DNA of 64,000 nt, taken from the IMG/VR virus record IMGVR_UViG_3300045988_164636, positions 62,875 through 126,874 of that record; one strand, given 5' to 3'. The DNA comes from a virus. Below, one piece after another: positions 1-64,000 of the stretch (position 1 is the first letter of the stretch; each line of letters starts with the position of its first letter). The position numbers were made by a program, and so were the translations under genes. The notes under the pieces were generated by a model. The model saw nothing but the letters and a program-made list of their open reading frames with translations, was not told the DNA's origin and ran no database searches.

Positions 1-10
1 AAAAAAGGTT

Positions 11-289
11 ATGACAGATAACGCTATTAAGGTATTTAACTACATCAAGGAAAACGAAGATAAGAACATTACAGCAGCAGATATTGCTGAAGCAACTGGA
101 CTTAATAAGAAGTCAGTAGATGGTACAATTACAATGTCGCTTTACAGACATAAGGATGCAGATAAGAATGAAATTCCCCTTGCAGTTCGTGTAGAAGGCG
201 GAGTTGAAGTTGTAAATGGTAAGCCCAAGGTAATTAAGTATATTAAGCTTACAGATGCAGGTAGAGAATTCGTTCCTACAGAAGACTAA
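11..289 (+). CDS. hypothetical small DNA-binding (winged-helix-like) protein
   Basis: 92-aa ORF. ITAADIAEATGLNKKSVDGTI resembles an HTH. Same layout as ORF 2746..3060, so probably a paralog. Confidence 0.4.
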   Translation: MTDNAIKVFNYIKENEDKNITAADIAEATGLNKKSVDGTITMSLYRHKDADKNEIPLAVRVEGGVEVVNGKPKVIKYIKLTDAGREFVPTED

Positions 290-304
290 TTCTATAAATA
301 AAAT

Positions 305-337
305 AAGGAGAAGTAATTTTTGCTTCTCCTTTTTCTT
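305..337 (+). terminator. rho-independent terminator
   Basis: Perfect 9-bp stem aaggagaag (305-313) / cttctcctt (323-331) followed by a T-run. Confidence 0.6.
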
Positions 338-353
338 ATTATAAGGAGAAATA

Positions 354-1316
354 ATGATCTGGATAATTTTATGTGTTATAATATGCGGCGGCATCATAGT
401 GGCAGCCGCAATTATAAGTAGTAAATTAATAAAGAAGATAAAAAAACAATATAATGAACATTTTGAATTATCTAAAGATTTAGAAAAGTTAAAAAATGAA
501 ATCTCAAAATGGGATAAAGAAAGAGAACAACTTTTCATTTCTAAATTTAAATTGATAACAGAAGTAAATAATTTAAATGAAAAAAGAAACAATTATGTAA
601 ATGATATTATAAAAGTAAAAGACGAAATCCTTGCGGGCTATCAATCTTATGAAGATAATTTAAATAAGCAATATTTATCTATTGAAGATGATTTTGATAA
701 AAAAATAAGTAATTTACAAGAACGATATGAAAATACTTGTAGTCAGTATTTCTGTGAATTAGAAAAAGCAAAGTTGGAATTAGACAATATAAAAGAAAAA
801 AGAAAAAGAACAGTAGAAGTTTTAAATAGAGAACAAACAGAATTAGAAGATGAAGAAAATCATCGTTTAAAAATTACAGCGGCAGATATTGCAGATATAA
901 ATACATTAGAAAAAATCCGTCCACAACTTTCTAAACCAAGAGTATTAAGTATGTTAATATGGAGTACTTGGTTCCAAAAACCTATGACAGAACTATGCAA
1001 TAAATTAATTGGTACTTCTGTAAAAAGTGGGGTTTATAAGATTACTAATATTTTGACTAATGAATGTTATATAGGTCAGGCGACCGATCTAGCTAAAAGA
1101 CTAAAGGAACACGCTAAATGCGGCTTAGGAATAGATACTCCGCAAGGACATAAATTATATAAAGCAATGCAAGAAAATGGATTATGGAACTTCTCTTGGA
1201 GTGTTTTAGAACTCTGTCCTTCCGCAGAATTAAATGCGAGAGAAAGTTTTTATATTGATTTATTTAATTCTTATAATTACGGTTATAATCAAAATCAAGG
1301 CATAAGAAAAAGTTGA
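354..1316 (+). CDS. membrane-anchored coiled-coil protein with C-terminal GIY-YIG nuclease domain
   Basis: N-terminal hydrophobic helix MIWIILCVIICGGIIVAAAIISS, then about 200 aa of K/E-rich heptad-like sequence. C-terminal GIY-YIG core (GVYKITN..CYIGQATDLAKRLKEH..ARESFYI..YGYN). RBS aaggag. Confidence 0.6.
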   Translation: MIWIILCVIICGGIIVAAAIISSKLIKKIKKQYNEHFELSKDLEKLKNEISKWDKEREQLFISKFKLITEVNNLNEKRNNYVNDIIKVKDEILAGYQSYEDNLNKQYLSIEDDFDKKISNLQERYENTCSQYFCELEKAKLELDNIKEKRKRTVEVLNREQTELEDEENHRLKITAADIADINTLEKIRPQLSKPRVLSMLIWSTWFQKPMTELCNKLIGTSVKSGVYKITNILTNECYIGQATDLAKRLKEHAKCGLGIDTPQGHKLYKAMQENGLWNFSWSVLELCPSAELNARESFYIDLFNSYNYGYNQNQGIRKS

Positions 1317-1341
1317 ATTTTTAAAGAAATTATTATATAAT
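1313..1341 (+). promoter_or_regulatory. sigma70-type promoter (TTGAAT-17-TATAAT)
   Basis: ttgaat 1313-1318, 17-nt spacer, tataat 1336-1341. The -35 overlaps the TGA stop of the upstream gene. Same ttattatataat block as at 3074-3085. Confidence 0.5.
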
Positions 1342-1371
1342 TATTATAGTAATTAAAAAGGAGAAAAATAA

Positions 1372-1995
1372 ATGACAAATTTAGTAACAAAAACTTTAAT
1401 GTTTTTAAAAAATAATGAAAAGGAAGTTAAACATTTTGCCGATGCAGTAGATTTAAGTTTTAATCTTGATAGACAGGCTTATATTGGTGAAGAAATTGAT
1501 ATGGCTACAGCAGAAACTGTTGATAATTTAATTCGCTTCTGGAATATGTATGATGAAGAAAATAAGATTCCAGTAGAAGATAGAAAACCTATTAAGATTT
1601 ATATTGACTCCCCCGGTGGTAATCTACTTGCAGGATTTTTAGTTGTAGACTCTATTAGATTATCTAAGACTCCTGTATGGGTAATTAATACTGGTATGGC
1701 ATATTCTACTGCATTTTTGATTTTTATTTCTGGTCACAAGAGATTTGCTTATCCGCAGTCTTCATTCTTACTGCACGAAGGTGGAGTTCAGATGGGATAT
1801 GAAGATGCACACAAATTTGCAAATTATGCCGCATTTTATAAGAAGCAGCTTGCAAAGTTAGAAGAAGCTGTTATAGAATATACAAAAATTACAAAAGAAG
1901 AATATAATGAATCAAAGAAAGACGATGTTTGGTATTTAGCAGATGAAGCTCTTGAAAAGGGTATTTGTGATGAGATTTTAGGAGAGTTCATATAA
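1372..1995 (+). CDS. clpP: ClpP-like serine protease
   Basis: IKIYIDSPGGN, GMAYSTAFLIF (candidate Ser), LLHEGG (candidate His) and C-terminal ..EALEKGICDEI are collinear with ClpP family motifs. Confidence 0.65.
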   Translation: MTNLVTKTLMFLKNNEKEVKHFADAVDLSFNLDRQAYIGEEIDMATAETVDNLIRFWNMYDEENKIPVEDRKPIKIYIDSPGGNLLAGFLVVDSIRLSKTPVWVINTGMAYSTAFLIFISGHKRFAYPQSSFLLHEGGVQMGYEDAHKFANYAAFYKKQLAKLEEAVIEYTKITKEEYNESKKDDVWYLADEALEKGICDEILGEFI

Positions 1996-2756
1996 TGAAA
2001 TTAGAAGATAGTAAAGTTTATAATTTTCAGAATGCTTTTAGCGGAATGAGGTATCCGCTAAAAAGCAATCAAAAATCTGACAGTGTTTTTGGTTATTGTT
2101 CTATTTACGAAATTAATAATTTAATTCATGCTTTTGTTTCTGAACATTATACTGATGATAAGTTAGAGAAAATGTTTAATTATTATCTTAGTAATTGTAT
2201 AATAAATCAGAATAATACATTTTGTGAATACGCCCTTATTGGTCCAGAAGATTTAGATCTTGCCACACGCTTAATCAAAGGCGGAAGTGTTCATCGTAAA
2301 TTCCTAAGACAGATTTTAACTTCTGTGGATATAACTGCTCCTATTTATCTTTGGAGTGAGATAGATACTTACAAAGTAGCAACAGTAGCAAATAGTGAGA
2401 GCACGATGCATACTCTTCATAAAGAAAATATCAATTGGGATAGATTTGAAATGGATGATGCGGCAGATGATGAATATACCGCAGAACCTCTTATTAATTT
2501 CTTAAATTGGTTAGAAGATTTAAGAAAAGATTATGAACAAACAAAAGATAAGAAAACTTGGAAGGTACTAAAGAGATGGCTTCCCGCAAGTTGGCTTCAA
2601 AAGAGAGCTTACACTTGTAATTATGAAACTTTAACAAATTGGTATTATTGGCGGAAAGGACACAAACTTTCTGAATGGAAAACAGTTTTAGACTGGATAG
2701 AAAGTTTACCTTATGCAAACATTTTAATTTTAGGAGAAACAGTAAATGACATTTAA
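1995..2756 (+). CDS. ThyX-like (flavin thymidylate synthase fold) protein lacking the canonical RHR / S-x-RY signature
   Basis: LIKGGSVHRKFLRQILTSVDITAPIYLWSEIDTYKVATVANSESTMH is collinear with ThyX ..KHGHETPFEH..APIFVARQWFRHR..SGRY as I recall it, but the catalytic residues are substituted. Confidence 0.35.
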   Translation: MKLEDSKVYNFQNAFSGMRYPLKSNQKSDSVFGYCSIYEINNLIHAFVSEHYTDDKLEKMFNYYLSNCIINQNNTFCEYALIGPEDLDLATRLIKGGSVHRKFLRQILTSVDITAPIYLWSEIDTYKVATVANSESTMHTLHKENINWDRFEMDDAADDEYTAEPLINFLNWLEDLRKDYEQTKDKKTWKVLKRWLPASWLQKRAYTCNYETLTNWYYWRKGHKLSEWKTVLDWIESLPYANILILGETVNDI

Positions 2757-3060
2757 GGAAAAGTTTTTAGAAGAATTTGAAAAGAATAAAGAATATTTTT
2801 CAGAAGATAGTATAAGTTATATTAAAACATTAAAAAATGAGAAAACAAATGGTAAATTAACTGAATTAAACCATTTAATTTTAGACTTTATGAAAGAAAA
2901 TAAGGATAAGTATGATAACTCATTTTCATCAAAGATAATTGCGGAAGGTCTTGATACTGCCGCCAAGAAAATTTCTGGTTCAATCAGAAAGTTGGTTACT
3001 CTTGGTTTAGTTGAAAAAACAAATGAAAATCCTGTTATATATGCTTTAAGAGAAGATTGA
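2746..3060 (+). CDS. hypothetical small DNA-binding (winged-helix-like) protein
   Basis: 104-aa ORF. KIIAEGLDTAAKKISGSIRKLVTLGLVEK looks like HTH plus wing. Resembles ORF 11..289. Confidence 0.4.
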   Translation: MTFKEKFLEEFEKNKEYFSEDSISYIKTLKNEKTNGKLTELNHLILDFMKENKDKYDNSFSSKIIAEGLDTAAKKISGSIRKLVTLGLVEKTNENPVIYALRED

Positions 3061-3085
3061 TTTTATTAAAAAATTATTATATAAT
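3057..3085 (+). promoter_or_regulatory. sigma70-type promoter (TTGATT-17-TATAAT)
   Basis: ttgatt 3057-3062 overlaps the upstream stop codon, then a 17-nt spacer and tataat 3080-3085. Followed by RBS aaaaggag and ATG 3119. Confidence 0.5.
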
Positions 3086-3118
3086 ATATTTATGATTTAA
3101 AAAAGGAGAAAAAAGATT

Positions 3119-4072
3119 ATGAAGAAGATGAATAATACAGAAATAATTCAGGGTAGAATTTTTAATCATAGTTTATCTGTTAAGCGGGTTGAGAACAAAG
3201 AATCTGCAAGTTTTGGTCAGAACTTTATTAAGGGTACAATTAATGTAGCTATTGATGAAGATGGACTTAGCGTAATTCCTGTGGACTATCGCTTTGTTAA
3301 GGAAACAACTTCAAAGGGAGCAATTAATAAGACATATACTACTCTTATAAACATTATAAATAGCGGCAAGACGTGGGAAACTGATGGTAAGGATGCCGCA
3401 ACAAAAGTAAAGATTACAGCTTCTCTTGGCGTAAATGATTTTGTTAATAAAGATAATGAAATGACTTCTTATAAGATAAATGCAGGTAGTTTTATTGACG
3501 TTATCACAAAGTTGCCAGAACTTGATAAGGAAAGACATAGCTTTACAGTTGATATTCTTATGACTAAGGCAACTCTTAAGGAAGCAGATGGAGAAAGAAT
3601 TAAAGAAGATTACCTTGTTATTAAGGGTGCGGTTTTTGATTTCAGAGGTACATTAATGCCTGTTGAACTTGTTGTCCGCAATAAGAACGGTATTGATGCT
3701 TTCCAGAGTCTTGAACCTTCTAATTCAAATCCTATTTTAAATAAGGTATGGGGTATAATTAATTTCCATTCAGAAACAGAAACAAAGGTTGAAGAAACAC
3801 TTTTCGGTGAACAGAATGTAACTACTTATACAAAGGAAAATAAGGAATGGCTTATCACTGGAGCAAATCCTGATCCTTATGAGTTTGGTGATGAAGCAGT
3901 TCTTACAGTTGAAGAAGTTCAGAAGGCTTCGCAGGAAAGAGAAGTATATCTTGCAGAGGTAAGAAAGAAGCATGATGACTATATCAATTCACTTAAGACT
4001 CCAGAGCCTAAGTCAATTGATGAACAGGTAATTAATGCAGATACAATTAAAAAGAGTGGATTTAATTTCTAA
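3119..4072 (+). CDS. hypothetical protein, possibly ssDNA-binding / recombination partner
   Basis: 317-aa ORF with a strong RBS, immediately upstream of the Sak4-like ATPase. Ends in aromatic ..SGFNF. Function is inferred from position only. Confidence 0.3.
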   Translation: MKKMNNTEIIQGRIFNHSLSVKRVENKESASFGQNFIKGTINVAIDEDGLSVIPVDYRFVKETTSKGAINKTYTTLINIINSGKTWETDGKDAATKVKITASLGVNDFVNKDNEMTSYKINAGSFIDVITKLPELDKERHSFTVDILMTKATLKEADGERIKEDYLVIKGAVFDFRGTLMPVELVVRNKNGIDAFQSLEPSNSNPILNKVWGIINFHSETETKVEETLFGEQNVTTYTKENKEWLITGANPDPYEFGDEAVLTVEEVQKASQEREVYLAEVRKKHDDYINSLKTPEPKSIDEQVINADTIKKSGFNF

Positions 4073-4088
4073 TTAAAGGAGAATATTA

Positions 4089-4181
4089 ATGGCAACAATT
4101 AATTTATTAGCTTTAGAGCCTCATAAGGTTAGTAGAGATTTATCTGGGTACATTACCTACATATACGGAGCAGCAAAGACT
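4089..4181 (+). CDS. Sak4-like (AAA_24/RecA-like) ATPase, exon 1 of 2
   Basis: RBS aaaggag, ATG 4089, MATINLL..YIYGAAKT. Reading on hits a stop after 7 codons. Joining to 5248 rebuilds the Walker A GAAKTGKT in frame. Confidence 0.7.
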
Positions 4182-5247
4182 AGAGAGTTACTGGTCTCTT
4201 GATATGTAAATATCAAGCAAACATTGTAGTAAAAACGGGAACCCTAAACCAGTTTGGCAAGGGAATCCGAACGGAAGTTAATTTGTAATAAAGTTAACAC
4301 GTGCAACGCGTGGTTTTGAAACTAAATAAGGAGTGTATATCGCATATGATAACCCAAGAAAATAAATTATTAATAGTAAAAATGTATAATGAAGGAAGTT
4401 CGTTATCAGAATTATCAAGATTATTTGCTATTGATACAACAGTTATAAAATCAATTTTAAATGAATATAATATTCATATAAGGACAAGAGGAGAACAAAC
4501 TCGTCTGACAAATATGAAGAGAAGTAAATCAGTTGATAATTTTTATTTCTCTAATATAAATACAATAAATAAGGCGTGGATGTTAGGCTTTCTTGCCGCA
4601 GATGGTAGTATAGCAAAAGAAAGAAATACAATTTCAATTGCATTAAGTACAGTAGATAGAGAAATTTTAGAAAAAATAAAAGAAGAAATTAAAATAGAAA
4701 AAACTATTTATGATAGTGAAACTAATAATGGATTTTTAGTATCAAAATTAGAATGGTCAAGCTTACAACAGAAAACAGATCTAAGTAAATATGATATAGT
4801 AAATAATAAAACTTATTTACCAATTCATTTGCCACATTTTGATAATGATAACCTAACGTTAGCTTATATTTTAGGGTACTTTGATGGAGATGGCTCTATT
4901 ACTATCAATAATAATAAGTATTTAAGATTTAGGATCTGCTCTCATAGAAATGAAATTCTGCAAGATATAGCTAATTTTATTGAAAAAAAATATGGAGCGA
5001 CATATTCTTTAAATCAAGACAAAAGAAAATTATATGAATTAAGTATTTCTACTACTTATGCTATACCTTTATTAAATGACTGTTATAATTTAAATTCTAT
5101 CCATCTTGATAGAAAATATCAAAAATATTTAGAATATAAAAGAAACCAAGAGACTACAACATCCATGTAATTGGGATGAGAGGGTACGCTGAACTTATAG
5201 GAAACTATAAGAAGTAAAGGATAAAAAGCCTTTACGATAACAAATTG
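4182..5247 (+). mobile_element. group I intron A (1066 nt) carrying a LAGLIDADG homing endonuclease
   Basis: 5' splice site after U (agacu|) pairs with ggucu 4193-4197, giving a U-G wobble. Last nucleotide is G (..gauaacaaauug|). aaacgggaaccc and cugaacuuauagg..hairpin elements resemble T4 td-type introns. Confidence 0.75.
4346..5170 (+). CDS. LAGLIDADG homing endonuclease (double-motif) with N-terminal HTH
   Basis: LGFLAADGSI and LGYFDGDGSI motifs. RBS aaggag upstream of ATG 4346. The ORF-track start 4301 reads through intron RNA. Confidence 0.85.
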   Translation: MITQENKLLIVKMYNEGSSLSELSRLFAIDTTVIKSILNEYNIHIRTRGEQTRLTNMKRSKSVDNFYFSNINTINKAWMLGFLAADGSIAKERNTISIALSTVDREILEKIKEEIKIEKTIYDSETNNGFLVSKLEWSSLQQKTDLSKYDIVNNKTYLPIHLPHFDNDNLTLAYILGYFDGDGSITINNNKYLRFRICSHRNEILQDIANFIEKKYGATYSLNQDKRKLYELSISTTYAIPLLNDCYNLNSIHLDRKYQKYLEYKRNQETTTSM

Positions 5248-6141
5248 GGTAAGACCACTCTCGCCACAAGAGCGGGAGGATCACTTCTTCTTGCCTTTGA
5301 ACGTGGATATAATGCTTTACCCGGAGTTATTGCTCAGGATATTACATCATGGACAGAAATGAGAGCAGTATTAAGAGAACTAAAAAAGCCAGAAGTAAGA
5401 GAAAAGTTCAAGAGTGTAATAGTAGATACTGTAGATATTGCGGGAAGTTTTTGTGAAAAATACATTTGTACACAGAATGATGTTAATAAGATAGGTGATA
5501 TCCCTTATGGTGGAGGTTGGAACCTAATGAAGAAGGAATTTGAAGATGTCTTCCGTACGATCACTCAGCTGGGTTTTGCCGTTTTCTTTATCTCACATGA
5601 TAAAGACAAGGTTTTTAAGACAGAGGAAGGTTTTGAGTATAATCAAGTTATTCCTTCTTGTCCCACTTCTTTCAATAATATTGCAAAGGATATGAGTGAT
5701 ATTTATGCTTATGCTAAGAAATATCAGGAAAATGGAGTAGCTAAGGTAAAGTTAATTCTTCGTTCAAAAGATAATAGCGTAGATACCGGTTGCCGCTTCA
5801 AATATATTGAACCAGAAATTCCAATGAGTTATGAAGCTCTTGTTGATGCTTTAAATAAAGCAATTGACGAAGAAGCAAAAGAATATGACAATGAATTTGT
5901 TACTGATGAAAGAAATGTTGATGTGGTAAAGAAAGAATTAAATTATGATGAATTAATCAAAGAATTTAATTCTATTACAGCAGAATTAATGAATAAAGAT
6001 GCTGAAACATTCGGTCCTAGAATTGTTTATATTGTTGAAAAATATTTAGGTAAGGGAAAGAAAGTTGCAGAATCTTCAATAGCACAGGTCGAATTAATTG
6101 ATTTAATAGTTAGTGAAATTAAAGATGACCTCTTAAAGTAA
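5248..6141 (+). CDS. Sak4-like ATPase, exon 2 of 2
   Basis: Begins GKTTLATRAGG (rest of the P-loop). VIVDTVD is Walker-B-like. Has no start codon or RBS of its own. Confidence 0.75.
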   Translation, partial: GKTTLATRAGGSLLLAFERGYNALPGVIAQDITSWTEMRAVLRELKKPEVREKFKSVIVDTVDIAGSFCEKYICTQNDVNKIGDIPYGGGWNLMKKEFEDVFRTITQLGFAVFFISHDKDKVFKTEEGFEYNQVIPSCPTSFNNIAKDMSDIYAYAKKYQENGVAKVKLILRSKDNSVDTGCRFKYIEPEIPMSYEALVDALNKAIDEEAKEYDNEFVTDERNVDVVKKELNYDELIKEFNSITAELMNKDAETFGPRIVYIVEKYLGKGKKVAESSIAQVELIDLIVSEIKDDLLK

Positions 6142-6149
6142 AAATATAG

Positions 6150-6182
6150 GGGGAGTTATGAAATATTAACTTCCCTTTATTT
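6150..6182 (+). terminator. probable rho-independent terminator
   Basis: 8-bp stem ggggagtt (6150-6157) / aacttccc (6168-6175) with one G-T wobble, followed by T-rich tttatttaattt. Confidence 0.4.
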
Positions 6183-6203
6183 AATTTAAGAAAGGAGAAA
6201 TAA

Positions 6204-6686
6204 ATGGCTCACGCTGTAAAATGTGTTTATTGCGGAGAAATTTTTGATAGAGATAGAGAAATATGTGTAGAAGTATCTCCAAGAAGATACGCTCACGCCA
6301 CTTGCGATAAACAAGGAATTGAAGATTTAAAAGAACTTGAAGAATATATAAAAAAGATATTTTGTGAAACCACAGTAAATGCGAAGATAAAGAAACAGAT
6401 AAATGATTTTAGAAAAGATTATGGGTATACTTATAGTGGTATATTAAAATGTTTAAAATGGTGGTTTGAAATTCAAGGTAATACAATAGATAAAGCAATG
6501 GGCGGAATTGGTATTGTACCTTATATTTATAAAGAAGTAGAAAAATACTATTATTCTATTTATATTGCTCAAGAAAAAAATCAGAATAAAGAATTAAATA
6601 ATCAAGTAATTGAAGTAGTAGTATCTCCTCCCGCAAGAGATGAGAAAAAAAGATTATTTAATATTGAGGTGGAAGATAGTGACTAA
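6204..6686 (+). CDS. zinc-ribbon protein, possible replication initiation / helicase-loading factor
   Basis: N-terminal C-x2-C ...H-x3-C (CVYCGE..HATC). Overlaps the DnaB start. Function is inferred from position only. Confidence 0.35.
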   Translation: MAHAVKCVYCGEIFDRDREICVEVSPRRYAHATCDKQGIEDLKELEEYIKKIFCETTVNAKIKKQINDFRKDYGYTYSGILKCLKWWFEIQGNTIDKAMGGIGIVPYIYKEVEKYYYSIYIAQEKNQNKELNNQVIEVVVSPPARDEKKRLFNIEVEDSD

Positions 6687-8208
6687 ATATACTGATACTA
6701 CAGCAATTATAAATATTATAGGTAATATTTATAAAAATCCCTCTTTATTAGAAGATGAAAAATATAAATTTATTGAGGAATATTTTCCTAATGAATTTCA
6801 CAGAATTGTTTTCGGAGCAATTTATAATTTATACCAGTTAGGAACAAAAGATATAAGTCTTGCGGCAATTGATGATTATTTATCACAAAGACCGAAACAG
6901 TATGGAATATACAAAACTAATAAAGGTCAAGAATATCTTGAAAAAGCAAAAGAGTATGCAGATATATCTACTTTTCCTTATTATTATAATAGAATAAAGA
7001 AACTTACTTTATTAAGAATGTATCAAGAAAAATGCGGAATGGATTTATCTTCTTTATATGATATGGATAATATTCTTGACGTAAAGAAGAAACAAAAGCA
7101 AGAAGATTGGTTAGATAATACAACTGTTGAAGAAATTGCTGATATTATTGATAAAAAAATTCAAGACATTAGATTAGATTATGCGGAAGATTTTAATAAG
7201 AAGAGTATTCAGGCGGGAGACGGAATTGATAATCTAATTGATACTTTTATGACCACTCCTGATTTTGGTTATCCTATGTATGGTGATTATATCAATACTA
7301 TAACTCGTGGAGCAAGACTGAAAAAAGTATATATGAGGTCGGCCGCTACAGGATTGGGCAAGACGAGAACAATGATTGCAGATATATGTACTTTTGCTTG
7401 TAATAGAATATATAATCCTTACATTAGACAATGGGAAGATAATGGAACAAAAGAACCAACTCTATTTATATCAACAGAGCAAGAAAAAGCGGAAATCCAG
7501 TCTATGATGTTATGTTTTGTTAGTGGAGTTAATGAAGATCATATTCTTACTGGTAGATATGAGGAAGGAGAACTTGAAAGAGTTCGTGAAGCTGCCGCCA
7601 TTTTAAGAGAATCACCACTTTATATAGAAGAACTTCCAGACTTTAGTATGGAAGATATTGAAAACACTATTAAAAGGAATATTAGAGATAATGGTGTTAA
7701 GTATGTAGCTTTTGATTATATTCATTCAAGTATGAAAATTTTAAGTGAAATTTCAAGTAAGGCGGGAGTTAAAGGATTGCGTGAAGACAATATTCTTTTT
7801 ATGATTGGCGTAAGATTAAAAGATCTTGCTAATCAGTATGAAGTATTTATCTTGACTGCCACTCAATTGAATGGGTCTTATACTGAAGCCAAGGAATTCG
7901 ATCAAAACCTACTTAGGGGAGCGAAAAGCTTGGGCGACAAAATTGACACGGGACTAATTCTACTAAAAGCTACGCCTACGGATTTAGATGCACTCAAAAC
8001 AATTTTAATTAAGCAAGGCATTGATACCCCCGATATGAAAATTTCTGTTTATAAGAATAGACGAGGAAGATATAAAGATATATTAATTTGGTGCAAGAGC
8101 GATAGAGGAACTTGTCGAATAAACCCATTATTTATTACTGATTATCAATACGAATTAATGGATATTCCTAAGACTAAGATAAAAATTAGGGAGAAGGACT
8201 TTGAATAA
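6679..8208 (+). CDS. dnaB: DnaB-type replicative helicase
   Basis: DnaB-like N-terminal domain (FHRIVFGAIYNLYQLG), Walker A SAATGLGKTR, FISTEQE, RecA-like C-terminal domain. Likely GTG start 6679 after RBS gaggtggaag; the track start 6640 overlaps the upstream gene. Confidence 0.85.
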   Translation: MTKYTDTTAIINIIGNIYKNPSLLEDEKYKFIEEYFPNEFHRIVFGAIYNLYQLGTKDISLAAIDDYLSQRPKQYGIYKTNKGQEYLEKAKEYADISTFPYYYNRIKKLTLLRMYQEKCGMDLSSLYDMDNILDVKKKQKQEDWLDNTTVEEIADIIDKKIQDIRLDYAEDFNKKSIQAGDGIDNLIDTFMTTPDFGYPMYGDYINTITRGARLKKVYMRSAATGLGKTRTMIADICTFACNRIYNPYIRQWEDNGTKEPTLFISTEQEKAEIQSMMLCFVSGVNEDHILTGRYEEGELERVREAAAILRESPLYIEELPDFSMEDIENTIKRNIRDNGVKYVAFDYIHSSMKILSEISSKAGVKGLREDNILFMIGVRLKDLANQYEVFILTATQLNGSYTEAKEFDQNLLRGAKSLGDKIDTGLILLKATPTDLDALKTILIKQGIDTPDMKISVYKNRRGRYKDILIWCKSDRGTCRINPLFITDYQYELMDIPKTKIKIREKDFE

Positions 8209-9292
8209 AGATTTAATAAAACAGGGGCTTACAATAGAAAATATAGAGGATTTTGTAAATAATTATGGTGGAGAAGCAATAAGAAAAGATGATGTTCTTA
8301 TTTGCCGCACAATCTGTCATAATAATATTGGTGAAGGTCATCATAAATTATATTATTATGATAATTCTCATTTATTTAAATGTTATACAGGATGTGAAAA
8401 TGATACTTTTGATATTTTTGAATTAATTATCAAAATAAAAGAACATCAAGGTATACAATTATCTCTGCCACAAGCAATATATGAAATTTGTAATTACTTT
8501 AATCTTTCTTTTGAAGAAGAAATACCGGAAGAAATTTCAAAAGATTTAAAAGACGACTGGACACTTTTACAAAAATATGATAATTTATATACCCCAAAAG
8601 AAGAAAAAATTATACAATTAAAAGGGTATGATGATTCTATTATTAAAAATTATCCTCAGCCTACAATTTTATCTTGGCAAGAAGAGGGTATAAAAAAAGA
8701 AGTGTGTGATTATCATAATATTAGATATGATCCTTGTAATTGTGGAATTATTATTCCTCATTATGATATAAATAATAATTTAGTCGGAATAAGAGAAAGG
8801 ACATTAATTAAAGAAAATGAGCAGTATGGTAAATATCGTCCTGCAATTTTTAAAGGAGTTATGTATAATCATGCTCTTGGCTACAATTTATATAATTTAA
8901 ATTGGAGCAAAAATAATATTAAAGCTTTACAAAAGGCTCTCGTATTAGAAGGAGAAAAAGGATGTCTTCAATTAGCCTCTTATCTTGGTAGAGATGTAGA
9001 TTTCTCTGTTGCTGTGTGCGGAAGTGCATTACTATCTTATCAAGTTGAATTACTTCTGAAGTGTGGAGTAAAAGAAATTATTATTGGTTTTGATAAACAA
9101 TTTGAAGATGTTAATTCAGATGAAGGAAAGAAATGGATAAAAAAATTGAAAGATATAAACAAGAAATATTGTAATTTTGTTAATATATCTTTTTTGTTTG
9201 ATAAAGATAACTTATTACCTTATAAAGCTTCTCCAACAGATAAGGGAATAGAAATATTTATGAAGTTATTTAATGAAAGGATTTTTCTATAA
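8201..9292 (+). CDS. dnaG: DnaG-type primase
   Basis: CHC2-type zinc finger (CRTICHNN..HKLYYYDNSHLFKCYTGC) and a TOPRIM-like VLEGEKGCLQL block. Confidence 0.8.
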   Translation: MNKDLIKQGLTIENIEDFVNNYGGEAIRKDDVLICRTICHNNIGEGHHKLYYYDNSHLFKCYTGCENDTFDIFELIIKIKEHQGIQLSLPQAIYEICNYFNLSFEEEIPEEISKDLKDDWTLLQKYDNLYTPKEEKIIQLKGYDDSIIKNYPQPTILSWQEEGIKKEVCDYHNIRYDPCNCGIIIPHYDINNNLVGIRERTLIKENEQYGKYRPAIFKGVMYNHALGYNLYNLNWSKNNIKALQKALVLEGEKGCLQLASYLGRDVDFSVAVCGSALLSYQVELLLKCGVKEIIIGFDKQFEDVNSDEGKKWIKKLKDINKKYCNFVNISFLFDKDNLLPYKASPTDKGIEIFMKLFNERIFL

Positions 9293-9735
9293 TGGTCATT
9301 GAAAAAGAAATTGATTTATTTTCTTTACCTGCGGAAGATTTTTATTTTGTGCAGTGTGTAAGTTCAGATTTTAAAATGGGAAAAGGGATAGCTTTACAAT
9401 TTAATCAACATTTTGAATGTAAAAAAGCTATGAGTAAAAGTTATAGTAGTTATAAATGGACGGGCAAAGGCGATTGTCTTTTACCTAAAAATCATAAAGT
9501 TTTTCATTTGATTACTAAAAATAGATATTGGGATAAACCAACTTACAGGACAATAAAAGAAAGTTTATTTCAACTTAAAGAATTTTGTTCAGAATTAAAT
9601 ATTAAAAAAATTGCAATGCCACAAATTGGATGTGGATTGGATAATCTTATTTGGGAAAAAGTTAAAAAAATATTAATAGAATTATTTGAAGATGAGAATA
9701 TTGAAGTGATAGTTTGTATTTGGAAAGGAGAATAA
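9292..9735 (+). CDS. macro-domain protein (ADP-ribose binding / hydrolase family)
   Basis: FVQCVSSDFKMGKGIALQF .. IAMPQIGCGLDNL .. is typical of small macro domains. Confidence 0.65.
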   Translation: MVIEKEIDLFSLPAEDFYFVQCVSSDFKMGKGIALQFNQHFECKKAMSKSYSSYKWTGKGDCLLPKNHKVFHLITKNRYWDKPTYRTIKESLFQLKEFCSELNIKKIAMPQIGCGLDNLIWEKVKKILIELFEDENIEVIVCIWKGE

Positions 9736-9741
9736 TTTGCT

Positions 9742-9972
9742 ATGGAAAAAGAGAATATAATGACAAATATTATTGATAAAGCTCTCATTGATTATCTTAT
9801 GGCGTATTATAATACTTCTATTACTACACGACCTGTATTATTATTAAACTCAAAAATGGCGGAAATTATGAAAAATAAATTAAGTTACGATAATAATCAG
9901 ATCATGTATCTTGATAAAATAGAAGTTCTTATTGCAAATCATTTAGGAGATTTTGAAGTAGATGTCCATTAA
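9742..9972 (+). CDS. hypothetical protein
   Basis: 76-aa ORF tightly packed between the macro and DHH genes. Confidence 0.4.
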   Translation: MEKENIMTNIIDKALIDYLMAYYNTSITTRPVLLLNSKMAEIMKNKLSYDNNQIMYLDKIEVLIANHLGDFEVDVH

Positions 9973-11749
9973 ATATAAATTAATAAATGAGCCTCAAGGC
10001 TTTTCCGCCACAGAACAAATTATGTTTAATAGAGGGATTCCTACTTCTGATTTTGGTAATTATATATATACTTCTGATGAAGATGTAAATGATTATAAAT
10101 TACTTAATCTTCATCAACTTATGAGAGCAGAAACAGCCTTAGCTAAAGCTCTTGAACAAAAGAAAAAGATATGTATAATAGTTGATAGTGATTGTGATGG
10201 ATTTACATCTGCCGCATTACTTATTAATTATCTATTTCAAATAGATAAAGAAGCAGTAGAAGAAAGAATTGATTGGTTAATTCATGAAGGCAAACAGCAT
10301 GGATTAGCAGATCATATAGATAATATTTTGACAAAAGATTATGGACTTGTAATTGTTCCCGATGCGGGAAGCAATGATTTATTAGAACATAAAGCATTAG
10401 CTAAAAATCATATTGATTGTTTAATTTTAGATCATCATGATGTAGATATTGAAAATTTTGATATTGAATCTTATGAAGATGCAATTATTATAAATAATCA
10501 GTTGTGTAATTATCCAAATAAGGATTTATCTGGTGCAGGAGTGGTATATCAATTTTGTCGCTATTTAGATGATAAGTGGAACTGTTGCTATGCGGATGAT
10601 TTTCTTGACTTAGTAGCAACGGGTCTAGACGGCGATATGATGAGCTTGCTCTCGAGAGAAACCAAGCACCTTATCTGGAAGGGGTTCAAAAGTATTGATA
10701 ATATTCGGAATCCTTTTATTTCAGGTATGGTTAAGAAAAATGATTTTAGTTTAAATAAAGCTGAATATAAGTCTGAATATTTAGCGATAAGTCCTATGGG
10801 AGCCGCATTTTTCATTGTTCCTTTTATAAATGCTACAATGCGAAGTGGAACAACAGAAGAAAAAGAGCTGGTTTTTGAAGCAATGTTAACACATAAAGCT
10901 TTTCAAAAAATTCCTTCCAATAAAAGAGGACATTCTATAGGAGAAATGGAATCAGTATTAGAGCAAGCTTTAAGAACAGTAACTAATATTAAAAACAGGC
11001 AGACAAAAGCTCAAGATTCTGGGTTAATGGCGATTGAAAAAGAAATAGAAGAAAATCATCTTATGGAACATAAAACTCTTTTATTTTGTGAGCCATCTGG
11101 TATTATATCTCCAAATGTAGCAGGATTAGTTGCAAACAAGATTATGGCAAAATACCAACGTCCTGTTTGTATTTTAATTGATTGCGGAGATGCATATCAG
11201 GGCTCCGCAAGAGGTTGTGAAAAAGCAGATGTAAAAGATTTTAAAAAGTATTGCTTAAATTATGAAAACACTAATTATGCTGTTGGGCATCCGGGGGCTT
11301 TTGGATTATCAATTCCTAAAAATAAAAAAGAAGATTTTATTTCTTATATGGATAAAAATCTGCCGCCTATGTCTAATAAGCCAATTTATTTTGTTGATTA
11401 TATTTTTCAAGGAGAGAATTTTGAAAAAGAAACAATATTAGATATAGCTAAAATGAATGACTTTTGGGGAAAAGATTTTGATAGAAGTCAAATTGCGATT
11501 GAAAATTTAAAATTAGATTTAAAGAAAATAAATGTATATCAAAAGAAAAATATTACAATAAAAATACAATTAAATAATGACGTTGCAATAATGTGGTTTG
11601 ATGTGCCTGAAGATATATTAAATAAAATTGAAACTAATTCTAATTCATTATCTTTAAATTTAGTTGGAGAATGTGTTAAAAATGAATTTATGGGTACAAT
11701 AACTCCTCAAATTAAAATAGTAGATTATGAGCTAAATTATATTTTTTAG
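9962..11749 (+). CDS. DHH/DHHA1 phosphoesterase (RecJ-like exonuclease)
   Basis: DHH motifs IIVDSDCDG, VPDAGSND, LILDHHD. DHHA1 motif GHPGAFG. Confidence 0.8.
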   Translation: MSIKYKLINEPQGFSATEQIMFNRGIPTSDFGNYIYTSDEDVNDYKLLNLHQLMRAETALAKALEQKKKICIIVDSDCDGFTSAALLINYLFQIDKEAVEERIDWLIHEGKQHGLADHIDNILTKDYGLVIVPDAGSNDLLEHKALAKNHIDCLILDHHDVDIENFDIESYEDAIIINNQLCNYPNKDLSGAGVVYQFCRYLDDKWNCCYADDFLDLVATGLDGDMMSLLSRETKHLIWKGFKSIDNIRNPFISGMVKKNDFSLNKAEYKSEYLAISPMGAAFFIVPFINATMRSGTTEEKELVFEAMLTHKAFQKIPSNKRGHSIGEMESVLEQALRTVTNIKNRQTKAQDSGLMAIEKEIEENHLMEHKTLLFCEPSGIISPNVAGLVANKIMAKYQRPVCILIDCGDAYQGSARGCEKADVKDFKKYCLNYENTNYAVGHPGAFGLSIPKNKKEDFISYMDKNLPPMSNKPIYFVDYIFQGENFEKETILDIAKMNDFWGKDFDRSQIAIENLKLDLKKINVYQKKNITIKIQLNNDVAIMWFDVPEDILNKIETNSNSLSLNLVGECVKNEFMGTITPQIKIVDYELNYIF

Positions 11750-11782
11750 GCGGCTGGAGAGCAACCTATAGAAATCTTAAAA

Positions 11783-11828
11783 AGCAAAAATGGGTTTAGA
11801 AATTTTTCATCCGATTTTTGCTTTTTTG
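11783..11828 (+). terminator. probable terminator
   Basis: agcaaaaat (11783-11791) / atttttgct (11814-11822) with a 22-nt loop, followed by tttttt. Confidence 0.4.
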
Positions 11829-11854
11829 ATTTTTTTATAAAAAAATGATATAAT
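11826..11854 (+). promoter_or_regulatory. sigma70-type promoter (TTGATT-17-TATAAT, extended TG)
   Basis: ttgatt 11826-11831, 17-nt spacer ending in tg, tataat 11849-11854. Confidence 0.55.
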
Positions 11855-11888
11855 AAATTATAAGAAATAAAAGGAGAAAAAATAATTA

Positions 11889-13091
11889 ATGCAACTTACT
11901 AAAAAACAAGAAGAAGGTTTAAGAATAGCGGTTCAAAGATATAGAAATGGAGAAAAATGCACGGTTATATCGGGATACGCCGGGTCGGGAAAGTCAACAT
12001 TGATTAAGTTTATTATTGAAGCCCTAAAAATGATAAACCCCTGCCTAGCAGATAAAGATATTGTATATACTTGCTTTACGGGTAAAGCTTGCAACGTATT
12101 AATGCAAAAAGGATTAAAGAATGTTAAAACTTTAAATAAATTATTATATGAGAGCCGTCCTAAAAAAGAAGGCGGATACACCAATACTCCTGTACGTCGC
12201 ATAACAGAAAAAATTGTTATTGTAGACGAAGTAAGTATGGCTCCAGTTAAATTAATGAAATTATTATTTTCATATAATGTATATGTGATTTGTTGCGGAG
12301 ATCCTTTCCAGCTGCCGCCTGTATCAAAAGATGAAGATAATCATTTATTAGACCATCCTCATATTTTTCTTGATAAAATTATGCGGCAGGCTCAAGATTC
12401 AGAAATTATAAGATTAAGTATGAAAATTAGAAATTATCAGCCTATTGTTCCTTCTGATTATAATAAAGAAGTTTTAGTTTTTAATAAAGATGATTTAACT
12501 GATGGTATGTTAACTTGGGCAGATCAAATTCTCGTAGCAACAAATAAAACTCGAACATCTATTAATACAACAATGCGTACTCTTGCGGGTAGGGGAGAAA
12601 AGCCTGAAAATGGAGATAAAGTTATTTGTTTGAGAAATTATTGGGACGAAAGAAACTCAAATGGAGATGCCCTTGTAAATGGAACAATTGGACAAATTAT
12701 GACACCTTCTGAATTAACAGTAAATTTTCCTTCTTATATACAAGGACTCGACCACTATTCTTGCCCTTGTATTAGTGGATTTTTTGTTGATGAGCTGGGT
12801 AACACATACAATAAAAGTTTTAATATAGATAAACAGTTGTTTAATACTGGAGAAAATTTCTTAACTTGGAAAGATGAATATAATATATGCAAAAGGAAAG
12901 GCGGAAAATATTTAATTCCTTATGAATTTACTTATGGATATGCAATTACAACACATAGAGCACAAGGTTCTCAGTGGGATAAAGTTCTTGTAGTTGAAGA
13001 ACAATTCCCGCATAATAGAGAAGAACACGCTCGTTGGCTATATACTGCGGCAACTCGCGCCGCTTCCAAATTAGTATTAATAAGAGAATAA
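11889..13091 (+). CDS. SF1 helicase, RecD/Dda-like
   Basis: Walker A GYAGSGKST, Walker B IVDEVSM, CGDPFQLPPV, YAITTHRAQGSQW. Confidence 0.85.
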   Translation: MQLTKKQEEGLRIAVQRYRNGEKCTVISGYAGSGKSTLIKFIIEALKMINPCLADKDIVYTCFTGKACNVLMQKGLKNVKTLNKLLYESRPKKEGGYTNTPVRRITEKIVIVDEVSMAPVKLMKLLFSYNVYVICCGDPFQLPPVSKDEDNHLLDHPHIFLDKIMRQAQDSEIIRLSMKIRNYQPIVPSDYNKEVLVFNKDDLTDGMLTWADQILVATNKTRTSINTTMRTLAGRGEKPENGDKVICLRNYWDERNSNGDALVNGTIGQIMTPSELTVNFPSYIQGLDHYSCPCISGFFVDELGNTYNKSFNIDKQLFNTGENFLTWKDEYNICKRKGGKYLIPYEFTYGYAITTHRAQGSQWDKVLVVEEQFPHNREEHARWLYTAATRAASKLVLIRE

Positions 13092-13104
13092 AGGAGAAAA
13101 TAAT

Positions 13105-13887
13105 ATGACTTATATGGGAAGTAAAAGAAAATATTGTAAATATATTGTTCCAATTATTCAGAAATATATTGATGAACATAATATTACGGTTTTTGCTGAT
13201 GTCTTTTGTGGAGGAGCAAATTTAACAGATAAAATTCAATGTTAAAAAGTAATTGGTAATGATTTATCTCCAACTTTAATTGCTTTACATCAAACTGCAC
13301 AGAAAGACTTTTCTAAAATTCCAACGGATGGAAGTAGAGAATATTGGGATAAAGCATATACTGAATACAAAAAAATTAAATCTGCTATGGATAAGGGAGA
13401 AGAATATCAGCCAGAAATGCCATTGTTTGAAATAGGTGCAATTGAATGGTATGCAAGCTTTTCTAATGGCGGATTTCCACGAGGTTATGCTAAAAATACT
13501 CAAACTCGTAATTATTATCAAGAAGGTTGGCGGAATCACAAAAAACAGCTTGAAAATCCTTTGTATAAAAATATTAATTTTATACAAGGTAACTATAAAG
13601 ATATTTTATCTAATTTAGATAGCATTGACCTTAGTCATACACTTTTCTATTGTGACAGCCCTTATAAAGGAACAAAAAATCCTAAATTTAATCATGAAGA
13701 ATATTATAATTGGTTAAGAGAAACAAGTAAATATGTTCCAATTTTTATTAGCGAACAGATAATGCCAGAAGACTTTTCTATTCTTTGGGAAAAAGAAGCA
13801 AAAAGAACAGCTGGAAAAGATAATAATTTTAAAGCTTATGAAAGACTTTATTTTATAGATAATAGAAAGGATATTAATAATGGATAA
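13105..13887 (+). pseudogene. dam: Dam-family N6-adenine DNA methyltransferase with one in-frame TAA (13243-13245)
   Basis: MTYMGSKRK..DVFCGGANL (motif I) then TAA, then the same frame continues ..VIGNDL..DSPY (motif IV). The stop occupies a single residue position relative to T4 Dam as I recall it. Confidence 0.75.
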
Positions 13888-14548
13888 CAGAAAATCGCAT
13901 TACAATAAGAAGGGTTTATATATGGGATATGATAAAAATCATAAAGAGAGAGAAGCTCTTGATTATTATGCCACAGATCCAAAAGAAGTAAAAAATATAT
14001 TAGATGTTTTAAAAATAAAAGATATTGATAAATCAATTATTTTAGAACCCTGTGCAGGTGGGGGACATATGCTTTATGCAATACTCAATTATTTGAATAA
14101 TAATTATAATACTTATTTTACACCTCTTGCAACAGATGTTCAGAAAAGAGAATTATTTGATGAGCATTTAGAAATTTCAACTGGAAAAGAATTTGACTTT
14201 TTATCTGATGATTATCCTTATACAGAAAATATAGATTATATTATTATGAATCCGCCTTATTCAGTTATTCAACCTTTTGTTATGAAATCTCTAGAGATTG
14301 CAAATAAGGGTGTACTAATATTGGGTAGACTTCAGTTTTTAGAAGGAGGTAAAAGATATGAAAGTATTTTTAAAGAAAATCCGCCAACAGATATATATGT
14401 ATATGTAGATAGAATAAATTGCTATAAAAATGGAGATTTTAGTCGAGGCTCTGGACAACAAGCTTATGCTTGGTATTATTGGGATTTTACGAAAAAAGAA
14501 CAAAATAAAATTGAAACTCATTTTATAAGAAGAGCAGATAAAAAATGA
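13880..14548 (+). CDS. N6-adenine DNA methyltransferase (second, intact)
   Basis: LEPCAGGGHM (SAM-binding motif I) and IIMNPPYS (motif IV). Confidence 0.7.
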   Translation: MDNRKSHYNKKGLYMGYDKNHKEREALDYYATDPKEVKNILDVLKIKDIDKSIILEPCAGGGHMLYAILNYLNNNYNTYFTPLATDVQKRELFDEHLEISTGKEFDFLSDDYPYTENIDYIIMNPPYSVIQPFVMKSLEIANKGVLILGRLQFLEGGKRYESIFKENPPTDIYVYVDRINCYKNGDFSRGSGQQAYAWYYWDFTKKEQNKIETHFIRRADKK

Positions 14549-14573
14549 TTTTATTATAAAAATATGATATAAT
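14545..14573 (+). promoter_or_regulatory. possible promoter (weak -35, extended -10 TGATATAAT)
   Basis: tgatataat 14565-14573, the same block as at 11846-11854. The -35 region atgatt is a poor match. Confidence 0.35.
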
Positions 14574-14602
14574 ATATATGATAAATAAGAAAGGAGATAA
14601 AA

Positions 14603-17600
14603 ATGGAATACTTATCTCGTTTTGAGCCACACAGTCATACAACTTTTAGTAATATCCGATTACTTGATTGTATAAATTCGCCAGAAGCTCTTATAGATAG
14701 GGCGGTACAATTAGGTCTGAATGGAATTGCAATAACAGACCATGAAAGCTTAGGTAGTGCAGTTATAATTAAGAAATATGAGAAGATTATTCAAGAAAGT
14801 AATCCTAATTTTAAGGTTGCTATTGGAGATGAAATTTACTTAACAAAAGATAGAAGAAATGGACAGAAATATTACCATTTTATTTTAATTGCAAAAAATG
14901 AAATAGGTTTTAGAGCTTTAAAAGAGATTTCTTCTAAAGCGTGGTTAAATGGTTATACTGATAGAAGAATGTTCAGAGTTCCTATTACTTATGATGAATT
15001 AGAAAAAATAATTAAAAAGTTTCCTAATTCAATTATGGCGACTACAGCTTGTTTAGGTGGACAGACTTCCTCAAAGTTATCTGAGCTAATTCAGGCAGAA
15101 AAGGCAGGAGATGAAGCAACTGCCGCAATTATTCACAATGAATTAGTAGACTTTATTTTATGGTGTAAAGAATTATTTGGAGAAGATTTTTATATTGAAT
15201 GTGCGCCTGGTTGTTCCCATGAACAAATTGAAGTAAATAAAAGATTAAAATCTCTTGCAGATTGTTTTAATTTGCCAATGGTTATAGGCACAGACGCCCA
15301 CTTCCTTAAGAAAGAGGACAGATATGTTCATAAAGCATATTTAACTTCAAAGCCCGGAGATGGCAACAGAGAAGTAGATGCATTCTATGAATATGCTTAT
15401 TTACAATCTAATGAAGAAATTATCAATCATTTAAGTCAGTCAAATTTTTTAAGACAAGAAGTCTTACAGATGTTTGATAATAGTATAAAAATGTATGATA
15501 AGATTAAGAATTATGACATATTTAAAACGCAGCAAATTCCGCCTGTGCCAGTTAAAGATTATCCCAAAACAGATTGGTTTAAAAATGAAGAGTTTGATTA
15601 TCCAAATTTAAAAAATATGTTTACTTCTGATAATAAAGTTGAACGAAATTGGGTTAATCAATGTTGGACTGCTCTTAATGAAAAAATAGGTAATTGGAAA
15701 GAACATCGTAATTATGTAGAAGAATTAGAAGAAGAAGCAAGAGTAAAGAAGGTTATCAGTGGTAAGCTTCACAACAATATGTTTCAATATCCTATAACAC
15801 TTCAATATTATATTGATATGATTTGGGAATGTGGAAGTACAATTGGTGCAGGAAGAGGATCTGCCTGTGCTGCATTAAATCATTATCTACTTGGAATTAC
15901 TCAGCTAGATCCAGTAGAATATAATCTACCTTTTTTCCGTTATCTCAACGATGAACGTGAAGAACTTGGTGATATAGATATAGATTTAGCTCCTTCTAAA
16001 AGACCGACAATTATAAAGAAAATAAAAAATGAAAGACGACAGTATTTAAATCAAGATTTAGATGAAGAATTTTTAAAAGAATTAGGAGCTACTTTTGTAG
16101 CAACATATGGAACAGAAAATACCAAATCTGCAATATTAGCTGGTTGTCGAGGATATAGAAGTGAAGATTATCCCGAAGGCATTATGCCAGAAGATGCACA
16201 ATATTTATCTTCATTAATTCCAGTTGAAAGAGGTTTTAACTGGACATTAAAAGATGCTTATTACGGAAATAAAGAAAAAGGAAGATATTATGTCAAATTG
16301 TTTAGGGCGGAAATGGATAATTATCCTAGACTATTAGAAATAATTTCAGGTATTGAAAATATCATTAAGTCAAGAGGTATTCATGCTTCTGGAGTAGTAT
16401 TTTTTGACGGAGATCCTTTTGAAACAACTGCTTTTATGCGGGCACCAAGTGGTGAAGTAGTAACACAGTTTGATTTGCATGATGTAGAATACTGTGGCGG
16501 AACTAAATTCGATTTTCTTTTAACTAAGATACAAGATAAAATAACTACGTTTATAAATTTACTTCAGAAAGAAAAAATTATTGAAGAAGGTTCTTTAAGA
16601 GAAATTTATAATAAATATTTTCATCCCAGTAAACTTCCTCTCGACCGAGATAAGATTTGGACAGCAATCGAAAACAACGAGGTTCTTGATTTGTTTCAAT
16701 TCGACTCGGATGTCGGCCGTCAAGCGGCTAAAAAAATTAAGCCTAAAACAATTATGGAATTATCAGATGCTAATGGACTTCTCCGCTTAATGCCAGAAGA
16801 AAAAAATGCAGAAACACCATTGGATAAGTATGTTAGATATAAAAATAACATTGGTCTTTGGTATAAAGAAATGGCAGATAATGGATTAACTAATGAGGAA
16901 ATAAAATATATTGAGCCTTATTTTAAATCGTCTTATGGTGTTCCACCTAGTCAAGAGCAAATGATGCTAATGCTAATGGATCCACATATATGTAATTTTA
17001 CATTGAAAGCGGCAAATGCGGCACGCAAGATAGTAGCGAAGAAACAAATGGACAAAATACCAGAATTAAAGGAAAAAATTGAAAAGCAAGCCCTTTCTCC
17101 TAGTCTAGGTAAATACATATGGATGTACGGTGTAACTCCCCAGCTAGGTTATTCATTTAGCGTCATACATGCGCTCGCATACTCGTTTATAGGCGTACAA
17201 TGTGCATATTCCGCAACAAACTGGAATCCTATTTTTTGGAATACCGCTTGTCTTATTGTGAATACAGATTCACTTGAAACAGATGATTGGGATGCAGAAG
17301 ATGAAGATGAAGTAGTTGAAGTAAAAGAGAAAGCAAAAGATTATGGTAAATTAGCAACTGCAATTGGAGCAATTCGCTCAAGAGGTATAAAATTAAGTTT
17401 AATTGATATTAATAATTCAGATTATACTTTTATTCCAGATGTTAAGAATAATGAGATTCTTTTTGGATTAAAAGGATGTAATAAGATTAATAACAATGTT
17501 ATTGAACAAATTAAAGCGGGAAGACCTTATTCTAGTATAAAAGATTTTATGGTGAGATGTCCATTATCTAAACCTATTATGGTTTCACTTATTAAAGCAG

Positions 17601-18571
17601 GAGCATTTGATAAACTTGATTATGAGTGGGCTAGGAAAATTTGTTCAGAACCTCGTATTGCAATTATGGCTTACTATATTTCAATAATTAGTGAACCAAA
17701 AACTAATTTAACATTGCAGAACTTTACGAGTTTAATGAAATATCATTTAATTCCAGATGAACTTGCAGAAACAAAGAAATTATTTGAATTTAACAAATAT
17801 ATAAAACAACTTAGTAAGAAAACAAAAGAATACTATATATTAGATAATGCAGCTTATAATTATTATAAGAAGTTTTATGATGAAGAATTACTTGAATCTT
17901 TTAATAATTCAATTTGTATAAAACAAAAAACTTGGGATAAGATTTATTCTTATGAAATGGATAAAGTAAGAGAATGGCTTAAAGAAAATAAAACACAAAT
18001 TTTACAGCAGTTAAATAGCATATTGTTTAAACAAACTTGGGAAAAATATGCAAATAAAAATATTTCCGCTTGGGAAATGGAATCATTATGTTTCTATTAT
18101 CATGATCATGAATTAGCTAATATTGATTTTGAAAAATATGGTATTAGCGATTTTAACAATCTTAATGATAGAGAAATTAGTAGTTATTTTAAAAGAAATG
18201 GAAGAGAGATTCCGCTTTATAAAATATCTACAATTGTTGGAACAGTTATTGCTAAAAATGATACAAAAGCAACAATTAATTTATTAACACCTACTGGTGT
18301 TGTTCCAGTAAAATTCGGCAAAGAGTATTATTCAATGTTTAAAAAGAGAATTTCTCGTCTAAATCCAGAAACAAATAAAAAGCAAATAGTTGAAGAAGGA
18401 TGGTTTAAAAAAGGTACTTTATTAATGATTAATGGTTATCGCAGAGATGATACTTTTGTTAGTAAAACTTATAAGAACACCAATGCTCATCAGTTGTATA
18501 AGATTGTAAATGTTAAAGGACGAGATATTATTTTAACTCACGAAAGAGAAAAAGGAGAAGAAGATGAATAA
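14603..18571 (+). CDS. dnaE: DNA polymerase III alpha subunit (DnaE-type, N-terminal PHP domain)
   Basis: PHP motif FEPHSHTTFS..ITDHESL. Palm motif GAGRGSACAALNHYLLGITQLDP. RGIHASGVV. Confidence 0.9.
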   Translation: MEYLSRFEPHSHTTFSNIRLLDCINSPEALIDRAVQLGLNGIAITDHESLGSAVIIKKYEKIIQESNPNFKVAIGDEIYLTKDRRNGQKYYHFILIAKNEIGFRALKEISSKAWLNGYTDRRMFRVPITYDELEKIIKKFPNSIMATTACLGGQTSSKLSELIQAEKAGDEATAAIIHNELVDFILWCKELFGEDFYIECAPGCSHEQIEVNKRLKSLADCFNLPMVIGTDAHFLKKEDRYVHKAYLTSKPGDGNREVDAFYEYAYLQSNEEIINHLSQSNFLRQEVLQMFDNSIKMYDKIKNYDIFKTQQIPPVPVKDYPKTDWFKNEEFDYPNLKNMFTSDNKVERNWVNQCWTALNEKIGNWKEHRNYVEELEEEARVKKVISGKLHNNMFQYPITLQYYIDMIWECGSTIGAGRGSACAALNHYLLGITQLDPVEYNLPFFRYLNDEREELGDIDIDLAPSKRPTIIKKIKNERRQYLNQDLDEEFLKELGATFVATYGTENTKSAILAGCRGYRSEDYPEGIMPEDAQYLSSLIPVERGFNWTLKDAYYGNKEKGRYYVKLFRAEMDNYPRLLEIISGIENIIKSRGIHASGVVFFDGDPFETTAFMRAPSGEVVTQFDLHDVEYCGGTKFDFLLTKIQDKITTFINLLQKEKIIEEGSLREIYNKYFHPSKLPLDRDKIWTAIENNEVLDLFQFDSDVGRQAAKKIKPKTIMELSDANGLLRLMPEEKNAETPLDKYVRYKNNIGLWYKEMADNGLTNEEIKYIEPYFKSSYGVPPSQEQMMLMLMDPHICNFTLKAANAARKIVAKKQMDKIPELKEKIEKQALSPSLGKYIWMYGVTPQLGYSFSVIHALAYSFIGVQCAYSATNWNPIFWNTACLIVNTDSLETDDWDAEDEDEVVEVKEKAKDYGKLATAIGAIRSRGIKLSLIDINNSDYTFIPDVKNNEILFGLKGCNKINNNVIEQIKAGRPYSSIKDFMVRCPLSKPIMVSLIKAGAFDKLDYEWARKICSEPRIAIMAYYISIISEPKTNLTLQNFTSLMKYHLIPDELAETKKLFEFNKYIKQLSKKTKEYYILDNAAYNYYKKFYDEELLESFNNSICIKQKTWDKIYSYEMDKVREWLKENKTQILQQLNSILFKQTWEKYANKNISAWEMESLCFYYHDHELANIDFEKYGISDFNNLNDREISSYFKRNGREIPLYKISTIVGTVIAKNDTKATINLLTPTGVVPVKFGKEYYSMFKKRISRLNPETNKKQIVEEGWFKKGTLLMINGYRRDDTFVSKTYKNTNAHQLYKIVNVKGRDIILTHEREKGEEDE

Positions 18572-19145
18572 AACAGTTTTAATTGCCTTATTTGGTGAAA
18601 GCGGAAGTGGCAAGGATACTGGGGTTAATTATTTAACCCATAACTATCCTTATCATAAAATTATATTAACCACATCCCGCCCAATAAGAGAAAATGAAAC
18701 TCCTGATATTGATTATCATTATAACACAACAGAAGAAATAATCTATAAAAATAATCAAAGTAAATTTTTAAATTTAGAGTGTTTTAATGGTTGGTTTTAT
18801 GGCATTGAAAATTCTGAAATTTTAGAAAATCAAATTAATATAGGAGCCTTTTCAATTCAGTCGATTATAGATATTATGGAAGAAAGAGATGAAACTATTA
18901 CTGTTATTCCTATTTATATCAAGACAAATGAAAAAGATAGACTTTTAAGAACCTTATGTAGAGAAGAAAATCCTAATTGCAGAGAAATTTGTCGAAGATT
19001 TTATAGTGATGCAGATGATTTTAGCAAAGTTTACTTTGATTATGACGTTGTAGAAAATCTTTCTTCTTATGATGAATTTTATAAAAATTTAATCAAAACT
19101 GTTAAATCATGCTTAGCGAATTATGAAATAAATATGGAGGAGTAA
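18564..19145 (+). CDS. guanylate-kinase-family P-loop kinase (putative dNMP kinase)
   Basis: P-loop GESGSGKDT. TTSRPIRENE..IDYHY resembles the guanylate kinase signature. Confidence 0.6.
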   Translation: MNKTVLIALFGESGSGKDTGVNYLTHNYPYHKIILTTSRPIRENETPDIDYHYNTTEEIIYKNNQSKFLNLECFNGWFYGIENSEILENQINIGAFSIQSIIDIMEERDETITVIPIYIKTNEKDRLLRTLCREENPNCREICRRFYSDADDFSKVYFDYDVVENLSSYDEFYKNLIKTVKSCLANYEINMEE

Positions 19146-19147
19146 AA

Positions 19148-19354
19148 ATGATTTTATATTCAACAGGTTGTCCTAAATGTAATGTGTTAAAAAAGAAAAT
19201 GGCGGCAGTTGGGATCAACTATACTGAGATCAATGATCCCGCCGCAATAAAAGAAAAAGGAATTGTATTTGTTCCTGTTCTTGAAGTCAATGATAAACTC
19301 TACAACTTCAAAGAAGCTGTAGATTATATAAATAATTTAAATAAGGGTGATTAA
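19148..19354 (+). CDS. NrdH/glutaredoxin-like redoxin
   Basis: 68 aa. CPKC active-site motif at residues 8-11. Immediately upstream of nrdD. Confidence 0.7.
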   Translation: MILYSTGCPKCNVLKKKMAAVGINYTEINDPAAIKEKGIVFVPVLEVNDKLYNFKEAVDYINNLNKGD

Positions 19355-20645
19355 ATTGAACAAAAAAATTAAATTAAGTAAAAACTTTACTACTGAATTT
19401 AATAAACTTACAGAAGAATTAGGAGAAGAATTTGAATTAATAAATGGTTTTCATGAAACACAGTTAAATGGAACTGATTTTATTGATAATTTTACCGCAG
19501 ACAACAAACCTGTTGCGGACACTACGATTGATGCTAATGCTTCTGTAACAACTAAAGACATTCAGTCTTTATTAAAAGAAAAAGATAAATCTGAAAATAA
19601 GTTGCTTGCTTTTAATAAAATATTTTATGAATTACAGAAGGAATATGGAATAAAAATTGCTAGAGAGTGGCTGGCTATGGAAATGGGTCCATTCTTATAT
19701 ATGCATGATGCACCTACATCTACGTTCTTCAGCTATTGCTTTGCGTACGATTTATCTAGATTAGCAACGGAAGGTCTATTTTTTATTGACAACTACAATA
19801 ACGAGCCTCCTAAACATCTCCAAACATTCTTAGACGACGTCATAGAATATATATCCTACATGTCGAACAGATCATCTGGGGCAGTAGGAATACCCGATAT
19901 TCTTATCTGGATGTTTTACTTCTGGAAGCATGATGTAGAACAGAATTATTATTTAGTATCGCCAGAATATTACTTAAAACAAGCTTTTCAAAAATTAATT
20001 TATAGATTAAATCAAAAGTTCTATAGAGATCAAACTCAAACAGTATTTTCAAATATGAGTATTTTTGACAGTCTTTATCTTGAAGCTTTATTTGGCGGAA
20101 GAGAATATCCTGATGGTACATTTGTTATCGATTATCTTGATGATATTATGAAAGTTCAGAAAATGTTTATGGACACAGTATCAGAAATTAGAAGCCAGAA
20201 TCTATTCACATATCCAGTCTTGACGTTTTCTTTAATCTACCGTAACGGTCATTTCGAAGATGAAGAGTTCGCTAGGTGGGCTAGCAATCATAACCGCAAG
20301 TGGAATGATTCAAATTTCTTTATTAGCGAAAATCCCGGAGCTTTATCCAATTGTTGCCGGCTCATTTCAGACACTACACAATTAGATCCATTTATTAATT
20401 CAATAGGTGGAACAGCTTTATCAGTTGGTTCTGTAAAAGTTTCAACAATTAATCTTGAAGCTATTGCGTTTGAATATCCTAATAATGAAGATAAATTTAT
20501 TGAAAAATTAAATAGAGTGCAATATATTGATATGTGTGCTTTAGACAGGGTAAGACATATTATTCAAAGAAACATAGAAAAGAAACTTCTTCCTAACTTT
20601 ATTGAAGGCGGGGTTGAAATGGATAAACTATTTAATACAGTAGGT
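19347..20645 (+). CDS. nrdD: anaerobic ribonucleotide reductase NrdD, exon 1 of 3
   Basis: Large class III RNR-like ORF. Reading on past ..LFNTVG gives a stop 3 codons later. A TTG at 19356 with RBS aagggtga is an alternative start. Confidence 0.75.
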
Positions 20646-21934
20646 TCAATCTAAAGAGCCTTATATTACTTAACCAATTTAAAATATTGGGGTCACAAGG
20701 GTGGCTAACGGGGAAAGCTAAGTTAAAAATATGCCAATCCCGTGGGAGGTTATTAAAAATGAATAGACATAATCATAAGAAAAAAGATATTTATATTATA
20801 AAAAATGATATTAACAATAAGGTTTATATAGGACAAACTGTTAACCCTAAACAAAGATGGGAACAATATTGCTCTTTAGTAAAACATAAACCGAATACCC
20901 AAGTTATTACTAAAGCAATGAAAAAATATGGTATTGAACATTTTACTATGTCAATCTTAGAAAATGATGTTGTAAATTATGATGAGAGGGAAAAATATTG
21001 GATACAAAAATATAATAGTCTTGTTCCAAATGGCTATAATGTAGCTATCGGTGGAGATGGAATAGGAAGTGGAGTTAATAATCCAATAGCAAAAGTAAAA
21101 AGTGAAGATGTTTTAATGGAATTAATTGATGAAATAATTCAAAATGTTTTGCCTTTTAAAATTTTAGCAAAAAAATATGATTTATCTGAGGGACAAATTT
21201 CAGAAATTAATAGGGGAAAGGCATATTATAATTCAGAATTAAGCTATCCTCTGCGACAATCAAGATACACAGAAGAAAAAATTAAACAATTAACATATTC
21301 TTTAAAATATGAACTTGATAAAAGTTTAAAACAAATAGCGAAAGAATATGAGATTGATTTATCTTATCTTAATGACATCAACCAAGGCAGAGTTTGGTAT
21401 AGGAGCTATATAAATTACCCTATAAGATTAGGAAAAATGAAAAAAGCTGAAATTATTCATCCTCAAATAAAAGAATTATTAAAAAACTCAACTCTCTCTC
21501 AAAAAGAAATCGCAAAAAAATTCAATATAAGTCAAATGGTGGTTAGTGAAATTAATCAAGGGAAAAAAGGATATGATAAAAACATTGATTATCCTATTAG
21601 AAAAAATTATCAAAAGGAAAGAAAAGAAACTACTTTATCTCCAGACATAATTGATGAAATTTGCAATATCATATTAAATACCAATCTTTCATTAAAAGAA
21701 ATTTCAAAAAAATACGAAGTTTCATATGCTACTATTCAGAATATAAATAGTGGAAAAGTAATAAAATATCGCAATGAAAAAAAATATAAATATCCTTTAA
21801 GAGATAATAGAAAATAACTGCCTGTATCGACTATTCGTGGATAACGAAGTAGGTAAAATACCAAAAGAGTAATAGCATTAACAAGGGTTAGTGTTAAAAG
21901 ATAGTCAGTACCATTAGAAATAATGGATAATATG
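20646..21934 (+). mobile_element. group I intron B (1289 nt) carrying a GIY-YIG homing endonuclease
   Basis: aggu| pairs with gccu 12 nt downstream (U-G at the splice site). td-like uaacggggaa..caaucccgug, aucgacuauucg and gauagucag elements. Ends ..ggauaauaug|. Confidence 0.7.
20759..21817 (+). CDS. GIY-YIG homing endonuclease with four tandem HTH-like modules
   Basis: IYIIKN..VYIGQT..R..NGYN. RBS gggagg before ATG 20759. Four repeats of ..EINxGK..YP(L/I)R. Confidence 0.85.
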   Translation: MNRHNHKKKDIYIIKNDINNKVYIGQTVNPKQRWEQYCSLVKHKPNTQVITKAMKKYGIEHFTMSILENDVVNYDEREKYWIQKYNSLVPNGYNVAIGGDGIGSGVNNPIAKVKSEDVLMELIDEIIQNVLPFKILAKKYDLSEGQISEINRGKAYYNSELSYPLRQSRYTEEKIKQLTYSLKYELDKSLKQIAKEYEIDLSYLNDINQGRVWYRSYINYPIRLGKMKKAEIIHPQIKELLKNSTLSQKEIAKKFNISQMVVSEINQGKKGYDKNIDYPIRKNYQKERKETTLSPDIIDEICNIILNTNLSLKEISKKYEVSYATIQNINSGKVIKYRNEKKYKYPLRDNRK

Positions 21935-22114
21935 TTTTTAGGTTTATATGAAGTAATGGATATTTATGGGTATATTAATGAAGATGAATTTGGCTATAAG
22001 AGTTATTCAGATAAAGGTATAGCCTTTGCTCAAAAAATATTTGACGCATTAAATAAAAATAAAGAGGTTTTCTGCGCAGACCGAGATTATAAGATAAACC
22101 TCGAATCCGTCCCT
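21935..22114 (+). CDS. nrdD: NrdD, exon 2 of 3
   Basis: Joins as ..LFNTVG|FLGLYEV.. and ends ..INLESVP|. Has no RBS or start codon of its own; the track ATG 21923 lies in the intron tail. Confidence 0.7.
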
Positions 22115-23329
22115 AAAAAATCTGGGGCTAAATAAATTAAAACTTATTTAGAAAATTCTCTCTAATTGACTTGGAACGCCCCATCGGGGTGGACAGGGCG
22201 GAAGGAGTTTTTCCACCGTGAACGACTAAATGAGAGAACACCTGAAAAAGGTGATGCGATAGTCTGAGCTCTACCATATAAAGAAAGTAGAGAATGAAAT
22301 TTAACGATTTCATCGCCATACAATAAATACCACTCATTTGAAGAGTATAAAAAGAAAGGAAAACTATGAAAAATATTATTAAAAATGCCAGTGGCAAGCC
22401 CATTGGAACGGTTGAATTGACAGCAAACACAATAAAAATAATGAATGATACTAAACCCGTTTTAGAAATTCAAAATTCTAACTTAGCTCAACAAATTATA
22501 AATAAAGATAATAGCCCAGAAATTTTAAAGATACTATATGATAATTATTTTTTATCTGCCGGAGAAATTGCAGCTTTATATGAAGTTTGTTATTCTAATA
22601 TGAACAAACAACTTAAATCAGTTAGTTTAGAAACAAGTGCTAAACAGGGACGAAGAAATAGATCCTACGGGAAACCTCAGTCCGAAGAATGCTTAAGAAA
22701 AAAATCTGAAACAATGAAAAGAAAAGTTGCTAATGGCGAATATACTCCTCCAAATTATGAAAGAACGCCTGAAATAAAAGAAAAGATTTCTCGTGGACTA
22801 AAAGAATATTATAAAAATCATCCTCAAGATCCAACTCCTCATATAAATAATTGGAAAAAAGGAGTTTATGATAATGTAGATTTTCATATAAGTATTGGTG
22901 GGAAAATGTTTTCTATAAAAAATCAAAAAACATATAATTTTAGAAGTTTATTAGAATTATATTATATGTTGTTACTCGAAGATTCAACAGAAGTAGAATT
23001 TTATGAATATGAGCCTATACATATTAATTGTGAAAATGGACATATATATACACCAGATATTCTAATTAATAATACAACTTTAATAGAATTAAAGTCATAC
23101 AAATATATTCATAGTAAAGACGAAATTTTAAATTCCTTTAATTATAAAAAAGAACAGGCTGAAAAATATTGTAAAAATACAGAAATGCAATATAAAGTAG
23201 TATTTGATATTGATATTGATTTTGATTCTTCTCGATATAAAAGAGAACTAAAAAATCATCCTGAAATTATTGAAAAATATCACATTATTTTCAATCAGCC
23301 AGAACGTATGGTCATAAAGTAACAGATTG
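22115..23329 (+). mobile_element. group I intron C (1215 nt) carrying a TnsA-like PD-(D/E)XK endonuclease
   Basis: cccu| pairs with gggg 9 nt downstream. The core (gugaacgacuaaaug, gcgauagucugagc) lies 5' of the ORF. Ends ..aguaacagauug|, like intron A. Confidence 0.75.
22366..23322 (+). CDS. intron-encoded endonuclease: NUMOD3-like repeats plus C-terminal TnsA-N/PD-(D/E)XK domain
   Basis: GRRNRSYGKPQSEE and TPEIKEKISRGLK look NUMOD3-like. SLLE..YTPDILI..LIELK matches the E..PD..ExK nuclease pattern. Confidence 0.55.
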   Translation: MKNIIKNASGKPIGTVELTANTIKIMNDTKPVLEIQNSNLAQQIINKDNSPEILKILYDNYFLSAGEIAALYEVCYSNMNKQLKSVSLETSAKQGRRNRSYGKPQSEECLRKKSETMKRKVANGEYTPPNYERTPEIKEKISRGLKEYYKNHPQDPTPHINNWKKGVYDNVDFHISIGGKMFSIKNQKTYNFRSLLELYYMLLLEDSTEVEFYEYEPIHINCENGHIYTPDILINNTTLIELKSYKYIHSKDEILNSFNYKKEQAEKYCKNTEMQYKVVFDIDIDFDSSRYKRELKNHPEIIEKYHIIFNQPERMVIK

Positions 23330-23800
23330 GGAGAGTCGGCTGCAGTCAAACTCGCGGCAAAAGATAGATTATACTATGCTCATCCTAAATGTCACGAAAT
23401 TTTAAGTAATCAGTGGATACCATTAACAGAAAAATGTACAATAGAGGAAAAAGCAAGATTATCAGGATTATTTGATAAACGTTGCGGAGGCGGAGTTATT
23501 GCACATATTAACATAGAAAGCGAGTTCCCAACAGAAGAATCAGCTTGGAATATGTTAAATTATTTAGCTTCACATAATGTTATTTATTTTGCTTTCAATA
23601 GCAGAATAAATGAGTGTGCAAATCATCATGGCTTTGTTGGAACTAAAATTTGTCCAGAGTGCGGAGGAGAGGTTATAGATACTTATCAGAGAATCGTGGG
23701 TTATTTAGTACCTACAAGATCTTATTCTGCCGCCCGCAAAAAAGAATTCGGTAAAAGGCAATGGTATAATATAGGAAATATGATAGATACGATAGGTTAA
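23330..23800 (+). CDS. nrdD: NrdD, exon 3 of 3 (glycyl-radical domain)
   Basis: Junction ESVP|GESAAVKLAAKD restores a conserved NrdD block. Zn site C..H..CPECGG. Glycyl radical motif RIVGYL. Confidence 0.85.
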   Translation, partial: GESAAVKLAAKDRLYYAHPKCHEILSNQWIPLTEKCTIEEKARLSGLFDKRCGGGVIAHINIESEFPTEESAWNMLNYLASHNVIYFAFNSRINECANHHGFVGTKICPECGGEVIDTYQRIVGYLVPTRSYSAARKKEFGKRQWYNIGNMIDTIG

Positions 23801-23802
23801 AT

Positions 23803-24273
23803 ATGAAGATTAGACAATTAATTATCGGGGATTTTATCAATTATAAAAAACCAAGTATGGTAATCGCAATGCCATATTGTAGTTTCAAATGCGAAAAAGA
23901 GTGCGGAATAGCTTGCTGTCAAAACAGCGAGCTAGCCACTGCCCCTCTTATAGAAACAGATGTTCAAACATTAATAAAATATTTTGATAAATCGGATATT
24001 TGTCAGGTAGTTGTTTTTGGTGGTTTAGAACCTTTTGATAGTTATGATGATTTATTCATCTTTATTAAAGAATTTAGAAAAAATCATACTAATGATATAG
24101 TTATCTATACAGGATATTATAAAAATGAAATAATTGATAAAATTGAACCTCTTAAAAAATATCAAAATATTATTATAAAATATGGGCGTTTTATTCCTAA
24201 TGAAAAAGAAAAATTTGATTCTATTTTAGGAATAAAATTAGCAAGTCCTAATCAATATGCGGAGGTATTATGA
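23803..24273 (+). CDS. nrdG: NrdG-like activating enzyme (radical SAM)
   Basis: Position directly after nrdD. Cys cluster CSFKCEKECGIACC and GGLEP motif. The Cys spacing is not the textbook C-x3-C-x2-C. Confidence 0.55.
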   Translation: MKIRQLIIGDFINYKKPSMVIAMPYCSFKCEKECGIACCQNSELATAPLIETDVQTLIKYFDKSDICQVVVFGGLEPFDSYDDLFIFIKEFRKNHTNDIVIYTGYYKNEIIDKIEPLKKYQNIIIKYGRFIPNEKEKFDSILGIKLASPNQYAEVL

Positions 24274-24869
24274 AATATATTTTAACTGATGATGTTGAAG
24301 TAAAAACGGAAATATTAGAAGGATTAAAAAAGAATAAAAAACAATATGGAGAAAGATATTGTCCTTGCGTCAATCCTTCTGAATATAATGAAGATTACAT
24401 TTGTCCTTGTAAGGATTTTAGAGAAAATGTTAAAGGCGGAGAACCTTGTCATTGTGGTTTATATATAAAAGAAAAAACAGAAGAAGAAAAAACTCATATG
24501 AACTTAGGTTCAATATATGATTATAATAAATCTGTTTATGACAACTTTAAACCTTTAGATAGGATAATGTTAAATTTGAATCAAAATTTAGTTGATCATT
24601 TTATTGAAGATACTAAAAATAAATATTATATGCTTCTCAATAGAGAAAATGCAGACTATACTATTTTTACAGTCGATTATACCAGACCTGCAAAAAGAAA
24701 ATCTGCCGCAAAAATTCTTATTGATGAATGTATCTATAATAGAGGTCAAGCTATTGATATAAATTTAACAGAAGATAAAACAGCTATTGAAATTTGGCTT
24801 CGTAATGCGGAAAATGAAAATTTATGTTATTATTTCTTTCCTTATGATGCCGCAATAATTGAGGTGTGA
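24270..24869 (+). CDS. ferredoxin-thioredoxin-reductase catalytic-subunit-like domain fused to a domain of unknown function
   Basis: RYCPC..(12)..CPC..(13)..CHCGLY matches the CPC..CPC..CHC pattern of FTR catalytic chains. About 130 aa of C-terminal sequence is unassigned. Confidence 0.5.
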   Translation: MKYILTDDVEVKTEILEGLKKNKKQYGERYCPCVNPSEYNEDYICPCKDFRENVKGGEPCHCGLYIKEKTEEEKTHMNLGSIYDYNKSVYDNFKPLDRIMLNLNQNLVDHFIEDTKNKYYMLLNRENADYTIFTVDYTRPAKRKSAAKILIDECIYNRGQAIDINLTEDKTAIEIWLRNAENENLCYYFFPYDAAIIEV

Positions 24870-24871
24870 GA

Positions 24872-25159
24872 ATGAAAACTTTATTCTTTTTTATTAGTCC
24901 TTTTGTTTTGAATCAAAAAGCTGTAATTGTAGATAGTGAAAATATAGAATATTATCAAGAAAAGCAATTTTCAATTACAGAACTAAAAGATATAGGATTA
25001 AATTTAATAAATAGTTATGATATAAACAAGATTATCTTTAAAGGTCCTCTTAAATATACAAAGAGAATTTATAATGATTTTAAAGAAGAAGCAACTACTA
25101 AATATAATTATTCAAATATAGAATTTGAATTAAAAGGCGAAGAAGGAGAAACAATATGA
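24872..25159 (+). CDS. hypothetical protein
   Basis: ATG 24872 after RBS gaggtg. Hydrophobic N-terminus MKTLFFFISPFVL. Confidence 0.4.
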   Translation: MKTLFFFISPFVLNQKAVIVDSENIEYYQEKQFSITELKDIGLNLINSYDINKIIFKGPLKYTKRIYNDFKEEATTKYNYSNIEFELKGEEGETI

Positions 25160-25416
25160 AGTATTTAATAAACACGACAGAAACTTATAGGGTTGAATCG
25201 GAAAGTGAAGCAAAGGCTCTTATTGAAGCAGCAAAGAGTAATAGTATGTATTCTCTTAGTAAATATAGCTGTACTTATAAGGAGAGAAAACAGAAGGGTG
25301 AAGTTGTTGATGCTTATTATAAGGTAATTTTGACAAAAGCTATTGATGATGAAAAAGAACCTTGCAATAGCACTATTGTTAAATATGTTCTGGATGGTGA
25401 ATTTGATGAAAATTAA
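25156..25416 (+). CDS. hypothetical protein
   Basis: 86-aa ORF, translationally coupled to its neighbours. Confidence 0.4.
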   Translation: MKYLINTTETYRVESESEAKALIEAAKSNSMYSLSKYSCTYKERKQKGEVVDAYYKVILTKAIDDEKEPCNSTIVKYVLDGEFDEN

Positions 25417-25831
25417 GCTTTTAGATGAAAATGCTAAAATTCCTTTTAGAGGCAGTGATATGGCGGCAGGTTATGATTTATATAGTGCTGAAGAAGCAAT
25501 AATCCCTGCAGGAGACTGTAGATTAATATCTACTGGAATTGCTCTTGAAATACCTAATAATTATTTTGGAGGTATTTTCCCTCGTAGTGGAACTGCGGTA
25601 AAGCGAGGTCTGAGATTAGCAAATTGCGTAGGTATTATTGATGCAGACTACCGGGGAGAGGTTAAGGTACCGCTTTATAACGATAGCTCTGTTCCACAAA
25701 AGATAGAGTTGAATGAACGTATAGCTCAATTAATTATTTTACCTTTTGCAACAATTGAATATGAAGTAGTAAATGAATTATCTGATACTGAGCGTGGCGA
25801 GGGCGGATTTAATTCAACAGGTAGAAAATAA
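25406..25831 (+). CDS. dut: dUTPase
   Basis: MKIKLLDENAKIPFRGSDMAAGYDLYS, GIIDADYRGE, ERGEGGFNSTG. The track start 25343 overlaps the upstream gene. Confidence 0.9.
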   Translation: MKIKLLDENAKIPFRGSDMAAGYDLYSAEEAIIPAGDCRLISTGIALEIPNNYFGGIFPRSGTAVKRGLRLANCVGIIDADYRGEVKVPLYNDSSVPQKIELNERIAQLIILPFATIEYEVVNELSDTERGEGGFNSTGRK

Positions 25832-25833
25832 AA

Positions 25834-25868
25834 ATATGCGGAGAATAAAAATCTCCGCATATTTTTTT
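25834..25868 (+). terminator. rho-independent terminator
   Basis: 11-bp stem atatgcggaga (25834-25844) / tctccgcatat (25852-25862) followed by a T-run. Confidence 0.7.
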
Positions 25869-25895
25869 GACTTTTTTTAAAATTTTTGTTATATT
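25867..25895 (+). promoter_or_regulatory. sigma70-type promoter (TTGACT-17-TATATT, extended TG)
   Basis: ttgact 25867-25872, 17-nt spacer, tg at 25887-25888, tatatt 25890-25895. Confidence 0.6.
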
Positions 25896-25912
25896 AAGGT
25901 AAAGGAGTGATA

Positions 25913-26425
25913 ATGATGATAATGAGCTTAGATTTAAGCACAAAAAGTAGCGGGGTTGCTATTTTTAATCAAGAAGAATTAATTGACTATTATTGCATTA
26001 CAGCTTCTTCTACCGATTTAATAAAAAGGATATATAAGATAATAAATGAAATCAAGAAATTTTGTGAAGAATATACGATAGAAACAATCATTGTAGAAGA
26101 AGTAAGACCAGAGGGCAATCAATACGGAGTGGGCAATCAAAAAACTCATAAGGCATTAATGTACTTACAAGCAGCACTCGCTTTTATGATACATGATTTT
26201 TTTCCAACTATTCAAATTGAGTATTTATATCCAAGCGAATGGAGAAGTATTTGTGGTTTAAAAACTGGTAGAGGCATCAAAAGAGAAGAGTTAAAAAAGA
26301 AAGATATTGAATTTGCGGCGAATAAATATAATATTCAAGTTAATGATGATATAGCTGATGCTATTGGAATCGGCTATGCTTGGTTAAAAAGAACACCTGA
26401 ATTGCCGCAAATAGACTGGGCATAA
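25913..26425 (+). CDS. RuvC-like Holliday junction resolvase
   Basis: MSLDLSTKSSGVAIF (first Asp), IIVEEV (Glu), DDIADAIGIGYAW (C-terminal acidic pair). Confidence 0.75.
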   Translation: MMIMSLDLSTKSSGVAIFNQEELIDYYCITASSTDLIKRIYKIINEIKKFCEEYTIETIIVEEVRPEGNQYGVGNQKTHKALMYLQAALAFMIHDFFPTIQIEYLYPSEWRSICGLKTGRGIKREELKKKDIEFAANKYNIQVNDDIADAIGIGYAWLKRTPELPQIDWA

Positions 26426-26428
26426 AAA

Positions 26429-26457
26429 AAAGAGAGGTTTAATTAAAAACCTCTCTT
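26429..26457. terminator. bidirectional terminator at the convergence of the two arms
   Basis: aaagagaggttt (26429-26440) / aaacctctcttt (26446-26457) flanked by an A-run on the left and a T-run on the right. Overlaps the stop of the minus-strand gene. Confidence 0.65.
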
Positions 26458-26763
26458 TATTGTTTCATAAACTTCTTCTGTTGTCATTAAAATTTCTCCG
26501 CCATAAGTTGCAACTAAGTCTGCTAAAACTTCTTCTTCGTATAAATTTAAATTTATATCGTAAGAAAATAATACTGCATGAGTAATTTCATGACATAAAA
26601 CTCTCCAAAGCATAAATTCTGATAAGCCATCTTGAATATAAATTGTATGAGTTATATTATCACAAGAACCATGAGTATAAGTTCCATCCTGCCTCTGAAG
26701 GCTGTAAGACATAGGTGGAACAAATATTATAGTCCATTCTTGATTTCTTATATAAAATATCAT
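26443..26763 (-). CDS. small HExxH zinc-metallopeptidase-like protein (SprT/ImmA-like)
   Basis: 106 aa with a CHEITHAVLF motif. No partner HTH gene. Confidence 0.45.
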   Translation of the reverse strand: MIFYIRNQEWTIIFVPPMSYSLQRQDGTYTHGSCDNITHTIYIQDGLSEFMLWRVLCHEITHAVLFSYDINLNLYEEEVLADLVATYGGEILMTTEEVYETIKRGF

Positions 26764-27254
26764 ACTGATATTCTTTGAGCTAATTCATTCAGCTTATGTT
26801 GGAGAACAGTCTTTTCTTCGGTTGTTGCATTTTGTATCATTTCTGTAATATCATTTGATAATTCTTCCATATAAATTTTTAATTCCTTCATTTGTTCAGT
26901 AGGATCTTTATGAAGTTTCTTTGATTCCATATACATTTTTCTGTGCTGAGGAGAGCGACCTTCATTCATATCTCTCATATTTGTATCATTATTCCATCTT
27001 TCAGTTCTACTATCGTTCCATATTGTAGGATAAGCTCTTTCTCTTTCAGGATAATAAGGAGTATAATATTTATAATTATTTTCTTCTTTTTCTTCCATAG
27101 CTTTTGATATAGAATGATAATATTTAGCTTCTTCCATATCTTTTATCATATCAACAACTTCACCTAATTCTTTAGCGTCAACATCAGAAGTATTACCCAT
27201 TTGTCCTTGAACTAAAGAAATTAAGCAATCTTCAATTGCTTTTAATCTGTGCAT
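26760..27254 (-). CDS. hypothetical protein (recurrent Firmicutes-phage type)
   Basis: 164 aa. ..ELGEVVDMIKDMEEAKYY.. followed by a Y/P/R/N-rich linker and a helical C-terminus. Confidence 0.45.
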   Translation of the reverse strand: MHRLKAIEDCLISLVQGQMGNTSDVDAKELGEVVDMIKDMEEAKYYHSISKAMEEKEENNYKYYTPYYPERERAYPTIWNDSRTERWNNDTNMRDMNEGRSPQHRKMYMESKKLHKDPTEQMKELKIYMEELSNDITEMIQNATTEEKTVLQHKLNELAQRISV

Positions 27255-27266
27255 AAAATAACCCCC

Positions 27267-27692
27267 TTATTCTTTTGTGATAATTAAATTTGCATTTTGA
27301 ACGTCTATTGCTTGAGTCGAAGTATTTTCAACAGCAATAGATACACAGCAACAAGCAGGAACATCAATATAAGTGCTACTTGCTACATTATTATATTGAG
27401 AAACTGCACCGGGAGTTGTAATCATAGTTGTACTTACAATAGGTTCTCCGTCAATAGCAATAGCTAAAGAAATTGCAGGATCTGTTGTAGTACCTGCTGC
27501 AGGAATAGCAATATTACCACCGAAACTTACTTTAAAGCGGGTACGACATTTTCCCGTCGTACCCTTTAAAGTAATTACTCCACTACCAGCTCGATGAATA
27601 ACATTGCAACAGCCGCTTACAACAGTATTGGTAAATAATACATTTCCATTAGTAGCTACTGTCTGTACTGCATTTGCAATATATTCTGCCAT
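27267..27692 (-). CDS. Cys-rich beta-rich protein, possibly C1q/TNF-like (BclA C-terminal-domain-like) jelly roll
   Basis: 141 aa with alternating beta-strand pattern (VITLKG..RFKVSFGGNIA..ISLAIAIDG..VSIAVEN..ANLIITK). CC, C and CCC clusters. Confidence 0.3.
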   Translation of the reverse strand: MAEYIANAVQTVATNGNVLFTNTVVSGCCNVIHRAGSGVITLKGTTGKCRTRFKVSFGGNIAIPAAGTTTDPAISLAIAIDGEPIVSTTMITTPGAVSQYNNVASSTYIDVPACCCVSIAVENTSTQAIDVQNANLIITKE

Positions 27693-27705
27693 ATTAGTGT
27701 CCTCC

Positions 27706-28049
27706 TTAAGAATTTACGCCACAGTTACATCCGCAACCATTATATCCATAATTCGCATAAGGACTCTGAACAATATATGCGGGGATTGCAGCCTTCTGTC
27801 CTAACTGACTTACAAGATAATTGTTTTGAGCTTCTTGAGATGCAGCAAACTTAAGACTCTGATTTTCTGCTGTAAGTGTAGCAATTTTATCCTGAGTTAA
27901 GAAGTCTAAGATAGAACGAGTATTTGCATCTTGGTTAGTTGTAATAGCTGTTGTTGCATCAGCTATAGCCTGTCTTGTCTGACATGATTGTTCTGCTAAT
28001 CTGTAATTAAGATCTGATGCCTGAGTAGCTGATTGATAACGTAAATCAC
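27706..28049 (-). CDS. Cys-rich single-pass membrane protein, exon 2 of 2
   Basis: Open frame with no start codon: ..DLRYQSATQASDLNYRLAEQSC..ENQSLKFAASQEAQNNYLVSQL..GYNGCGCNCGVNS, stop at 27706-27708. Confidence 0.6.
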
Positions 28050-29142
28050 CGTTTTGTTACCCTAGAGATTCTTTATTCTCTAGTTCTTATAGTTTCCTAT
28101 AAGTTCAGACTATATCTTCACCCTTTTGTTAAAGGGGTTCGGCACTCGTGTTGGTATTATTGTCTGTCATGACTCAACCATTAGTCGTTGAACCTTCCAA
28201 TTACTTTTATTGACTTTCATTGGCTTGGCTGCTGATTGGCATATTCACAAGTATGACCCATACAAATTTTTCTTCCTTCTCGTAAACTTTTATTTAATGT
28301 CACTGGTTTTAATCCTACTGCTAATGCGGCTTCTGTCCCTGAGTTATAATAAATTCCATCAACAATAACAGGGTGTCCTTGTCTAGATGGTTTCTTTAAA
28401 CCGTCTTTATATCTACATTCTTTTCCGTCCGGTGATTTTCCCAATTGACACCAACTTGAAATTGTTGTCTGAGAAACCCCATAATAAGTAGCTGCATCAA
28501 TAGCCCCTTCAAATTCTTTACCCTCTATAATGACTGCTCTTTTATGAGCTTTTCCATTCTTCTGGGCAACTTCTTTATTATACATAGGATTCTTTTCTCT
28601 CATGCGCTGTCGTTGTTCTTCTGATTTCATCGGATTATTTTTTGACCAATATTCTCTTAATTCTGGTGTCCAAACAACTTCTAAACCACCATGACCAGCT
28701 TCAGCCAGATTACATTTACACTGATTTTGTTTTTTATATTCATCTGTAATCTTTTTTTCTTCTATAAAAGCCTCTTGTTCAGTAAGATTATCTGATATAA
28801 TTCTAACTTCTGTGTTATGCGTAGCAAAATAATTAAGAAATTCTTGATTTCTATGTCTAGTATCTGAATATCTTTTTCCGCATCCTTTTCCTACATAAAA
28901 CACTTCTCCAGTATCTAAATCATACCATTCATACACATAAAATTTACATAATTCTTCTTGCATAATTTTAAACTCCTCTATATTATATTTTATCAGATAC
29001 CGTATATCTGATTTCATATATCTTAGAAAAATCTAAAAATATAATTATTTTGTATTGACCATTTTTTGTGAACTTAGCTTTCCAGCAATTCACCGAATTA
29101 TTTTTCTAATAATTACTTATTAGGCTGCCATGATTTTGTTAT
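28050..29142 (-). mobile_element. group I intron D (1093 nt) carrying a GIY-YIG homing endonuclease
   Basis: gcugcu| pairs with ggcagc 13 nt downstream (U-G wobble). Core gguucaacgacuaaugg and gaagauauagucugaac. Ends ..gguaacaaaacg|. Has a 25-nt block identical to intron A. Confidence 0.75.
28217..28963 (-). CDS. GIY-YIG homing endonuclease
   Basis: FYVYEWYD..EVFYVGKGCGKRY. RBS gaggag before ATG 28963. C-terminal HTH-like GVSQTTISSW. The track start 29017 reads through intron RNA. Confidence 0.85.
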   Translation of the reverse strand: MQEELCKFYVYEWYDLDTGEVFYVGKGCGKRYSDTRHRNQEFLNYFATHNTEVRIISDNLTEQEAFIEEKKITDEYKKQNQCKCNLAEAGHGGLEVVWTPELREYWSKNNPMKSEEQRQRMREKNPMYNKEVAQKNGKAHKRAVIIEGKEFEGAIDAATYYGVSQTTISSWCQLGKSPDGKECRYKDGLKKPSRQGHPVIVDGIYYNSGTEAALAVGLKPVTLNKSLREGRKICMGHTCEYANQQPSQ

Positions 29143-29596
29143 AGCAGCAATTCGACATCTGTGTTCCTAAGCTAGTTAACTGAGCACCAATAGCATTAGT
29201 ATTTTGCATAGCTTCTACTGTATTATTGTTGATTGCAGCAGTTACACCCGCCTGAGCTGTTTGAATTGAGTTCTGTATAGTATTAAAACCATTTAACATT
29301 CCAGTGTTCATTGCATAGAAGCCATCACAAATACCGCTATTTACAGTATCCAGTTTTCTTTCGATGTTAGCAAAGTCAGATGTTAGTATATAACCATCTG
29401 TAATGCCCGAACCTGTAGATGAACCTCCGAAAAGTCCACCATTATTCCATCCACCTGCAAAGCAGAAAAGGAACAAGATAATAATCCACCAGGCAGAATT
29501 TCCACCCATAAATCCATCGTCATAATTTCTGTTGTTGCCACCGGTTGCAGCAGCAATGTCGGCTAAAGAATAGCCACTATTTGTTGTGTTGAACAT
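29143..29596 (-). CDS. Cys-rich single-pass membrane protein, exon 1 of 2
   Basis: MFNTTNSG.., G/N-rich flanks around a TM helix WWIIILFLFCFAGGW, then N/Q/T-rich helical repeats. The spliced junction gives ..QMSNCC-C-DLRY.. in frame (798 nt in total). Confidence 0.6.
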
Positions 29597-29631
29597 ATAA
29601 TGTCCTCCCTTTTCTTAAAAATATAATATAT

Positions 29632-29868
29632 TTAAATGCCTAAAGTTTTTCTAAAGGCATTAAATTCTTTATCAAAATCAATTCCTTTTTCTTTCATTAA
29701 ATTTCTTGCAAAAGTTTCAATACCTTTTTCATCATTCGATTGAGCCATTTGCATTAAATTTGCCATTAAAGGATTGTTGTTATTTTGTTGTAATAAATTT
29801 AACATTAATTGTTGTGGGTTATTTCCACTTTTCATCATTTGAATTAATTGCATAGGATTAACTTTCAT
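29632..29868 (-). CDS. hypothetical Q/N/M-rich small protein
   Basis: 78 aa, low-complexity N-terminal half (NPQQLMLNLLQQNNNNPLMANLMQM). RBS ggaggaaata. Confidence 0.45.
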   Translation of the reverse strand: MKVNPMQLIQMMKSGNNPQQLMLNLLQQNNNNPLMANLMQMAQSNDEKGIETFARNLMKEKGIDFDKEFNAFRKTLGI

Positions 29869-29880
29869 TTTATTTCCTCC

Positions 29881-30276
29881 TTAAAAATTAATTTCTGCGG
29901 AAGGCTTAGGTTGAACGCCTCCACCCATCTCCGCCCGCAATGACTGAATAGCTTTCTCAAATTCATCTCTCGTTATATAACTTGATGAGGTTGTATCTTC
30001 AATTAATTGGTAAACATTTAAAGTAGCTGTACCATCTAAATTAATTTGTTTGGTATAAATTTTTTTATTCCCAATATCAGTAAAAATATGTAAACTTCCA
30101 TCTAAATCAATTTGAGCTGCACGTGCTTCTTCTATTGATACAACAGGACGACCTTTAAGAAAATTTTGTGGTATTGGTGCTTGCGTTTCCATCTGCATAG
30201 GCTGAGATGGCATTTGAGGACGCTGTTGAAATTGCGGCTGATAATAATATTGAGGTTGTTGTGGAAAATTATACAT
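29881..30276 (-). CDS. hypothetical protein with Q/P-rich N-terminus
   Basis: 131 aa. MYNFPQQPQYYYQPQFQQRPQMPSQPMQ followed by a beta-rich domain. First gene after terminator 30456-30479. Confidence 0.45.
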   Translation of the reverse strand: MYNFPQQPQYYYQPQFQQRPQMPSQPMQMETQAPIPQNFLKGRPVVSIEEARAAQIDLDGSLHIFTDIGNKKIYTKQINLDGTATLNVYQLIEDTTSSSYITRDEFEKAIQSLRAEMGGGVQPKPSAEINF

Positions 30277-30446
30277 TTTTTTATCACTCCTTTCGCTCTC
30301 ACTTATTATTAAAAAATAGCTGGTAATATTTTTCTTACTTTTACCAATTTTTGGAAATTTATTAAATTGTAAATTTTAATAGAAAAGTAACGATAGAAGT
30401 ATCATTTTTATTTTTATTAATTATTAATTGCTAACAAAAACAGATA

Positions 30447-30479
30447 AAAAAAATAGGAGTACATATAAATGTACTCCTT
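30447..30479 (-). terminator. rho-independent terminator ending the tail operon
   Basis: aggagtacat (30456-30465) / atgtactcct (30470-30479). The A-run 30447-30454 is the T-run on the minus strand. Confidence 0.7.
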
Positions 30480-30489
30480 ATTTTTATTA

Positions 30490-32538
30490 TTATCTTCTTT
30501 GAATTACTCTTTTTGCAGTAATTGACATTGTTCCGCCCAAATCCATGGGTATAGTCATACTATTAATTACATACTCTCCACTAATTAAACTTTCTTCATC
30601 TTCAACAGTAATAATCATATTTGGTTCTAAATAATATATTGGTAAACATTGCAACGTAATGCTCTCATTATAATTAGTATATTCATAGATTAAATCTTTC
30701 ATTAAGTTATATGCAGAATTAAGAGTTCCGCCTAGAATTGTATTTATTTCTATTAAATTGTTTTTATCTTTATCTAATAATGAGGATACATTTAAATATT
30801 TTTGTCCTCTATCTTGACACCATTTAATCTCTTCTGTAGTATAACAAAATACATAGTCTTCGATTATAGGTTCAAAAATACAATTTACCTTATCATCAGA
30901 TACTACTTTCGTCATTCTCCCTATTGTTGAAACACTTATATTATTATATGCTTCTCCTTTTTCAATGAAATCTAAAAAATAATCTATATTAGAACATTGT
31001 TCTATAGACTTTTCTTTAAATCTGCCTTTTATAACATCATAGATTTTTGTCCATTCATTAACAAGTTCTGTATAATAATAGTTACTATCTGTCGCATATC
31101 TTTCCGATAAACAACCTTGAATATATAATTCTGTCCGCCAATCTTTAATAGCTATATCTTTATAAATTTTCAGATTGGTATCATTGTTATCTTTATCTAT
31201 TGTTTTCCAAGAATTATCTTCCCAATAGCTATATTCATCTAAATCTTTGGTATGATAAATCATTCCGGGATACCCTTGTAAAGGTCTGTTACTATGAGTA
31301 TTAATTTCAATAGGTGGTTTAATTAAAGTTGTTGTTTCATATATTTCTTTATCTTTATCTACTAATTGAGTATAATCCCATTGAACAAAATCGCAAGTTT
31401 TTCGAAGCGGTGGTTTTTTATCTAAAGTTAAATGATACCTAATTGGAACTTCTTTATCTGCTGCAGTTTTTCTCTTGCCCCATACAATAAAATCATTTTT
31501 TACCATATCATATTGTGGAGTATTTTGATATGAAACAATTAAATTACTATTATCAAAATTATATGCACTATAGACCGTAGAAGGTGTAGTATTATATTGA
31601 ATTTGTTCTAAATTTTGAGTAGATGCTTTTGTAGTATTATAGTAATTCTTTTTTTCTTGAAAATGGAAATATCCTTGCGTATCAAAAAAATATTCATAAT
31701 TACCAAGTTTATTTTTTATTTTATCAAGAATTGTGCAAACATTATCTCCTTGATTGGCAGTCAGTTCTTCATCATAATAAAAGTTTGTATAATGAAAACC
31801 AATATCATCTCCTTCATAGAAGATTTTTTCCCAAGTATCAAGTAATTCCGCATCATTATCAACCATCATTACTTGATTAGTAGAATAATTCACACAAAGT
31901 TTCTTTGAACTATTATTCCACCTTAGTACTTCTTTAGCAATAGTATCAATATCTTTAATAATAATTTTCTCTAATGGTATATTTCCAAAATGATTTACAA
32001 CTTCTTGAATAATTTGATAAATAGGAATTTTTTTTGTTTCTATATCGCCAGAAGGTGTTATTTCATCAACTTTATCAAATATACAATAGGCGGGAAGAAT
32101 ACCTCCACGACTACCATTTAATAAACACATTTTATCTTGTAAAGATAAACTAATTGAAACACCATTTGTACCTCTGCTAATATTAGGATTAATAATAATA
32201 AAAATACCAAGAGGAAACCAAATTATTTTTTCTTCTTGATATTTAGCTGTACGATTAGCATACCCAATAAATATTTTTATTCTTTTATTTATAGATAGTA
32301 AATTACTTGTTTCCATAACATTTCTATATTTATCATCTGCAATCATATTTAAAGTACAAGTGCGGCGGACGGAGGAATCTCCATTTATAGATAAAGTTCC
32401 GCCGCTTGTAACATATCCTTGAATTTCTTCAAGTTCATATTCGTTTTGATCTAATACAATAATTCTTATGTACTGCTCTTTTTCCGACATTTCGTCTAAT
32501 TCTCTTAAAAAATTTTTATCATTTAAATAGTTATTCAT
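30490..32538 (-). CDS. tail-tip / baseplate-hub-like structural protein (Tal-like N-terminus)
   Basis: 682 aa. The N-terminal ..GGTLSINGDSSVRRTCTLNM.. pattern is typical of siphophage tail-associated proteins. Last gene of the tail operon. Confidence 0.45.
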   Translation of the reverse strand: MNNYLNDKNFLRELDEMSEKEQYIRIIVLDQNEYELEEIQGYVTSGGTLSINGDSSVRRTCTLNMIADDKYRNVMETSNLLSINKRIKIFIGYANRTAKYQEEKIIWFPLGIFIIINPNISRGTNGVSISLSLQDKMCLLNGSRGGILPAYCIFDKVDEITPSGDIETKKIPIYQIIQEVVNHFGNIPLEKIIIKDIDTIAKEVLRWNNSSKKLCVNYSTNQVMMVDNDAELLDTWEKIFYEGDDIGFHYTNFYYDEELTANQGDNVCTILDKIKNKLGNYEYFFDTQGYFHFQEKKNYYNTTKASTQNLEQIQYNTTPSTVYSAYNFDNSNLIVSYQNTPQYDMVKNDFIVWGKRKTAADKEVPIRYHLTLDKKPPLRKTCDFVQWDYTQLVDKDKEIYETTTLIKPPIEINTHSNRPLQGYPGMIYHTKDLDEYSYWEDNSWKTIDKDNNDTNLKIYKDIAIKDWRTELYIQGCLSERYATDSNYYYTELVNEWTKIYDVIKGRFKEKSIEQCSNIDYFLDFIEKGEAYNNISVSTIGRMTKVVSDDKVNCIFEPIIEDYVFCYTTEEIKWCQDRGQKYLNVSSLLDKDKNNLIEINTILGGTLNSAYNLMKDLIYEYTNYNESITLQCLPIYYLEPNMIITVEDEESLISGEYVINSMTIPMDLGGTMSITAKRVIQRR

Positions 32539-32542
32539 ATTA

Positions 32543-34453
32543 TCAATCCTCCACCCATATTAAATAAAGTATTAATTGATTATCTTTATCTTTTTCTAAT
32601 TCTTTAGTTAATACAGAAGTAGCATTATAATTACTAATTAATTGATTATCTTTAAAAGTAAGTGCAGAATTAGCCGCCTTAAGAATATATTCAAAATGAC
32701 CTTTAATTTCATCTGTCTTTAACACATTATACTTATTATAATTTTCAATAGTATCTTCTGCAATTTCTGTGGCTGTTGCGGAAAAGCTATATATTCTACG
32801 ACTTAAAGTCTTATTTGGGGTTAAAGAAATATTCGTTAATTTTACAAGAATATTACCTTCTGTTAATGTTCTTAATAATTTAACATTATTTGCATATAAA
32901 ATATCTATAACTTTATCCCTAAAGTATTTTTCATATATATAATTATTTACATTAGGTTGGATATTATATTGTTTTATAAAATTATTATAACATTCTTCTC
33001 CCACTTTACTTTTAATAATATCTTCTGAATATAATATATTCTTAGAAATTTCTTCAATAAGAATATTTTCTTGAGATTTATTATGTATCATTACACTATT
33101 ATTAAAAATGCCAACTGAATTATCATACATATTTTCTGCTTCTGAGCAAATTGTACCAGAAATATTAAATTGTCTATATTTTGTATTTCCGCTTCTAAAA
33201 ATTGTTGGATATTGATTTCCAAGAGTGTTAGTTATCTGTTCATTAACAACATACTTGAAATTAGTTATATCTTGATCAAATCTAATCCTTAAAGAATTAT
33301 CCTTATTATCTAAGAACATATCTTCAAAATAACACACTTTTGGTTCTTCTGTAGGTGTATAAAACTTACTATATACATTATTTGGAGCAATTAAAATAAA
33401 ACCATATTTATACCAAACTGATGCAGCAATAGTTGTATCTCTCCAAACAAAAGTATCTTCCTGCTCACTGATTAAAAAAGAACAGTCTCTAACTTTTTCC
33501 CAAATGCCATAAGGATTAATTGCTTCTGAACTTGTTCTCATTATTTGAATATGAATTAAATTATTAGGTTTAAAATCGGGGTTTATGATTTTATATAATC
33601 CTTTAATTGTTAAAATCATATCTCCTCTATCAGTTTCAGGAATTACTGACATTGATATTCCCCCTATGGGAAGAATATCTTCTTCTATAAATTCAGTAGT
33701 AAAAGTAAAAAGAGAAGAAGCTTGATTATATTTTTTATGAGTTTGGTATTCTACTAAAATTTTATATTCATGATTATTTAATAGTAAATTTTTAAAAGTA
33801 TAACTTAAAGAACTGATGTATTTATTTGTTGTTTTATCTTGATCTGGAGCATCAATAGTAATCCAATTTGTCCAGTCTGCTTCTCCTAATTTTAATCTTA
33901 TCTTTTCCACACTGTCATAATTATTATCATAACTTATTGTTATATTGCCAGTGAATATTTTTGATTCAAAAAAGCCTTTCTCATTTAAATGCGGCTGTGG
34001 AGAGCAAGTAAAAGTTGGTTCTTCAGTTAATTGCAGTATTCCTACCTCAGACCATTCTGATAATCTACCAGAATTCTTAGATACCCAAGTAGGAAAATTA
34101 TAATCTAAGTGAGATACAATGCTTCCAGTTGATACAAAACGTATCTGAAATTTAAACTGTGTATTTGCGGAAGATTCTGTTAACCAAGAATCGCTAATAC
34201 CAATATAATACATATTGCTATTTTCTTTTTTATGAATATTAGTAGTTTCAAATTGATAAATTCCGTAAGGTGCTTTTTCATTTGTAATGATATTATTATT
34301 AGAAATATCTCTCAATGTAATTTGAATTGCTGCAATATCTGATATTATATTAAATTGAGAAAAAGAAAAATATAAATAATAAACATTTTCTTTTCCATAT
34401 ATTTGAGTAGGCTGATCAATCAAGACTTCTGGCGGAAATAATGTAGTCGCCAT
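32543..34453 (-). CDS. tail-tip structural protein
   Basis: 636-aa ORF in the tail-tip cluster. Function is inferred from position only. Confidence 0.4.
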   Translation of the reverse strand: MATTLFPPEVLIDQPTQIYGKENVYYLYFSFSQFNIISDIAAIQITLRDISNNNIITNEKAPYGIYQFETTNIHKKENSNMYYIGISDSWLTESSANTQFKFQIRFVSTGSIVSHLDYNFPTWVSKNSGRLSEWSEVGILQLTEEPTFTCSPQPHLNEKGFFESKIFTGNITISYDNNYDSVEKIRLKLGEADWTNWITIDAPDQDKTTNKYISSLSYTFKNLLLNNHEYKILVEYQTHKKYNQASSLFTFTTEFIEEDILPIGGISMSVIPETDRGDMILTIKGLYKIINPDFKPNNLIHIQIMRTSSEAINPYGIWEKVRDCSFLISEQEDTFVWRDTTIAASVWYKYGFILIAPNNVYSKFYTPTEEPKVCYFEDMFLDNKDNSLRIRFDQDITNFKYVVNEQITNTLGNQYPTIFRSGNTKYRQFNISGTICSEAENMYDNSVGIFNNSVMIHNKSQENILIEEISKNILYSEDIIKSKVGEECYNNFIKQYNIQPNVNNYIYEKYFRDKVIDILYANNVKLLRTLTEGNILVKLTNISLTPNKTLSRRIYSFSATATEIAEDTIENYNKYNVLKTDEIKGHFEYILKAANSALTFKDNQLISNYNATSVLTKELEKDKDNQLILYLIWVED

Positions 34454-34480
34454 CTCCTTTTTCCTCCTTTATATTCATTA

Positions 34481-34924
34481 TTATTGAAGTTTTTTAGGTA
34501 AAGCTCTAAGTTCTTCCATTAAATTATGAACAAAACTATTGCCGCCTTCAACTTCATAATGAGAAAATCTCTTTTCTAAACAATCAAGAGTATAATCATC
34601 TATATATTTTTGTCGATAACAATAAAAGTGATGTTTTTCTGTTATCCAAGCTTTTATATCATCTTTATCTGATTCTATAAGTAAATTCATTTTAGATTGA
34701 ATACTCTCCATATTACTTTTTAATTCTTTTATTGACTTTTCTTGCTGTCGCAATTGTTCTATTTGTCTTTGTTTTTTTGTCTGTTTATTGAACATTTTCA
34801 TTAATCTTTCTTTTACCCAATCAAAAAAAATAATAACTCCTTTTGCGGCAAGAGCTAAAACAATAGTAAAAGTAAGAAAACTTGTTATATCGAATTGTTT
34901 TAGAAGCTGTATTAATTCATTCAT
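34481..34924 (-). CDS. membrane-anchored coiled-coil protein
   Basis: 147 aa. TM helix FLTFTIVLALAAKGVIIFF, then a K/Q/E-rich helix. Embedded among the tail-tip genes. Confidence 0.4.
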   Translation of the reverse strand: MNELIQLLKQFDITSFLTFTIVLALAAKGVIIFFDWVKERLMKMFNKQTKKQRQIEQLRQQEKSIKELKSNMESIQSKMNLLIESDKDDIKAWITEKHHFYCYRQKYIDDYTLDCLEKRFSHYEVEGGNSFVHNLMEELRALPKKLQ

Positions 34925-34944
34925 TTCTATTCCCCCTATTGAAA

Positions 34945-36681
34945 TTAAGAATACTGTTTAATACTCAAATTACTTATAGAACGACCTTGCCCCTGTACAC
35001 CGCCAAAAAAAGCAATTTGTCCTTTATCTCTACTTACAGCAAAATATAAATGATAAGTAATATTATTAATGGTATTCGTATGCTCATAAACAGCATTAGC
35101 TGCTTTTCCTTTTAAACTACCTAAAATAGTTGAACAATGTAAACCTAAATGTAGTGGCTGTCTGCCGCTACCATCTAAAAATATATCTATATAATCTTGA
35201 TATATTTCTAATACTGGAGTATATTTTGTATAAATTTTTTTAGCTGTATTTACATTCCTTGGTACAATATTCTTAAGTTCTTTTTTCCATAACGTACATC
35301 CTATTGGTCCATGCCATTTAGTTTCAGGTTTCTTGTCCTCTAACTGTACATTCTTAACATAAATATATTCATCTGTTTTTCCATCAATAGTGCCGCCTCT
35401 GATGAAAAATTCTTTTAAACCGCCTAATTTAAAATAGAAACCATTTGCTGCATTATGTGGCATATTTGAAATCTTTCCGGATTTTCCTAGTTCTTCTGTA
35501 ATATATATAGGTAAATCATTTACAAAAGAAGAAAAAGTTGCTAAAGAAACAGGATTTTCAGAATTGGTTCTTTTTTTAATCAATGCTATACCTTCTGCAA
35601 AAGAAAAACTTTTTGGGGTAATATTCCCATGAATTTTATCAGCAAAAACATGCTTAAATCTATGTATTTCACTTCCTAATTGACCATCCGAAAAATCTTT
35701 GTCTATATCATCAGGAACTTGATTCTTATCATAAGTATAACATTTTCTTGGTAAAATTGTAAAGCCATCATCTCCAACTCCGCCATAAATGCTACCAACC
35801 ATTAAAGGACCACCCTTATTATTATTATACTTGGGATCCCATTTATAAACATTCATAAAACCATATTGACGGCTATTTTTATTATAATCAATTTTTCTTA
35901 TGTCTACACCAAGAGAAAGTAATGATCGACCTATACCTTCTGACCTATCTAAGAATCGCATCGCAGGACCATGATCTTCTCCATCCATAGTTAAACCTGT
36001 AATAGTTGTTGGAGCTAATACAACTCCAGTACTATTATAATCACCACTTGTATCTGACTCTATATAATGAAAGCCCGGTACATTATCTTCTTCTCTGTTT
36101 GCAATACTTCCTATTCCTTGAACATTAATATAAATAGGGCGGATATAATCAGCTTTATGTGCCATAATAGAATTACTTTTTATTTCCATTTTGTAATCAG
36201 ATACGACACCTTTATTATTAAATTTTGCAATAGTCATTGTAGGTTGAATAGATACATTATTATTTACTAAACCACTTGGATTTTTTTGAATTAATTGATA
36301 ATTATCATTATCAGTATCTTTTATAAAACCAACATTTTTGATATATATATCTTTTAATTGTGTTCCGCCTTCTGATAAACCATCTTTGCCATCAAGTATA
36401 CCGTTTTCATCAATTGTTATTTTAGGATGATTCTTCAAAGTGATTGTTCCATCTTCACTTTTTTCTGCGCTAATTATTCCGTCTGCGGCGGGACTTTCTT
36501 CAGCAGAAGGATTATATATAACATTTGTACCTACAGGAACATTTTCTTTTATTAATTCGTGAGTTTTTTCTGCGACATAAGTTTTATTACCTTCCACATC
36601 TATCTGCTCAGTAAACTTAATTTCGCCTTCTTTATAGACATTTACTTTTTCTATTTTAGTGAGGCTTGCATTATCTGCCAT
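34945..36681 (-). CDS. tail fiber / receptor-binding-type structural protein
   Basis: 578-aa beta-rich ORF downstream of the tape measure. Function is inferred from position only. Confidence 0.4.
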   Translation of the reverse strand: MADNASLTKIEKVNVYKEGEIKFTEQIDVEGNKTYVAEKTHELIKENVPVGTNVIYNPSAEESPAADGIISAEKSEDGTITLKNHPKITIDENGILDGKDGLSEGGTQLKDIYIKNVGFIKDTDNDNYQLIQKNPSGLVNNNVSIQPTMTIAKFNNKGVVSDYKMEIKSNSIMAHKADYIRPIYINVQGIGSIANREEDNVPGFHYIESDTSGDYNSTGVVLAPTTITGLTMDGEDHGPAMRFLDRSEGIGRSLLSLGVDIRKIDYNKNSRQYGFMNVYKWDPKYNNNKGGPLMVGSIYGGVGDDGFTILPRKCYTYDKNQVPDDIDKDFSDGQLGSEIHRFKHVFADKIHGNITPKSFSFAEGIALIKKRTNSENPVSLATFSSFVNDLPIYITEELGKSGKISNMPHNAANGFYFKLGGLKEFFIRGGTIDGKTDEYIYVKNVQLEDKKPETKWHGPIGCTLWKKELKNIVPRNVNTAKKIYTKYTPVLEIYQDYIDIFLDGSGRQPLHLGLHCSTILGSLKGKAANAVYEHTNTINNITYHLYFAVSRDKGQIAFFGGVQGQGRSISNLSIKQYS

Positions 36682-36684
36682 AAG

Positions 36685-36879
36685 TTATTCCTCCTTAATA
36701 TCATTTTCTGATTGAGGACTATTTCCTTCTAATTCTTTTTTAATATTATCTGCAGCAATTGTTTCTAATTGACCTACAAATTCTTTCAAAAGATAAACTA
36801 AAATTGTAGGCGGAAGCCCGCATGAATTAATAATATTAATTAAATCTTCTCTTGTTTTATAAATTGTATAATCAGTCAT
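36685..36879 (-). CDS. hypothetical protein
   Basis: 64-aa ORF with RBS aggaggaaaaagga. Confidence 0.4.
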   Translation of the reverse strand: MTDYTIYKTREDLINIINSCGLPPTILVYLLKEFVGQLETIAADNIKKELEGNSPQSENDIKEE

Positions 36880-36893
36880 ATCCTTTTTCCTCC

Positions 36894-37241
36894 TTATAAT
36901 TCATCATCATCTGACCAATATATTTCTTGTATAATATTGGGTTCAGATACGTTTTCATATGAGCCTAATATTACTTTTTGATTACCCATATCATTATTAG
37001 GAACAAGGACATAAACATTCGTACCATTAGGATAAATTGCGTTATAAGACATTGCATAAGCTTCAAATTTTAAATCTTGATATTTTAACTGATATTTTCC
37101 TTTAGCTAAATCTAAACAAGTCACAACTGTAGCTCTAATTGTTTTGTCAAAAGCTGAATCTTTTACAATTCTTTCCGCAATAATACGTGCGGCTTTACAT
37201 ATAGCGTCATTTATCTCTGAAACAGTATTCATAATTTTCAC
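36894..37241 (-). CDS. hypothetical protein
   Basis: 115-aa ORF with RBS aaggagtg, directly after the tape-measure terminator. Confidence 0.4.
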   Translation of the reverse strand: MKIMNTVSEINDAICKAARIIAERIVKDSAFDKTIRATVVTCLDLAKGKYQLKYQDLKFEAYAMSYNAIYPNGTNVYVLVPNNDMGNQKVILGSYENVSEPNIIQEIYWSDDDEL

Positions 37242-37300
37242 TCCTTGTCACTCTTTTTATATAATAAAAATAATTTTTATTACATTAAACTTCTTTACCC

Positions 37301-37334
37301 AAAAAGAAAAAAGGAGAGTATTTCTACTCTCCTT
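37301..37334 (-). terminator. rho-independent terminator after the tape-measure gene
   Basis: aaggagagta (37311-37320) / tactctcctt (37325-37334). The A-rich run 37301-37310 is the T-run on the minus strand. Confidence 0.6.
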
Positions 37335-37338
37335 TAAT

Positions 37339-40300
37339 TTATCTTGTCTGTTTATTAGCATACTGTGATGCCATATTAACTAAATTATCAAAAGCTTCCT
37401 CAATCTGACGAGCATCTCGTACATTAGGGAAATTAGCTTCAATTTGAACATTCTGATCTAAATTATTATTTGTTAAACCTTCCTTGGCGATAATAGGTGC
37501 AGTTAAATTTGAAATCATCTGTTTCTTAACTGCTAACGCATTTAAATCTAATGAAGTTATAATACTTTGCATTGTTCTTACAGAGTTAACTGCGGCAAGT
37601 ATATTCTTCGTATCTTTTGCATTAAGTACAAGTTCTTTTTCATGAAGCATAGCCATGCGACCTTCTTTTGAGTTCCAGTTACCTGTATATCCACCTGTAT
37701 CAAATCTATCAAAAGCACTTGCCCCAACATATCCAGTTAAATATCCATCACCTTTTTTATACCAAATTTGATAGTAAGTTTTATTATCTGCTGTAATAGC
37801 ATTAGGATTATATAAAACTTTTGATCCTGAAGGAACTTCTAATTGAGTGAGATCATTAGAATAGGGCGTTTTCCAAACTGTTGCTTTATTTCTTTTTCCA
37901 GATCTAGTTTTTTCTCTTAAATGTAACCTATCTATAATATTTCCTTCAATATCATATAAATTATAATAGTCTTCTTGGTTTTTATATCCAGTATATTTTT
38001 TATCTAAATCTAAATAAGTAACTCCTCTCATTGCCGCCCTTAGAATTTCATCATTATCTTGTTTATTACTCCATTGCGTACCTGAAGAATTTAATTGCGA
38101 ACCATAAGTATACATTGAAGTTTGAAAACTTACTGCATTTTTAGGTAAGTTATCTTTAGCAGAAGTATTAGAACTTGAAGTAATTCCACCCTTTCCTAAC
38201 TTGCTGTAATCAATCTTGCCTAAAGCAGTTGTAATTCTTCCTATCTGAGCAATAATATTATCTACCGCAGTTGTAAATCCAGAAGTATCCAAATCTACTC
38301 CGTAAGTCTTACCAAATAATTTATTGGCTTCTGTTAAAACATTTGTAATAGAAGTTTTCATATTATTGAACTTATTCTTAACACTATCTAAACTATCTAA
38401 TAAATTTTTACCAATGCCTAATTTTTCTTTATATTGAGTAATTAATTCTTTTTGTTTATTAACTAAATTTTTTGTTTTATTATAAGCAGTTCCTACATTA
38501 GTAATATAATTACTAAAACTTTCACCAGAGGCAGTTTCAATAGCATTAAGATTTGATTGGAATTTGGCTGATTCTCTATTTACTTCATCAAACATTTTAT
38601 TTAATGCAGATTCAGTGCGGCCGGCAGCACCCGCAACCGCAGGTAAGTCAGTGTTCGCAATCGGAGGTAATATTTCTTGTTCTTTAACTCCAATATTAGA
38701 TAAAGCATCTTTAAATGACTTTTCTAATTTACCTGAACCTTCACTACCTGTTAGATAATCAACTAATAATTTAGTTGAAATCTTAGCTTGTTGTTGAGTT
38801 TCCGCAAGAGAAATTAAAGAAGATTGATTTAAATTATTTAAAGAAACTGTAACATCATTATTTAAACCATTTAATATATCTTTATATTTTTCTTGAATTT
38901 GTTTAGTTCTTTCTTCAAGTGCTTCTCCCGTATATTTTTGTGTAGCTTCATTTAATTCTTCTTGCATCGAAGTCCAAACATTATACCATTCTTGAGTTGT
39001 ATTTTTTAATCTATCTTTATCAAGAGTATATAAATCATGAATTACCGCATCTAATTTTTCTTTTGCATCATCTACTGCGGAAGTATCTGCTACATACTGA
39101 TAAGAATAATTACCTTGACTATCTCTTCTTAATCTCATCTGAGATTTATTATTTTGAGCATCTTCAAGAGCAATTTGAGCTTGAAGTATTTCTAATTTCT
39201 TATTAGAACGATCAATGTCATATTGACTTAACTGATCTTTCTTTTCAAGATAATCAAGTTCTTTTTTCTGGAAATCTAATAATCTCTGTCTTGTAGAAGC
39301 AGAAGTCGTATTACTTAACTGTTTATTTATTGAAGAATTTAATTTTGAAATTTCATAACTCTTATCAACATTATCTAAATATCTTTCAGATTGTTCTAGC
39401 ACATAATCCCATTCATATTTTAAGTTATCTAATCCTTTTCCATCACTAATTTGATTATTAACTTCTTGGAAGATACTTTGAATAGCATTATTATATCCTT
39501 CTTTAAGATTTGTTATACTTTGTTCAATTTCTGAATTTAGAGTGCTTACAGCTTCTTGCCAATTATCTTTTGCTTTTAACCAAGCTTCAGAACCTTTTTC
39601 TTCCTTAGCTATAACAGAAGCCCAATAATTAACAGATTCTTTTGCGGCATTTAATGATTCAAGATTATTTTTACGTTGTAATTCATAATACATTTCAAAG
39701 TCTTTATAACTTTCTTCGCCATAAACAAGAGATATAACATTCTTTCTTGATGTTAATAATTCATCAATCTTATTATAAAGATTTTTTTCTTCATTCATTG
39801 CCTCTGATGTTAAATCTATCATACTTAAATAAGTATCTAATGCTTCATCAAAAGCCTGTTTAACTTCGGTCGTGCCATCCTCTAAATTCTTTGTTGCAGT
39901 TTTTAATTCTTCATATGCAGCGGCAAGATTATCTCCAAATATACTTGATTCTTGTCCCTTTTCTATTTTTTGGATTTCCGCCATTATATCTTGAACGTGT
40001 TGAGATTGTTCGCCTAATAAATTTAAAGTATCTGGATTAGTTAAATAATTTGCTTGGATTTGTAAATTACCTGTATAATCTTTATCATTAAGTAATTCCT
40101 TCTGGAAGTCCGCAAATTCTTTTCTTAATTCTTTTAAATCTACATGGAGTTCTAATTGATAATTAAATTTCTTAATATTATTTTCAATCTTTTGATTTAA
40201 GCTATCAGTAATATCTTCTTCAAGTTGCGGCATTTCATCATTATAAAGAGTGTCATATCTATCAAGCCATTCTTTCATCTTATTATATTGCTTTTCATAC

Positions 40301-43300
40301 TGCTCAGCCATATCCTCGTCGCCAGACATCTGAGCTTCCCGCATTAAATCAATATTAGCTTGTAAAGCAGTTTCATAGTTAGCCATTGAACCATCTTCAT
40401 TAAATAAGAATCCTTTAGTAGCTAACTTACCTCTTAATTCTTCAGATTCCGCTAATTGAATATCTTTCTTTTGTCTCAACTTCTCAATTTGAGTATCAAG
40501 CAATTTATTTTGACTTGCTAAGCTATTAATATAATCTTGACCGATAGATTTTTCTTGCTCATTATTGATTTTATTCATGATATGTTCAATTTGTGTTAAT
40601 TGATTATTAATATCATGATACCTATCAACGACATCATCAAGCAAATCTAATTGATCTATTATATTTTCATTAATTGCGGCAAGTGAAGCATTTATACCAC
40701 TTTCAATTGTAACTTTTTGAGCTTTTAGTTGTTCAGTTTCTGATTTTAATAAATTAATTTGTTGAAGATTTAATTGATAAGATTTTAAAGCTTGTTCATA
40801 AGCCGCCTTAGTTGTTTCATCTTTAGTAATATCTTCCATCTTTACAGAAGAATTAATGCCTTCAAGAAATTCTTTTGTAACAGAAGACATATCTGGAATA
40901 ACAGTATCCGCAAATTCTTTAGCTACCTGAGAAGCATCTTCTCCTCTTGCAGCCGCTGATACTACTGCTGATAATTTAATGAATTTTTCTGTTAAAGCAT
41001 CAACACCTGTACCTACGTCACCTAAATTATCAAGAGCAATATTGGTTGAATCAACACCCAATTCATTAAGTTTATCCTGAAGTTCGCCTTCTTGTCTTTT
41101 AGCTGTAGCAGTAAATTCATTTTTATATTCTTCAGCTTTCATGTCGCCTTGTAAGAACTTTAATGTTAGAGCATTCTGCTCTTCCATCATTTTGATTTTC
41201 ATTTCATTAAGTTCTATTTGCGCATCCAGTTCTTTTATCTGAGCTTCAGCTTTAGCTTTTTGTTCAGCGTGAATTGCCCCAACTGTGGCTTGGAGTTGAT
41301 CTTGACTAAGTTTTATTGAACCATCTGATAAAACCTCATAATCTTTTAAGAGCTGTGGAAATTTAGAGGCAAATTCTTCAACTTTATCTGCGGCAATTAC
41401 GAAGCCATCGCCCATAGATTCGCCCATCTGAGCAATAATATCAAACTTAGTAATGATTTCGTCAGATTTTTCACTGATTAAATCAAATACTGTAGTTTGT
41501 ATTTCTTTACCTGATAAAGCATTATCTACTGCATCTATACCTTTACGCATTGCTTCAACTTGTTGTCTTAGTGCTTTTAATTTGGCAACTTTTTCTTCTC
41601 CACCAAATAATTTTGTGATAATATCTTCTTGAGTAATACCTTCTTTTAATTTGCCCTCTTTATCGTAAAAATCAGATACAGATACTCCGAAATCATTCAT
41701 TGCTTGTTGAATTTCTTTTACATATTCTGGCATAAATTTTAAATCAGAAGGATTAACATTCATTACTTTATATAAATCTTCTGTGCTTTTATCGGCAACA
41801 TTCTCATAAATTGAAAGATTACTATCTTTATAAATATCATTGATTCGTCCTTGGTAAGAAGTTTTTAATTCATCTTTTTCCGCACCAGACATTTGGAAAA
41901 CTTTTAAATAATCAGAATTTTTTTCAATTTGCTTAGTACCAATATCTTCAAGAATATCCGCTTGTCCTAAAAGACTTCTTTTTTCAATTCCGTCTAATAA
42001 TTTAGTATATTCAGTTAATTTTTCGTTTGCATCCGCAATTTTTTCTGAACCTAAATCCCCACGAACTTCCATAGTAATAGTGGTATCTTCAGTAGATAAT
42101 TGACCTTTAACAGCTTTTAAAATAAGTTTTATTTCTTCAACGGTTTCATCCCCAGATAAACCTACTGTTATTAATTGACCTAATTCTTCTGCTGATAATC
42201 CCTTTATAAAATCTTGAACTTTTGTGTTATCTGTGCCGAAATCAGCAAGGAGTCTTTGTTGAGCTGAATATAATTGAGAAAATTCTGTACCTAATTCATC
42301 AACATATTTTAAGAAGTCCTCATCTTTAACATCCGACATACTCTTGCGGATTTCTTCAACTTTTTGTTCATATTCACTAAAAGTAGTTGCAGAATCTAAA
42401 TCTCTTTCATAAGCACTACGTTCAAAAGTTGCTTGTTGTGCTACTTGAACTGTTTCTTGGTATGATTCTAAATCATTTTTTTCAAGAAAATTTTTTATCC
42501 ATTTAAACCAACCCGTACCACGAATAACAGTACTTTCCTCATTTTCAATTAAATTTTTTAGTTCTTTAATATCTGATTCAGAAGTAATATCATATTGTTT
42601 ATTCGCTGCTGAAAAGGTAGGTGATTCAACATAGTTATCAAAGCTATCTACAGTAGTTAATATAATCTTATTTCCTTCTAAATATGTTTTTCTATATAAG
42701 TTAGTATCAAGTGCTTCTCTAGATGCTTCTTGAGATAAAGATAAATTATCTTGCGCAGCTTCTAAACTTTCTTTAGTTTTTGTTTCTTTTTCTCTTGCAT
42801 CTTCTAAGCGTTTCTTCTTAATAGCGACGGCTAATGCTTCATAATTGCCTGTCATTTTAAGAAGTCTGCCATTTTCAATATCATAAGCATCAATTAATTC
42901 ATCTGTAGAATTTAATAGTTCTTGCTTACTAGCATTTCCAAGTTTATAATTTTTTTCTAATGCAGAATAAGAATTATATAATTTTGTATTAGTATCTATT
43001 TCTTGTAAACGAGCATTATTTTCTTCAATTATAGCCTTATTAGTTTCAATTCTTGCTTTTCTCTCATTCTCTTGCCATTGAATTACAGCCTGAATACCGC
43101 CCACAACTAATCCAATTGCCGCAGATATTAATCCAATAACCCCAAGAGAAGCTTGAAGTCCAGTTGCCGCAACTTTAATAGCATTAATATTAGAAAGAAT
43201 TGAAGGTAAAGCAACACCCAACGTACTACCAATATTAGTAATAGTTTGTAAAACTTTTTCACCATCAGAAATATCATTATTTTGCCAAATATTAGGTAAT

Positions 43301-46110
43301 GCTTGAATATTATTAGCAACAGAAGCTATCATTGTTAAATCAGAAGCAAGTTTTACCCAAGCTTGCGTATTAACAAGTCTTCTCTGGTCATCAGTTAATT
43401 CTTTAACAACTTTTTCATATGCTGAAACTTTATTTTCTGCATCAGTTGCAGCTTCACCTGATTGACGAATAGCCTCATTACTCTGTCTTGTTGTTTGAGT
43501 AAGATGTTGTATATCTTCCATTGTTTCTTCAACATCTACTTGACCCTGACCTTTTTCTCTCTGTTTTTGTGCCTGTTCCGCAACAAACGCTTTTTGCTCT
43601 TCTTCCATAGGAGTATAATTTTGAGCCTCTTTTTGAGCTTTTGCAAATTTTTCAGTTTCAATTATAGCTTTTTGTATTGCCTGTGTAAACTTTTTTATTT
43701 GTTCTTCAGACATTCCCATTTCTTTACCATATGCTTTTAGAGCTTTTTGGGAATTTTGTGTTAATTGATCTTCATACCCTTTCTTTGAACTAAGTTTTAT
43801 TCCTCTTTCTGAAATAAGAGATTCTAACTGTTTAGTTTTATCAGGAGTAGATTTATCCCAACCAAGGGCTTTATATACCTGTTGATAAGCATTAGCTTTT
43901 TCTGCACCAGAAGGAGCTGGACCCTTTTGACTCTGAGCGTTAGTTAATATATTCCGATCTGTACCTATTTGACTTTCTATTGCTTCAAGTTTTTTCTTTG
44001 CATCATTATATTGCTCATCACTAATAACATCTACATTATGAGATAGTTCTAATTGTTGAGCAACTTCCTTTACTTTATCTTGTGTTGTTTGCAAATCCTG
44101 AATTTTTTCTTCAATAGTTTGATTACCTTTTAATTCTAAGTTTACATTCTCTTTTATTAAACTATTTAAATCTTTATAAGCAGCTTTTAAATCACTAGCT
44201 ATTTCTTTTCTTTTATCTAAAATATTTTGAGAAGCTGTATCACTAAAACCAGAATCTCCACCTTGGAAATCTATACCTAACTCAGTGCCATACTTCTGCA
44301 TTTTTTCAGTAGTCTGAGTTTTTCTTAATTTTGCGGCATCTACTTCTGCTTGAGCTTTTGCCCTTCCGGCTTCTGCTTCTATCCACTGTTGTTTCGTTTC
44401 ATTATTTGCGGTGTTCATAATAGGAGCATTTTTAGTAACACTTGCTTCAAGAGAACTAATAGCAGTTGTATCTTTAATACCTAATCCAGATAATAATTTT
44501 ATATTATTTAAAGTTGCGGCGGTCATTTCCGCATTTAAACGTAAATTTCTAAAATTATTAATAAAAGGCATTAAATTTTCAGCAATTTGTTTATTAAAAA
44601 CTCTTGTAAAAATAGTACCTAACTCTAATAAAAGCCCTTTTCCGCCACCAATAGAATCAGTAATTTCACTCAAAATATTTAATAATTCAGATAATGCATC
44701 CGAAAAATCACTAATACTTGAAGCATCTAATAATAAAGCTTGGAATTTTTCTTGAGCGGCAGTTAATTTATTTAAATGTGCTTCAGTAGATTCTAAGTAA
44801 GTTTCATTTTGTTTATTTAATGTACCAGCTGCATCTGCAGAAGTTTTAAGAGCATCTGTATACATATTCCAGTTATCAAATAATGCTAATAAGTTATTAT
44901 ATTGACGAGCACCTGCCATTGTTTGAGCAAGAGCAACCTGTTGTTCTCTACTAAGATTATTCCAATTATTACCTATCTCAGTAATTACATCCCCTTGGTC
45001 TCTTAATTTTTGATTTGCATCTAAAACATTAAAACCAAGTTCTTTCATCTTAGATGTATATTGACCAAGAGTAACTTCTCCTTCTCCGGCTTCAATATCA
45101 CCTATACGAGCAAAGATAGTTTTATAAGCTGTGCCAATTGATTCAGGAGCTTGTCTTGTAACAGAAATAGTAGTAGCAAGTATTGCATTTAATTGATCAA
45201 TAGGCACACCCATAAGTGAAGCGGCAGATGCAACTTTAGACATACCTGTTGATAATTCTTCGAGGTCTGATGCTGTTGTTGCGGCAACTGCAGCTAATTT
45301 ATCTACATATAATTCAGCTTCTTCCGCAGAAACTTTATAACCATTCCAAACTGCTGTTAATTGTTCTGAAACTTCTTCACCTGTCTGACCAGTTACGTTT
45401 GCTGCCTTTAAAGTGGTTTCCGAACGAGCTTGAACTTCGGCGTCAGACAACCCTTGTTGATAATAGATTAAGCTAGCATCGGTGTACGACCGAGTAGTCT
45501 GACCCAATTTAGAAGCAGCTCGGTTAGATTCTCTAGCAAATCTTGCCATTTCATCTGCACTTTTACCAGTAACTATACGAATATCATTTAATGATGTATC
45601 TAAGTCTTTAATATAACCAAAAGACCCCTTAATAGATCCAACCATTTCATTCATCAAACGAGAAGCAATACCCCATCTAATAGTAGATGTTATAGTATGT
45701 CCAATATCTTCTAAAAAATCATTAGTTTGTTTAAGTTTATAATTGGCTGTGGTAGCTTGTTCTATCATTTTATTAAAAACGTTTTCTTGACCAACTTTGG
45801 CAAGAGTATTGAATAAATTTTGAGATCTTATTCCCGCTTTATTTAACTCTTTATCTAAAGTTTGAATATTTAAAACGCCTAATTTACTATCAAAACTTTT
45901 TGTATAAGCCACTTCTATTTGAGCGACTTGAGCTTTTAAAGTTTCTAATTCACGTTCCGCCTGTTGTAAACTATTAGTTGTTGAAAAGCGAATCATATAA
46001 TCTTGTGCAGTTAAATTCTGAATTTCTTTTAATCCACTTCGTACAGAATTTAATCCACTTAAATCGGCTTTAAACCCGACGGTATAATCTATTCTTCCGC
46101 CATTTGCCAT
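37339..46110 (-). CDS. tape measure protein (2923 aa from ATG 46110)
   Basis: Very long helical ORF after the tail chaperone. Central hydrophobic segment (GLQASLGVIGLISAAIGLVVGG), C-terminal ..GRMAMLHEKELVLNAKDT.. block and an SH3-like segment. RBS aaggaggaaaaagga precedes MANGGRIDY. Confidence 0.85.
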   Translation of the reverse strand: MANGGRIDYTVGFKADLSGLNSVRSGLKEIQNLTAQDYMIRFSTTNSLQQAERELETLKAQVAQIEVAYTKSFDSKLGVLNIQTLDKELNKAGIRSQNLFNTLAKVGQENVFNKMIEQATTANYKLKQTNDFLEDIGHTITSTIRWGIASRLMNEMVGSIKGSFGYIKDLDTSLNDIRIVTGKSADEMARFARESNRAASKLGQTTRSYTDASLIYYQQGLSDAEVQARSETTLKAANVTGQTGEEVSEQLTAVWNGYKVSAEEAELYVDKLAAVAATTASDLEELSTGMSKVASAASLMGVPIDQLNAILATTISVTRQAPESIGTAYKTIFARIGDIEAGEGEVTLGQYTSKMKELGFNVLDANQKLRDQGDVITEIGNNWNNLSREQQVALAQTMAGARQYNNLLALFDNWNMYTDALKTSADAAGTLNKQNETYLESTEAHLNKLTAAQEKFQALLLDASSISDFSDALSELLNILSEITDSIGGGKGLLLELGTIFTRVFNKQIAENLMPFINNFRNLRLNAEMTAATLNNIKLLSGLGIKDTTAISSLEASVTKNAPIMNTANNETKQQWIEAEAGRAKAQAEVDAAKLRKTQTTEKMQKYGTELGIDFQGGDSGFSDTASQNILDKRKEIASDLKAAYKDLNSLIKENVNLELKGNQTIEEKIQDLQTTQDKVKEVAQQLELSHNVDVISDEQYNDAKKKLEAIESQIGTDRNILTNAQSQKGPAPSGAEKANAYQQVYKALGWDKSTPDKTKQLESLISERGIKLSSKKGYEDQLTQNSQKALKAYGKEMGMSEEQIKKFTQAIQKAIIETEKFAKAQKEAQNYTPMEEEQKAFVAEQAQKQREKGQGQVDVEETMEDIQHLTQTTRQSNEAIRQSGEAATDAENKVSAYEKVVKELTDDQRRLVNTQAWVKLASDLTMIASVANNIQALPNIWQNNDISDGEKVLQTITNIGSTLGVALPSILSNINAIKVAATGLQASLGVIGLISAAIGLVVGGIQAVIQWQENERKARIETNKAIIEENNARLQEIDTNTKLYNSYSALEKNYKLGNASKQELLNSTDELIDAYDIENGRLLKMTGNYEALAVAIKKKRLEDAREKETKTKESLEAAQDNLSLSQEASREALDTNLYRKTYLEGNKIILTTVDSFDNYVESPTFSAANKQYDITSESDIKELKNLIENEESTVIRGTGWFKWIKNFLEKNDLESYQETVQVAQQATFERSAYERDLDSATTFSEYEQKVEEIRKSMSDVKDEDFLKYVDELGTEFSQLYSAQQRLLADFGTDNTKVQDFIKGLSAEELGQLITVGLSGDETVEEIKLILKAVKGQLSTEDTTITMEVRGDLGSEKIADANEKLTEYTKLLDGIEKRSLLGQADILEDIGTKQIEKNSDYLKVFQMSGAEKDELKTSYQGRINDIYKDSNLSIYENVADKSTEDLYKVMNVNPSDLKFMPEYVKEIQQAMNDFGVSVSDFYDKEGKLKEGITQEDIITKLFGGEEKVAKLKALRQQVEAMRKGIDAVDNALSGKEIQTTVFDLISEKSDEIITKFDIIAQMGESMGDGFVIAADKVEEFASKFPQLLKDYEVLSDGSIKLSQDQLQATVGAIHAEQKAKAEAQIKELDAQIELNEMKIKMMEEQNALTLKFLQGDMKAEEYKNEFTATAKRQEGELQDKLNELGVDSTNIALDNLGDVGTGVDALTEKFIKLSAVVSAAARGEDASQVAKEFADTVIPDMSSVTKEFLEGINSSVKMEDITKDETTKAAYEQALKSYQLNLQQINLLKSETEQLKAQKVTIESGINASLAAINENIIDQLDLLDDVVDRYHDINNQLTQIEHIMNKINNEQEKSIGQDYINSLASQNKLLDTQIEKLRQKKDIQLAESEELRGKLATKGFLFNEDGSMANYETALQANIDLMREAQMSGDEDMAEQYEKQYNKMKEWLDRYDTLYNDEMPQLEEDITDSLNQKIENNIKKFNYQLELHVDLKELRKEFADFQKELLNDKDYTGNLQIQANYLTNPDTLNLLGEQSQHVQDIMAEIQKIEKGQESSIFGDNLAAAYEELKTATKNLEDGTTEVKQAFDEALDTYLSMIDLTSEAMNEEKNLYNKIDELLTSRKNVISLVYGEESYKDFEMYYELQRKNNLESLNAAKESVNYWASVIAKEEKGSEAWLKAKDNWQEAVSTLNSEIEQSITNLKEGYNNAIQSIFQEVNNQISDGKGLDNLKYEWDYVLEQSERYLDNVDKSYEISKLNSSINKQLSNTTSASTRQRLLDFQKKELDYLEKKDQLSQYDIDRSNKKLEILQAQIALEDAQNNKSQMRLRRDSQGNYSYQYVADTSAVDDAKEKLDAVIHDLYTLDKDRLKNTTQEWYNVWTSMQEELNEATQKYTGEALEERTKQIQEKYKDILNGLNNDVTVSLNNLNQSSLISLAETQQQAKISTKLLVDYLTGSEGSGKLEKSFKDALSNIGVKEQEILPPIANTDLPAVAGAAGRTESALNKMFDEVNRESAKFQSNLNAIETASGESFSNYITNVGTAYNKTKNLVNKQKELITQYKEKLGIGKNLLDSLDSVKNKFNNMKTSITNVLTEANKLFGKTYGVDLDTSGFTTAVDNIIAQIGRITTALGKIDYSKLGKGGITSSSNTSAKDNLPKNAVSFQTSMYTYGSQLNSSGTQWSNKQDNDEILRAAMRGVTYLDLDKKYTGYKNQEDYYNLYDIEGNIIDRLHLREKTRSGKRNKATVWKTPYSNDLTQLEVPSGSKVLYNPNAITADNKTYYQIWYKKGDGYLTGYVGASAFDRFDTGGYTGNWNSKEGRMAMLHEKELVLNAKDTKNILAAVNSVRTMQSIITSLDLNALAVKKQMISNLTAPIIAKEGLTNNNLDQNVQIEANFPNVRDARQIEEAFDNLVNMASQYANKQTR

Positions 46111-46203
46111 ATCCTTTTTCCTCCTTGTCTTTATATACAAAAATAAAGCCTCTACTACCATATAATGATAATAAAGGCTTTATAATTAAACTATTCTGTC
46201 CAA

Positions 46204-46725
46204 TTACTGTATATCTCTTCCGCCATTAAGAGCTTTCGCAAAATTCATAGCTTCCGCATACTTACTCTTATCAAAATTATTAATCATATCAACTGCGGCA
46301 GACATTTTTTCTGGGAGGTCTGTAACTAATTTACCAATCTTGGTCACAAAAGATTCTTCATTACGTTCTCTTATCTTCTTCATTTCTTCCATCTGAGAAA
46401 GTAAATAATTATATTCTTCTTCTGGAATTGCGGCTAATATTTTTCCTAATAACCCAGTTTCCTTTGCCGCATCAAAGGCTTCACTTAAATCTTCTTCGTC
46501 CATTTCAATATCTGTATAATGTAATAAAACTTCCATATTAAAAAAGCAATCTAATTTTATGGGGTTGTACCAGCCATCTTCTTCATAACTTAAGGCAAGA
46601 ACATCTTCAATAAGAGTACCTTTTTCTATTGTAGAAAGATTCTGATAAACTGTAATTTTAGCTCCATTAAAATTAATCTCTACTGATTTAATGGGATTCT
46701 TTAAATTTAATTCTGAAAACTTCAT
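46204..46725 (-). CDS. tail assembly chaperone-like protein
   Basis: 173-aa acidic protein immediately upstream of the tape measure. Confidence 0.5.
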   Translation of the reverse strand: MKFSELNLKNPIKSVEINFNGAKITVYQNLSTIEKGTLIEDVLALSYEEDGWYNPIKLDCFFNMEVLLHYTDIEMDEEDLSEAFDAAKETGLLGKILAAIPEEEYNYLLSQMEEMKKIRERNEESFVTKIGKLVTDLPEKMSAAVDMINNFDKSKYAEAMNFAKALNGGRDIQ

Positions 46726-46755
46726 CTTAATATCTCCTTTTATCTCTTTTTATTT

Positions 46756-46784
46756 ATTATATCAAAATTTTTATACTTTGTCAA
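46756..46784 (-). promoter_or_regulatory. sigma70-type promoter (TTGACA-17-TATAAT) with conserved aaaaattttgatata block
   Basis: On the minus strand: ttgaca (46784-46779), 17-nt spacer, tataat (46761-46756). The -35 overlaps the stop of the upstream gene. Confidence 0.65.
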
Positions 46785-48433
46785 AAAACAACTGCTTGCC
46801 TTTTTAAACCTACGGAAATTTTTTCTGCTCTTAATTTTGTTAAAAGCTTAGTTATTCTTATAAAAGATTCTGGTCTATTGTCCGTGCTGCCTTCATATTT
46901 TTGTTTAAAAGCTTTTTTCCAAGAAATCTCATCAGGTTTTAAGTAAAAAAGATCTAAATCATCTAATAAATCGCCAATACTATATACTTTTTTCTTAGAT
47001 GGAGTATTTGAATTTTCTATAACTAAAAATTCGGCTTTTTTATTATTATTTAATAACATTCGTCCACCTAACTCTCCAGTTAATGCCGCATAGATAATTT
47101 GTTTCTTTAATGTGGATAATGCAATATTACTGCTGCCAGTATCTATTTTTGGTCTATTTGTTAAAGCATTAATGATTTCTGTACCCATATTTTCTTGTGT
47201 TTTAACAATTTGAATTGCACCTAAATACGCTAATAAAGAAGTTGATTTGCTGAAAGAAATAAATGGAAAATCATAACCGAAACGTTTGTAAGATATGGGT
47301 ATTTTTTGTTTATTGTTTTTAATTTTTAATTCTAAAAAAAAGTCGATTTTATTCTTTGCTTCTGCTGCCCCAAAATCATATTGATATTGGTCATTGACTT
47401 TAATACTTTTTTTAATATGTTTCTTTTTTAAACTATTTTTATTTAACTCGGCAAATTTTTGAGAAAGTACCATTTTTGGACTATCTAAAAAAGTTCCTAC
47501 AGTTTCACCTCCGACGACCATTTTAGTTAAAAATTTATTCAGAGTTTCTGCCGTCAATTTTTTTATATCTTTCACAATTAAAGAACCAACTATTTCTGAT
47601 ATTGCGGCATTTATATTTCTTACAATAGCCGCTTCGGTTGCTGCAGCAATTAAATTAATTTCTTCTACAATATTTTTAACCGTAGATAAAGTATTATCAA
47701 CATTAGTAAAATTTTCTTCTAAAGCTATTTTCTCTATGTTCCTTTTTTTTATTTTATCCAACTTTACCATCTCTGCATATACTTTTTTATGATTATCTGT
47801 TAATATTCCTATATTTTTAATTAGAGAAGAAGTTTTTTTATTTAACTCCTGTTTTATATCTTCTTCTTTAATCGTTTGAATTGCATTTTTTAATTCTTCC
47901 GCCCTTCTAATCAAAGTTGATAAATAAACATGAGTATATTCAGTAAAGGTATCTTTTTTTTGAGCTTGTTGACTATTTTGAGCTATTTTATTTTTCATCT
48001 TTGATTGTATTTTTGTAGTTTTAATTTTTGTAAATATATCAGTATCTTTAGCTACAATTGTTTGAGTATCTGTATCAAAAGAAAGCATAGCTTCAAGGTC
48101 ATTTATTGAAATAGCTTTTTCTCCAATATTTTTTCTAATAGAATTAATAAACACTTTCTTAATTTCATCACTTTCTTGAACCTTGTTCCATAATTCCATA
48201 TGAATTTTATTTTTATTCATTTCATTAAAAACTTCTTGAATTTGTTTTGTTTTACTTTGATTTTTATCTTTTAATCGTTTTATTCTACTATTTATATAAT
48301 TTTGATAAAGTCTTATTGTCTTCTGGGTTTTTTTCTCTTCAACTATTCGTTTATCTTTCTTTTTTCCTGCTAATTGTTCAGAACTATGATAATAAACATA
48401 ATAACCCAAAGCCCCTTGATACCAATCTGCCAA
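46781..48433 (-). CDS. hypothetical K-rich 550-aa protein
   Basis: TTG start after RBS gggagg. Lies between the major-tail-protein terminator and promoter 46756-46784. No motif recognised. Confidence 0.5.
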   Translation of the reverse strand: MADWYQGALGYYVYYHSSEQLAGKKKDKRIVEEKKTQKTIRLYQNYINSRIKRLKDKNQSKTKQIQEVFNEMNKNKIHMELWNKVQESDEIKKVFINSIRKNIGEKAISINDLEAMLSFDTDTQTIVAKDTDIFTKIKTTKIQSKMKNKIAQNSQQAQKKDTFTEYTHVYLSTLIRRAEELKNAIQTIKEEDIKQELNKKTSSLIKNIGILTDNHKKVYAEMVKLDKIKKRNIEKIALEENFTNVDNTLSTVKNIVEEINLIAAATEAAIVRNINAAISEIVGSLIVKDIKKLTAETLNKFLTKMVVGGETVGTFLDSPKMVLSQKFAELNKNSLKKKHIKKSIKVNDQYQYDFGAAEAKNKIDFFLELKIKNNKQKIPISYKRFGYDFPFISFSKSTSLLAYLGAIQIVKTQENMGTEIINALTNRPKIDTGSSNIALSTLKKQIIYAALTGELGGRMLLNNNKKAEFLVIENSNTPSKKKVYSIGDLLDDLDLFYLKPDEISWKKAFKQKYEGSTDNRPESFIRITKLLTKLRAEKISVGLKRQAVVF

Positions 48434-48450
48434 TTAATCTACCTCCCGCA

Positions 48451-48486
48451 TATAACAAAAAGAGGGAGGATTTTCATCCTCCCTCT
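48451..48486 (-). terminator. rho-independent terminator after the major tail protein gene
   Basis: agagggagga (48461-48470) / tcctccctct (48477-48486), followed on the minus strand by ttttgttata. Confidence 0.7.
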
Positions 48487-48492
48487 AATTAA

Positions 48493-49533
48493 TTAAACTT
48501 CTGAAACTTTTACTTTTACAGCAATCTTTTTCTTTGTAACTGATGTACCTTTAGTATATTTTATTTCAATATAATATGTACCAGTTGCATTCCAATTTAG
48601 ACCTGTTCCATTTATAACTTCTACAGTTACACCTTTAGGCTGAACATAAGAAGATTTTAATGCAACAGATTCAATTTGACCATCTTTTGCAACATTAACT
48701 ACATCTTCGACCGCATTATATGTACCTGTTGTAAATTCAAGATCAGCAACCTTTACTGGACTTACAACATAGCTATCTTCAATATCAGCTATATTATCAT
48801 CTTCAAGATTATCATTAATATCAATTACTTCGTCATCCATATGGCTCATAACCGATTTCTGATCTGGCTTAGGAGCCTTAGTTTCATCAACAATTTGAAT
48901 TACACAAAGAACTTTCTTAGTCTTATTGAAATAAGTATAGCCAGGGAAAGCGTCCATTGTGAAGGTAAATGTACTTGGATCTCCAGTAGGAGCCATTGTA
49001 AATGTAAAGTTAGACTGGATTTTAACATTAGGAATAGTTAAGTAAGCAGGCATATCTTTACCATTTTCTTGCTTTCTAAAATAAGTCTGACCTTCAACAT
49101 AATAGTAGCCAGCAAAATTAGCTGCATCAATCTGTACTTCTTGAACAGTAGCTTCATTCTTAATAATATAGCAATCTACCATAACTGTCTTGCCATAAGC
49201 TGTTTTATCTGTAACGGTTAAGGTATTATTGGTAACAGAACCAACATTAAAAATTTTACCTGTTAAAGATCCATCTCCTTCTGTTTCAAGAACAAATAAA
49301 GGAGCATCCGCACAAATTACATCGCCTTCATCTAAAGCGTCTGAAATATCAATAGTACCATTCTTTGCATCTATAACCTGTAAAACAGTTGTATGAATAT
49401 GTACTTTATTTTCTTCACTCTTGGTATTAATTAATCCTGCACCAGTAAGTATTGCCATACCAATGGGTGAGATTAAGGCATCTTCAAGAGTAAAAGTTAA
49501 TACTTTTTCACCTCGATTGTATTCCACGTATCT
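48493..49533 (-). CDS. major tail protein, exon 2 of 2 (with C-terminal Ig-like domain)
   Basis: Frame is open upstream of the track GTG start and there is no RBS. The C-terminal about 90 aa look Big_2/Ig-like. The 5' boundary is set by homology to the intron D 3' tail (guauuuuaacg|) and is good to about 12 nt. Confidence 0.6.
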   Translation of the reverse strand, partial: RYVEYNRGEKVLTFTLEDALISPIGMAILTGAGLINTKSEENKVHIHTTVLQVIDAKNGTIDISDALDEGDVICADAPLFVLETEGDGSLTGKIFNVGSVTNNTLTVTDKTAYGKTVMVDCYIIKNEATVQEVQIDAANFAGYYYVEGQTYFRKQENGKDMPAYLTIPNVKIQSNFTFTMAPTGDPSTFTFTMDAFPGYTYFNKTKKVLCVIQIVDETKAPKPDQKSVMSHMDDEVIDINDNLEDDNIADIEDSYVVSPVKVADLEFTTGTYNAVEDVVNVAKDGQIESVALKSSYVQPKGVTVEVINGTGLNWNATGTYYIEIKYTKGTSVTKKKIAVKVKVSEV

Positions 49534-50482
49534 CGTTAAAATACGCGCGCTCCCGATAAGAGCTGCTGAACCTTTTTTTATACGTTCAGATTAGACTATA
49601 TCTTCATCCTGTATGTCACAGGAGTCTCGCACTTCGACTTTACTTAAAGCCTACACCCGCAGAGGGTTAGTCGTTGAACCTTTTCTGTCTTAAACAATTT
49701 TCTGATTGAGTTATTTTTTGTAAATTATCTAAACAATTATTACGAGGATTTGCATCTATATGATCTATAACAAATCCTTCTAAATCATAATCATTATGAA
49801 ATACACAATAAACCAATCTATGAATATAATAATGTTTTTTATCTGCAAAAGAAATTCTTGAATACTTTTGATTTTTATCTATTTTAAGTAATCTATTTGT
49901 TCTATTATTTCTAATTCTACCCATTGAAGAAACTGAATAATTTGGATGATCTGGAATAATCATCCATTCTTCTCCTTCTAAATTAGAAACAAAATATTTA
50001 GGTTTATATTCTCTTTTTGTTTTCTTTTGCTGATTATGATAATAAGTATTTTGCTTGGCGGAAACCCATTCTAAATTAGAAACATCATTGTTTAATTTAT
50101 TTTCATCTTTATGATGTACATAAGGATAGTTATTAGGGTTATTTAAAAATAATTGAGCTACTAATCTATGAGCATACACCATTTTAGATAATTTTCTATT
50201 ATTAGCTTTTGAAATATTATCTCCAATAGCTAAAGCATAAATTTGATAACCTACATTATCAATCTTTCCTTTTAAAAATCTTTTTGTTTTTAAACTATAA
50301 ACTTTTCCGTCACTATATACTATGTATCCTTTATATTCTACAGAGCTTGGCTGCTGATTGTCTTCTTTTATTTCCATTTAAAATCTCTCCTTTATATTTA
50401 AATCTTATAAAAAAAGAGTTTCCAGCAATTCACGAGAGTTTTCTTAATTTTATTGCTAAAATTCGTGAGCCAGTGATTATCA
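49534..50482 (-). mobile_element. group I intron E (about 949 nt) carrying a tandem HNH homing endonuclease
   Basis: gugggau| can pair with ggcucac 11 nt downstream. Shares gugaauugcuggaaa, gguucaacgacuaa and gaagauauagucu with intron D. Confidence 0.7.
49667..50377 (-). CDS. HNH homing endonuclease with two HNH_3-like modules and a NUMOD4-like motif
   Basis: VHHKDENKLNNDVSNLEWVSAKQN and IDHIDANPRNNCLDNLQKITQSEN. EEWMIIPDHPNYSVSSMGRIRN is NUMOD4-like. RBS aaaggagag. Confidence 0.85.
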   Translation of the reverse strand: MEIKEDNQQPSSVEYKGYIVYSDGKVYSLKTKRFLKGKIDNVGYQIYALAIGDNISKANNRKLSKMVYAHRLVAQLFLNNPNNYPYVHHKDENKLNNDVSNLEWVSAKQNTYYHNQQKKTKREYKPKYFVSNLEGEEWMIIPDHPNYSVSSMGRIRNNRTNRLLKIDKNQKYSRISFADKKHYYIHRLVYCVFHNDYDLEGFVIDHIDANPRNNCLDNLQKITQSENCLRQKRFND

Positions 50483-50677
50483 ATCCCACGCAATTAAACG
50501 AGCATTACCACGACCACCAGTAGCATATACAGTAGTTGCTGAACCTTCAAGAGTAGAAGTCTTTGCACTATCAATAGCTAAAACAGTCTGACCGGGAACG
50601 AAAAGCATGCTACCTATATAAACTGAACTTTTAGCTTTAAAAGTTATATCAGTAGCTTCACGAATACCAAATTTCAT
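50483..50677 (-). CDS. major tail protein, exon 1 of 2
   Basis: RBS aaaggaggaaaatacct before ATG. MKFGIREATDITFK..GGRGNARLIAWD, then a stop immediately after the proposed splice site. Confidence 0.6.
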
Positions 50678-50707
50678 AGGTATTTTCCTCCTTTTAAATA
50701 TTTAAAA

Positions 50708-51436
50708 TTAGGGATGAATTACTTTCATCCAATCTTCGGGTTCTTTCAAATCTTTTGCACCAACTAATCTTGCTTTATTAACATAATCATGATATTCCTT
50801 AAGATTAAATCTTTCATATTCTTCTTGAAGTTGATATACGGTATATTGTCTTAAATCAATTTTTGATTTTCTTTCACCAACAGCAAGAATATTAATTACT
50901 CTTCCGAATAAACTGCCTTCATTTTCATCTTCGCCTTTTAATTCAGCTAATTTTTTCTTTCTCTCATTAAGTTTTTTCATGATGCGGGCAGACATAGATC
51001 CTTCTGCAGGATTATATCCACTGTCCGCCTTAGTTCCAATGCAAAATATTTCTTTTATATATTGCTTAAATTCCTCAAAATTACTATCATCTAAATATCC
51101 ATCTCCAATTATTATTTGAGTGTCAGTAACAGATAATTCATTTTGCGGAAATAGCAAATTCATTAATAAATAAAAACTCTCTTTTTGATCTTCATCATTT
51201 TCGTAAGAGCTTCTAATCATTGACATTAATATATCAAAATTACTAAAGTTTGATAAATCAATGTTGTCCACAGCTTCTAATAATTCTTTTGTAACATCTA
51301 AAAATTGGATAGCCTTAAAAAATTTTTCCTCCCCCATCATTCCAATTTCATAAATAGTGGGTTGATGAATAAATAATCTTCCTTCTTTAAATGGTACATC
51401 TGCGCCTACTTCAAGAGCACAATAATCAATCTTCAT
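50708..51436 (-). CDS. hypothetical virion/tail-completion region protein
   Basis: 242-aa ORF immediately upstream of the major tail protein gene. Confidence 0.35.
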   Translation of the reverse strand: MKIDYCALEVGADVPFKEGRLFIHQPTIYEIGMMGEEKFFKAIQFLDVTKELLEAVDNIDLSNFSNFDILMSMIRSSYENDEDQKESFYLLMNLLFPQNELSVTDTQIIIGDGYLDDSNFEEFKQYIKEIFCIGTKADSGYNPAEGSMSARIMKKLNERKKKLAELKGEDENEGSLFGRVINILAVGERKSKIDLRQYTVYQLQEEYERFNLKEYHDYVNKARLVGAKDLKEPEDWMKVIHP

Positions 51437-52001
51437 CTGCGGGAATTAGATCATCACTGCCATGAATAGCATAGAACATCATATTATATCCAGATAAATT
51501 CTCATCCAATATCATTTCATTACAACCCATAAATTGAAATGTTCCTATACCAGTCAAATGGCAATTATTTAATAAACCATCTATATATCCTGCGATTTTA
51601 AGCGGACGAAGCTGAAATCCGCCCATATCCCAATAATCTGTATGGCAAATTATATCAAAATTAACTATACAATCTCTAAATTGAGGATTTGTCGCATTAG
51701 CTGTAAAATTATCAAAACTTAATATAATTCTACTCTTGACTTCTGCGTGTTCCTCAAAATTTAATTTAGGAGTAATTTTAATATAATTTTGTTCTTTTAA
51801 ATCTCTTATAGACATATTATCTACAATTTCTTTATATTTAGTATTTGTTCTGTCTAAACAATCTGGAGTATTTATTACAAGCAGCCGCTTTAATTCTTCT
51901 CCCTTTTGTCTATCATTAACAAATAACTTTTCTAATATCAATTCAGTATCTTTCTCACAAGAGAGAAAAGAGGACTGTAAAGGTTTTATTAAATTAGTCA
52001 T
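51426..52001 (-). CDS. hypothetical virion protein (tail terminator/completion position)
   Basis: 191-aa ORF in the head-tail joining block. Function is inferred from position only. Confidence 0.35.
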   Translation of the reverse strand: MTNLIKPLQSSFLSCEKDTELILEKLFVNDRQKGEELKRLLVINTPDCLDRTNTKYKEIVDNMSIRDLKEQNYIKITPKLNFEEHAEVKSRIILSFDNFTANATNPQFRDCIVNFDIICHTDYWDMGGFQLRPLKIAGYIDGLLNNCHLTGIGTFQFMGCNEMILDENLSGYNMMFYAIHGSDDLIPADED

Positions 52002-52013
52002 TTTATTCTCCTT

Positions 52014-52979
52014 TTATATTGATAAAATTTTAACTGTTAATGTTAAACTCTCTTGTCCATCAACTTTATAAATAATATCAAATTCTCCTTTATTTCCTAT
52101 AATTTCAAGTTTCAATTGTTCAGTAGATTGAGCAATTATCTTTGCTTTTTTATTATTACTAATTTCCCATTGTCCATTTTCTAAATTGTTTACATTTGCT
52201 AATAAATAAGTTTTTATATCATAAGGATAAACTTGATTAGCTCCATCTATATATGGCTTTGTTTCATCTGGAACAATAGGTTTTATAATAGGTGGCGGAT
52301 TTTCTTCTTCAATTGTGTTAGTAAAATCTTCCGCTAAATAAACATCTATGATTCCCTCTGTAGAAAATTTATCTGTAGCTACAACTTTCCAATTCTTACC
52401 GCCAATTTTTACTTTTACAAACCTATCAAAGAATTTTAATGTTTCATCATTTTTAACAATAGTAAGCATTCCGTCATAATTTATACCATTCCATTGAGAA
52501 TGTTCTGTTTTATGCCACTCTGCTTGTACCATAGTTGGACCTCTAAAGTAAATCTTATATTTAGTATCATTAATAATTACTTCATACATACATCTTCTAA
52601 TTGTTGCTCTGTAATAAGCACTTTCTTCTAACTTAGGTAAATAAGTAATCCAATAACTATCATTTTCTTTCCATTTGAACACATCTCCGGGTTTTAATCC
52701 TATTTTTTGTTGACCTTCAGATGTTTTTCCCAATCTTTCCGCATTTAAACATATATCTTCAAAAGGGATAGAAATATATCTATCATCATAATCTTTTTCC
52801 AATTTATTTCTATTGATTAAACACTTAAATTCTCGCCCATCCGCAAGTACAATGGTTTCTGCCTGATAAGAATTAAAAAGAGCTTTTTTTAAAGTCCTTA
52901 ATTTATCAGTATTAAATCTATCTTCTACTGTAACCCCATAATACTTTACTCTTGTTTTTAAATTCTCAATTCCGCTCAT
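52014..52979 (-). CDS. virion protein with C-terminal Ig-like (Big_2-type) domain
   Basis: The C-terminal about 85 aa (..QWEISNNKKAKIIAQSTEQLKLEIIGNKGEFDIIYKVDG..LTVKILSI) look Ig-like. Confidence 0.4.
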   Translation of the reverse strand: MSGIENLKTRVKYYGVTVEDRFNTDKLRTLKKALFNSYQAETIVLADGREFKCLINRNKLEKDYDDRYISIPFEDICLNAERLGKTSEGQQKIGLKPGDVFKWKENDSYWITYLPKLEESAYYRATIRRCMYEVIINDTKYKIYFRGPTMVQAEWHKTEHSQWNGINYDGMLTIVKNDETLKFFDRFVKVKIGGKNWKVVATDKFSTEGIIDVYLAEDFTNTIEEENPPPIIKPIVPDETKPYIDGANQVYPYDIKTYLLANVNNLENGQWEISNNKKAKIIAQSTEQLKLEIIGNKGEFDIIYKVDGQESLTLTVKILSI

Positions 52980-53277
52980 TTTCTATCTCTCCTTTAATTT
53001 CATTTAATAAAGTAAGACATTCAAAAATAATTCGTCTATATAGCGGAAAATCTTCTTCTTGTTCTAAATGATTTAATCCTTGCAATTTACACAACAGACT
53101 AAAAAGTTTTTCTTGATCAAGTAAATCAATCATACCTAAGAGTTCTTCAATAATTGTACTTAATGGAGTTTTCCAATCTTTTTCTTCTTCTCTTTGCGGC
53201 AATAGCTTATATATCTGGTTGATTAGCCGCATTAAATTTTTTTGTATAGCAGTTAAATTAAAATCATTGACCTTCAT
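52966..53277 (-). CDS. hypothetical protein (head-tail connector block)
   Basis: 103-aa ORF overlapping both neighbours. Confidence 0.35.
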   Translation of the reverse strand: MKVNDFNLTAIQKNLMRLINQIYKLLPQREEEKDWKTPLSTIIEELLGMIDLLDQEKLFSLLCKLQGLNHLEQEEDFPLYRRIIFECLTLLNEIKGEIENERN

Positions 53278-53782
53278 AAGTATTTAAAGCGTCCATTGTA
53301 CTAACTATTTCACCTTTTTTATTATACTTTTTTCTTTTGTACAACCTTTGTAAATGGAAGCCTTCTCTTTCATAATCTTTTTTCATAGTTAATAACTTTG
53401 CCAGATGATTAGCTTGTGAAGTAAATTTAAAATCAGAACCGCTATACTTCATTCTTGTAATTTCAACACTTGCTAATTGTTGACCAATCCACTCAACAAC
53501 CATGTATGTGGCAATAATATTAATTTCTTCTGATGTAAGTTGATTATTAAAATAAGCGGTAATTTTTTCATTACCGCTTTCATCTTCTTCTTTATTAATT
53601 GTATAATTCATTATATCTACTCGTGGAAATTCAAATTTATATAATGCCGAAAGAAGAAGATCCTGCAATAACCTATAAGTATCTTCTTTGGTTAATTCCA
53701 TGAACATATCATCAGTTATTTTTGCTAAAAATCTATCATACACAGAAGTAAATGAGGTTTGTCCCATCTCAATTACCTCCAA
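53264..53782 (-). CDS. head-tail connector/adaptor-like protein
   Basis: 172 aa, located just downstream of the capsid block. N-terminus ..VYDRFLAKITDDMF..LLLSALYKFEFP.. resembles gp6/gp15-type adaptors. Confidence 0.4.
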   Translation of the reverse strand: MEVIEMGQTSFTSVYDRFLAKITDDMFMELTKEDTYRLLQDLLLSALYKFEFPRVDIMNYTINKEEDESGNEKITAYFNNQLTSEEINIIATYMVVEWIGQQLASVEITRMKYSGSDFKFTSQANHLAKLLTMKKDYEREGFHLQRLYKRKKYNKKGEIVSTMDALNTYEGQ

Positions 53783-53791
53783 CCTTTATTC

Positions 53792-54355
53792 TTACTTTTT
53801 GTCAAATAAAACTACTCTTCTTTGCGGAGTTCCATCTTCCGCATTCTTTGCGGGTAGACTGACTCTTCTTTTTCCCTTTTCTTCTTTCTTAACTTCTTCA
53901 TTAGTTTCTTTATTAATCATTATTGCTTTTGAAACATCAAAGCCAGTTTTCTTTAAAATTGCTTCTCTTTTTGCTACATCATTTAATTCAATATTAACTG
54001 CAATATCTTTAATTAAATCAATTACACCATCAGGAGCAAAATCTAAACAATCTAAAAACTCATCTAAGCTGCCAGTTTTTAAAAGAGCTTCAACTTCTTC
54101 TTTTGTATAAAAATATTCTGGTTCAACTTTACCTAATAATTCTTCAACTAATTCTTTATTGTCAATACTTAAACAATTCTTAAGAATATAATCTCCGCCC
54201 GCAATATAACTTAACTTGCGGAGTTCTTCTACTGGAATCTTTTTTGTTTCTGCGGGATAAAAGTTTCTATGTAAATTACCTAAATCTGGAATCGTATATC
54301 CCACTGAACCATTATCTCTATTTGTTACTTTTACTATTTCATTATCTGCTAACAT
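53792..54355 (-). CDS. hypothetical protein
   Basis: 187-aa ORF, first gene after the capsid-gene terminator. Confidence 0.4.
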   Translation of the reverse strand: MLADNEIVKVTNRDNGSVGYTIPDLGNLHRNFYPAETKKIPVEELRKLSYIAGGDYILKNCLSIDNKELVEELLGKVEPEYFYTKEEVEALLKTGSLDEFLDCLDFAPDGVIDLIKDIAVNIELNDVAKREAILKKTGFDVSKAIMINKETNEEVKKEEKGKRRVSLPAKNAEDGTPQRRVVLFDKK

Positions 54356-54384
54356 AATAAAATTTCTCCTTTTTTCTCCTTATA

Positions 54385-54428
54385 TAAAAATAAAGGGGAA
54401 GTAAAATATTTAATTTTCTTCCCCTTTA
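54385..54428 (-). terminator. terminator after the major capsid gene
   Basis: aaaggggaag (54392-54401) / cttccccttt (54419-54428). The A-rich flank is T-rich on the minus strand. Confidence 0.55.
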
Positions 54429-54447
54429 ATCTTAATATCTATCTATA

Positions 54448-55470
54448 TTAGTTTAACTGGCTATTCTTATAAACGCAAATATTATTAGTAATCTTTGCCC
54501 CTACGCCAATCTTCTTATAAACCTGAATTTCTCTTGAACGGTCTTTGTTAACATATTCATCAACAATTGTCTGACCTTCCATAGCTACCTTAATAGGCTT
54601 TTCTCCACTACCAGTAGGAATAATCCAAGCATAGCTAGGATCAAGAACCTTCTTAGTATTTGTTTCATCTTCAAATGACTGAGGAAGAATAATTACTCTA
54701 TGACCTTTATAATTACCAAGATAACCATTATTCCACTTATCATTTCTCATCTGGTCTGATACCCAACCACTTGAAGGAACCATTGTTGCAGCAAATTCAA
54801 ATGTGCAGTAAATTTCAGCTTTGCCATATGAATCAGCAATAGCAAGTAACTTATCCATTTCTGCTTCTACAAATTCAGTCTGAGTTGTCTTGTTTGTAGC
54901 TTGAAGAGATGTAACTGCGGCAATGAGTGCCTTAGCCATTTCTCTGTAGATTGCTTCATCAAGACCTTCCATAATAATTTCAGTAAGAACGCCCCAATCA
55001 GCTCTACCATCAAGATATTCCTCAAGACCAATCTGAGCAGCTCCGCCGTAAGCAGATGTAGGAACTTCATAGCTCTGACCATCAAGCTTAAATACTTCAT
55101 AAATACCTGCAAGACCTACTTTTGTAATAAACTGTTTAGCTCTACGTCTGGATGCGGTAGTAACTTTCTGTACAAATACAGGCTTATCTCCCTGATTAAA
55201 CTGCTTAATTTCAGCAAACTGTGAATAAGCATCTAAAACCATCTGAGGAAGAACATCATCAATAACTGATTCAATTAACTTAAAAAGAGTATTCTTATTC
55301 TCACGATAAAGAGCATATGTACCAGCAATCTGATTAAGTTCATCTCTTAATGTGTTATTTAAGTCTGAATATGTACAAGCTACATCATTATAAGAAAAAG
55401 TAGTAGTAGGATTTTTTGCAGCTTGAGTTGTTTTTCTCGCAAGAGTAACTAAGTTTTCAAAATTTAACAT
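54448..55470 (-). CDS. major capsid protein (HK97-fold size and position)
   Basis: 340 aa, following the scaffold and a small accessory gene, and followed by a strong terminator. Confidence 0.55.
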   Translation of the reverse strand: MLNFENLVTLARKTTQAAKNPTTTFSYNDVACTYSDLNNTLRDELNQIAGTYALYRENKNTLFKLIESVIDDVLPQMVLDAYSQFAEIKQFNQGDKPVFVQKVTTASRRRAKQFITKVGLAGIYEVFKLDGQSYEVPTSAYGGAAQIGLEEYLDGRADWGVLTEIIMEGLDEAIYREMAKALIAAVTSLQATNKTTQTEFVEAEMDKLLAIADSYGKAEIYCTFEFAATMVPSSGWVSDQMRNDKWNNGYLGNYKGHRVIILPQSFEDETNTKKVLDPSYAWIIPTGSGEKPIKVAMEGQTIVDEYVNKDRSREIQVYKKIGVGAKITNNICVYKNSQLN

Positions 55471-55486
55471 ATCTTTCTACCCCCTA

Positions 55487-56017
55487 TTACTTAATTCTCA
55501 TAATTTTAACTGCGGGCTGACCATCTGGAAGTGTAGTTTCCTTAACAACTTCCCAAACCATAACATCAGTAGATGCATCTCCGCCGCTTACAAGGAAACC
55601 TGTTGTATCAACTTTAAGAAGATCACCAACAGTGAGTTCTTCACCAACAGTCTTTCCAGTGTTAGTTGTAGCAGCAGTCTTAATTGTATTAGTTGTAAAA
55701 ATATCACCTATATTAGTCTTAAATACTCTAGGTGTCATTACTCCATCAATATAATTTGCTTTCTTAAGAGCAAAATCCTTATATGTTTCTCTAAGACCAT
55801 CATAAAGTTTTACTTCGTTAAATACGAGCATCCATTCGCCCTTGCCAGTTGTATCTACTTCATTTGCAGAATAATTATATTTAACAAACTGACCATTTTC
55901 TAAAATATTAATATCTGACTTTGCGGGAAGCTGAGCATAAATCTGACCTGTTCTTTGAGCAGAAAGGTGATTTGGTTCAACCTGACCAAAACCAGTTCTA
56001 TCAATCTGTAATGCCAT
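55487..56017 (-). CDS. head accessory/decoration-like protein
   Basis: 176-aa beta-rich ORF between the scaffold and capsid genes. Function is inferred from position only. Confidence 0.35.
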   Translation of the reverse strand: MALQIDRTGFGQVEPNHLSAQRTGQIYAQLPAKSDINILENGQFVKYNYSANEVDTTGKGEWMLVFNEVKLYDGLRETYKDFALKKANYIDGVMTPRVFKTNIGDIFTTNTIKTAATTNTGKTVGEELTVGDLLKVDTTGFLVSGGDASTDVMVWEVVKETTLPDGQPAVKIMRIK

Positions 56018-56041
56018 AATTGTTTCCTCCTAATTATTTAT

Positions 56042-57310
56042 TTATCTATTCTTTGCTTGTGTTCTCTGTACTGCTTTTAACCAAGCAGGAGTAGTATCTA
56101 CTTCTTCACAAGTAAAAGTTGCTACAGGTTTTGTTTCTTCCTGTTTTTCTTCTGTGAAATTAACCTTATTTCTTACACAAATTACTGCAAGCTTAGATTC
56201 AATTTCATCATATGTATATTGCGTTTTATTTGCAATAACATCAGCTTTATCTTCATCAGAAAGCATATAGAAACTATTAATTAATTCATCTTTTTTCTGA
56301 TTATCAACAGCTAACTTGAACTCTCTAAGGCTTTCAACTTCAGTTTTTAAAGCTTCATATTGAGCGTTGAGTTGAGAATATTTATCTGCGGCCTCTGTCT
56401 TAACTGCATCAAGATCAGCCTGTGTAAAAGTTGCTTCAGCAGATTCAGCTGGCTCTGTTGTATCAACTGTTTCAGTAGTATCATTTGTATCAATAGTATC
56501 AATTGTTTCAATAACTTCTTCTGTTGTAGTTTCTATAACTTCTGCGGCTTCTGTATTATTTTGAATTTCCGCATTATCTTCTTGAACAACATTGTCCACA
56601 TTTTCTTTTATGTTTTCCATCTGATTTCCTCCTTTATCTAAAGTTTCTTTTAAATCCTGCATCATTGAGAATAATGTATGTTTAAAATTATTGTCTAAGT
56701 CTTTTGAAAAAGTTGTTTTTACACTAGCTCCTTCAAAACAAGGTTCTACATCTTCACCAAGAATACATAATTTAGTAAAAACTGCGTCATTTATTATGAA
56801 AAAATCAAGACCAGTTTTATTATCAGTTGACCAATTTCCAGTTAAATCCTCTTTTAATTCCATTGATTGCGGACGTCCGCTATCAACAGCATCCTTAATT
56901 TCTGGATACTGACCAGTCCATAAAAATCCAGTTGTCATAAGATATTCTCTTGTAACAACATTTCCAAAATCATCTGTGTCTTCAAATTCTTTGAACCATA
57001 CTTCCGCATTAGGAGCAACAAATCCATAGGGAACAGTTAAACAGTTAAAATGAACACCCGAATCATCCATTATAACTTGTTCTCCGTGATCTCTAAAATC
57101 ATTGTTTTCTTCTTTAAAGTAACCAACAATTGGCGAGCCCCTTAAGGACTTCGCCATTTCTGTTGCTACTTCTTTAGAGATATAACTGCGATTTCTATTT
57201 TGACCAACATACAAAATTTTAATTTCGCAAGAACTCATAAGAGGATTTATGTCAAGAGGTTGAAGATTAATAAATTCTGGAGATTTTATTGTAGATAATG
57301 ATTTAAGCAT
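56042..57310 (-). CDS. scaffolding protein, possibly with N-terminal prohead-protease-like domain
   Basis: 422 aa after the portal gene. Central acidic T/E/D-rich tract (TTEEVIETIDTIDTNDTTETVDTTEP) and a helical C-terminus. Confidence 0.45.
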   Translation of the reverse strand: MLKSLSTIKSPEFINLQPLDINPLMSSCEIKILYVGQNRNRSYISKEVATEMAKSLRGSPIVGYFKEENNDFRDHGEQVIMDDSGVHFNCLTVPYGFVAPNAEVWFKEFEDTDDFGNVVTREYLMTTGFLWTGQYPEIKDAVDSGRPQSMELKEDLTGNWSTDNKTGLDFFIINDAVFTKLCILGEDVEPCFEGASVKTTFSKDLDNNFKHTLFSMMQDLKETLDKGGNQMENIKENVDNVVQEDNAEIQNNTEAAEVIETTTEEVIETIDTIDTNDTTETVDTTEPAESAEATFTQADLDAVKTEAADKYSQLNAQYEALKTEVESLREFKLAVDNQKKDELINSFYMLSDEDKADVIANKTQYTYDEIESKLAVICVRNKVNFTEEKQEETKPVATFTCEEVDTTPAWLKAVQRTQAKNR

Positions 57311-57325
57311 AGTAATCTATCTCCT

Positions 57326-58846
57326 TTATCCCAAGGCTTCTTTATTTGCTAATGTCTTGTCTGAAGTTTCTTTTCCTGCCTCTTCATTCGTAGGTCTGCC
57401 GCCTTCTTTATTTTTACCTGTTACAGATGTCATTGCTTCAACATTCATTGTAGATGACATCATAGGCGGAATAAATAACGTAACTAAATCAAGAATCTCA
57501 TTTTCAAAATAAGCACTAGCAAGTATCATACTCTGAGATTGTCCAAGAGCTATTTGAGGTAAGAGTTTTGAGAATCCTATCTGCATTTGTTCTTTATACA
57601 TCTTAGACATATCTTTATAATTATAAATTGTTGTTGATAATATTTGGACTTTATAGTATACTTTATTTGGATTCTTATATAAAGGTTTTATAATATCATT
57701 CAAAAATTCTTCAAACTGAATAATTAAATTATAAATTGAAGCCTCATCATTCAATATTGATTTCTCTAAAGCGATATTACCATCAGTATTAAATTGCTTT
57801 TGAGATACACCCGCTTCATTAAATACTTCTCTTTCAACAATAGATAAATCATCTGCGGAAGAATCTACCGAATTATCATTCATTGAAGCTACTTCTACAT
57901 CCGCAAAAGTAGTTAACACATCAATGCCTATTGCTCTTTTTAACATTGCAACTGCGTTATTATGAAGTTGTGCCGCTTCGTCTGGATCAAATATCATATC
58001 ACCATTTTTATCAAAAGGCATCTTCTGAATAATAATTTTAAGAAGTTTTTGTTTCATTTTTTGAAGATTTAATTCTTGAGTATCATTTAAATCTATAATT
58101 GCGGGAATGACCGACATAAAAACAGGATAATCACTATCATTAATATTGAATTTAAAAGCATAATTAATATCCAACATATACCAACCAGAAGTATCTCCAG
58201 TAAATTCAGGAACTAATTTACCTTGTTTATATAGTAAATATCCTTTTTTAAATTCTTGCGGGAATAAATCTAACATCCGCATTTTTTGTTTAGCATCTTT
58301 AAAAGCATCATCAAAATATCTCATATTAAATTCAACAACTGGTTTTAAATCAACCTTAAAACGGCTGCGGCAATATTTACTTGGTAGTTCTTGAATAGAT
58401 AACTGATTATTATTATAAATTTTATATCCATAATAACAACCATTCTTAATTACTTTCAGAGCCACTTCCCCGAAGAATCTTTTTGCATTAAATTCATCTA
58501 AAAACTTTAATATCTTATGAAAAGTATTTAGTAATTTATCTGTTTTTTGTGACTCATCGTTAATATAAGGAGTTACCATCCAATCATACCTATATAAATA
58601 AGCCATATACCGACATAAGCGATTATATATACCACTTGTTTTATAATAATAATCTGATATATTGATCATTTCTTCGTAATCCCCATCTTCAATTGCTTGA
58701 ATAACGACAATTTTTTTTGTATAAGGATTATTCTTATCTCTTGATAAAGTTAAAGTAGCATCTTCTAATGTTTTTACTCCAACTTTAATTTTAGAAAAAT
58801 CAACGGAAGGAGAATTTGATAATGTATTCATTCTTCTGTTTATCAC
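57326..58846 (-). CDS. portal protein
   Basis: 506 aa. Position between terL and the scaffold gene. Basic/polar C-terminal tail. Confidence 0.6.
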   Translation of the reverse strand: MINRRMNTLSNSPSVDFSKIKVGVKTLEDATLTLSRDKNNPYTKKIVVIQAIEDGDYEEMINISDYYYKTSGIYNRLCRYMAYLYRYDWMVTPYINDESQKTDKLLNTFHKILKFLDEFNAKRFFGEVALKVIKNGCYYGYKIYNNNQLSIQELPSKYCRSRFKVDLKPVVEFNMRYFDDAFKDAKQKMRMLDLFPQEFKKGYLLYKQGKLVPEFTGDTSGWYMLDINYAFKFNINDSDYPVFMSVIPAIIDLNDTQELNLQKMKQKLLKIIIQKMPFDKNGDMIFDPDEAAQLHNNAVAMLKRAIGIDVLTTFADVEVASMNDNSVDSSADDLSIVEREVFNEAGVSQKQFNTDGNIALEKSILNDEASIYNLIIQFEEFLNDIIKPLYKNPNKVYYKVQILSTTIYNYKDMSKMYKEQMQIGFSKLLPQIALGQSQSMILASAYFENEILDLVTLFIPPMMSSTMNVEAMTSVTGKNKEGGRPTNEEAGKETSDKTLANKEALG

Positions 58847-58870
58847 TTATCTTCTCTCCTCTCTTTATAA

Positions 58871-58899
58871 AGTATATCAAAATTTTTCGGTTTTGTCAA
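58871..58899 (-). promoter_or_regulatory. sigma70-type promoter (TTGACA-17-TATACT) with conserved aaaaattttgatata block
   Basis: On the minus strand: ttgaca (58899-58894), 17-nt spacer, tatact (58876-58871). Upstream of the portal gene. Confidence 0.65.
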
Positions 58900-58908
58900 A
58901 AGAAGGCG

Positions 58909-59265
58909 TCAATACCCTGCAGCACTCATAATCATATCATAATTTAATCTTCCTTCATCTGTATAAGGAATTTCCACAAGAGGAATATTATGTTTTTTAC
59001 AATATTCTCTTTTTAAAGCATCATTAAATTGCTGCTTTCGCAATCCCGGCAATCCGCCGAATTTAGACTTGGGAAGATAGTGTTGAACGCCTTGATATTC
59101 AATTAAAAAATCTATGTCACCTTCATCATCAAAAACACAAAAGTCAAATCTTAAAGGTATTCCTTTAGGACTTAACAAATCTGGAAAACTATATTCTTCT
59201 TGAAAATTAAGTCCTGCGGCAGTTAAAATATCAAATATTTTTATTTCTCCTCTGCTAGCTTTCAT
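58909..59265 (-). CDS. free-standing PD-(D/E)XK (DUF559/Vsr-like) endonuclease, putative homing endonuclease
   Basis: 118 aa. RFDFCVFDDEGDIDFLIEYQGVQH matches the D..(I/V)E(Y/F)xGxQH nuclease pattern. Inserted between terL and the portal gene. Confidence 0.6.
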   Translation of the reverse strand: MKASRGEIKIFDILTAAGLNFQEEYSFPDLLSPKGIPLRFDFCVFDDEGDIDFLIEYQGVQHYLPKSKFGGLPGLRKQQFNDALKREYCKKHNIPLVEIPYTDEGRLNYDMIMSAAGY

Positions 59266-59355
59266 GACTTATTCTCCTTTCATAATAATAGCATTCCCCT
59301 ATCTTTATATTATAAAAATAGGGGAACATATTTAAAACTTTTTTGTCCACAAATT

Positions 59356-60753
59356 TTAAGTAAAAAACATAAATGAAGACATATCACGGCCACGTCTCTT
59401 CCGCTTCCTATCTTCTTCTTGTTTAATATAATATAAACCATAAATAAAAGACGAAAATTTATCTTTTAAGATTTTTTTATTTGCTTGTTTAAGAATAATA
59501 TTTACGCCTTCATTTTCTTGCACTAAATTTAAAATTTGTTCTCTTAAAATTGAGGTAGCAACAAAAGGCTTAAGATATTCAGCTCTTTGTTCTACTGACA
59601 TATTTTGTCCTACTTTTGTTTCCATTAATTTAGTTTTTGCAAACCTATCATCTATTAAAAATTTTACTTTTCCACTACTGATTTGAGTCTGCATATAACC
59701 ATATGCTTCTGTATTAATTGGGGCATTTGCTTTAATAAGATACATAGCATTTTGCACAGTATCTGGAGTTTTATATTTTTTATATTCGCCCTTGTCATCG
59801 TTATCTACCCCAAAAGGCGGAAGGGTGTCTCCAGTATCTGGATCAATTTGAGATTTTATCATGAAGTCTACAAGTCCAACACCAAGACCATTCGCATCCA
59901 CAACCAGCCGCCTTGCCTTATATTTATAAAATAATTGTTTTAATTGAATTGCTTGTGTTTCAAAATCTTCAGATTCATAAGTATAAATATAAACTACGCT
60001 TTTTAATGAAGCTCCTTGCGGTTGTGGAGTAACTTTTATAATTGTTGCTTCTGTTGTACAGCCTAAACGTCCAACATCGACACCTATAACATAATAACCT
60101 TGTTTACTAATTCTTCCGCTTGCCGTTGCTTCAGAAGCAAGAAGAACTCTATGTTTATCAAATCTTTCCGCAGAAAAGAAAGCATTAAGGGCATCTCCGC
60201 CCCATTTTGAACGATATTCTCTATCAAAAGAACTTTCATCAAAAGTACCTTGCAATTTTAATTGTGTAACAAAATCATCCGCAATAAGACCTTCCGCAAC
60301 AGGTGTTTCATAAGTACCGCCCATAACAGATACAAGGTGCGGATCTATAATACTCTGAATTAGTAATTCAATGAGTTTATCGAATGCGAATGTGTTCTTA
60401 TACCCAGCTGTAGTGATATAGGTCTGGCTTTTGTTAATTATTTCTTCTTTATGGCGGGTTCCGTCGGGAAGCAATCTATCAACGTTTGTTGTAGGTATTA
60501 CTATTTCATTGAGAGCCTTTTGATCAATAAGTACACATTCCTCCATGAGTCCAGCTGTACGACGTTGTCCTCTAGAACTTTCTTTTGCAGGAAGAATATT
60601 TATTTTGCTACCATTCTTAAATTGATACTCAACAAAGTCTGTTGTCTTTCTTGACTTACCTCTTTCCCAGTCTATTTCATGATATAATGCAGGAATTAAT
60701 TTACAAATTTCTTCTACCTTTGCGATCGTAATTGAAGCGGCTTGTTCTTTCAG
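59356..60753 (-). CDS. terL: terminase large subunit, exon 2 of 2
   Basis: Walker B LMEECVLID and a RuvC/RNaseH-like nuclease half (VIGVDVGR..). The track ATG 60765 lies inside an intron hairpin. The 3' splice site is at cag| or cagcug| (60753 or 60750). Confidence 0.7.
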   Translation of the reverse strand: MKEQAASITIAKVEEICKLIPALYHEIDWERGKSRKTTDFVEYQFKNGSKINILPAKESSRGQRRTAGLMEECVLIDQKALNEIVIPTTNVDRLLPDGTRHKEEIINKSQTYITTAGYKNTFAFDKLIELLIQSIIDPHLVSVMGGTYETPVAEGLIADDFVTQLKLQGTFDESSFDREYRSKWGGDALNAFFSAERFDKHRVLLASEATASGRISKQGYYVIGVDVGRLGCTTEATIIKVTPQPQGASLKSVVYIYTYESEDFETQAIQLKQLFYKYKARRLVVDANGLGVGLVDFMIKSQIDPDTGDTLPPFGVDNDDKGEYKKYKTPDTVQNAMYLIKANAPINTEAYGYMQTQISSGKVKFLIDDRFAKTKLMETKVGQNMSVEQRAEYLKPFVATSILREQILNLVQENEGVNIILKQANKKILKDKFSSFIYGLYYIKQEEDRKRKRRGRDMSSFMFFT

Positions 60754-61056
60754 CTGTATTATCATAAAGGCTTTTTATCCTTTATTTCTTATATTTTATT
60801 TTATATAAGCTTAGCATATATTTTCACCCTCGTTATTACGTTAGGTTTGATTATTGGCGAGATAATCTCAAAGAATACTTTATATTCTTGTGCTGCGGTC
60901 TCGTGGTAGGATTATATCTTTTCACCTACTATGCGTTGCCCCTGACTTATCTTAGATAAGCCTTCGGTTCGGATTAGCATCTCAGCCTTCCCGCTTAATT
61001 CCGCAGTAATCATATATTTAATTTCTTAAATATACGGCAATATTAATTATAAATTT
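60754..61056 (-). mobile_element. group I intron F (about 303 nt), no ORF
   Basis: cggu| pairs with gccg 18 nt downstream. Contains ccuaacguaauaacgaggg and gaaaagauauaauccuac core-like strings. A 20-nt hairpin is identical to one in intron A. Confidence 0.7.
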
Positions 61057-61389
61057 ACCGCCAGTAGTGATGAACAACTCACATCCCGGGTACAAGATAG
61101 CTTTTAACATTAAAGCCATGATAGAAAGAAAAGATTTAGAGAAAGCACGCGGATATGTAGCATATATATACCTATATCGCATAACCTGCCGCAAGAAAAC
61201 TCTTTGATAAGTATAAAACTTAAAATTACAATCTTTACCTTTTATAAAATCAATAAATAAATCAGGATATTCTCTAAAAAAAGAAAATAATTTGCGGAGA
61301 TTATCTAGCTGTTCTCGTACTCTTTCTTCTGACATACCTTGTTTTTGTACAGAGTAGTTTGAGTCTCCTAATAGCGTGGCTAAGCTCAT
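61057..61389 (-). CDS. terL: terminase large subunit, exon 1 of 2
   Basis: ..YATYPRAFSKSFLSIMA (Walker-A-like) ..CELFITTGG|. The unspliced reading ends 12 codons later. The join gives ITTGG-(L)KEQAASI in frame. Confidence 0.7.
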
Positions 61390-62618
61390 TTTGCTTCATC
61401 CTCTCTATCTTCATGTTCATCAAGAGTAACTTCTCCCGCAGAAATTTTATTAGATTCTTCTTTAAGTTTATCCATAGCGTCTCTATGTTTAAGAATATCT
61501 TCATCTGTAAGAGCATCAACTGATTTGCCGCAAATCTTAGCAAGAGCCTTATCTCTCATTTCTTGTTCCGCAATTTCTCTACGTTTTAAGTAATCTTCAA
61601 TTTGTTGAGCAAGAGCAGTATCTTCATATACTAAATCATGTAAATATTGTTTATTATCTCTAATGATTGTATCTATTATATCAAGCGGAGCATCTATTTG
61701 GAATCTAGGGATCTGCCCGCCCCATTTTTCACAATAGGCAACTAAAACACCGGCGGAATCCGCAAATTCTTCTTTTTTCTCTTTATTCTGTGCCGCAGTA
61801 AATTTTGCGGTCTTACGCAAATCTGTTTGTATGCGGCTAAGTTTTTGATATTCTTCAATATTGCCTGTATCAATAGCTTGATTCATTTTTAAGTTGTTTT
61901 TACATATAAGAATTAATGTATTGCGGGTATCTTGATCTTGAATATCAAATGATTCTTCCATATCTTTATAATCTTTTTCAAGAGCAACCCAATCTGCGGG
62001 AGAATAATATCTACCCCATTTTAAGGCAAGTTGTAATTTGTCATCATCTGTAAGTTCCGCCGCAAAATCTGGGAAATTATCGACATCATAAAATTGCGGC
62101 AATCCGCTCACATCTGGAGCGGGAGGTTTATATTCCGCATTTTGTGTTGTAGTTGAAATCATTGTCTTATATTGAGCTTCTGAAATTTCATGATTAGCAA
62201 ATGCTTCTTTGGCATAGGCTTCCTGAGCCTCCGCTTCCGCCTTTTTTGAATTTGCTTTATCTAAAGCTTTTTGCTGAAGTTTTTCAGTATCCGCCCAACC
62301 GTAATCTTTCCACATTTTTAAACGCATTTTGGCTAAGTATTTACCAATTACTGACATACCATTCATCTTTTGAGGGTCTTTCGCAAAAGCTCGGTCTCTT
62401 AATACATTCCACTCTTCTGGAATATATGGTACATCTAATTCTTTTAATATCCAGAGATAACTTTCTGGATCAAAATTATCAATGTGCATAGTCAAACATT
62501 TTTTGCACATATCTGTTTTATGTCCATCTTTATATTGATAAAATTCGGTTTCCCGCATTTCTTTTTGACATTTAACGCAAACTTTTCTTCCCGCCGCAAC
62601 AGCCTGTTCATCAGCCAT
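61386..62618 (-). CDS. hypothetical protein with N-terminal zinc ribbon (terminase small subunit position)
   Basis: 410 aa. CVKCQKE..(16)..CKKC. ATGA overlap with the terL start. Function is inferred from position only. Confidence 0.35.
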   Translation of the reverse strand: MADEQAVAAGRKVCVKCQKEMRETEFYQYKDGHKTDMCKKCLTMHIDNFDPESYLWILKELDVPYIPEEWNVLRDRAFAKDPQKMNGMSVIGKYLAKMRLKMWKDYGWADTEKLQQKALDKANSKKAEAEAQEAYAKEAFANHEISEAQYKTMISTTTQNAEYKPPAPDVSGLPQFYDVDNFPDFAAELTDDDKLQLALKWGRYYSPADWVALEKDYKDMEESFDIQDQDTRNTLILICKNNLKMNQAIDTGNIEEYQKLSRIQTDLRKTAKFTAAQNKEKKEEFADSAGVLVAYCEKWGGQIPRFQIDAPLDIIDTIIRDNKQYLHDLVYEDTALAQQIEDYLKRREIAEQEMRDKALAKICGKSVDALTDEDILKHRDAMDKLKEESNKISAGEVTLDEHEDREDEAK

Positions 62619-63669
62619 TTTTCTTCACTCCTTTTTTATTTCTGCAACATTTGCATATACTATAATAACCATCTGGACTATTACTGTTCTTAGAAAAATT
62701 GCGATTATTTTTTAATTTGTTTTGTCCGCAACGTCCGCATTTCTTGTAAGAGCCTTTTTCTTTATAAGTATAGTACCATTCTATGTAGAGTTCTTTTGCT
62801 TTGTCCGCAATTATTTTGGGAATTTTCTTCCGCCACAATGCGGAAAGATATTCAGGAGTATAAGTAATATCAAATTCTTCTTTTATGAGGGTTTGAATTT
62901 GATTGTTTTGCAAACCATCTACTTTATATTCAGCAATGCGGAGGAGTAGCGGCGTAGAATCTAAGGCTGCCGCACATAAATTATCAAAGTCTAGCATGAG
63001 ATAATATGCATCGCCCCAAAAGTGTTCCGCAACTTCCGCCTTTAAAGCTGAATAATTACATAAAATTGCGGAAATGTGGGTGGGGTTAAATAAGTTTATT
63101 ATGCAATTGGATTGAGGTTCTCCATTTTCATCAAAAGTAATAGTTTCTTGTAAGTCGATTGAATTAATTGATTTGGTAAGTGCGGCGGTGCGTACTGGCG
63201 GCTTCTCCGCATTTTTGATTATATATTGGTCTTGATGCATTTCTATCAATTGCTTTTTTAATAGGTATTTGCGGCGACCGCTTGCTTTTGCATACTGAGC
63301 TTCAATTGTTGCAATATCTTCTTTTAAAAGACGGAGAGCGGGAATCTGGTCTATATCTGCGGGCGTAATAGAAATTTTTGGAGTTAAGAGAATATTTTTA
63401 TTTTCCGCCATAATCCCATAAATGCCATCTTCTCCATTCTCAAATTTAGAAATTAAACCTTCATAAGAAGTTTCTCTTTTATTGACTGTAACTAATCTAT
63501 TTTCAGTTAATATTTTTTTATTTTTTCTATCTTCTTTATCTTGTGCGAAGATAATGTAATCAGCTAATTTTTCTAAAAGAGTATTGGAAGGATTGGGAAT
63601 TTCTTTTAATAATTCTTCTACATATTTTACTCTTTGTTGTGGATCTTGTATAGTAAAATCTAATTTCAT
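62611..63669 (-). CDS. hypothetical protein with C-terminal zinc ribbon; first gene of the late operon
   Basis: ATG 63669 after RBS gaaaggag gives MKLDFTIQDP.. The C-terminus has CGRCGQ..(22)..CKCC. The track start 63720 overlaps the promoter. Confidence 0.5.
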   Translation of the reverse strand: MKLDFTIQDPQQRVKYVEELLKEIPNPSNTLLEKLADYIIFAQDKEDRKNKKILTENRLVTVNKRETSYEGLISKFENGEDGIYGIMAENKNILLTPKISITPADIDQIPALRLLKEDIATIEAQYAKASGRRKYLLKKQLIEMHQDQYIIKNAEKPPVRTAALTKSINSIDLQETITFDENGEPQSNCIINLFNPTHISAILCNYSALKAEVAEHFWGDAYYLMLDFDNLCAAALDSTPLLLRIAEYKVDGLQNNQIQTLIKEEFDITYTPEYLSALWRKKIPKIIADKAKELYIEWYYTYKEKGSYKKCGRCGQNKLKNNRNFSKNSNSPDGYYSICKCCRNKKGVKKNG

Positions 63670-63691
63670 ACTGATTCTCCTTTCTTTTGTA

Positions 63692-63720
63692 AGTATATCA
63701 AAATTTTTGGGTAATGTCAA
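63692..63720 (-). promoter_or_regulatory. sigma70-type promoter (TTGACA-17-TATACT) with conserved aaaaattttgatata block
   Basis: On the minus strand: ttgaca (63720-63715), 17-nt spacer, tatact (63697-63692). Confidence 0.65.
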
Positions 63721-63743
63721 ATAATAACAAAAATAATTTGGTT

Positions 63744-63852
63744 TTTAGATTTTGAAAAAATAATTTGGTCGAGGAATAGTTTTTGAACTTTAAAAAATAA
63801 TTTTTATATATCTTAGATTTTAGATTTTGAAAAAATAATTTGGTCGAGGAAT
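63744..63852. repeat. two perfect 34-bp direct repeats (63744-63777 and 63819-63852)
   Basis: tttagattttgaaaaaataatttggtcgaggaat occurs twice, 75 bp apart. The core aaaaataatttgg also occurs at 63729-63741, with a partial copy at 63793-63803. Confidence 0.85.
63783..63810 (+). promoter_or_regulatory. candidate rightward promoter between the two repeats
   Basis: ttgaac 63783-63788, 16-nt spacer, tatata 63805-63810. Divergent from the late promoter. Confidence 0.35.
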
Positions 63853-64000
63853 TTGGGTGGACAGGGAACATTTTCCAGCTCAATACCTTACATCCTATAA
63901 CATTAGCCCCACCTATATATATACAGTACAAGTTATATATAACTAACTTTAGCAAGTTAAAGTGCTAAAGTAAGCCCTATATATAATACCTATTTAAAAG

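What the first reader, a model, noticed from the sequence alone, without database searches (positions are those of the whole stretch)
4089..61389. Six related group I-type introns in one 64-kb phage window
Five genes (Sak4-like ATPase, nrdD twice, a Cys-rich membrane-protein gene, the major tail protein, terL) are broken into pieces that rejoin in frame across conserved motifs. At every proposed 5' splice site the exon ends in U, and that U can form a U-G wobble with a G-initiated guide 9-18 nt downstream. The pairings are A agacu/ggucu, B aggu/gccu, C cccu/gggg, D gcugcu/ggcagc, E gugggau/ggcucac and F cggu/gccg. Every intron ends in G. The introns share core strings (aacgacua, gauauagucuga, acgggga..cccgug) that I recall from T4 td-type IA2 introns. 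By my coordinates they total 5915 nt, about 9 percent of the window. They sit in both replication and virion genes, which is an unusually heavy intron load.
Basis: partly seen in the sequence, partly recalled or inferred. Interest (0 to 1): 0.8.

Follow-up and report, generated by a model that had tools for sequence, protein, structure and literature searches.

The report
Six mobile group I introns
This stretch of a gut phage genome really does carry six self-splicing-type (group I) introns in five essential genes, five of them missing from a 95%-identical sister phage, which makes it a densely invaded but otherwise familiar kind of phage.

Summary
The finding holds. Six insertions (about 5.93 kb, 9.3% of the window) interrupt Sak4-like ATPase, nrdD (twice), a Cys-rich membrane-protein gene, a virion structural (probable tail) gene and terL.

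A 94-97% identical IMG/VR phage lacks five of them, which fixes their boundaries to the base:
- A: 4182-5247
- B: 20646-21934
- C: 22115-23329
- D: 29142-28050
- F: 61056-60751

Joining the exons restores gapless matches to intact homologs. All six show the group I helix order (P1, P2, P3, P7, P8, P9), a U.G at the 5' splice site, an early in-frame stop, and a terminal G in at least five. Five carry homing-endonuclease genes.

The Rfam group I model finds five of six at the right place and strand, but none reaches its curated cut-off (best 46.9 vs 50; A gets none). A and F belong to a widespread phage intron family with strong covariation.

Intron E's exact junction cannot be settled from sequence. 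The "shared core strings" occur in only some of the introns.

Six introns in one phage has precedent (SIOphi, Twort), so these are new members of a known kind.

The parts
4089..4181 (+). Sak4-like ATPase (AAA_24) exon 1, ending ...YGAAKT
   Evidence: The junction restores the Walker A motif GAAKT|GKTT and aligns without gaps to Enterococcus phage Sak4.
4182..5247 (+). Intron A (1066 nt), A/F-type group I intron. P1 is AGACU/GGUCU and P10 is GGUAA/UUACU. The ORF lies between P7 and P3'.
   Evidence: It is an exact indel against the intron-less relative L096. Helices were verified. The ORF-deleted mini-A fits the covarying family structure. It has no RF00028 hit.
4346..5170 (+). LAGLIDADG homing-endonuclease ORF of intron A (it could start at GTG 4301)
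   Evidence: Pfam LAGLIDADG_3, E=2.2e-15. phrog_4645 endonuclease, E=3.6e-40.
5248..6141 (+). Sak4-like ATPase exon 2
19347..20645 (+). nrdD (class III ribonucleotide reductase) exon 1
20646..21934 (+). Intron B (1289 nt), td-like group I intron. P1 is AGGU/GCCU, P10 is 10 bp, P4 is ACGGGG/UCCCGU, P7 is GACUA/UAGUC. P7.1 and P7.2 are present.
   Evidence: It is an exact indel against L176. Helices were verified. RF00028 on the 3' half gives 12.7 bits, E=0.31. Its P4-P5 region is about 86% identical to a stretch that lies in an E. coli Vequintavirus nrdD CDS annotated as joined from two pieces.
20759..21817 (+). GIY-YIG homing-endonuclease ORF of intron B
   Evidence: Pfam GIY-YIG, E=2.1e-12. 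phrog_7168, E=1.2e-37. The identical protein, with the same neighbouring genes, is found in at least 7 independent contigs.
21935..22114 (+). nrdD exon 2 (60 codons)
22115..23329 (+). Intron C (1215 nt). A compact core lies at 22115-22365 (P1 CCCU/GGGG, P2, P3 UCUCUC/GAGAGA, P7 GACUA/UAGUC, P8, P9, P9.1). The ORF lies 3' of the core and ends 7 nt before the 3' splice site.
   Evidence: It is an exact indel against L176. RF00028 gives 18.2 bits, E=0.015, over the full model. The MFE fold recovers P1, P2, P3, P8, P9 and P9.1 with z=-3.2. Helices were verified.
22366..23322 (+). Intron C ORF, probably a PD-(D/E)xK-type endonuclease (weak assignment)
   Evidence: Pfam Tn7_TnsA-like_N E=2e-4 and Phage_endo_I E=2.9e-4, both below their cut-offs. 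phrog_15427 'endonuclease' E=1.4e-5.
23330..23800 (+). nrdD exon 3 (carries the glycyl-radical C-terminus). The junction reads ESVP|GESAAVKLA.
29143..29596 (-). Cys-rich membrane-protein gene (phrog_16490, function unknown) exon 1, ending in codon phase 1
28050..29142 (-). Intron D (1093 nt), td-like group I intron. P1 is GCUGCU/GGCAGC and P10 is 7 bp. R is AAGGUUCAACGACUAA and S is GAAGAUAUAGUCU.
   Evidence: RF00028 gives 46.9 bits, E=8.5e-9, at 28086-28306. The indel length of 1093 nt against L266 matches exactly. The NCC|C junction matches homologs. Helices were verified.
28217..29017 (-). Homing-endonuclease ORF of intron D (GIY-YIG / I-TevI-like)
   Evidence: phrog_314 homing endonuclease, E=4.5e-16. 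There is a faint Pfam I-TevI DNA-binding match.
27706..28049 (-). Cys-rich membrane-protein gene exon 2
50483..50677 (-). Virion structural (probable major tail) protein gene exon 1, ending ...LIAWD
   Evidence: phrog_2729 virion structural protein, E=9.3e-51.
49512..50482 (-). Intron E (958-971 nt), td-like group I intron. The 5' splice site is most likely after U50483. The 3' end is unresolved among 49525, 49514, 49513 and 49512.
   Evidence: RF00028 on the 3' half gives 24.2 bits, E=1.8e-4. It shares 14-16-nt core words with D. P6 is fully compensated relative to D (UCUGU/ACAGA vs CCAAU/AUUGG). It is present at about 98.5% identity in the relative. The junction conflict is set out.
49667..50377 (-). 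HNH + NUMOD4 homing-endonuclease ORF of intron E. It starts in the P5 loop, runs through P6 and stops inside P7.
   Evidence: Pfam HNH_3 E=3.6e-18 and NUMOD4 E=2e-9. phrog_59 E=2.5e-56.
48493..49511 (-). Virion structural protein gene exon 2. It begins at or just upstream of GGU GAA AAA (GEK).
61057..61389 (-). terL exon 1, ending ...FITTGG
60751..61056 (-). Intron F (306 nt), an ORF-less A/F-type group I intron. P1 is GCGGU/GCCGU and P7 is GCAUA/UAUGC.
   Evidence: It is an exact indel against L091. RF00028 gives 16.9 bits, E=0.054, starting at the 5' splice site. The MFE fold has z=-4.4. An 86.6% identical ribozyme with compensatory changes sits at the same terL codon in L094. Covariation was tested.
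59356..60750 (-). terL exon 2, starting KEQAASITIAK

Best explanation
The six insertions are mobile group I introns.

Splicing model. Each is transcribed within its host gene. An in-frame stop 3-39 nt into the intron halts ribosomes. The RNA folds into the group I core: P1 presents the 5' splice site as a U.G wobble, and the P3/P7 pseudoknot, P4-P6, P8 and P9 form the rest. A free guanosine attacks after the U. The released exon then attacks after the intron's terminal G, with P10 aligning the 3' exon. This rejoins the exons in frame.

Spread. Five introns encode homing endonucleases of at least three families: LAGLIDADG, GIY-YIG (two) and HNH. The fifth ORF (in C) is probably a PD-(D/E)xK nuclease. 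During co-infection these enzymes would cut intron-less alleles. Recombinational repair would then copy the intron, together with a short tract of flanking exon, into the cut genome.

Families. The introns fall into two sequence families that have exchanged modules. B, D and E are td-like, with C as an outlier. A and F belong to a family that is also common in Staphylococcus and gut phages.

Shown here: the precise optional insertions, in-frame restoration of the genes, the RNA helices and their covariation, the endonuclease genes, and the co-conversion signature.

Inferred, not shown: actual splicing, guanosine dependence, and endonuclease activity.
For: 1. Optional, exact insertions. IMGVR_UViG_3300045988_158359 is 94-97% identical on both sides of five sites and lacks exactly 1066, 1289, 1215, 1093 and 306 nt at sites A, B, C, D and F. 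It shares E.
2. Intact proteins after joining. AAA_24 and NRDD match as single stretches. NrdD aligns end to end with T. maritima NrdD at 1e-134. The junctions YGAAKT|GKTT, NTVG|FLGLYE, ESVP|GESAA, NCC|C and TTGG|KEQAA are gapless against homologs.
3. RNA evidence.
- RF00028 is the top relevant hit at the right strand and position for D (46.9 bits, E=8.5e-9), E (24.2), C (18.2), F (16.9) and B (12.7).
- All named helices are fully complementary and in canonical order.
- Unconstrained MFE folds recover them, with z=-3.2 and -4.4.
- For the A/F family, 99.3% of cells pair, 22 of 42 pairs change on both sides, and covariation is 0.49 against 0.14 in shuffles (0 of 500 reach it). With partners slid, only 28-44% of cells pair.
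4. P10 pairings of 10, 7 and 5 bp pick the same 3' splice sites as the indels for B, D and A.
5. Endonuclease ORFs are present in five introns.
6. Homing signature. Exon divergence is 18.7% within 15 nt of the sites against 4.5% further out (p=5e-9). At four of the five empty sites the last 5'-exon base is not T.
7. Every intron has an in-frame stop 3-39 nt after the 5' splice site.
8. The intron-bearing nrdD allele recurs in at least 7 independent assemblies.
Against: - No RF00028 match reaches the curated gathering score of 50. B's hit is not significant (E=0.31), and A's 5' half has none.
- For E, no pair of splice sites satisfies all four of: U at -1, a terminal G, the reading frame, and the Gly that is invariant in 81 of 81 homologs.
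- Helices for B-E were chosen by eye before being checked. Their formal covariation was not tested beyond pairwise comparison.
- No RNA data exist for this phage.
Confidence: 0.9

Rival explanations
1. The insertions are real group I introns, but at least one is impaired. E is the main candidate, and A is possible. Such an intron might need a protein cofactor, splice at a non-canonical site, or yield a variant protein: a 4-residue EYNR insertion, or a Gly-to-Cys change, in the structural protein.
For: - E's junction conflict and the A.G mismatch in its P1.
- A has no RF00028 hit.
- In Bastillevirinae, about half of the tested phage introns spliced only in vivo, and alternative splicing was observed (PMC11878797).
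Against: - E is kept with identical junctions in two phages that differ by about 10% across that region. This argues that the gene still works.
- A has every core helix and fits a strongly covarying family.
Confidence: 0.25
2. The genes are 'fractured' by free-standing endonuclease cassettes and are expressed as separate polypeptides that associate, with no RNA splicing.
For: - Mechanical ORF calling gives start codons near some downstream pieces: TTG 5245, ATG 21923, TTG 23327, GTG 49527 and ATG 60765.
- Split genes of that kind have been described in metagenomes (PMC2677866, listed).
Against: - The breaks cut through motifs that cannot function when split: the Walker A motif (GAAKT|GKT) and one codon in D, which is in phase 1.
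- By direct reading, the downstream pieces lack recognisable ribosome-binding sites.
- F has no ORF at all, yet it is a structured 306-nt insert.
- The inserts carry group I cores.
Confidence: 0.03
3. The insertions are something else: inteins, group II introns or assembly chimeras.
For: LAGLIDADG and HNH domains also occur in inteins (established knowledge).
Against: - In-frame stops 3-39 nt after each junction exclude inteins.
- The whole-window Rfam scan at E up to 10 returned no group II match.
- The same arrangement recurs in independent assemblies.
Confidence: 0.01

Closest known systems
Phage T4 td / nrdB / nrdD (sunY) group I introns with I-TevI/II/III (subgroup IA2)
   Same: - D and E carry the R and S elements of the RF00028 consensus almost verbatim (GGUUCAACGACUA and GAAGAUAUAGUCU).
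- B has the ACGGGG..CCCGU P4 stem. That this resembles td's P4 is my recollection, not something tested here.
- P7.1/P7.2-type hairpins are present.
- The targets include nrdD.
- The endonucleases include GIY-YIG types.
- Early in-frame stops are present.
   Different: - There are six introns in 64 kb, against three in T4's 169 kb.
- They also sit in virion and packaging genes and in a recombination ATPase.
- The endonuclease ORFs sit in different loops: between P7 and P3' in A, in P5 in D, in P6 in E, and 3' of the core in C.
- The host is a Firmicutes-type gut phage.
Bastillevirinae and Twortvirinae introns (SIOphi: 6 introns in pol and terL; Twort orf142 tail tube gene: 3 introns) - PMC11878797
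   Same: - Multiple group I introns per genome, including in terL and a tail gene.
- HNH, GIY-YIG and LAGLIDADG endonuclease ORFs in loops.
- RF00028 gives only partial hits when an ORF splits the core.
   Different: - Here the six are spread over five genes rather than stacked in one or two.
- The targets Sak4-like ATPase and the Cys-rich membrane protein do not appear among the four invaded gene families of that survey (DNA polymerase, terL, thymidylate synthase, ribonucleotide-reductase subunits).
- The lineage is a roughly 120-kb siphovirus-like gut phage, not Herelleviridae.
A/F-type intron family in Staphylococcus phages (e.g. Sextaecvirus PT1-1, tape-measure-like gene) and many IMG/VR contigs
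   Same: - The P9.1 hairpin and 3' tail are 90-97% identical (AAAGGAUAAAAAGCCUUUA[CU]GAUAAC...G).
- The P7 variants match (GCAUA/UAUGC or GCGU[GA]/UACGC).
- The P3-P9.1 architecture is the same and covaries.
   Different: - The host genes and phage lineages differ.
- A carries a LAGLIDADG ORF between P7 and P3'.
- L094 carries one in the P1 loop.
- F has none.
Intron in the nrdD gene of E. coli Vequintavirus phages (e.g. AlexBoehm, CDS annotated as joined)
   Same: B's P4-P5-P4' stretch is about 86% identical over 43 nt, and the host gene family (class III reductase) is the same.
   Different: The NrdD proteins are too divergent for tblastn, so the insertion sites could not be compared. Only a short core segment matches.

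Membership tests
Group I intron (Rfam RF00028) | A covariance-model score at or above the curated gathering score (50 bits) | tested here: not met
   There are no hits at the gathering threshold. Sub-threshold hits are D 46.9, E 24.2, C 18.2, F 16.9 and B 12.7 bits, and A has none. ORFs that split the core are a known cause of partial hits (PMC11878797).
Group I intron (Rfam RF00028) | P1 helix with a U.G wobble at the 5' splice site, formed with an internal guide sequence | tested here: met
   All six have it, with 4-8 bp and the guide G 9-18 nt downstream. E has one A.G mismatch. Four of the five intron-less alleles lack the T.
Group I intron (Rfam RF00028) | Terminal guanosine (omega-G) at the 3' splice site | tested here: inconclusive
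   It is met for A, B, C, D and F, at boundaries fixed by the empty sites. For E, the options that obey the G rule give a 4-residue insertion or a Gly-to-Cys change. The option that gives a perfect protein has A as the last base.
Group I intron (Rfam RF00028) | Conserved core: the P3/P7 pseudoknot, P4-P6, P8 and P9 in fixed order, with conserved R/S (P7) elements | tested here: met
   The helix table was verified by script. Covariation for the A/F type is 99.3% paired, with 22 of 42 pairs changed on both sides and 0 of 500 shuffles reaching the score. P7 covaries across the introns: GACUA/UAGUC, GCAUA/UAUGC and GCGUG/UACGC. For C, the P4-P6 assignment is not settled.
Group I intron (Rfam RF00028) | Guanosine-dependent self-splicing that joins the exons | not testable with these tools
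   This needs RT-PCR or RNA-seq and in vitro splicing.
Subgroup IA2 (T4 td type) | Extra P7.1/P7.2 hairpins between P7 and P3', and a match to subgroup-specific models (GISSD) | tested here: inconclusive
   Hairpins in the P7.1/P7.2 position are present in B, D, E and F. In A the ORF sits there, and C has none. No subgroup models were available. IA2 is itself reported to be heterogeneous (PMC11878797).
Mobile (homing) intron | An intron-encoded homing endonuclease | tested here: met
   A has LAGLIDADG, B GIY-YIG, D phrog_314 homing endonuclease and E HNH+NUMOD4. C has only a weak endonuclease match, and F has none.
Mobile (homing) intron | Presence/absence polymorphism at an identical site among close relatives, with co-conversion of the flanking exon | tested here: met
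   Five of the six are absent from a 94-97% identical phage. That phage carries its own extra nrdD intron at another site. Flank divergence is 18.7% against 4.5%, p=5e-9.

The most novel reading that the evidence does not exclude
Intron E, in the virion structural gene, may splice at a non-canonical junction. Either the last intron base is A rather than G, or the 5' exon ends in A rather than U. This is because the only junctions that recreate the W[ED]-G-EK motif, invariant in 81 of 81 homologs, break one of the two most conserved group I rules. Alternatively, E obeys the rules and the phage tolerates a Gly-to-Cys change or a 4-residue insertion at an invariant site of an essential virion protein. 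A second, related reading is that co-resident introns exchange RNA modules. A and D share a 25-nt identical J7/9-P9 segment, A and F share P9.1, and D carries two alternative 5' strands for P3.
Probability: 0.12. Interest if true: 0.6.

Novelty: new member of a known kind. Interest (0 to 1): 0.4.

Why it matters
Group I introns in phages are textbook, so the kind is not new. Four things are useful here.

1. **A natural before-and-after pair.** Two gut phages about 95% identical differ by five introns in one direction and one in the other, and they show measurable co-conversion tracts. That is a ready-made system for studying intron invasion and homing during co-infection.
2. **Annotation.** Automatic pipelines call these genes as fragments (one search shows nrdD called as three separate pieces). 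Counts of 'hypothetical' small ORFs in gut phage genomes are therefore inflated.
3. **Targets.** The list of intron targets extends to a Sak4-like recombination ATPase and an uncharacterised Cys-rich membrane protein.
4. **Detection.** The curated Rfam threshold misses all six, which gives a feel for how under-counted such introns are in viromes.

Tried and rejected
- **Rfam at the gathering threshold** found nothing. The permissive whole-window scan found only D, so I rescanned small sub-regions. A's 5' half still gave nothing.
- **Megablast of the window against sequenced phages** found no close relative, only a 64-nt intron piece shared with Staphylococcus phages.
- **Phass-1's two-piece match** to the structural protein looked like an intron, but its CDS is continuous. 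I read the extra length as an inserted stretch in the protein rather than an intron.
- **EF1's terL intron** is at a different codon from F, so it cannot serve as a comparator for F.
- **The relative's copy of E** has the same junction sequence, so it could not resolve E's boundary. The relative's E-type nrdD intron obeys the U and G rules but did not help either.
- **The split-looking D12 methyltransferase** (13105-13887) was checked as a possible seventh intron. It has a single in-frame TAA and no insertion.
- **The PDB sequence search** with the structural protein found nothing, so the 'major tail protein' label rests on gene order and on PHROG 'virion structural protein' only.
- **tblastn of this NrdD against the Vequintavirus nrdD locus** gave no hit, so the insertion sites could not be compared.
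- **P6 was left out of the covariation count.** MAFFT does not keep that length-variable hairpin in register. P8 is informative only for F against L094.

Full report
**What was checked first.** With permissive settings, the whole-window scan finds one match. This is RF00028 at 28086-28306 on the minus strand, 46.9 bits against a gathering score of 50, E=8.5e-9, inside the proposed intron D. The strict covariance-model test is therefore narrowly failed, and the interpretation had to be tested in other ways.

**The genes really are split and rejoin.** ORF listings show the pieces and the intervening endonuclease-like ORFs. Joining the pieces in frame gives a 328-aa protein that matches Pfam AAA_24 and a 652-aa protein that matches NRDD, each as one stretch across the junctions.
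- NrdD aligns from residue 8 to 643 with Thermotoga maritima NrdD (E=1e-134).
- The Sak4-like junction rebuilds a Walker A motif (YGAAKT|GKTT). It is gapless against the Sak4-like protein of Enterococcus phage VRE9_4.
- Spliced TerL, the Cys-rich membrane protein and the virion structural protein each hit other phages as single uninterrupted tblastn pieces.
- Residue-level alignment selects NCC|C for D and TTGG|KEQAAS for F.

**The decisive comparison.** IMG/VR holds a 121-kb contig, IMGVR_UViG_3300045988_158359, that is 94-97% identical to the window on both sides of five sites. It lacks exactly the following:

| Site | Window coordinates | Length |
|---|---|---|
| A | 4182-5247 | 1066 nt |
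| B | 20646-21934 | 1289 nt |
| C | 22115-23329 | 1215 nt |
| D | 29142-28050 | 1093 nt |
| F | 61056-60751 | 306 nt |

B ends 9 nt further than implied, and F 3 nt further.
- The same contig shares intron E at about 98.5% identity.
- It also carries a 1025-nt HNH-containing, D/E-type intron of its own at a third nrdD site, window 20215|20216.
- Exon sequence next to the five sites is 18.7% divergent within 15 nt, against 4.5% further away (p=5e-9).
- At four of the five empty sites the last 5'-exon base is not T, whereas every intron-bearing allele has T. This is what homing with co-conversion, together with the U.G requirement of P1, predicts.
- The intron-bearing nrdD arrangement recurs in at least seven independent assemblies, so it is not an assembly artefact.

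**The RNA.** Rescanning small sub-regions gave the following RF00028 results:

| Intron | Bits | E-value | Notes |
|---|---|---|---|
| D | 46.9 | 8.5e-9 | whole-window scan |
| E (3' half) | 24.2 | 1.8e-4 | 5'-truncated |
| C | 18.2 | 0.015 | full model |
| F | 16.9 | 0.054 | starts at the 5' splice site |
| B (3' half) | 12.7 | 0.31 | not significant |
| A (5' half) | none | - | - |

- A script confirmed that every helix I assigned is fully complementary and lies in the canonical order: P1, P10, P2, P3, P4-P6 where clear, P7, P7.1/7.2, P8, P9 and P9.1. The one exception is an A.G mismatch in E's P1.
- P10 pairings of 10 bp (B), 7 bp (D) and 5 bp (A) pick the same 3' splice sites as the empty-site comparison.
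- Unconstrained folding of C's core and of F recovers the same hairpins, with z=-3.2 and -4.4.
- P7 covaries across the six: GACUA/UAGUC in B-E, GCAUA/UAUGC in F and GCGUG/UACGC in A.
- P6 is fully compensated between D and E.

**A and F, the two with the weakest Rfam support.**
- A's last 64 nt are 90-95% identical to sequences in several Staphylococcus phages. In phage PT1-1 this sequence ends an unannotated intron in a tape-measure-like gene.
- Contig L094 has an 86.6% identical copy of F's ribozyme at exactly the same terL codon, with a LAGLIDADG ORF in the P1 loop. Its differences from F are compensatory in P2, P3, P6, P7.1, P8 and P9.
- The shared P9.1 16-mer occurs in at least 120 IMG/VR contigs, mostly followed by the same GAUAAC...G tail.
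- I aligned F, an ORF-deleted mini-A and six homologs with MAFFT and scored F's structure on the alignment. It gives 99.3% paired cells, 22 of 42 pairs changed on both sides, and covariation of 0.49 against 0.14 in shuffles (0 of 500 reach it). With partners slid, only 28-44% of cells pair.

**How the six are related.** Long exact words are shared at equivalent structural positions: A-D 25 nt, A-F 20 nt, D-E 16, 16, 15 and 14 nt, and B-D 13 and 12 nt. There are 55 shared 11-mers, against a mean of 21 for random segments. C shares only the P7 core with the others.

**The endonucleases.**
- A: LAGLIDADG.
- B: GIY-YIG.
- D: GIY-YIG-type homing endonuclease (phrog_314).
- E: HNH with NUMOD4.
- C: only weak PD-(D/E)xK-like matches.
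- F: no ORF.

All six introns have an in-frame stop 3-39 nt past the 5' splice site. The review PMC3984707 notes this feature for many bacterial and phage group I introns.

**What remains unresolved.** For E, all 81 intron-less homologs read W[ED]-G-[ED][KR] with no gap. With the 5' splice site after U50483, the in-frame G-terminated acceptor (49525) inserts EYNR. The pair U50482/G49512 gives Gly-to-Cys. The two junctions that recreate the motif need either a terminal A (49513) or a 5' exon ending in A (50484). Sequence alone cannot decide, so this needs RNA data. D also has two possible 5' strands for P3, one before and one at the end of its ORF.

**Comparison with what is known.** Phage group I introns are well documented. 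More than 100 are known in about 30 genera. SIOphi has six in two genes, and Twort's tail tube gene has three. Partial RF00028 hits are typical when an endonuclease ORF splits the core (PMC11878797; PMC3984707). B's P4-P5 core is about 86% identical to a stretch that lies in a Vequintavirus nrdD CDS annotated as joined from two pieces.

**Verdict.** The observation needs three boundary corrections and one caveat. The finding is a set of new members of a known kind, with a high but not unprecedented load of 9.3% of 64 kb. Its most useful feature is the intron-plus and intron-minus pair of near-identical phages.

Noticed in passing
window 13105-13887 (+), stop at 13243-13245: A D12-class N6-adenine DNA methyltransferase gene is interrupted by a single in-frame TAA (...KIQC*KVIGNDLSP...). 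The reading frame continues unchanged after it. This is a nonsense mutation, a readthrough site or a sequencing error, not an intron.
   Followed up: partly
window 58909-59265 (-): A free-standing 118-aa ORF lies just downstream of terL. It matches homing-endonuclease families (phrog_9084 E=5.8e-28; phrog_559, the family reported inside terL introns of Bastillevirinae) and Pfam DUF2726. It covers only the C-terminal part of those profiles, so it is likely a nuclease remnant. At least its terL-proximal end is also present in the relative.
   Followed up: partly
L176 1973-2997 (relative contig), equivalent to window 20215|20216: The intron-poor relative carries its own 1025-nt D/E-type group I intron, with a 278-aa HNH ORF, at a third nrdD site that is empty in the window. 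This lineage therefore has at least seven intron sites.
   Followed up: yes
L094 521-1500; L095 221-1500; L009 (Enterococcus phage EF1): Related terL genes carry other insertions. L094 has an F-type ribozyme plus a LAGLIDADG ORF at the same codon as F. L095 has a 1280-nt insertion at about terL residue 177|178. EF1 has an insertion near residues 197-228, next to an annotated 'HNH homing endonuclease # Phage intron'.
   Followed up: partly
Among loci L012-L090, L001 and L005 (5 of the 81 hits): Five homologs of the virion structural gene have an in-frame stop codon at the conserved E/D codon (LIAWEG*KTL). This suggests stop-codon recoding in those phages. Phass-1, a relative, is classified in a 'code 15' clade.
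   Followed up: no
window 50393-50423 (-): The ribosome-binding site of intron E's HNH gene (AAAGGAGAG) can pair with CUCUUU in the P5 hairpin. Endonuclease translation may therefore be held down by intron folding.
   Followed up: no
window 29083-29097 and 28239-28256 (-): Intron D has a partial duplicate of the P3/P4 5' strands. GGUGAAUUGCUGGAAAGCUAAGUU lies before the ORF, and CUUGUGAAUAUGCCAAUC lies at its end. This gives two alternative P3 pairings, UUCGG/CCGAA and CUUGUG/CACGAG.
   Followed up: partly
window 5189-5213 (+) and 28108-28084 (-): Introns A and D belong to different sequence families but share a 25-nt identical J7/9-P9 segment (CUGAACUUAUAGGAAACUAUAAGAA). This suggests module exchange between co-resident introns.
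   Followed up: partly
L010 about 2300-2570 and about 3875-3928 (Staphylococcus phage PT1-1, PP212900): The deposited annotation shows small 'hypothetical' ORFs where an A/F-type group I intron interrupts a tape-measure-like reading frame. A second copy of the 3' module lies 1.3 kb downstream.
   Followed up: partly

What the first reader, a model, noticed from the sequence alone, without database searches (positions are those of the whole stretch)
19347..23800. nrdD interrupted twice, by introns carrying two different endonuclease families
The class III RNR gene is in three exons (1299, 180 and 471 nt). The junctions LFNTVG|FLGLYEV and NLESVP|GESAAVKLAAKD both recreate blocks that look like conserved NrdD sequence. 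The glycyl-radical motif RIVGY and the Zn site are in exon 3. Intron B carries a GIY-YIG enzyme and intron C a PD-(D/E)XK enzyme. T4 nrdD is known to have one intron. Two introns only 180 nt apart with unrelated endonucleases is more extreme.
Basis: partly seen in the sequence, partly recalled or inferred. Interest (0 to 1): 0.65.

Follow-up and report, generated by a model that had tools for sequence, protein, structure and literature searches.

The report
Phage nrdD split by two introns

Summary
Exons 19347-20645, 21935-22114 and 23330-23800 join into a 649-aa NrdD. It matches the Pfam NRDD profile end to end and aligns without gaps to Thermotoga NrdD. It also aligns base for base to uninterrupted alleles in syntenic relatives (about 93% nt, 99% aa identity).

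Both insertions are group I introns. Each follows a U that pairs with G in P1, ends in G, and has a P10 guide. Intron B (20646-21934) is IA2-like, with P7.1/P7.2, a P5 receptor and a GAAA-capped P9. An I-TevI-type GIY-YIG gene sits in its P6 loop. Intron C (22115-23329) has its whole core 5' of the ORF. Its structure is backed by strong covariation in 20 relatives. Its ORF is a PD-(D/E)XK nuclease with a TnsA / T7 endonuclease I-like core.

The two introns occur independently in relatives. Other relatives carry a third intron or an intein.

The novelty is modest. Multi-intron phage RNR genes (Twort, Brochothrix A9) and nrdD in up to four pieces (gut jumbo phages) are published. The freshest element is the intron C endonuclease family: unnamed, uncharacterised, and found at this one nrdD site in all eight contexts checked. 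Splicing itself was not tested.

The parts
19347..20645 (+). nrdD exon 1 (433 codons; ends ...LFNTVG on a T)
   Evidence: Pfam NRDD profile 13-334. Contiguous with exon 2 in L001, L002 and L003. The start may be 3 codons downstream.
20646..21934 (+). Intron B, a 1289-nt group I intron of IA2-like architecture
   Evidence: Absent precisely from L001, L002 and L003. P1 is AGGT|TC (20642-20647) with the guide GAGCCT (20656-20661), with U.G at the splice site. P10 guide is CTAAAGA (20651-20657) with TTTTTAG of exon 2, 7 bp. P3 is TATTACT (20664-20670) with AGTAATA (21868-21874). P4 is CGGGG/TCCCG. P7 is CGACTA (21828-21833) with TAGTC (21902-21906). P7.1 is 21834-21848, P7.2 is 21852-21862, P8 is 21878-21897. 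P9 with a GAAA loop is 21911-21926. The terminal G is 21934. An ORF-less family member in phage AlexBoehm is annotated as an nrdD intron and matches Rfam Intron_gpI end to end at E 3.6e-4.
20759..21817 (+). Intron B ORF: I-TevI-type GIY-YIG homing endonuclease (352 aa) with several HTH modules, located in the P6 loop
   Evidence: Pfam GIY-YIG 2e-12. TIGR01453 'group I intron endonuclease' scores 62.3 bits against a cutoff of 56.05. I-TevI catalytic domain 1mk0/1ln0 at E 4e-9, with the R27, E75 and N90 equivalents present. phrog_7168 homing endonuclease 1e-37. The GGGAGG Shine-Dalgarno lies within the P6 5' strand.
21935..22114 (+). nrdD exon 2 (60 codons, FLGLYEV...NLESVP, ends on a T)
   Evidence: Fills the Pfam profile gap of about 349-414 in the spliced protein. 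There are 17 nt differences but only 2 aa differences from L001. No Shine-Dalgarno precedes it, and the in-frame ATG at 21923 lies inside the P9 hairpin.
22115..23329 (+). Intron C, a 1215-nt group I intron with the whole catalytic core (22115-22345) 5' of the ORF and no P7.1/P7.2
   Evidence: Absent precisely from L001 and L002. P1 is CCCT|A with TGGGG (22123-22127). P10 guide is TCT (22121-22123) with GGA of exon 3. P7 is CGACTA (22223-22228) with TAGTC (22260-22264). P3, P4, P6, P8, P9 and P9.1 were recovered by RNAalifold, with 21 of 31 pairs compensatory. 96.9% of cells pair against 38-48% when partners are slid; covariation score 0.487 against 0.08-0.13; 0 of 500 shuffles reach it. P9.2 is CCATAC (22316-22321) with GTATGG (23306-23311) and encloses the ORF. 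ORF-less versions at the same nrdD site keep the same 3' tail (L012, L029). The terminal G is 23329.
22366..23322 (+). Intron C ORF: PD-(D/E)XK nuclease (318 aa) with a TnsA / T7 endonuclease I-like core, plus an N-terminal beta-domain, an HTH-like element and NUMOD3-like modules
   Evidence: Invariant E197, P230-D231 and E241-x-K243 in 37 homologs. Pfam Tn7_TnsA-like_N (22.2 bits) and Phage_endo_I are both below gathering. The profile aligns FRSxLE / YTPD / ExK onto T7 endo I. The AlphaFold model has pLDDT 93. The top Foldseek PDB hits are all TnsA, probability 1.00. About 130 unnamed homolog clusters exist. All 8 contexts examined are at this nrdD site.
23330..23800 (+). nrdD exon 3 (156 codons plus stop; GESAAVKLAAKD..., Cys/His metal site, glycyl-radical RIVGY)
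   Evidence: Pfam NRDD profile 416-562. Contiguous with exon 2 in L001 and L002. No Shine-Dalgarno precedes the TTG at 23327.
23803..24273 (+). nrdG-like radical-SAM activase, immediately downstream (context)
   Evidence: Pfam Fer4_12 6e-9. Same position in L001-L007.

Best explanation
[quoted passage not shown] Each intron folds into a ribozyme. Its internal guide sequence pairs with the last bases of the upstream exon (P1, U.G wobble at the cleavage site) and with the first bases of the downstream exon (P10). An external guanosine attacks the 5' splice site, and the freed exon then attacks the bond after the intron's terminal G. Removing both introns yields a 1950-nt ORF for a complete Thermotoga-type NrdD.

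Each intron carries its own homing endonuclease gene in a peripheral loop: a GIY-YIG enzyme in the P6 loop of intron B and a PD-(D/E)XK enzyme in the P9.2 loop of intron C. In a mixed infection, each enzyme is expected to cut the intron-less nrdD allele of a related phage near its insertion site. Repair from the intron-bearing copy would then copy in the intron and some flanking exon.

Shown here: the exact boundaries, the RNA architecture with covariation, the enzyme families, and the independent presence or absence of each intron in relatives. Inferred: actual splicing, and endonuclease activity and target.
For: (1) Intron-less alleles at about 93% nt identity show both insertions as exact, indel-free additions.
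(2) The spliced protein is a full-length NrdD with gap-free junctions.
(3) Exons are under strong purifying selection: 121 of 1950 nt differ from L001 but the proteins are 99% identical. Exon 2 has 17 nt and 2 aa changes.
(4) Both 5' splice sites follow U and both introns end in G. The intron C-bearing allele has CCT where intron-less alleles have CCC.
(5) P1 and P10 pair correctly. In intron C relatives they covary with the exon sequence: CCCT/GGGG against GCCT/GGGC for P1, and TCT/GGA, ACT/GGT, TGT/GCA for P10.
(6) Intron C core: 36 pairs, 96.9% paired, 21 pairs with double changes, 0 of 500 shuffles, and slid controls at 38-48%.
(7) Intron B family (26 members): conserved P4, P7, P7.1, P7.2, P8, a GAAA-capped P9, a P5 receptor-like CCTAAG/TATGG motif, and a P3 that covaries. 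An ORF-less member is an annotated nrdD intron and hits Rfam Intron_gpI at E 3.6e-4.
(8) Both endonuclease ORFs are intact, have Shine-Dalgarno sequences and keep their catalytic residues. Exons 2 and 3 have no translation signals.
(9) Independent assemblies show -/-, -/C, B/C and A'/B/C states (L001, L003/L006, window/L166, L031).
(10) Exon divergence from L001 is 17-20% within 15 nt of each junction against 6.2% overall, all synonymous. This fits co-conversion or target-site and guide-sequence constraints.
(11) Published RNA-seq shows splicing of multiply split nrdD in other gut phages (PMC12880540).
Against: No RNA or biochemical data exist for this sequence, so splicing and cleavage are inferred. 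Rfam Intron_gpI gives no hit on the window, not even at E<=10 on the contiguous intron C core. It also gives no hit on ORF-less intron C relatives, although it does detect the T4 nrdD intron at 105 bits. Intron C's assignment therefore rests on my own structural analysis. P1 of intron C is short (4-5 bp). In the intron B family, two hairpins sit between the P3 5' strand and P4, which is not the textbook layout. The intron B family structure was assessed sequence by sequence rather than by a column-based covariation test, because MAFFT mis-registered the variable regions. The junction-proximal excess of substitutions rests on small counts (5-6 in 30 nt).
Confidence: 0.88

Rival explanations
1. 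Genes-in-pieces without splicing. Endonuclease genes were inserted into nrdD, and the three fragments are translated separately and assemble non-covalently into an active reductase, as described for Aeromonas phage Aeh1 nrdA split by mobE.
For: The precedent is cited in PMC3653736. An in-frame ATG lies 4 codons upstream of exon 2, and a TTG lies 1 codon upstream of exon 3.
Against: No Shine-Dalgarno precedes either candidate start, whereas neighbouring genes and both endonuclease ORFs have one. The ATG at 21923 lies inside the P9 hairpin. About 230-250 nt of non-coding sequence per insertion is conserved as covarying RNA structure, which a free-standing endonuclease insertion does not need. 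ORF-less versions of both intron families sit in nrdD genes: L012 and L029 at the intron C site, AlexBoehm at a different site. A 60-aa middle fragment is an implausible independent subunit.
Confidence: 0.04
2. A decaying gene: the insertions are relics that no longer splice, and nrdD is a pseudogene in this phage.
For: Splicing is untested. PMC3653736 discusses degenerating split RNR genes in some phages.
Against: All three exons keep 99% aa identity to the intact allele despite 6% nt divergence. The ribozyme cores match the family consensus at all invariant positions. Both endonuclease ORFs are full length with catalytic residues. The same arrangement persists in diverged lineages (L031, L166).
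Confidence: 0.05
3. Assembly artefact or chimera: the insertions were joined into nrdD by mis-assembly of metagenomic reads.
For: None specific. The window is probably from a metagenome, and its nearest relatives are metagenomic contigs.
Against: Independent assemblies from different samples show the same insertions at the same bases: L003, L004-L007, L031, L032, L164-L166. The boundaries coincide with functional P1/P10 pairings.
Confidence: 0.01

Closest known systems
Phage T4 nrdD (sunY) group I intron encoding I-TevII (GIY-YIG)
   Same: Same host gene family (class III RNR large subunit). A group I intron carrying a homing endonuclease. As in intron C, the catalytic core is contiguous and lies 5' of the ORF (Rfam hit at L163 7653-7884, ORF downstream). 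Its P7 - P7.1 - GUAG - P7.2 - CGAAA - P3' - P8 layout matches intron B's 3' half.
   Different: One intron, not two. It sits at a different site, splitting a Tyr codon at NRDD profile position about 142, against about 348 and 415 here. T4 NrdD is a different NrdD subtype: the T4 structure is not even hit by the window protein. Intron C lacks P7.1/P7.2 and carries a PD-(D/E)XK enzyme rather than GIY-YIG.
Phage T4 td intron with I-TevI
   Same: Intron B has an I-TevI-like GIY-YIG catalytic domain encoded in the P6 loop. Its ribosome-binding site lies in P6, and it has the IA2-type P7.1/P7.2 (td layout from my own knowledge).
   Different: Different host gene. The DNA-binding region is built of repeated HTH modules. 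There are extra hairpins between P3 and P4 and no P2 before P3.
Multi-intron phage RNR genes: Staphylococcus phage Twort nrdE (two group I introns), Brochothrix phage A9 nrdE (three introns plus an intein), SPbeta nrdE (intron plus intein), and gut 'Jug' jumbo-phage nrdD (up to four fragments)
   Same: Several self-splicing elements in one RNR gene, at conserved motifs, with mixed endonuclease families. In Jug phages, nrdD specifically is fragmented in 95 of 104 genomes, the genomes encode HNH, PDDEXK_5, GIY-YIG and LAGLIDADG endonucleases, and RNA-seq supports splicing (PMC3653736; PMC12880540).
   Different: Different phage lineage: a low-GC genome, about 25-35% in the stretch profiled, whose closest nrdD relatives include a Bacilli MAG. 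It also has different intron families and sites, and a different PD-(D/E)XK subtype (TnsA / Endo I-like rather than PDDEXK_5).
rV5-like Escherichia phage nrdD intron (e.g. AlexBoehm MZ501048)
   Same: Same intron family as intron B, sharing GGGGTCA...TGGCTAACGGGGAA...AATCCCGTG...ACGACTA...GATAGTCTG. It is in nrdD and is annotated as a 2-piece join.
   Different: ORF-less (257 nt), and at a different site (SVNG|QTPF, profile position about 154) in a T4-type NrdD.
Known PD-(D/E)XK-type homing endonucleases: I-Ssp6803I and the EDxHD enzyme I-Bth0305I
   Same: Intron-encoded nucleases of the restriction-endonuclease-like fold. I-Bth0305I is also from a phage group I intron (PMC3239194).
   Different: No sequence match to either, even at E<=10 with the family profile. 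I-Bth0305I is only rank 39 in the fold search, while TnsA takes the top four places. The motif here is E...PD...ExK, not EDxHD.

Membership tests
Group I intron (intron C, 22115-23329) | 5' splice site after a U that forms a U.G pair with an internal guide sequence (P1) | tested here: met
   CCCT|A pairs with TGGGG. It covaries in relatives: GCCT/GGGC, and ATCCCT/GGGGAT. Intron-less alleles have C instead of T at -1.
Group I intron (intron C, 22115-23329) | Terminal G, and P10 pairing of the guide with the 3' exon | tested here: met
   G23329. The TCT/GGA guide pairing covaries as ACT/GGT, TGT/GCA and GCT/GGC in relatives.
Group I intron (intron C, 22115-23329) | Conserved core: P3-P8 and P4-P6 domains, with a P3/P7 pseudoknot and a G.C guanosine-binding pair in P7 | tested here: met
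   Order is P3-P4-P5-P6-P7-P3'-P8-P7'-P9. 36 pairs are 96.9% paired; P3, P8, P9 and P9.1 covary; P4, P6 and P7 are invariant.
Group I intron (intron C, 22115-23329) | Match to the curated covariance model Rfam RF00028 | tested here: not met
   No hit at gathering or at E<=10 on the window, and none on ORF-less relatives at E<=1. The same model scores the T4 nrdD intron at 105 bits. This is a limit of the model for this subgroup, or a real departure.
Group I intron (intron B, 20646-21934) | P1 with U.G, a terminal G, and P10 | tested here: met
   AGGT|TC/GAGCCT (6 bp). P10 is CTAAAGA/TTTTTAG (7 bp). G21934.
Group I intron (intron B, 20646-21934) | Conserved core, with IA-type P7.1/P7.2 between P7 and P3' | tested here: met
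   Per-sequence dissection of 16 family members shows P7.1, P7.2, P8, a GAAA-capped P9 and a covarying P3. The layout matches T4 sunY. Caveat: two hairpins lie between P3 and P4.
Group I intron (intron B, 20646-21934) | Match to Rfam RF00028 | tested here: inconclusive
   The window copy is split by the ORF and gives no hit. The ORF-less family member in AlexBoehm matches the full model at 29.8 bits, E 3.6e-4, below the gathering score of 50. L078 gives no hit.
Group I intron (both) | GTP-dependent self-splicing | not testable with these tools
   Needs in vitro transcription and splicing, or RT-PCR.
GIY-YIG homing endonuclease (I-TevI type) | GIY-YIG catalytic domain with conserved Arg, Glu and Asn, scoring above a curated cutoff | tested here: met
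   TIGR01453 scores 62.3 against a cutoff of 56.05. Pfam PF01541 scores 47.4 against 22.6. The alignment to 1mk0/1ln0 shows the R, E and N equivalents; the first motif reads DIY instead of GIY.
PD-(D/E)XK nuclease superfamily (TnsA / T7 endonuclease I-like) | E ... PD ... (D/E)xK catalytic motif on a restriction-endonuclease-like alpha/beta core | tested here: met
   E197, D231, E241 and K243 are invariant in 37 homologs. The model has pLDDT 93. The top four Foldseek hits are TnsA, probability 1.00, E about 2e-3. The motifs align to T7 endo I.
PD-(D/E)XK nuclease superfamily (TnsA / T7 endonuclease I-like) | Pfam family membership above the gathering score | tested here: not met
   Tn7_TnsA-like_N scores 22.2 against 26.5; Phage_endo_I scores 20.9 against 29.1. 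It is a distant relative, not a member of either curated family.
Homing endonuclease (functional definition, both ORFs) | Cleaves the intron-less allele near the insertion site and promotes intron inheritance | not testable with these tools
   Only indirect evidence: the introns are present or absent independently among close relatives, and substitutions are elevated next to the junctions.
Class III ribonucleotide reductase NrdD | Full-length NRDD domain with a thiyl-radical Cys loop, a C-terminal metal site and the glycyl-radical RxxGY motif, next to an NrdG activase | tested here: met
   Pfam 13-562/562 at 281 bits. 4u3e at E 5e-137. NCCRL, CPEC and RIVGY are present. nrdG lies at 23803-24273.

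The most novel reading that the evidence does not exclude
The intron C ORF represents an uncharacterised lineage of homing endonucleases. It has a TnsA / T7 endonuclease I-like PD-(D/E)XK core fused to HTH and NUMOD3-like modules. It is distinct from I-Ssp6803I and from the EDxHD family, and it appears dedicated to one site in nrdD (VP|GE or IP|AE) across many gut phage lineages. Its stop codon and last codons are embedded in the ribozyme's P9.2 3' strand and 3' tail. The intron that carries it belongs to a group I subgroup that the current Rfam model does not detect.
Probability: 0.5. Interest if true: 0.5.

Novelty: new member of a known kind. Interest (0 to 1): 0.36.

Why it matters
It adds a well-resolved example of a phage RNR gene acting as a landing pad for several selfish elements. 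Close relatives provide a natural allelic series: uninterrupted, intein-bearing, one intron, two introns and three introns. That series would let homing, co-conversion and interference between two endonucleases only 180 bp apart be studied directly.

The practical yield is twofold. First, a defined candidate family of PD-(D/E)XK homing endonucleases with a known natural target. Only one classical PD-(D/E)XK homing enzyme and one EDxHD enzyme have been characterised, so new scaffolds interest both specificity studies and engineering. Second, two intron families with ready-made alignments that current Rfam-based annotation misses or under-scores. This causes nrdD to be mis-annotated as fragments in metagenomic phage genomes.

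Tried and rejected
- Rfam on the window, at gathering and at E<=10 over 20500-23450, gave no group I hit. I first took this as uninformative. The control showed the model does detect the T4 nrdD intron and, weakly, the AlexBoehm intron, but not the intron C relatives. So it is reported as a failed membership test for intron C, not dismissed.
- Megablast of the region against deposited phages gave no match. A sensitive blastn of the intron C core found only three unannotated partial hits.
- phmmer of the intron C ORF against the PDB gave only noise and a marginal T7 endo I hit.
- I guessed that the extra intron of L031/L032 (RSSG|AVG) shares the rV5-type site (VNG|QTPF). Pfam coordinates reject this: about 104 against about 154.
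- I initially mis-remembered the T4 nrdD intron enzyme as I-TevIII. The record shows I-TevII, a GIY-YIG enzyme.
- The MAFFT alignment of ORF-deleted intron B family members (A2) mis-registered P7.2/P3', so I did not run column-based covariation on it and used per-sequence folding instead.
- Aligning the intron C core with T4 sunY showed no meaningful similarity beyond P7/J8-7. T4 sunY resembles intron B's 3' half instead.
- Several regular-expression and frame errors cost calls (20, 21, 50-52).
- Inteins were considered and rejected for the window: stop codons follow both junctions.
- I did not build a covariance model or determine the subgroup of intron C.

Full report
**1. The observation**

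ORF listing and direct reading confirm three NrdD-like coding pieces on the + strand:
- 19347-20645 (1299 nt)
- 21935-22114 (180 nt)
- 23330-23800 (471 nt)

They are separated by 1289 and 1215 nt. The frame hits a stop 2 codons after the first junction and 6 codons after the second, so the insertions are not in-frame and are not inteins.

Pfam sees NRDD profile positions 13-334 in piece 1 and 416-562 in piece 3. The conceptually spliced 649-aa protein matches 13-562 of 562 in one stretch at 281 bits. It aligns to Thermotoga maritima NrdD (4u3e/4coi, E about 5e-137) with no gap at either junction.

The large protein collection gives the strongest test. P0001 is an uninterrupted 646-aa protein, 99% identical over the full length. 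Its contig L001 is syntenic with the window: PolIII-alpha, guanylate kinase, a thioredoxin-like gene, nrdD, nrdG, an FeThRed_B-like gene and dUTPase.

At the DNA level (about 93% identity), window positions 20645|21935 and 22114|23330 are contiguous in L001 and L002. A 300-nt stretch across both junctions aligns ungapped at every position.

**2. What the insertions are: intron C (22115-23329)**

The 251 nt between exon 2 and the ORF have elevated G+C and contain sequences like the classical R and S elements (GAACGACTAAATG, GCGATAGTCTGA).

The endonuclease's homologs sit at the same nrdD position in L003-L007. An exact-string scan for the invariant core found 23 more viral contigs. L012 and L029 among them carry ORF-less versions at the same nrdD site, with the same 3' tail GTCATAAAAGTAACAGAATTG.

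On a 20-sequence alignment, RNAalifold recovered P3, P4, P6, P8, P9 and P9.1, with compensatory double changes in 21 of 31 pairs. With P7 added as a pseudoknot:

| Measure | Observed | Control |
|---|---|---|
| Cells forming a standard pair | 96.9% | 38-48% when 3' partners are slid |
| Covariation score | 0.487 | 0.08-0.13 when slid |
| Shuffles reaching any observed measure | 0 of 500 | |

The helix order is P1-P2-P3-P4-P5-P6-P7-P3'-P8-P7'-P9-P9.1-P9.2, which is the group I core. There is no P7.1/P7.2.

P1 (CCCT|A with TGGGG, U.G at the cleavage site) and a 3-bp P10 (TCT with GGA of exon 3) are present. Both covary with exon sequence in relatives: GCCT/GGGC for P1, and ACT/GGT, TGT/GCA and GCT/GGC for P10.

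The allele with the intron has CCT at the end of exon 2, where intron-less alleles have CCC. That is the U required at position -1.

The ORF lies in the loop closed by CCATAC (22316-22321) and GTATGG (23306-23311). Its last codons overlap that 3' strand and the conserved tail.

**3. Intron B (20646-21934)**

The ORF splits the core into 113 nt on the 5' side and 117 nt on the 3' side.

A sensitive blastn of the joined halves hit rV5-like Escherichia phages. In phage AlexBoehm the nrdD CDS is annotated as a two-piece join. The 257-nt ORF-less intron there shares the GGGGTCA...TGGCTAACGGGGAA...AATCCCGTG and ACGACTA...GATAGTCTG blocks with intron B.

A string scan plus filtering gave 26 family members in viral contigs. 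MAFFT mis-registered the variable parts, so I dissected members one at a time. Essentially all of them show:
- P7.1, P7.2 and P8 hairpins between the two P7 strands;
- a P9 capped by a GAAA tetraloop;
- a CCTAAG...TATGG-type receptor motif in P5.

A long-range P3 could be traced in the window, L031, L032, L045, L072, L079 and L109, and by eye in L078. Its sequence differs between members while staying complementary (window UAUUACU/AGUAAUA; L072 AUACCUUU/AAAGGGUAU; L045 UGUAUGUUUUC/GAAAGACAUACA).

The P7 - P7.1 - GUAG - P7.2 - CGAAA - P3' - P8 layout is the same as in the T4 nrdD intron, which makes it IA2-like.

In the window, P1 is AGGT|TC with GAGCCT (6 bp, U.G at the site). P10 is CTAAAGA with TTTTTAG (7 bp). 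The intron ends in G21934.

Rfam's Intron_gpI model gives nothing on the window. It matches the AlexBoehm family member end to end at 29.8 bits, E 3.6e-4.

**4. An honest negative**

The same Rfam model scores the T4 nrdD intron at 105 bits and several introns in L086. It gives no hit at E<=1 on ORF-less intron C relatives. It gives none at E<=10 on the contiguous intron C core in the window.

Intron C's classification therefore rests on the structural and covariation analysis above, not on the curated model. Its subgroup is undetermined.

**5. The endonucleases**

*Intron B ORF (20759-21817, 352 aa).* It is I-TevI-type GIY-YIG:
- Pfam GIY-YIG 2e-12.
- TIGR01453 'group I intron endonuclease' above its curated cutoff, 62.3 against 56.05.
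- I-TevI catalytic-domain structures at E 4e-9, with the Arg, Glu and Asn equivalents present.
- Several HTH modules downstream.
- Its GGGAGG ribosome-binding site is part of the P6 5' strand, as with I-TevI in td (my own knowledge).

*Intron C ORF (22366-23322, 318 aa).* It gives only sub-threshold Pfam hits, to Tn7_TnsA-like_N and Phage_endo_I. About 130 unnamed homolog clusters exist. Further evidence:
- An alignment of 37 of them has E197, P230-D231 and E241-x-K243 invariant, plus GEIA and GRRN motifs in the N-terminal half.
- The family profile aligns FRSxLE / YTPD / ExK onto T7 endonuclease I.
- The AlphaFold model is confident, pLDDT 93.
- Its best PDB fold matches are all TnsA, probability 1.00. 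I-Bth0305I appears only at rank 39.

It is of a TnsA / Endo I-like type that matches neither characterised homing enzyme of that fold by sequence.

All eight genomic contexts examined for the family (40-97% identity) are at this one nrdD site.

**6. Population picture**

| Locus | State of nrdD |
|---|---|
| L001 | No insertion |
| L002 | 395-aa intein with LAGLIDADG blocks at FFSY\|CFAYD (Cys1 ... HN\|Cys+1) |
| L003, L006 | Intron C only, exons 1 and 2 fused |
| Window, L166 | Introns B and C, with a 59/60-aa middle exon |
| L031 | A further related GIY-YIG intron after ...SNRSSG, plus B and C |
| L032 | The same further intron plus B; the locus ends before the C site |

On the Pfam NRDD coordinate the intron sites are: about 104 (L031 extra), about 142 (T4, splitting a Tyr codon), about 154 (rV5-type), about 348 (B) and about 415 (C). 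Neither window intron occupies the T4 site.

Nucleotide divergence from L001 is 6.2% over the gene but 17-20% within 15 nt of each junction, and all of it is synonymous. This fits co-conversion, target-site variation or guide-sequence constraints. The counts are small.

**7. Rivals**

*Split gene without splicing (Aeh1 nrdA style).* This is disfavoured for four reasons:
- Exons 2 and 3 lack Shine-Dalgarno sequences, while neighbouring genes and both endonuclease ORFs have them.
- The in-frame ATG before exon 2 lies inside P9.
- The non-coding parts are conserved as covarying RNA.
- ORF-less versions of both intron families sit in nrdD genes: L012 and L029 at the intron C site, AlexBoehm at another site.

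*Pseudogene.* Disfavoured by 99% amino-acid identity despite 6% nucleotide divergence, and by intact cores and ORFs.

*Mis-assembly.* Excluded in practice by the same structures in many independent assemblies.

**8. Comparison with what is known, and novelty**

PMC3653736 reports nrdD as the most frequently split RNR gene in sequenced phages. It cites Twort nrdE (two introns), Brochothrix A9 nrdE (three introns plus an intein), SPbeta nrdE (intron plus intein) and c-st nrdD (intein).

PMC12880540 reports nrdD fragmented in 95 of 104 gut jumbo-phage genomes, into up to four pieces. Those genomes encode HNH, PDDEXK_5, GIY-YIG and LAGLIDADG endonucleases, and RNA-seq supports splicing.

The finding is therefore a well-documented new member of a known kind. 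The parts that look undescribed in the literature I could search are the TnsA / Endo I-like intron endonuclease family tied to one nrdD site, and the intron family that carries it.

**9. Verdict**

The mechanism is very likely (0.88) but untested at the RNA level. Interest is modest (0.36). The most novel reading not excluded is a new homing endonuclease lineage (probability about 0.5).

Noticed in passing
window 4089-6141 (insertion 4182-5247; ORF 4301-5170): A third interrupted gene in the window. The P-loop of an AAA_24 ATPase (...IYGAAKT|GKTTLA...) is split by a 1066-nt insertion that follows a T, ends in G and carries a LAGLIDADG_3 ORF of 289 aa. Its RNA structure was not analysed.
   Followed up: partly
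L031 about 1060-2150 and L032 about 1060-2100: Relatives carry an additional GIY-YIG-containing insertion in nrdD after ...FMSNRSSG (Pfam NRDD position about 104). Its 5' core is about 70% identical to intron B's. That gives three introns in one nrdD in L031.
   Followed up: partly
L002 6385-7565 (equivalent to window about 19730): A 99%-identical NrdD allele (P0002, 1041 aa) carries a 395-aa intein with LAGLIDADG blocks at FFSY|CFAYD (Cys1 ... HN|Cys+1) and has no introns. Intein and introns are alternative occupants of the same gene in near-identical phages.
   Followed up: partly
window 20674-20716, and all intron B family members: Two hairpins (CCAAT...ATTGG and GGTCAC...GTGGCT, the latter with invariant flanks GGTCA/TGGCT) lie between the 5' strand of P3 and P4. 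No P2 precedes P3. This is not the textbook group I order. I could not tell whether it is a described peripheral element.
   Followed up: no
window 23300-23329; L012 and L029 3' tails: The last codons of the intron C endonuclease (...NQPERMVIK*) overlap the P9.2 3' strand and the conserved 3' tail GTCATAAAGTAACAGATTG, which ORF-less introns also keep. The conserved C-terminal peptide may therefore reflect RNA constraints, and translation of the ORF end may compete with folding of the 3' splice-site region.
   Followed up: partly
window 19148-19354 and 24270-24869: nrdD-nrdG is flanked by a thioredoxin/glutaredoxin-like gene upstream and a gene matching the FeThRed_B domain (ferredoxin-thioredoxin reductase catalytic chain) downstream. 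The NrdD is Thermotoga-type, not T4-type. This suggests a thioredoxin-dependent rather than formate-dependent class III RNR, with its own electron-delivery module. The inference is from my own knowledge of such systems.
   Followed up: no
L086 7800-15000 (IMGVR_UViG_3300045988_131511): Seven Rfam Intron_gpI matches (23.7-59.3 bits, two above the gathering score of 50) lie within about 7 kb of one 161-kb viral contig, in addition to two intron B family copies. This is a very intron-dense phage region.
   Followed up: no
L166 (ERZ28654642 scaffold_334, 132 kb): A diverged phage, whose intron C endonuclease is only 42% identical, has the same layout as the window: NrdD-N, GIY-YIG ORF, 59-aa exon, TnsA-like ORF, NrdD-C. 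The two-intron layout therefore recurs across lineages.
   Followed up: partly
window 19347-19358: The nrdD start is uncertain. The GTG at 19347 overlaps the end of the upstream gene, and homologs are called 3 codons shorter (MNKKIKL...), but the window has CTT at that codon.
   Followed up: no
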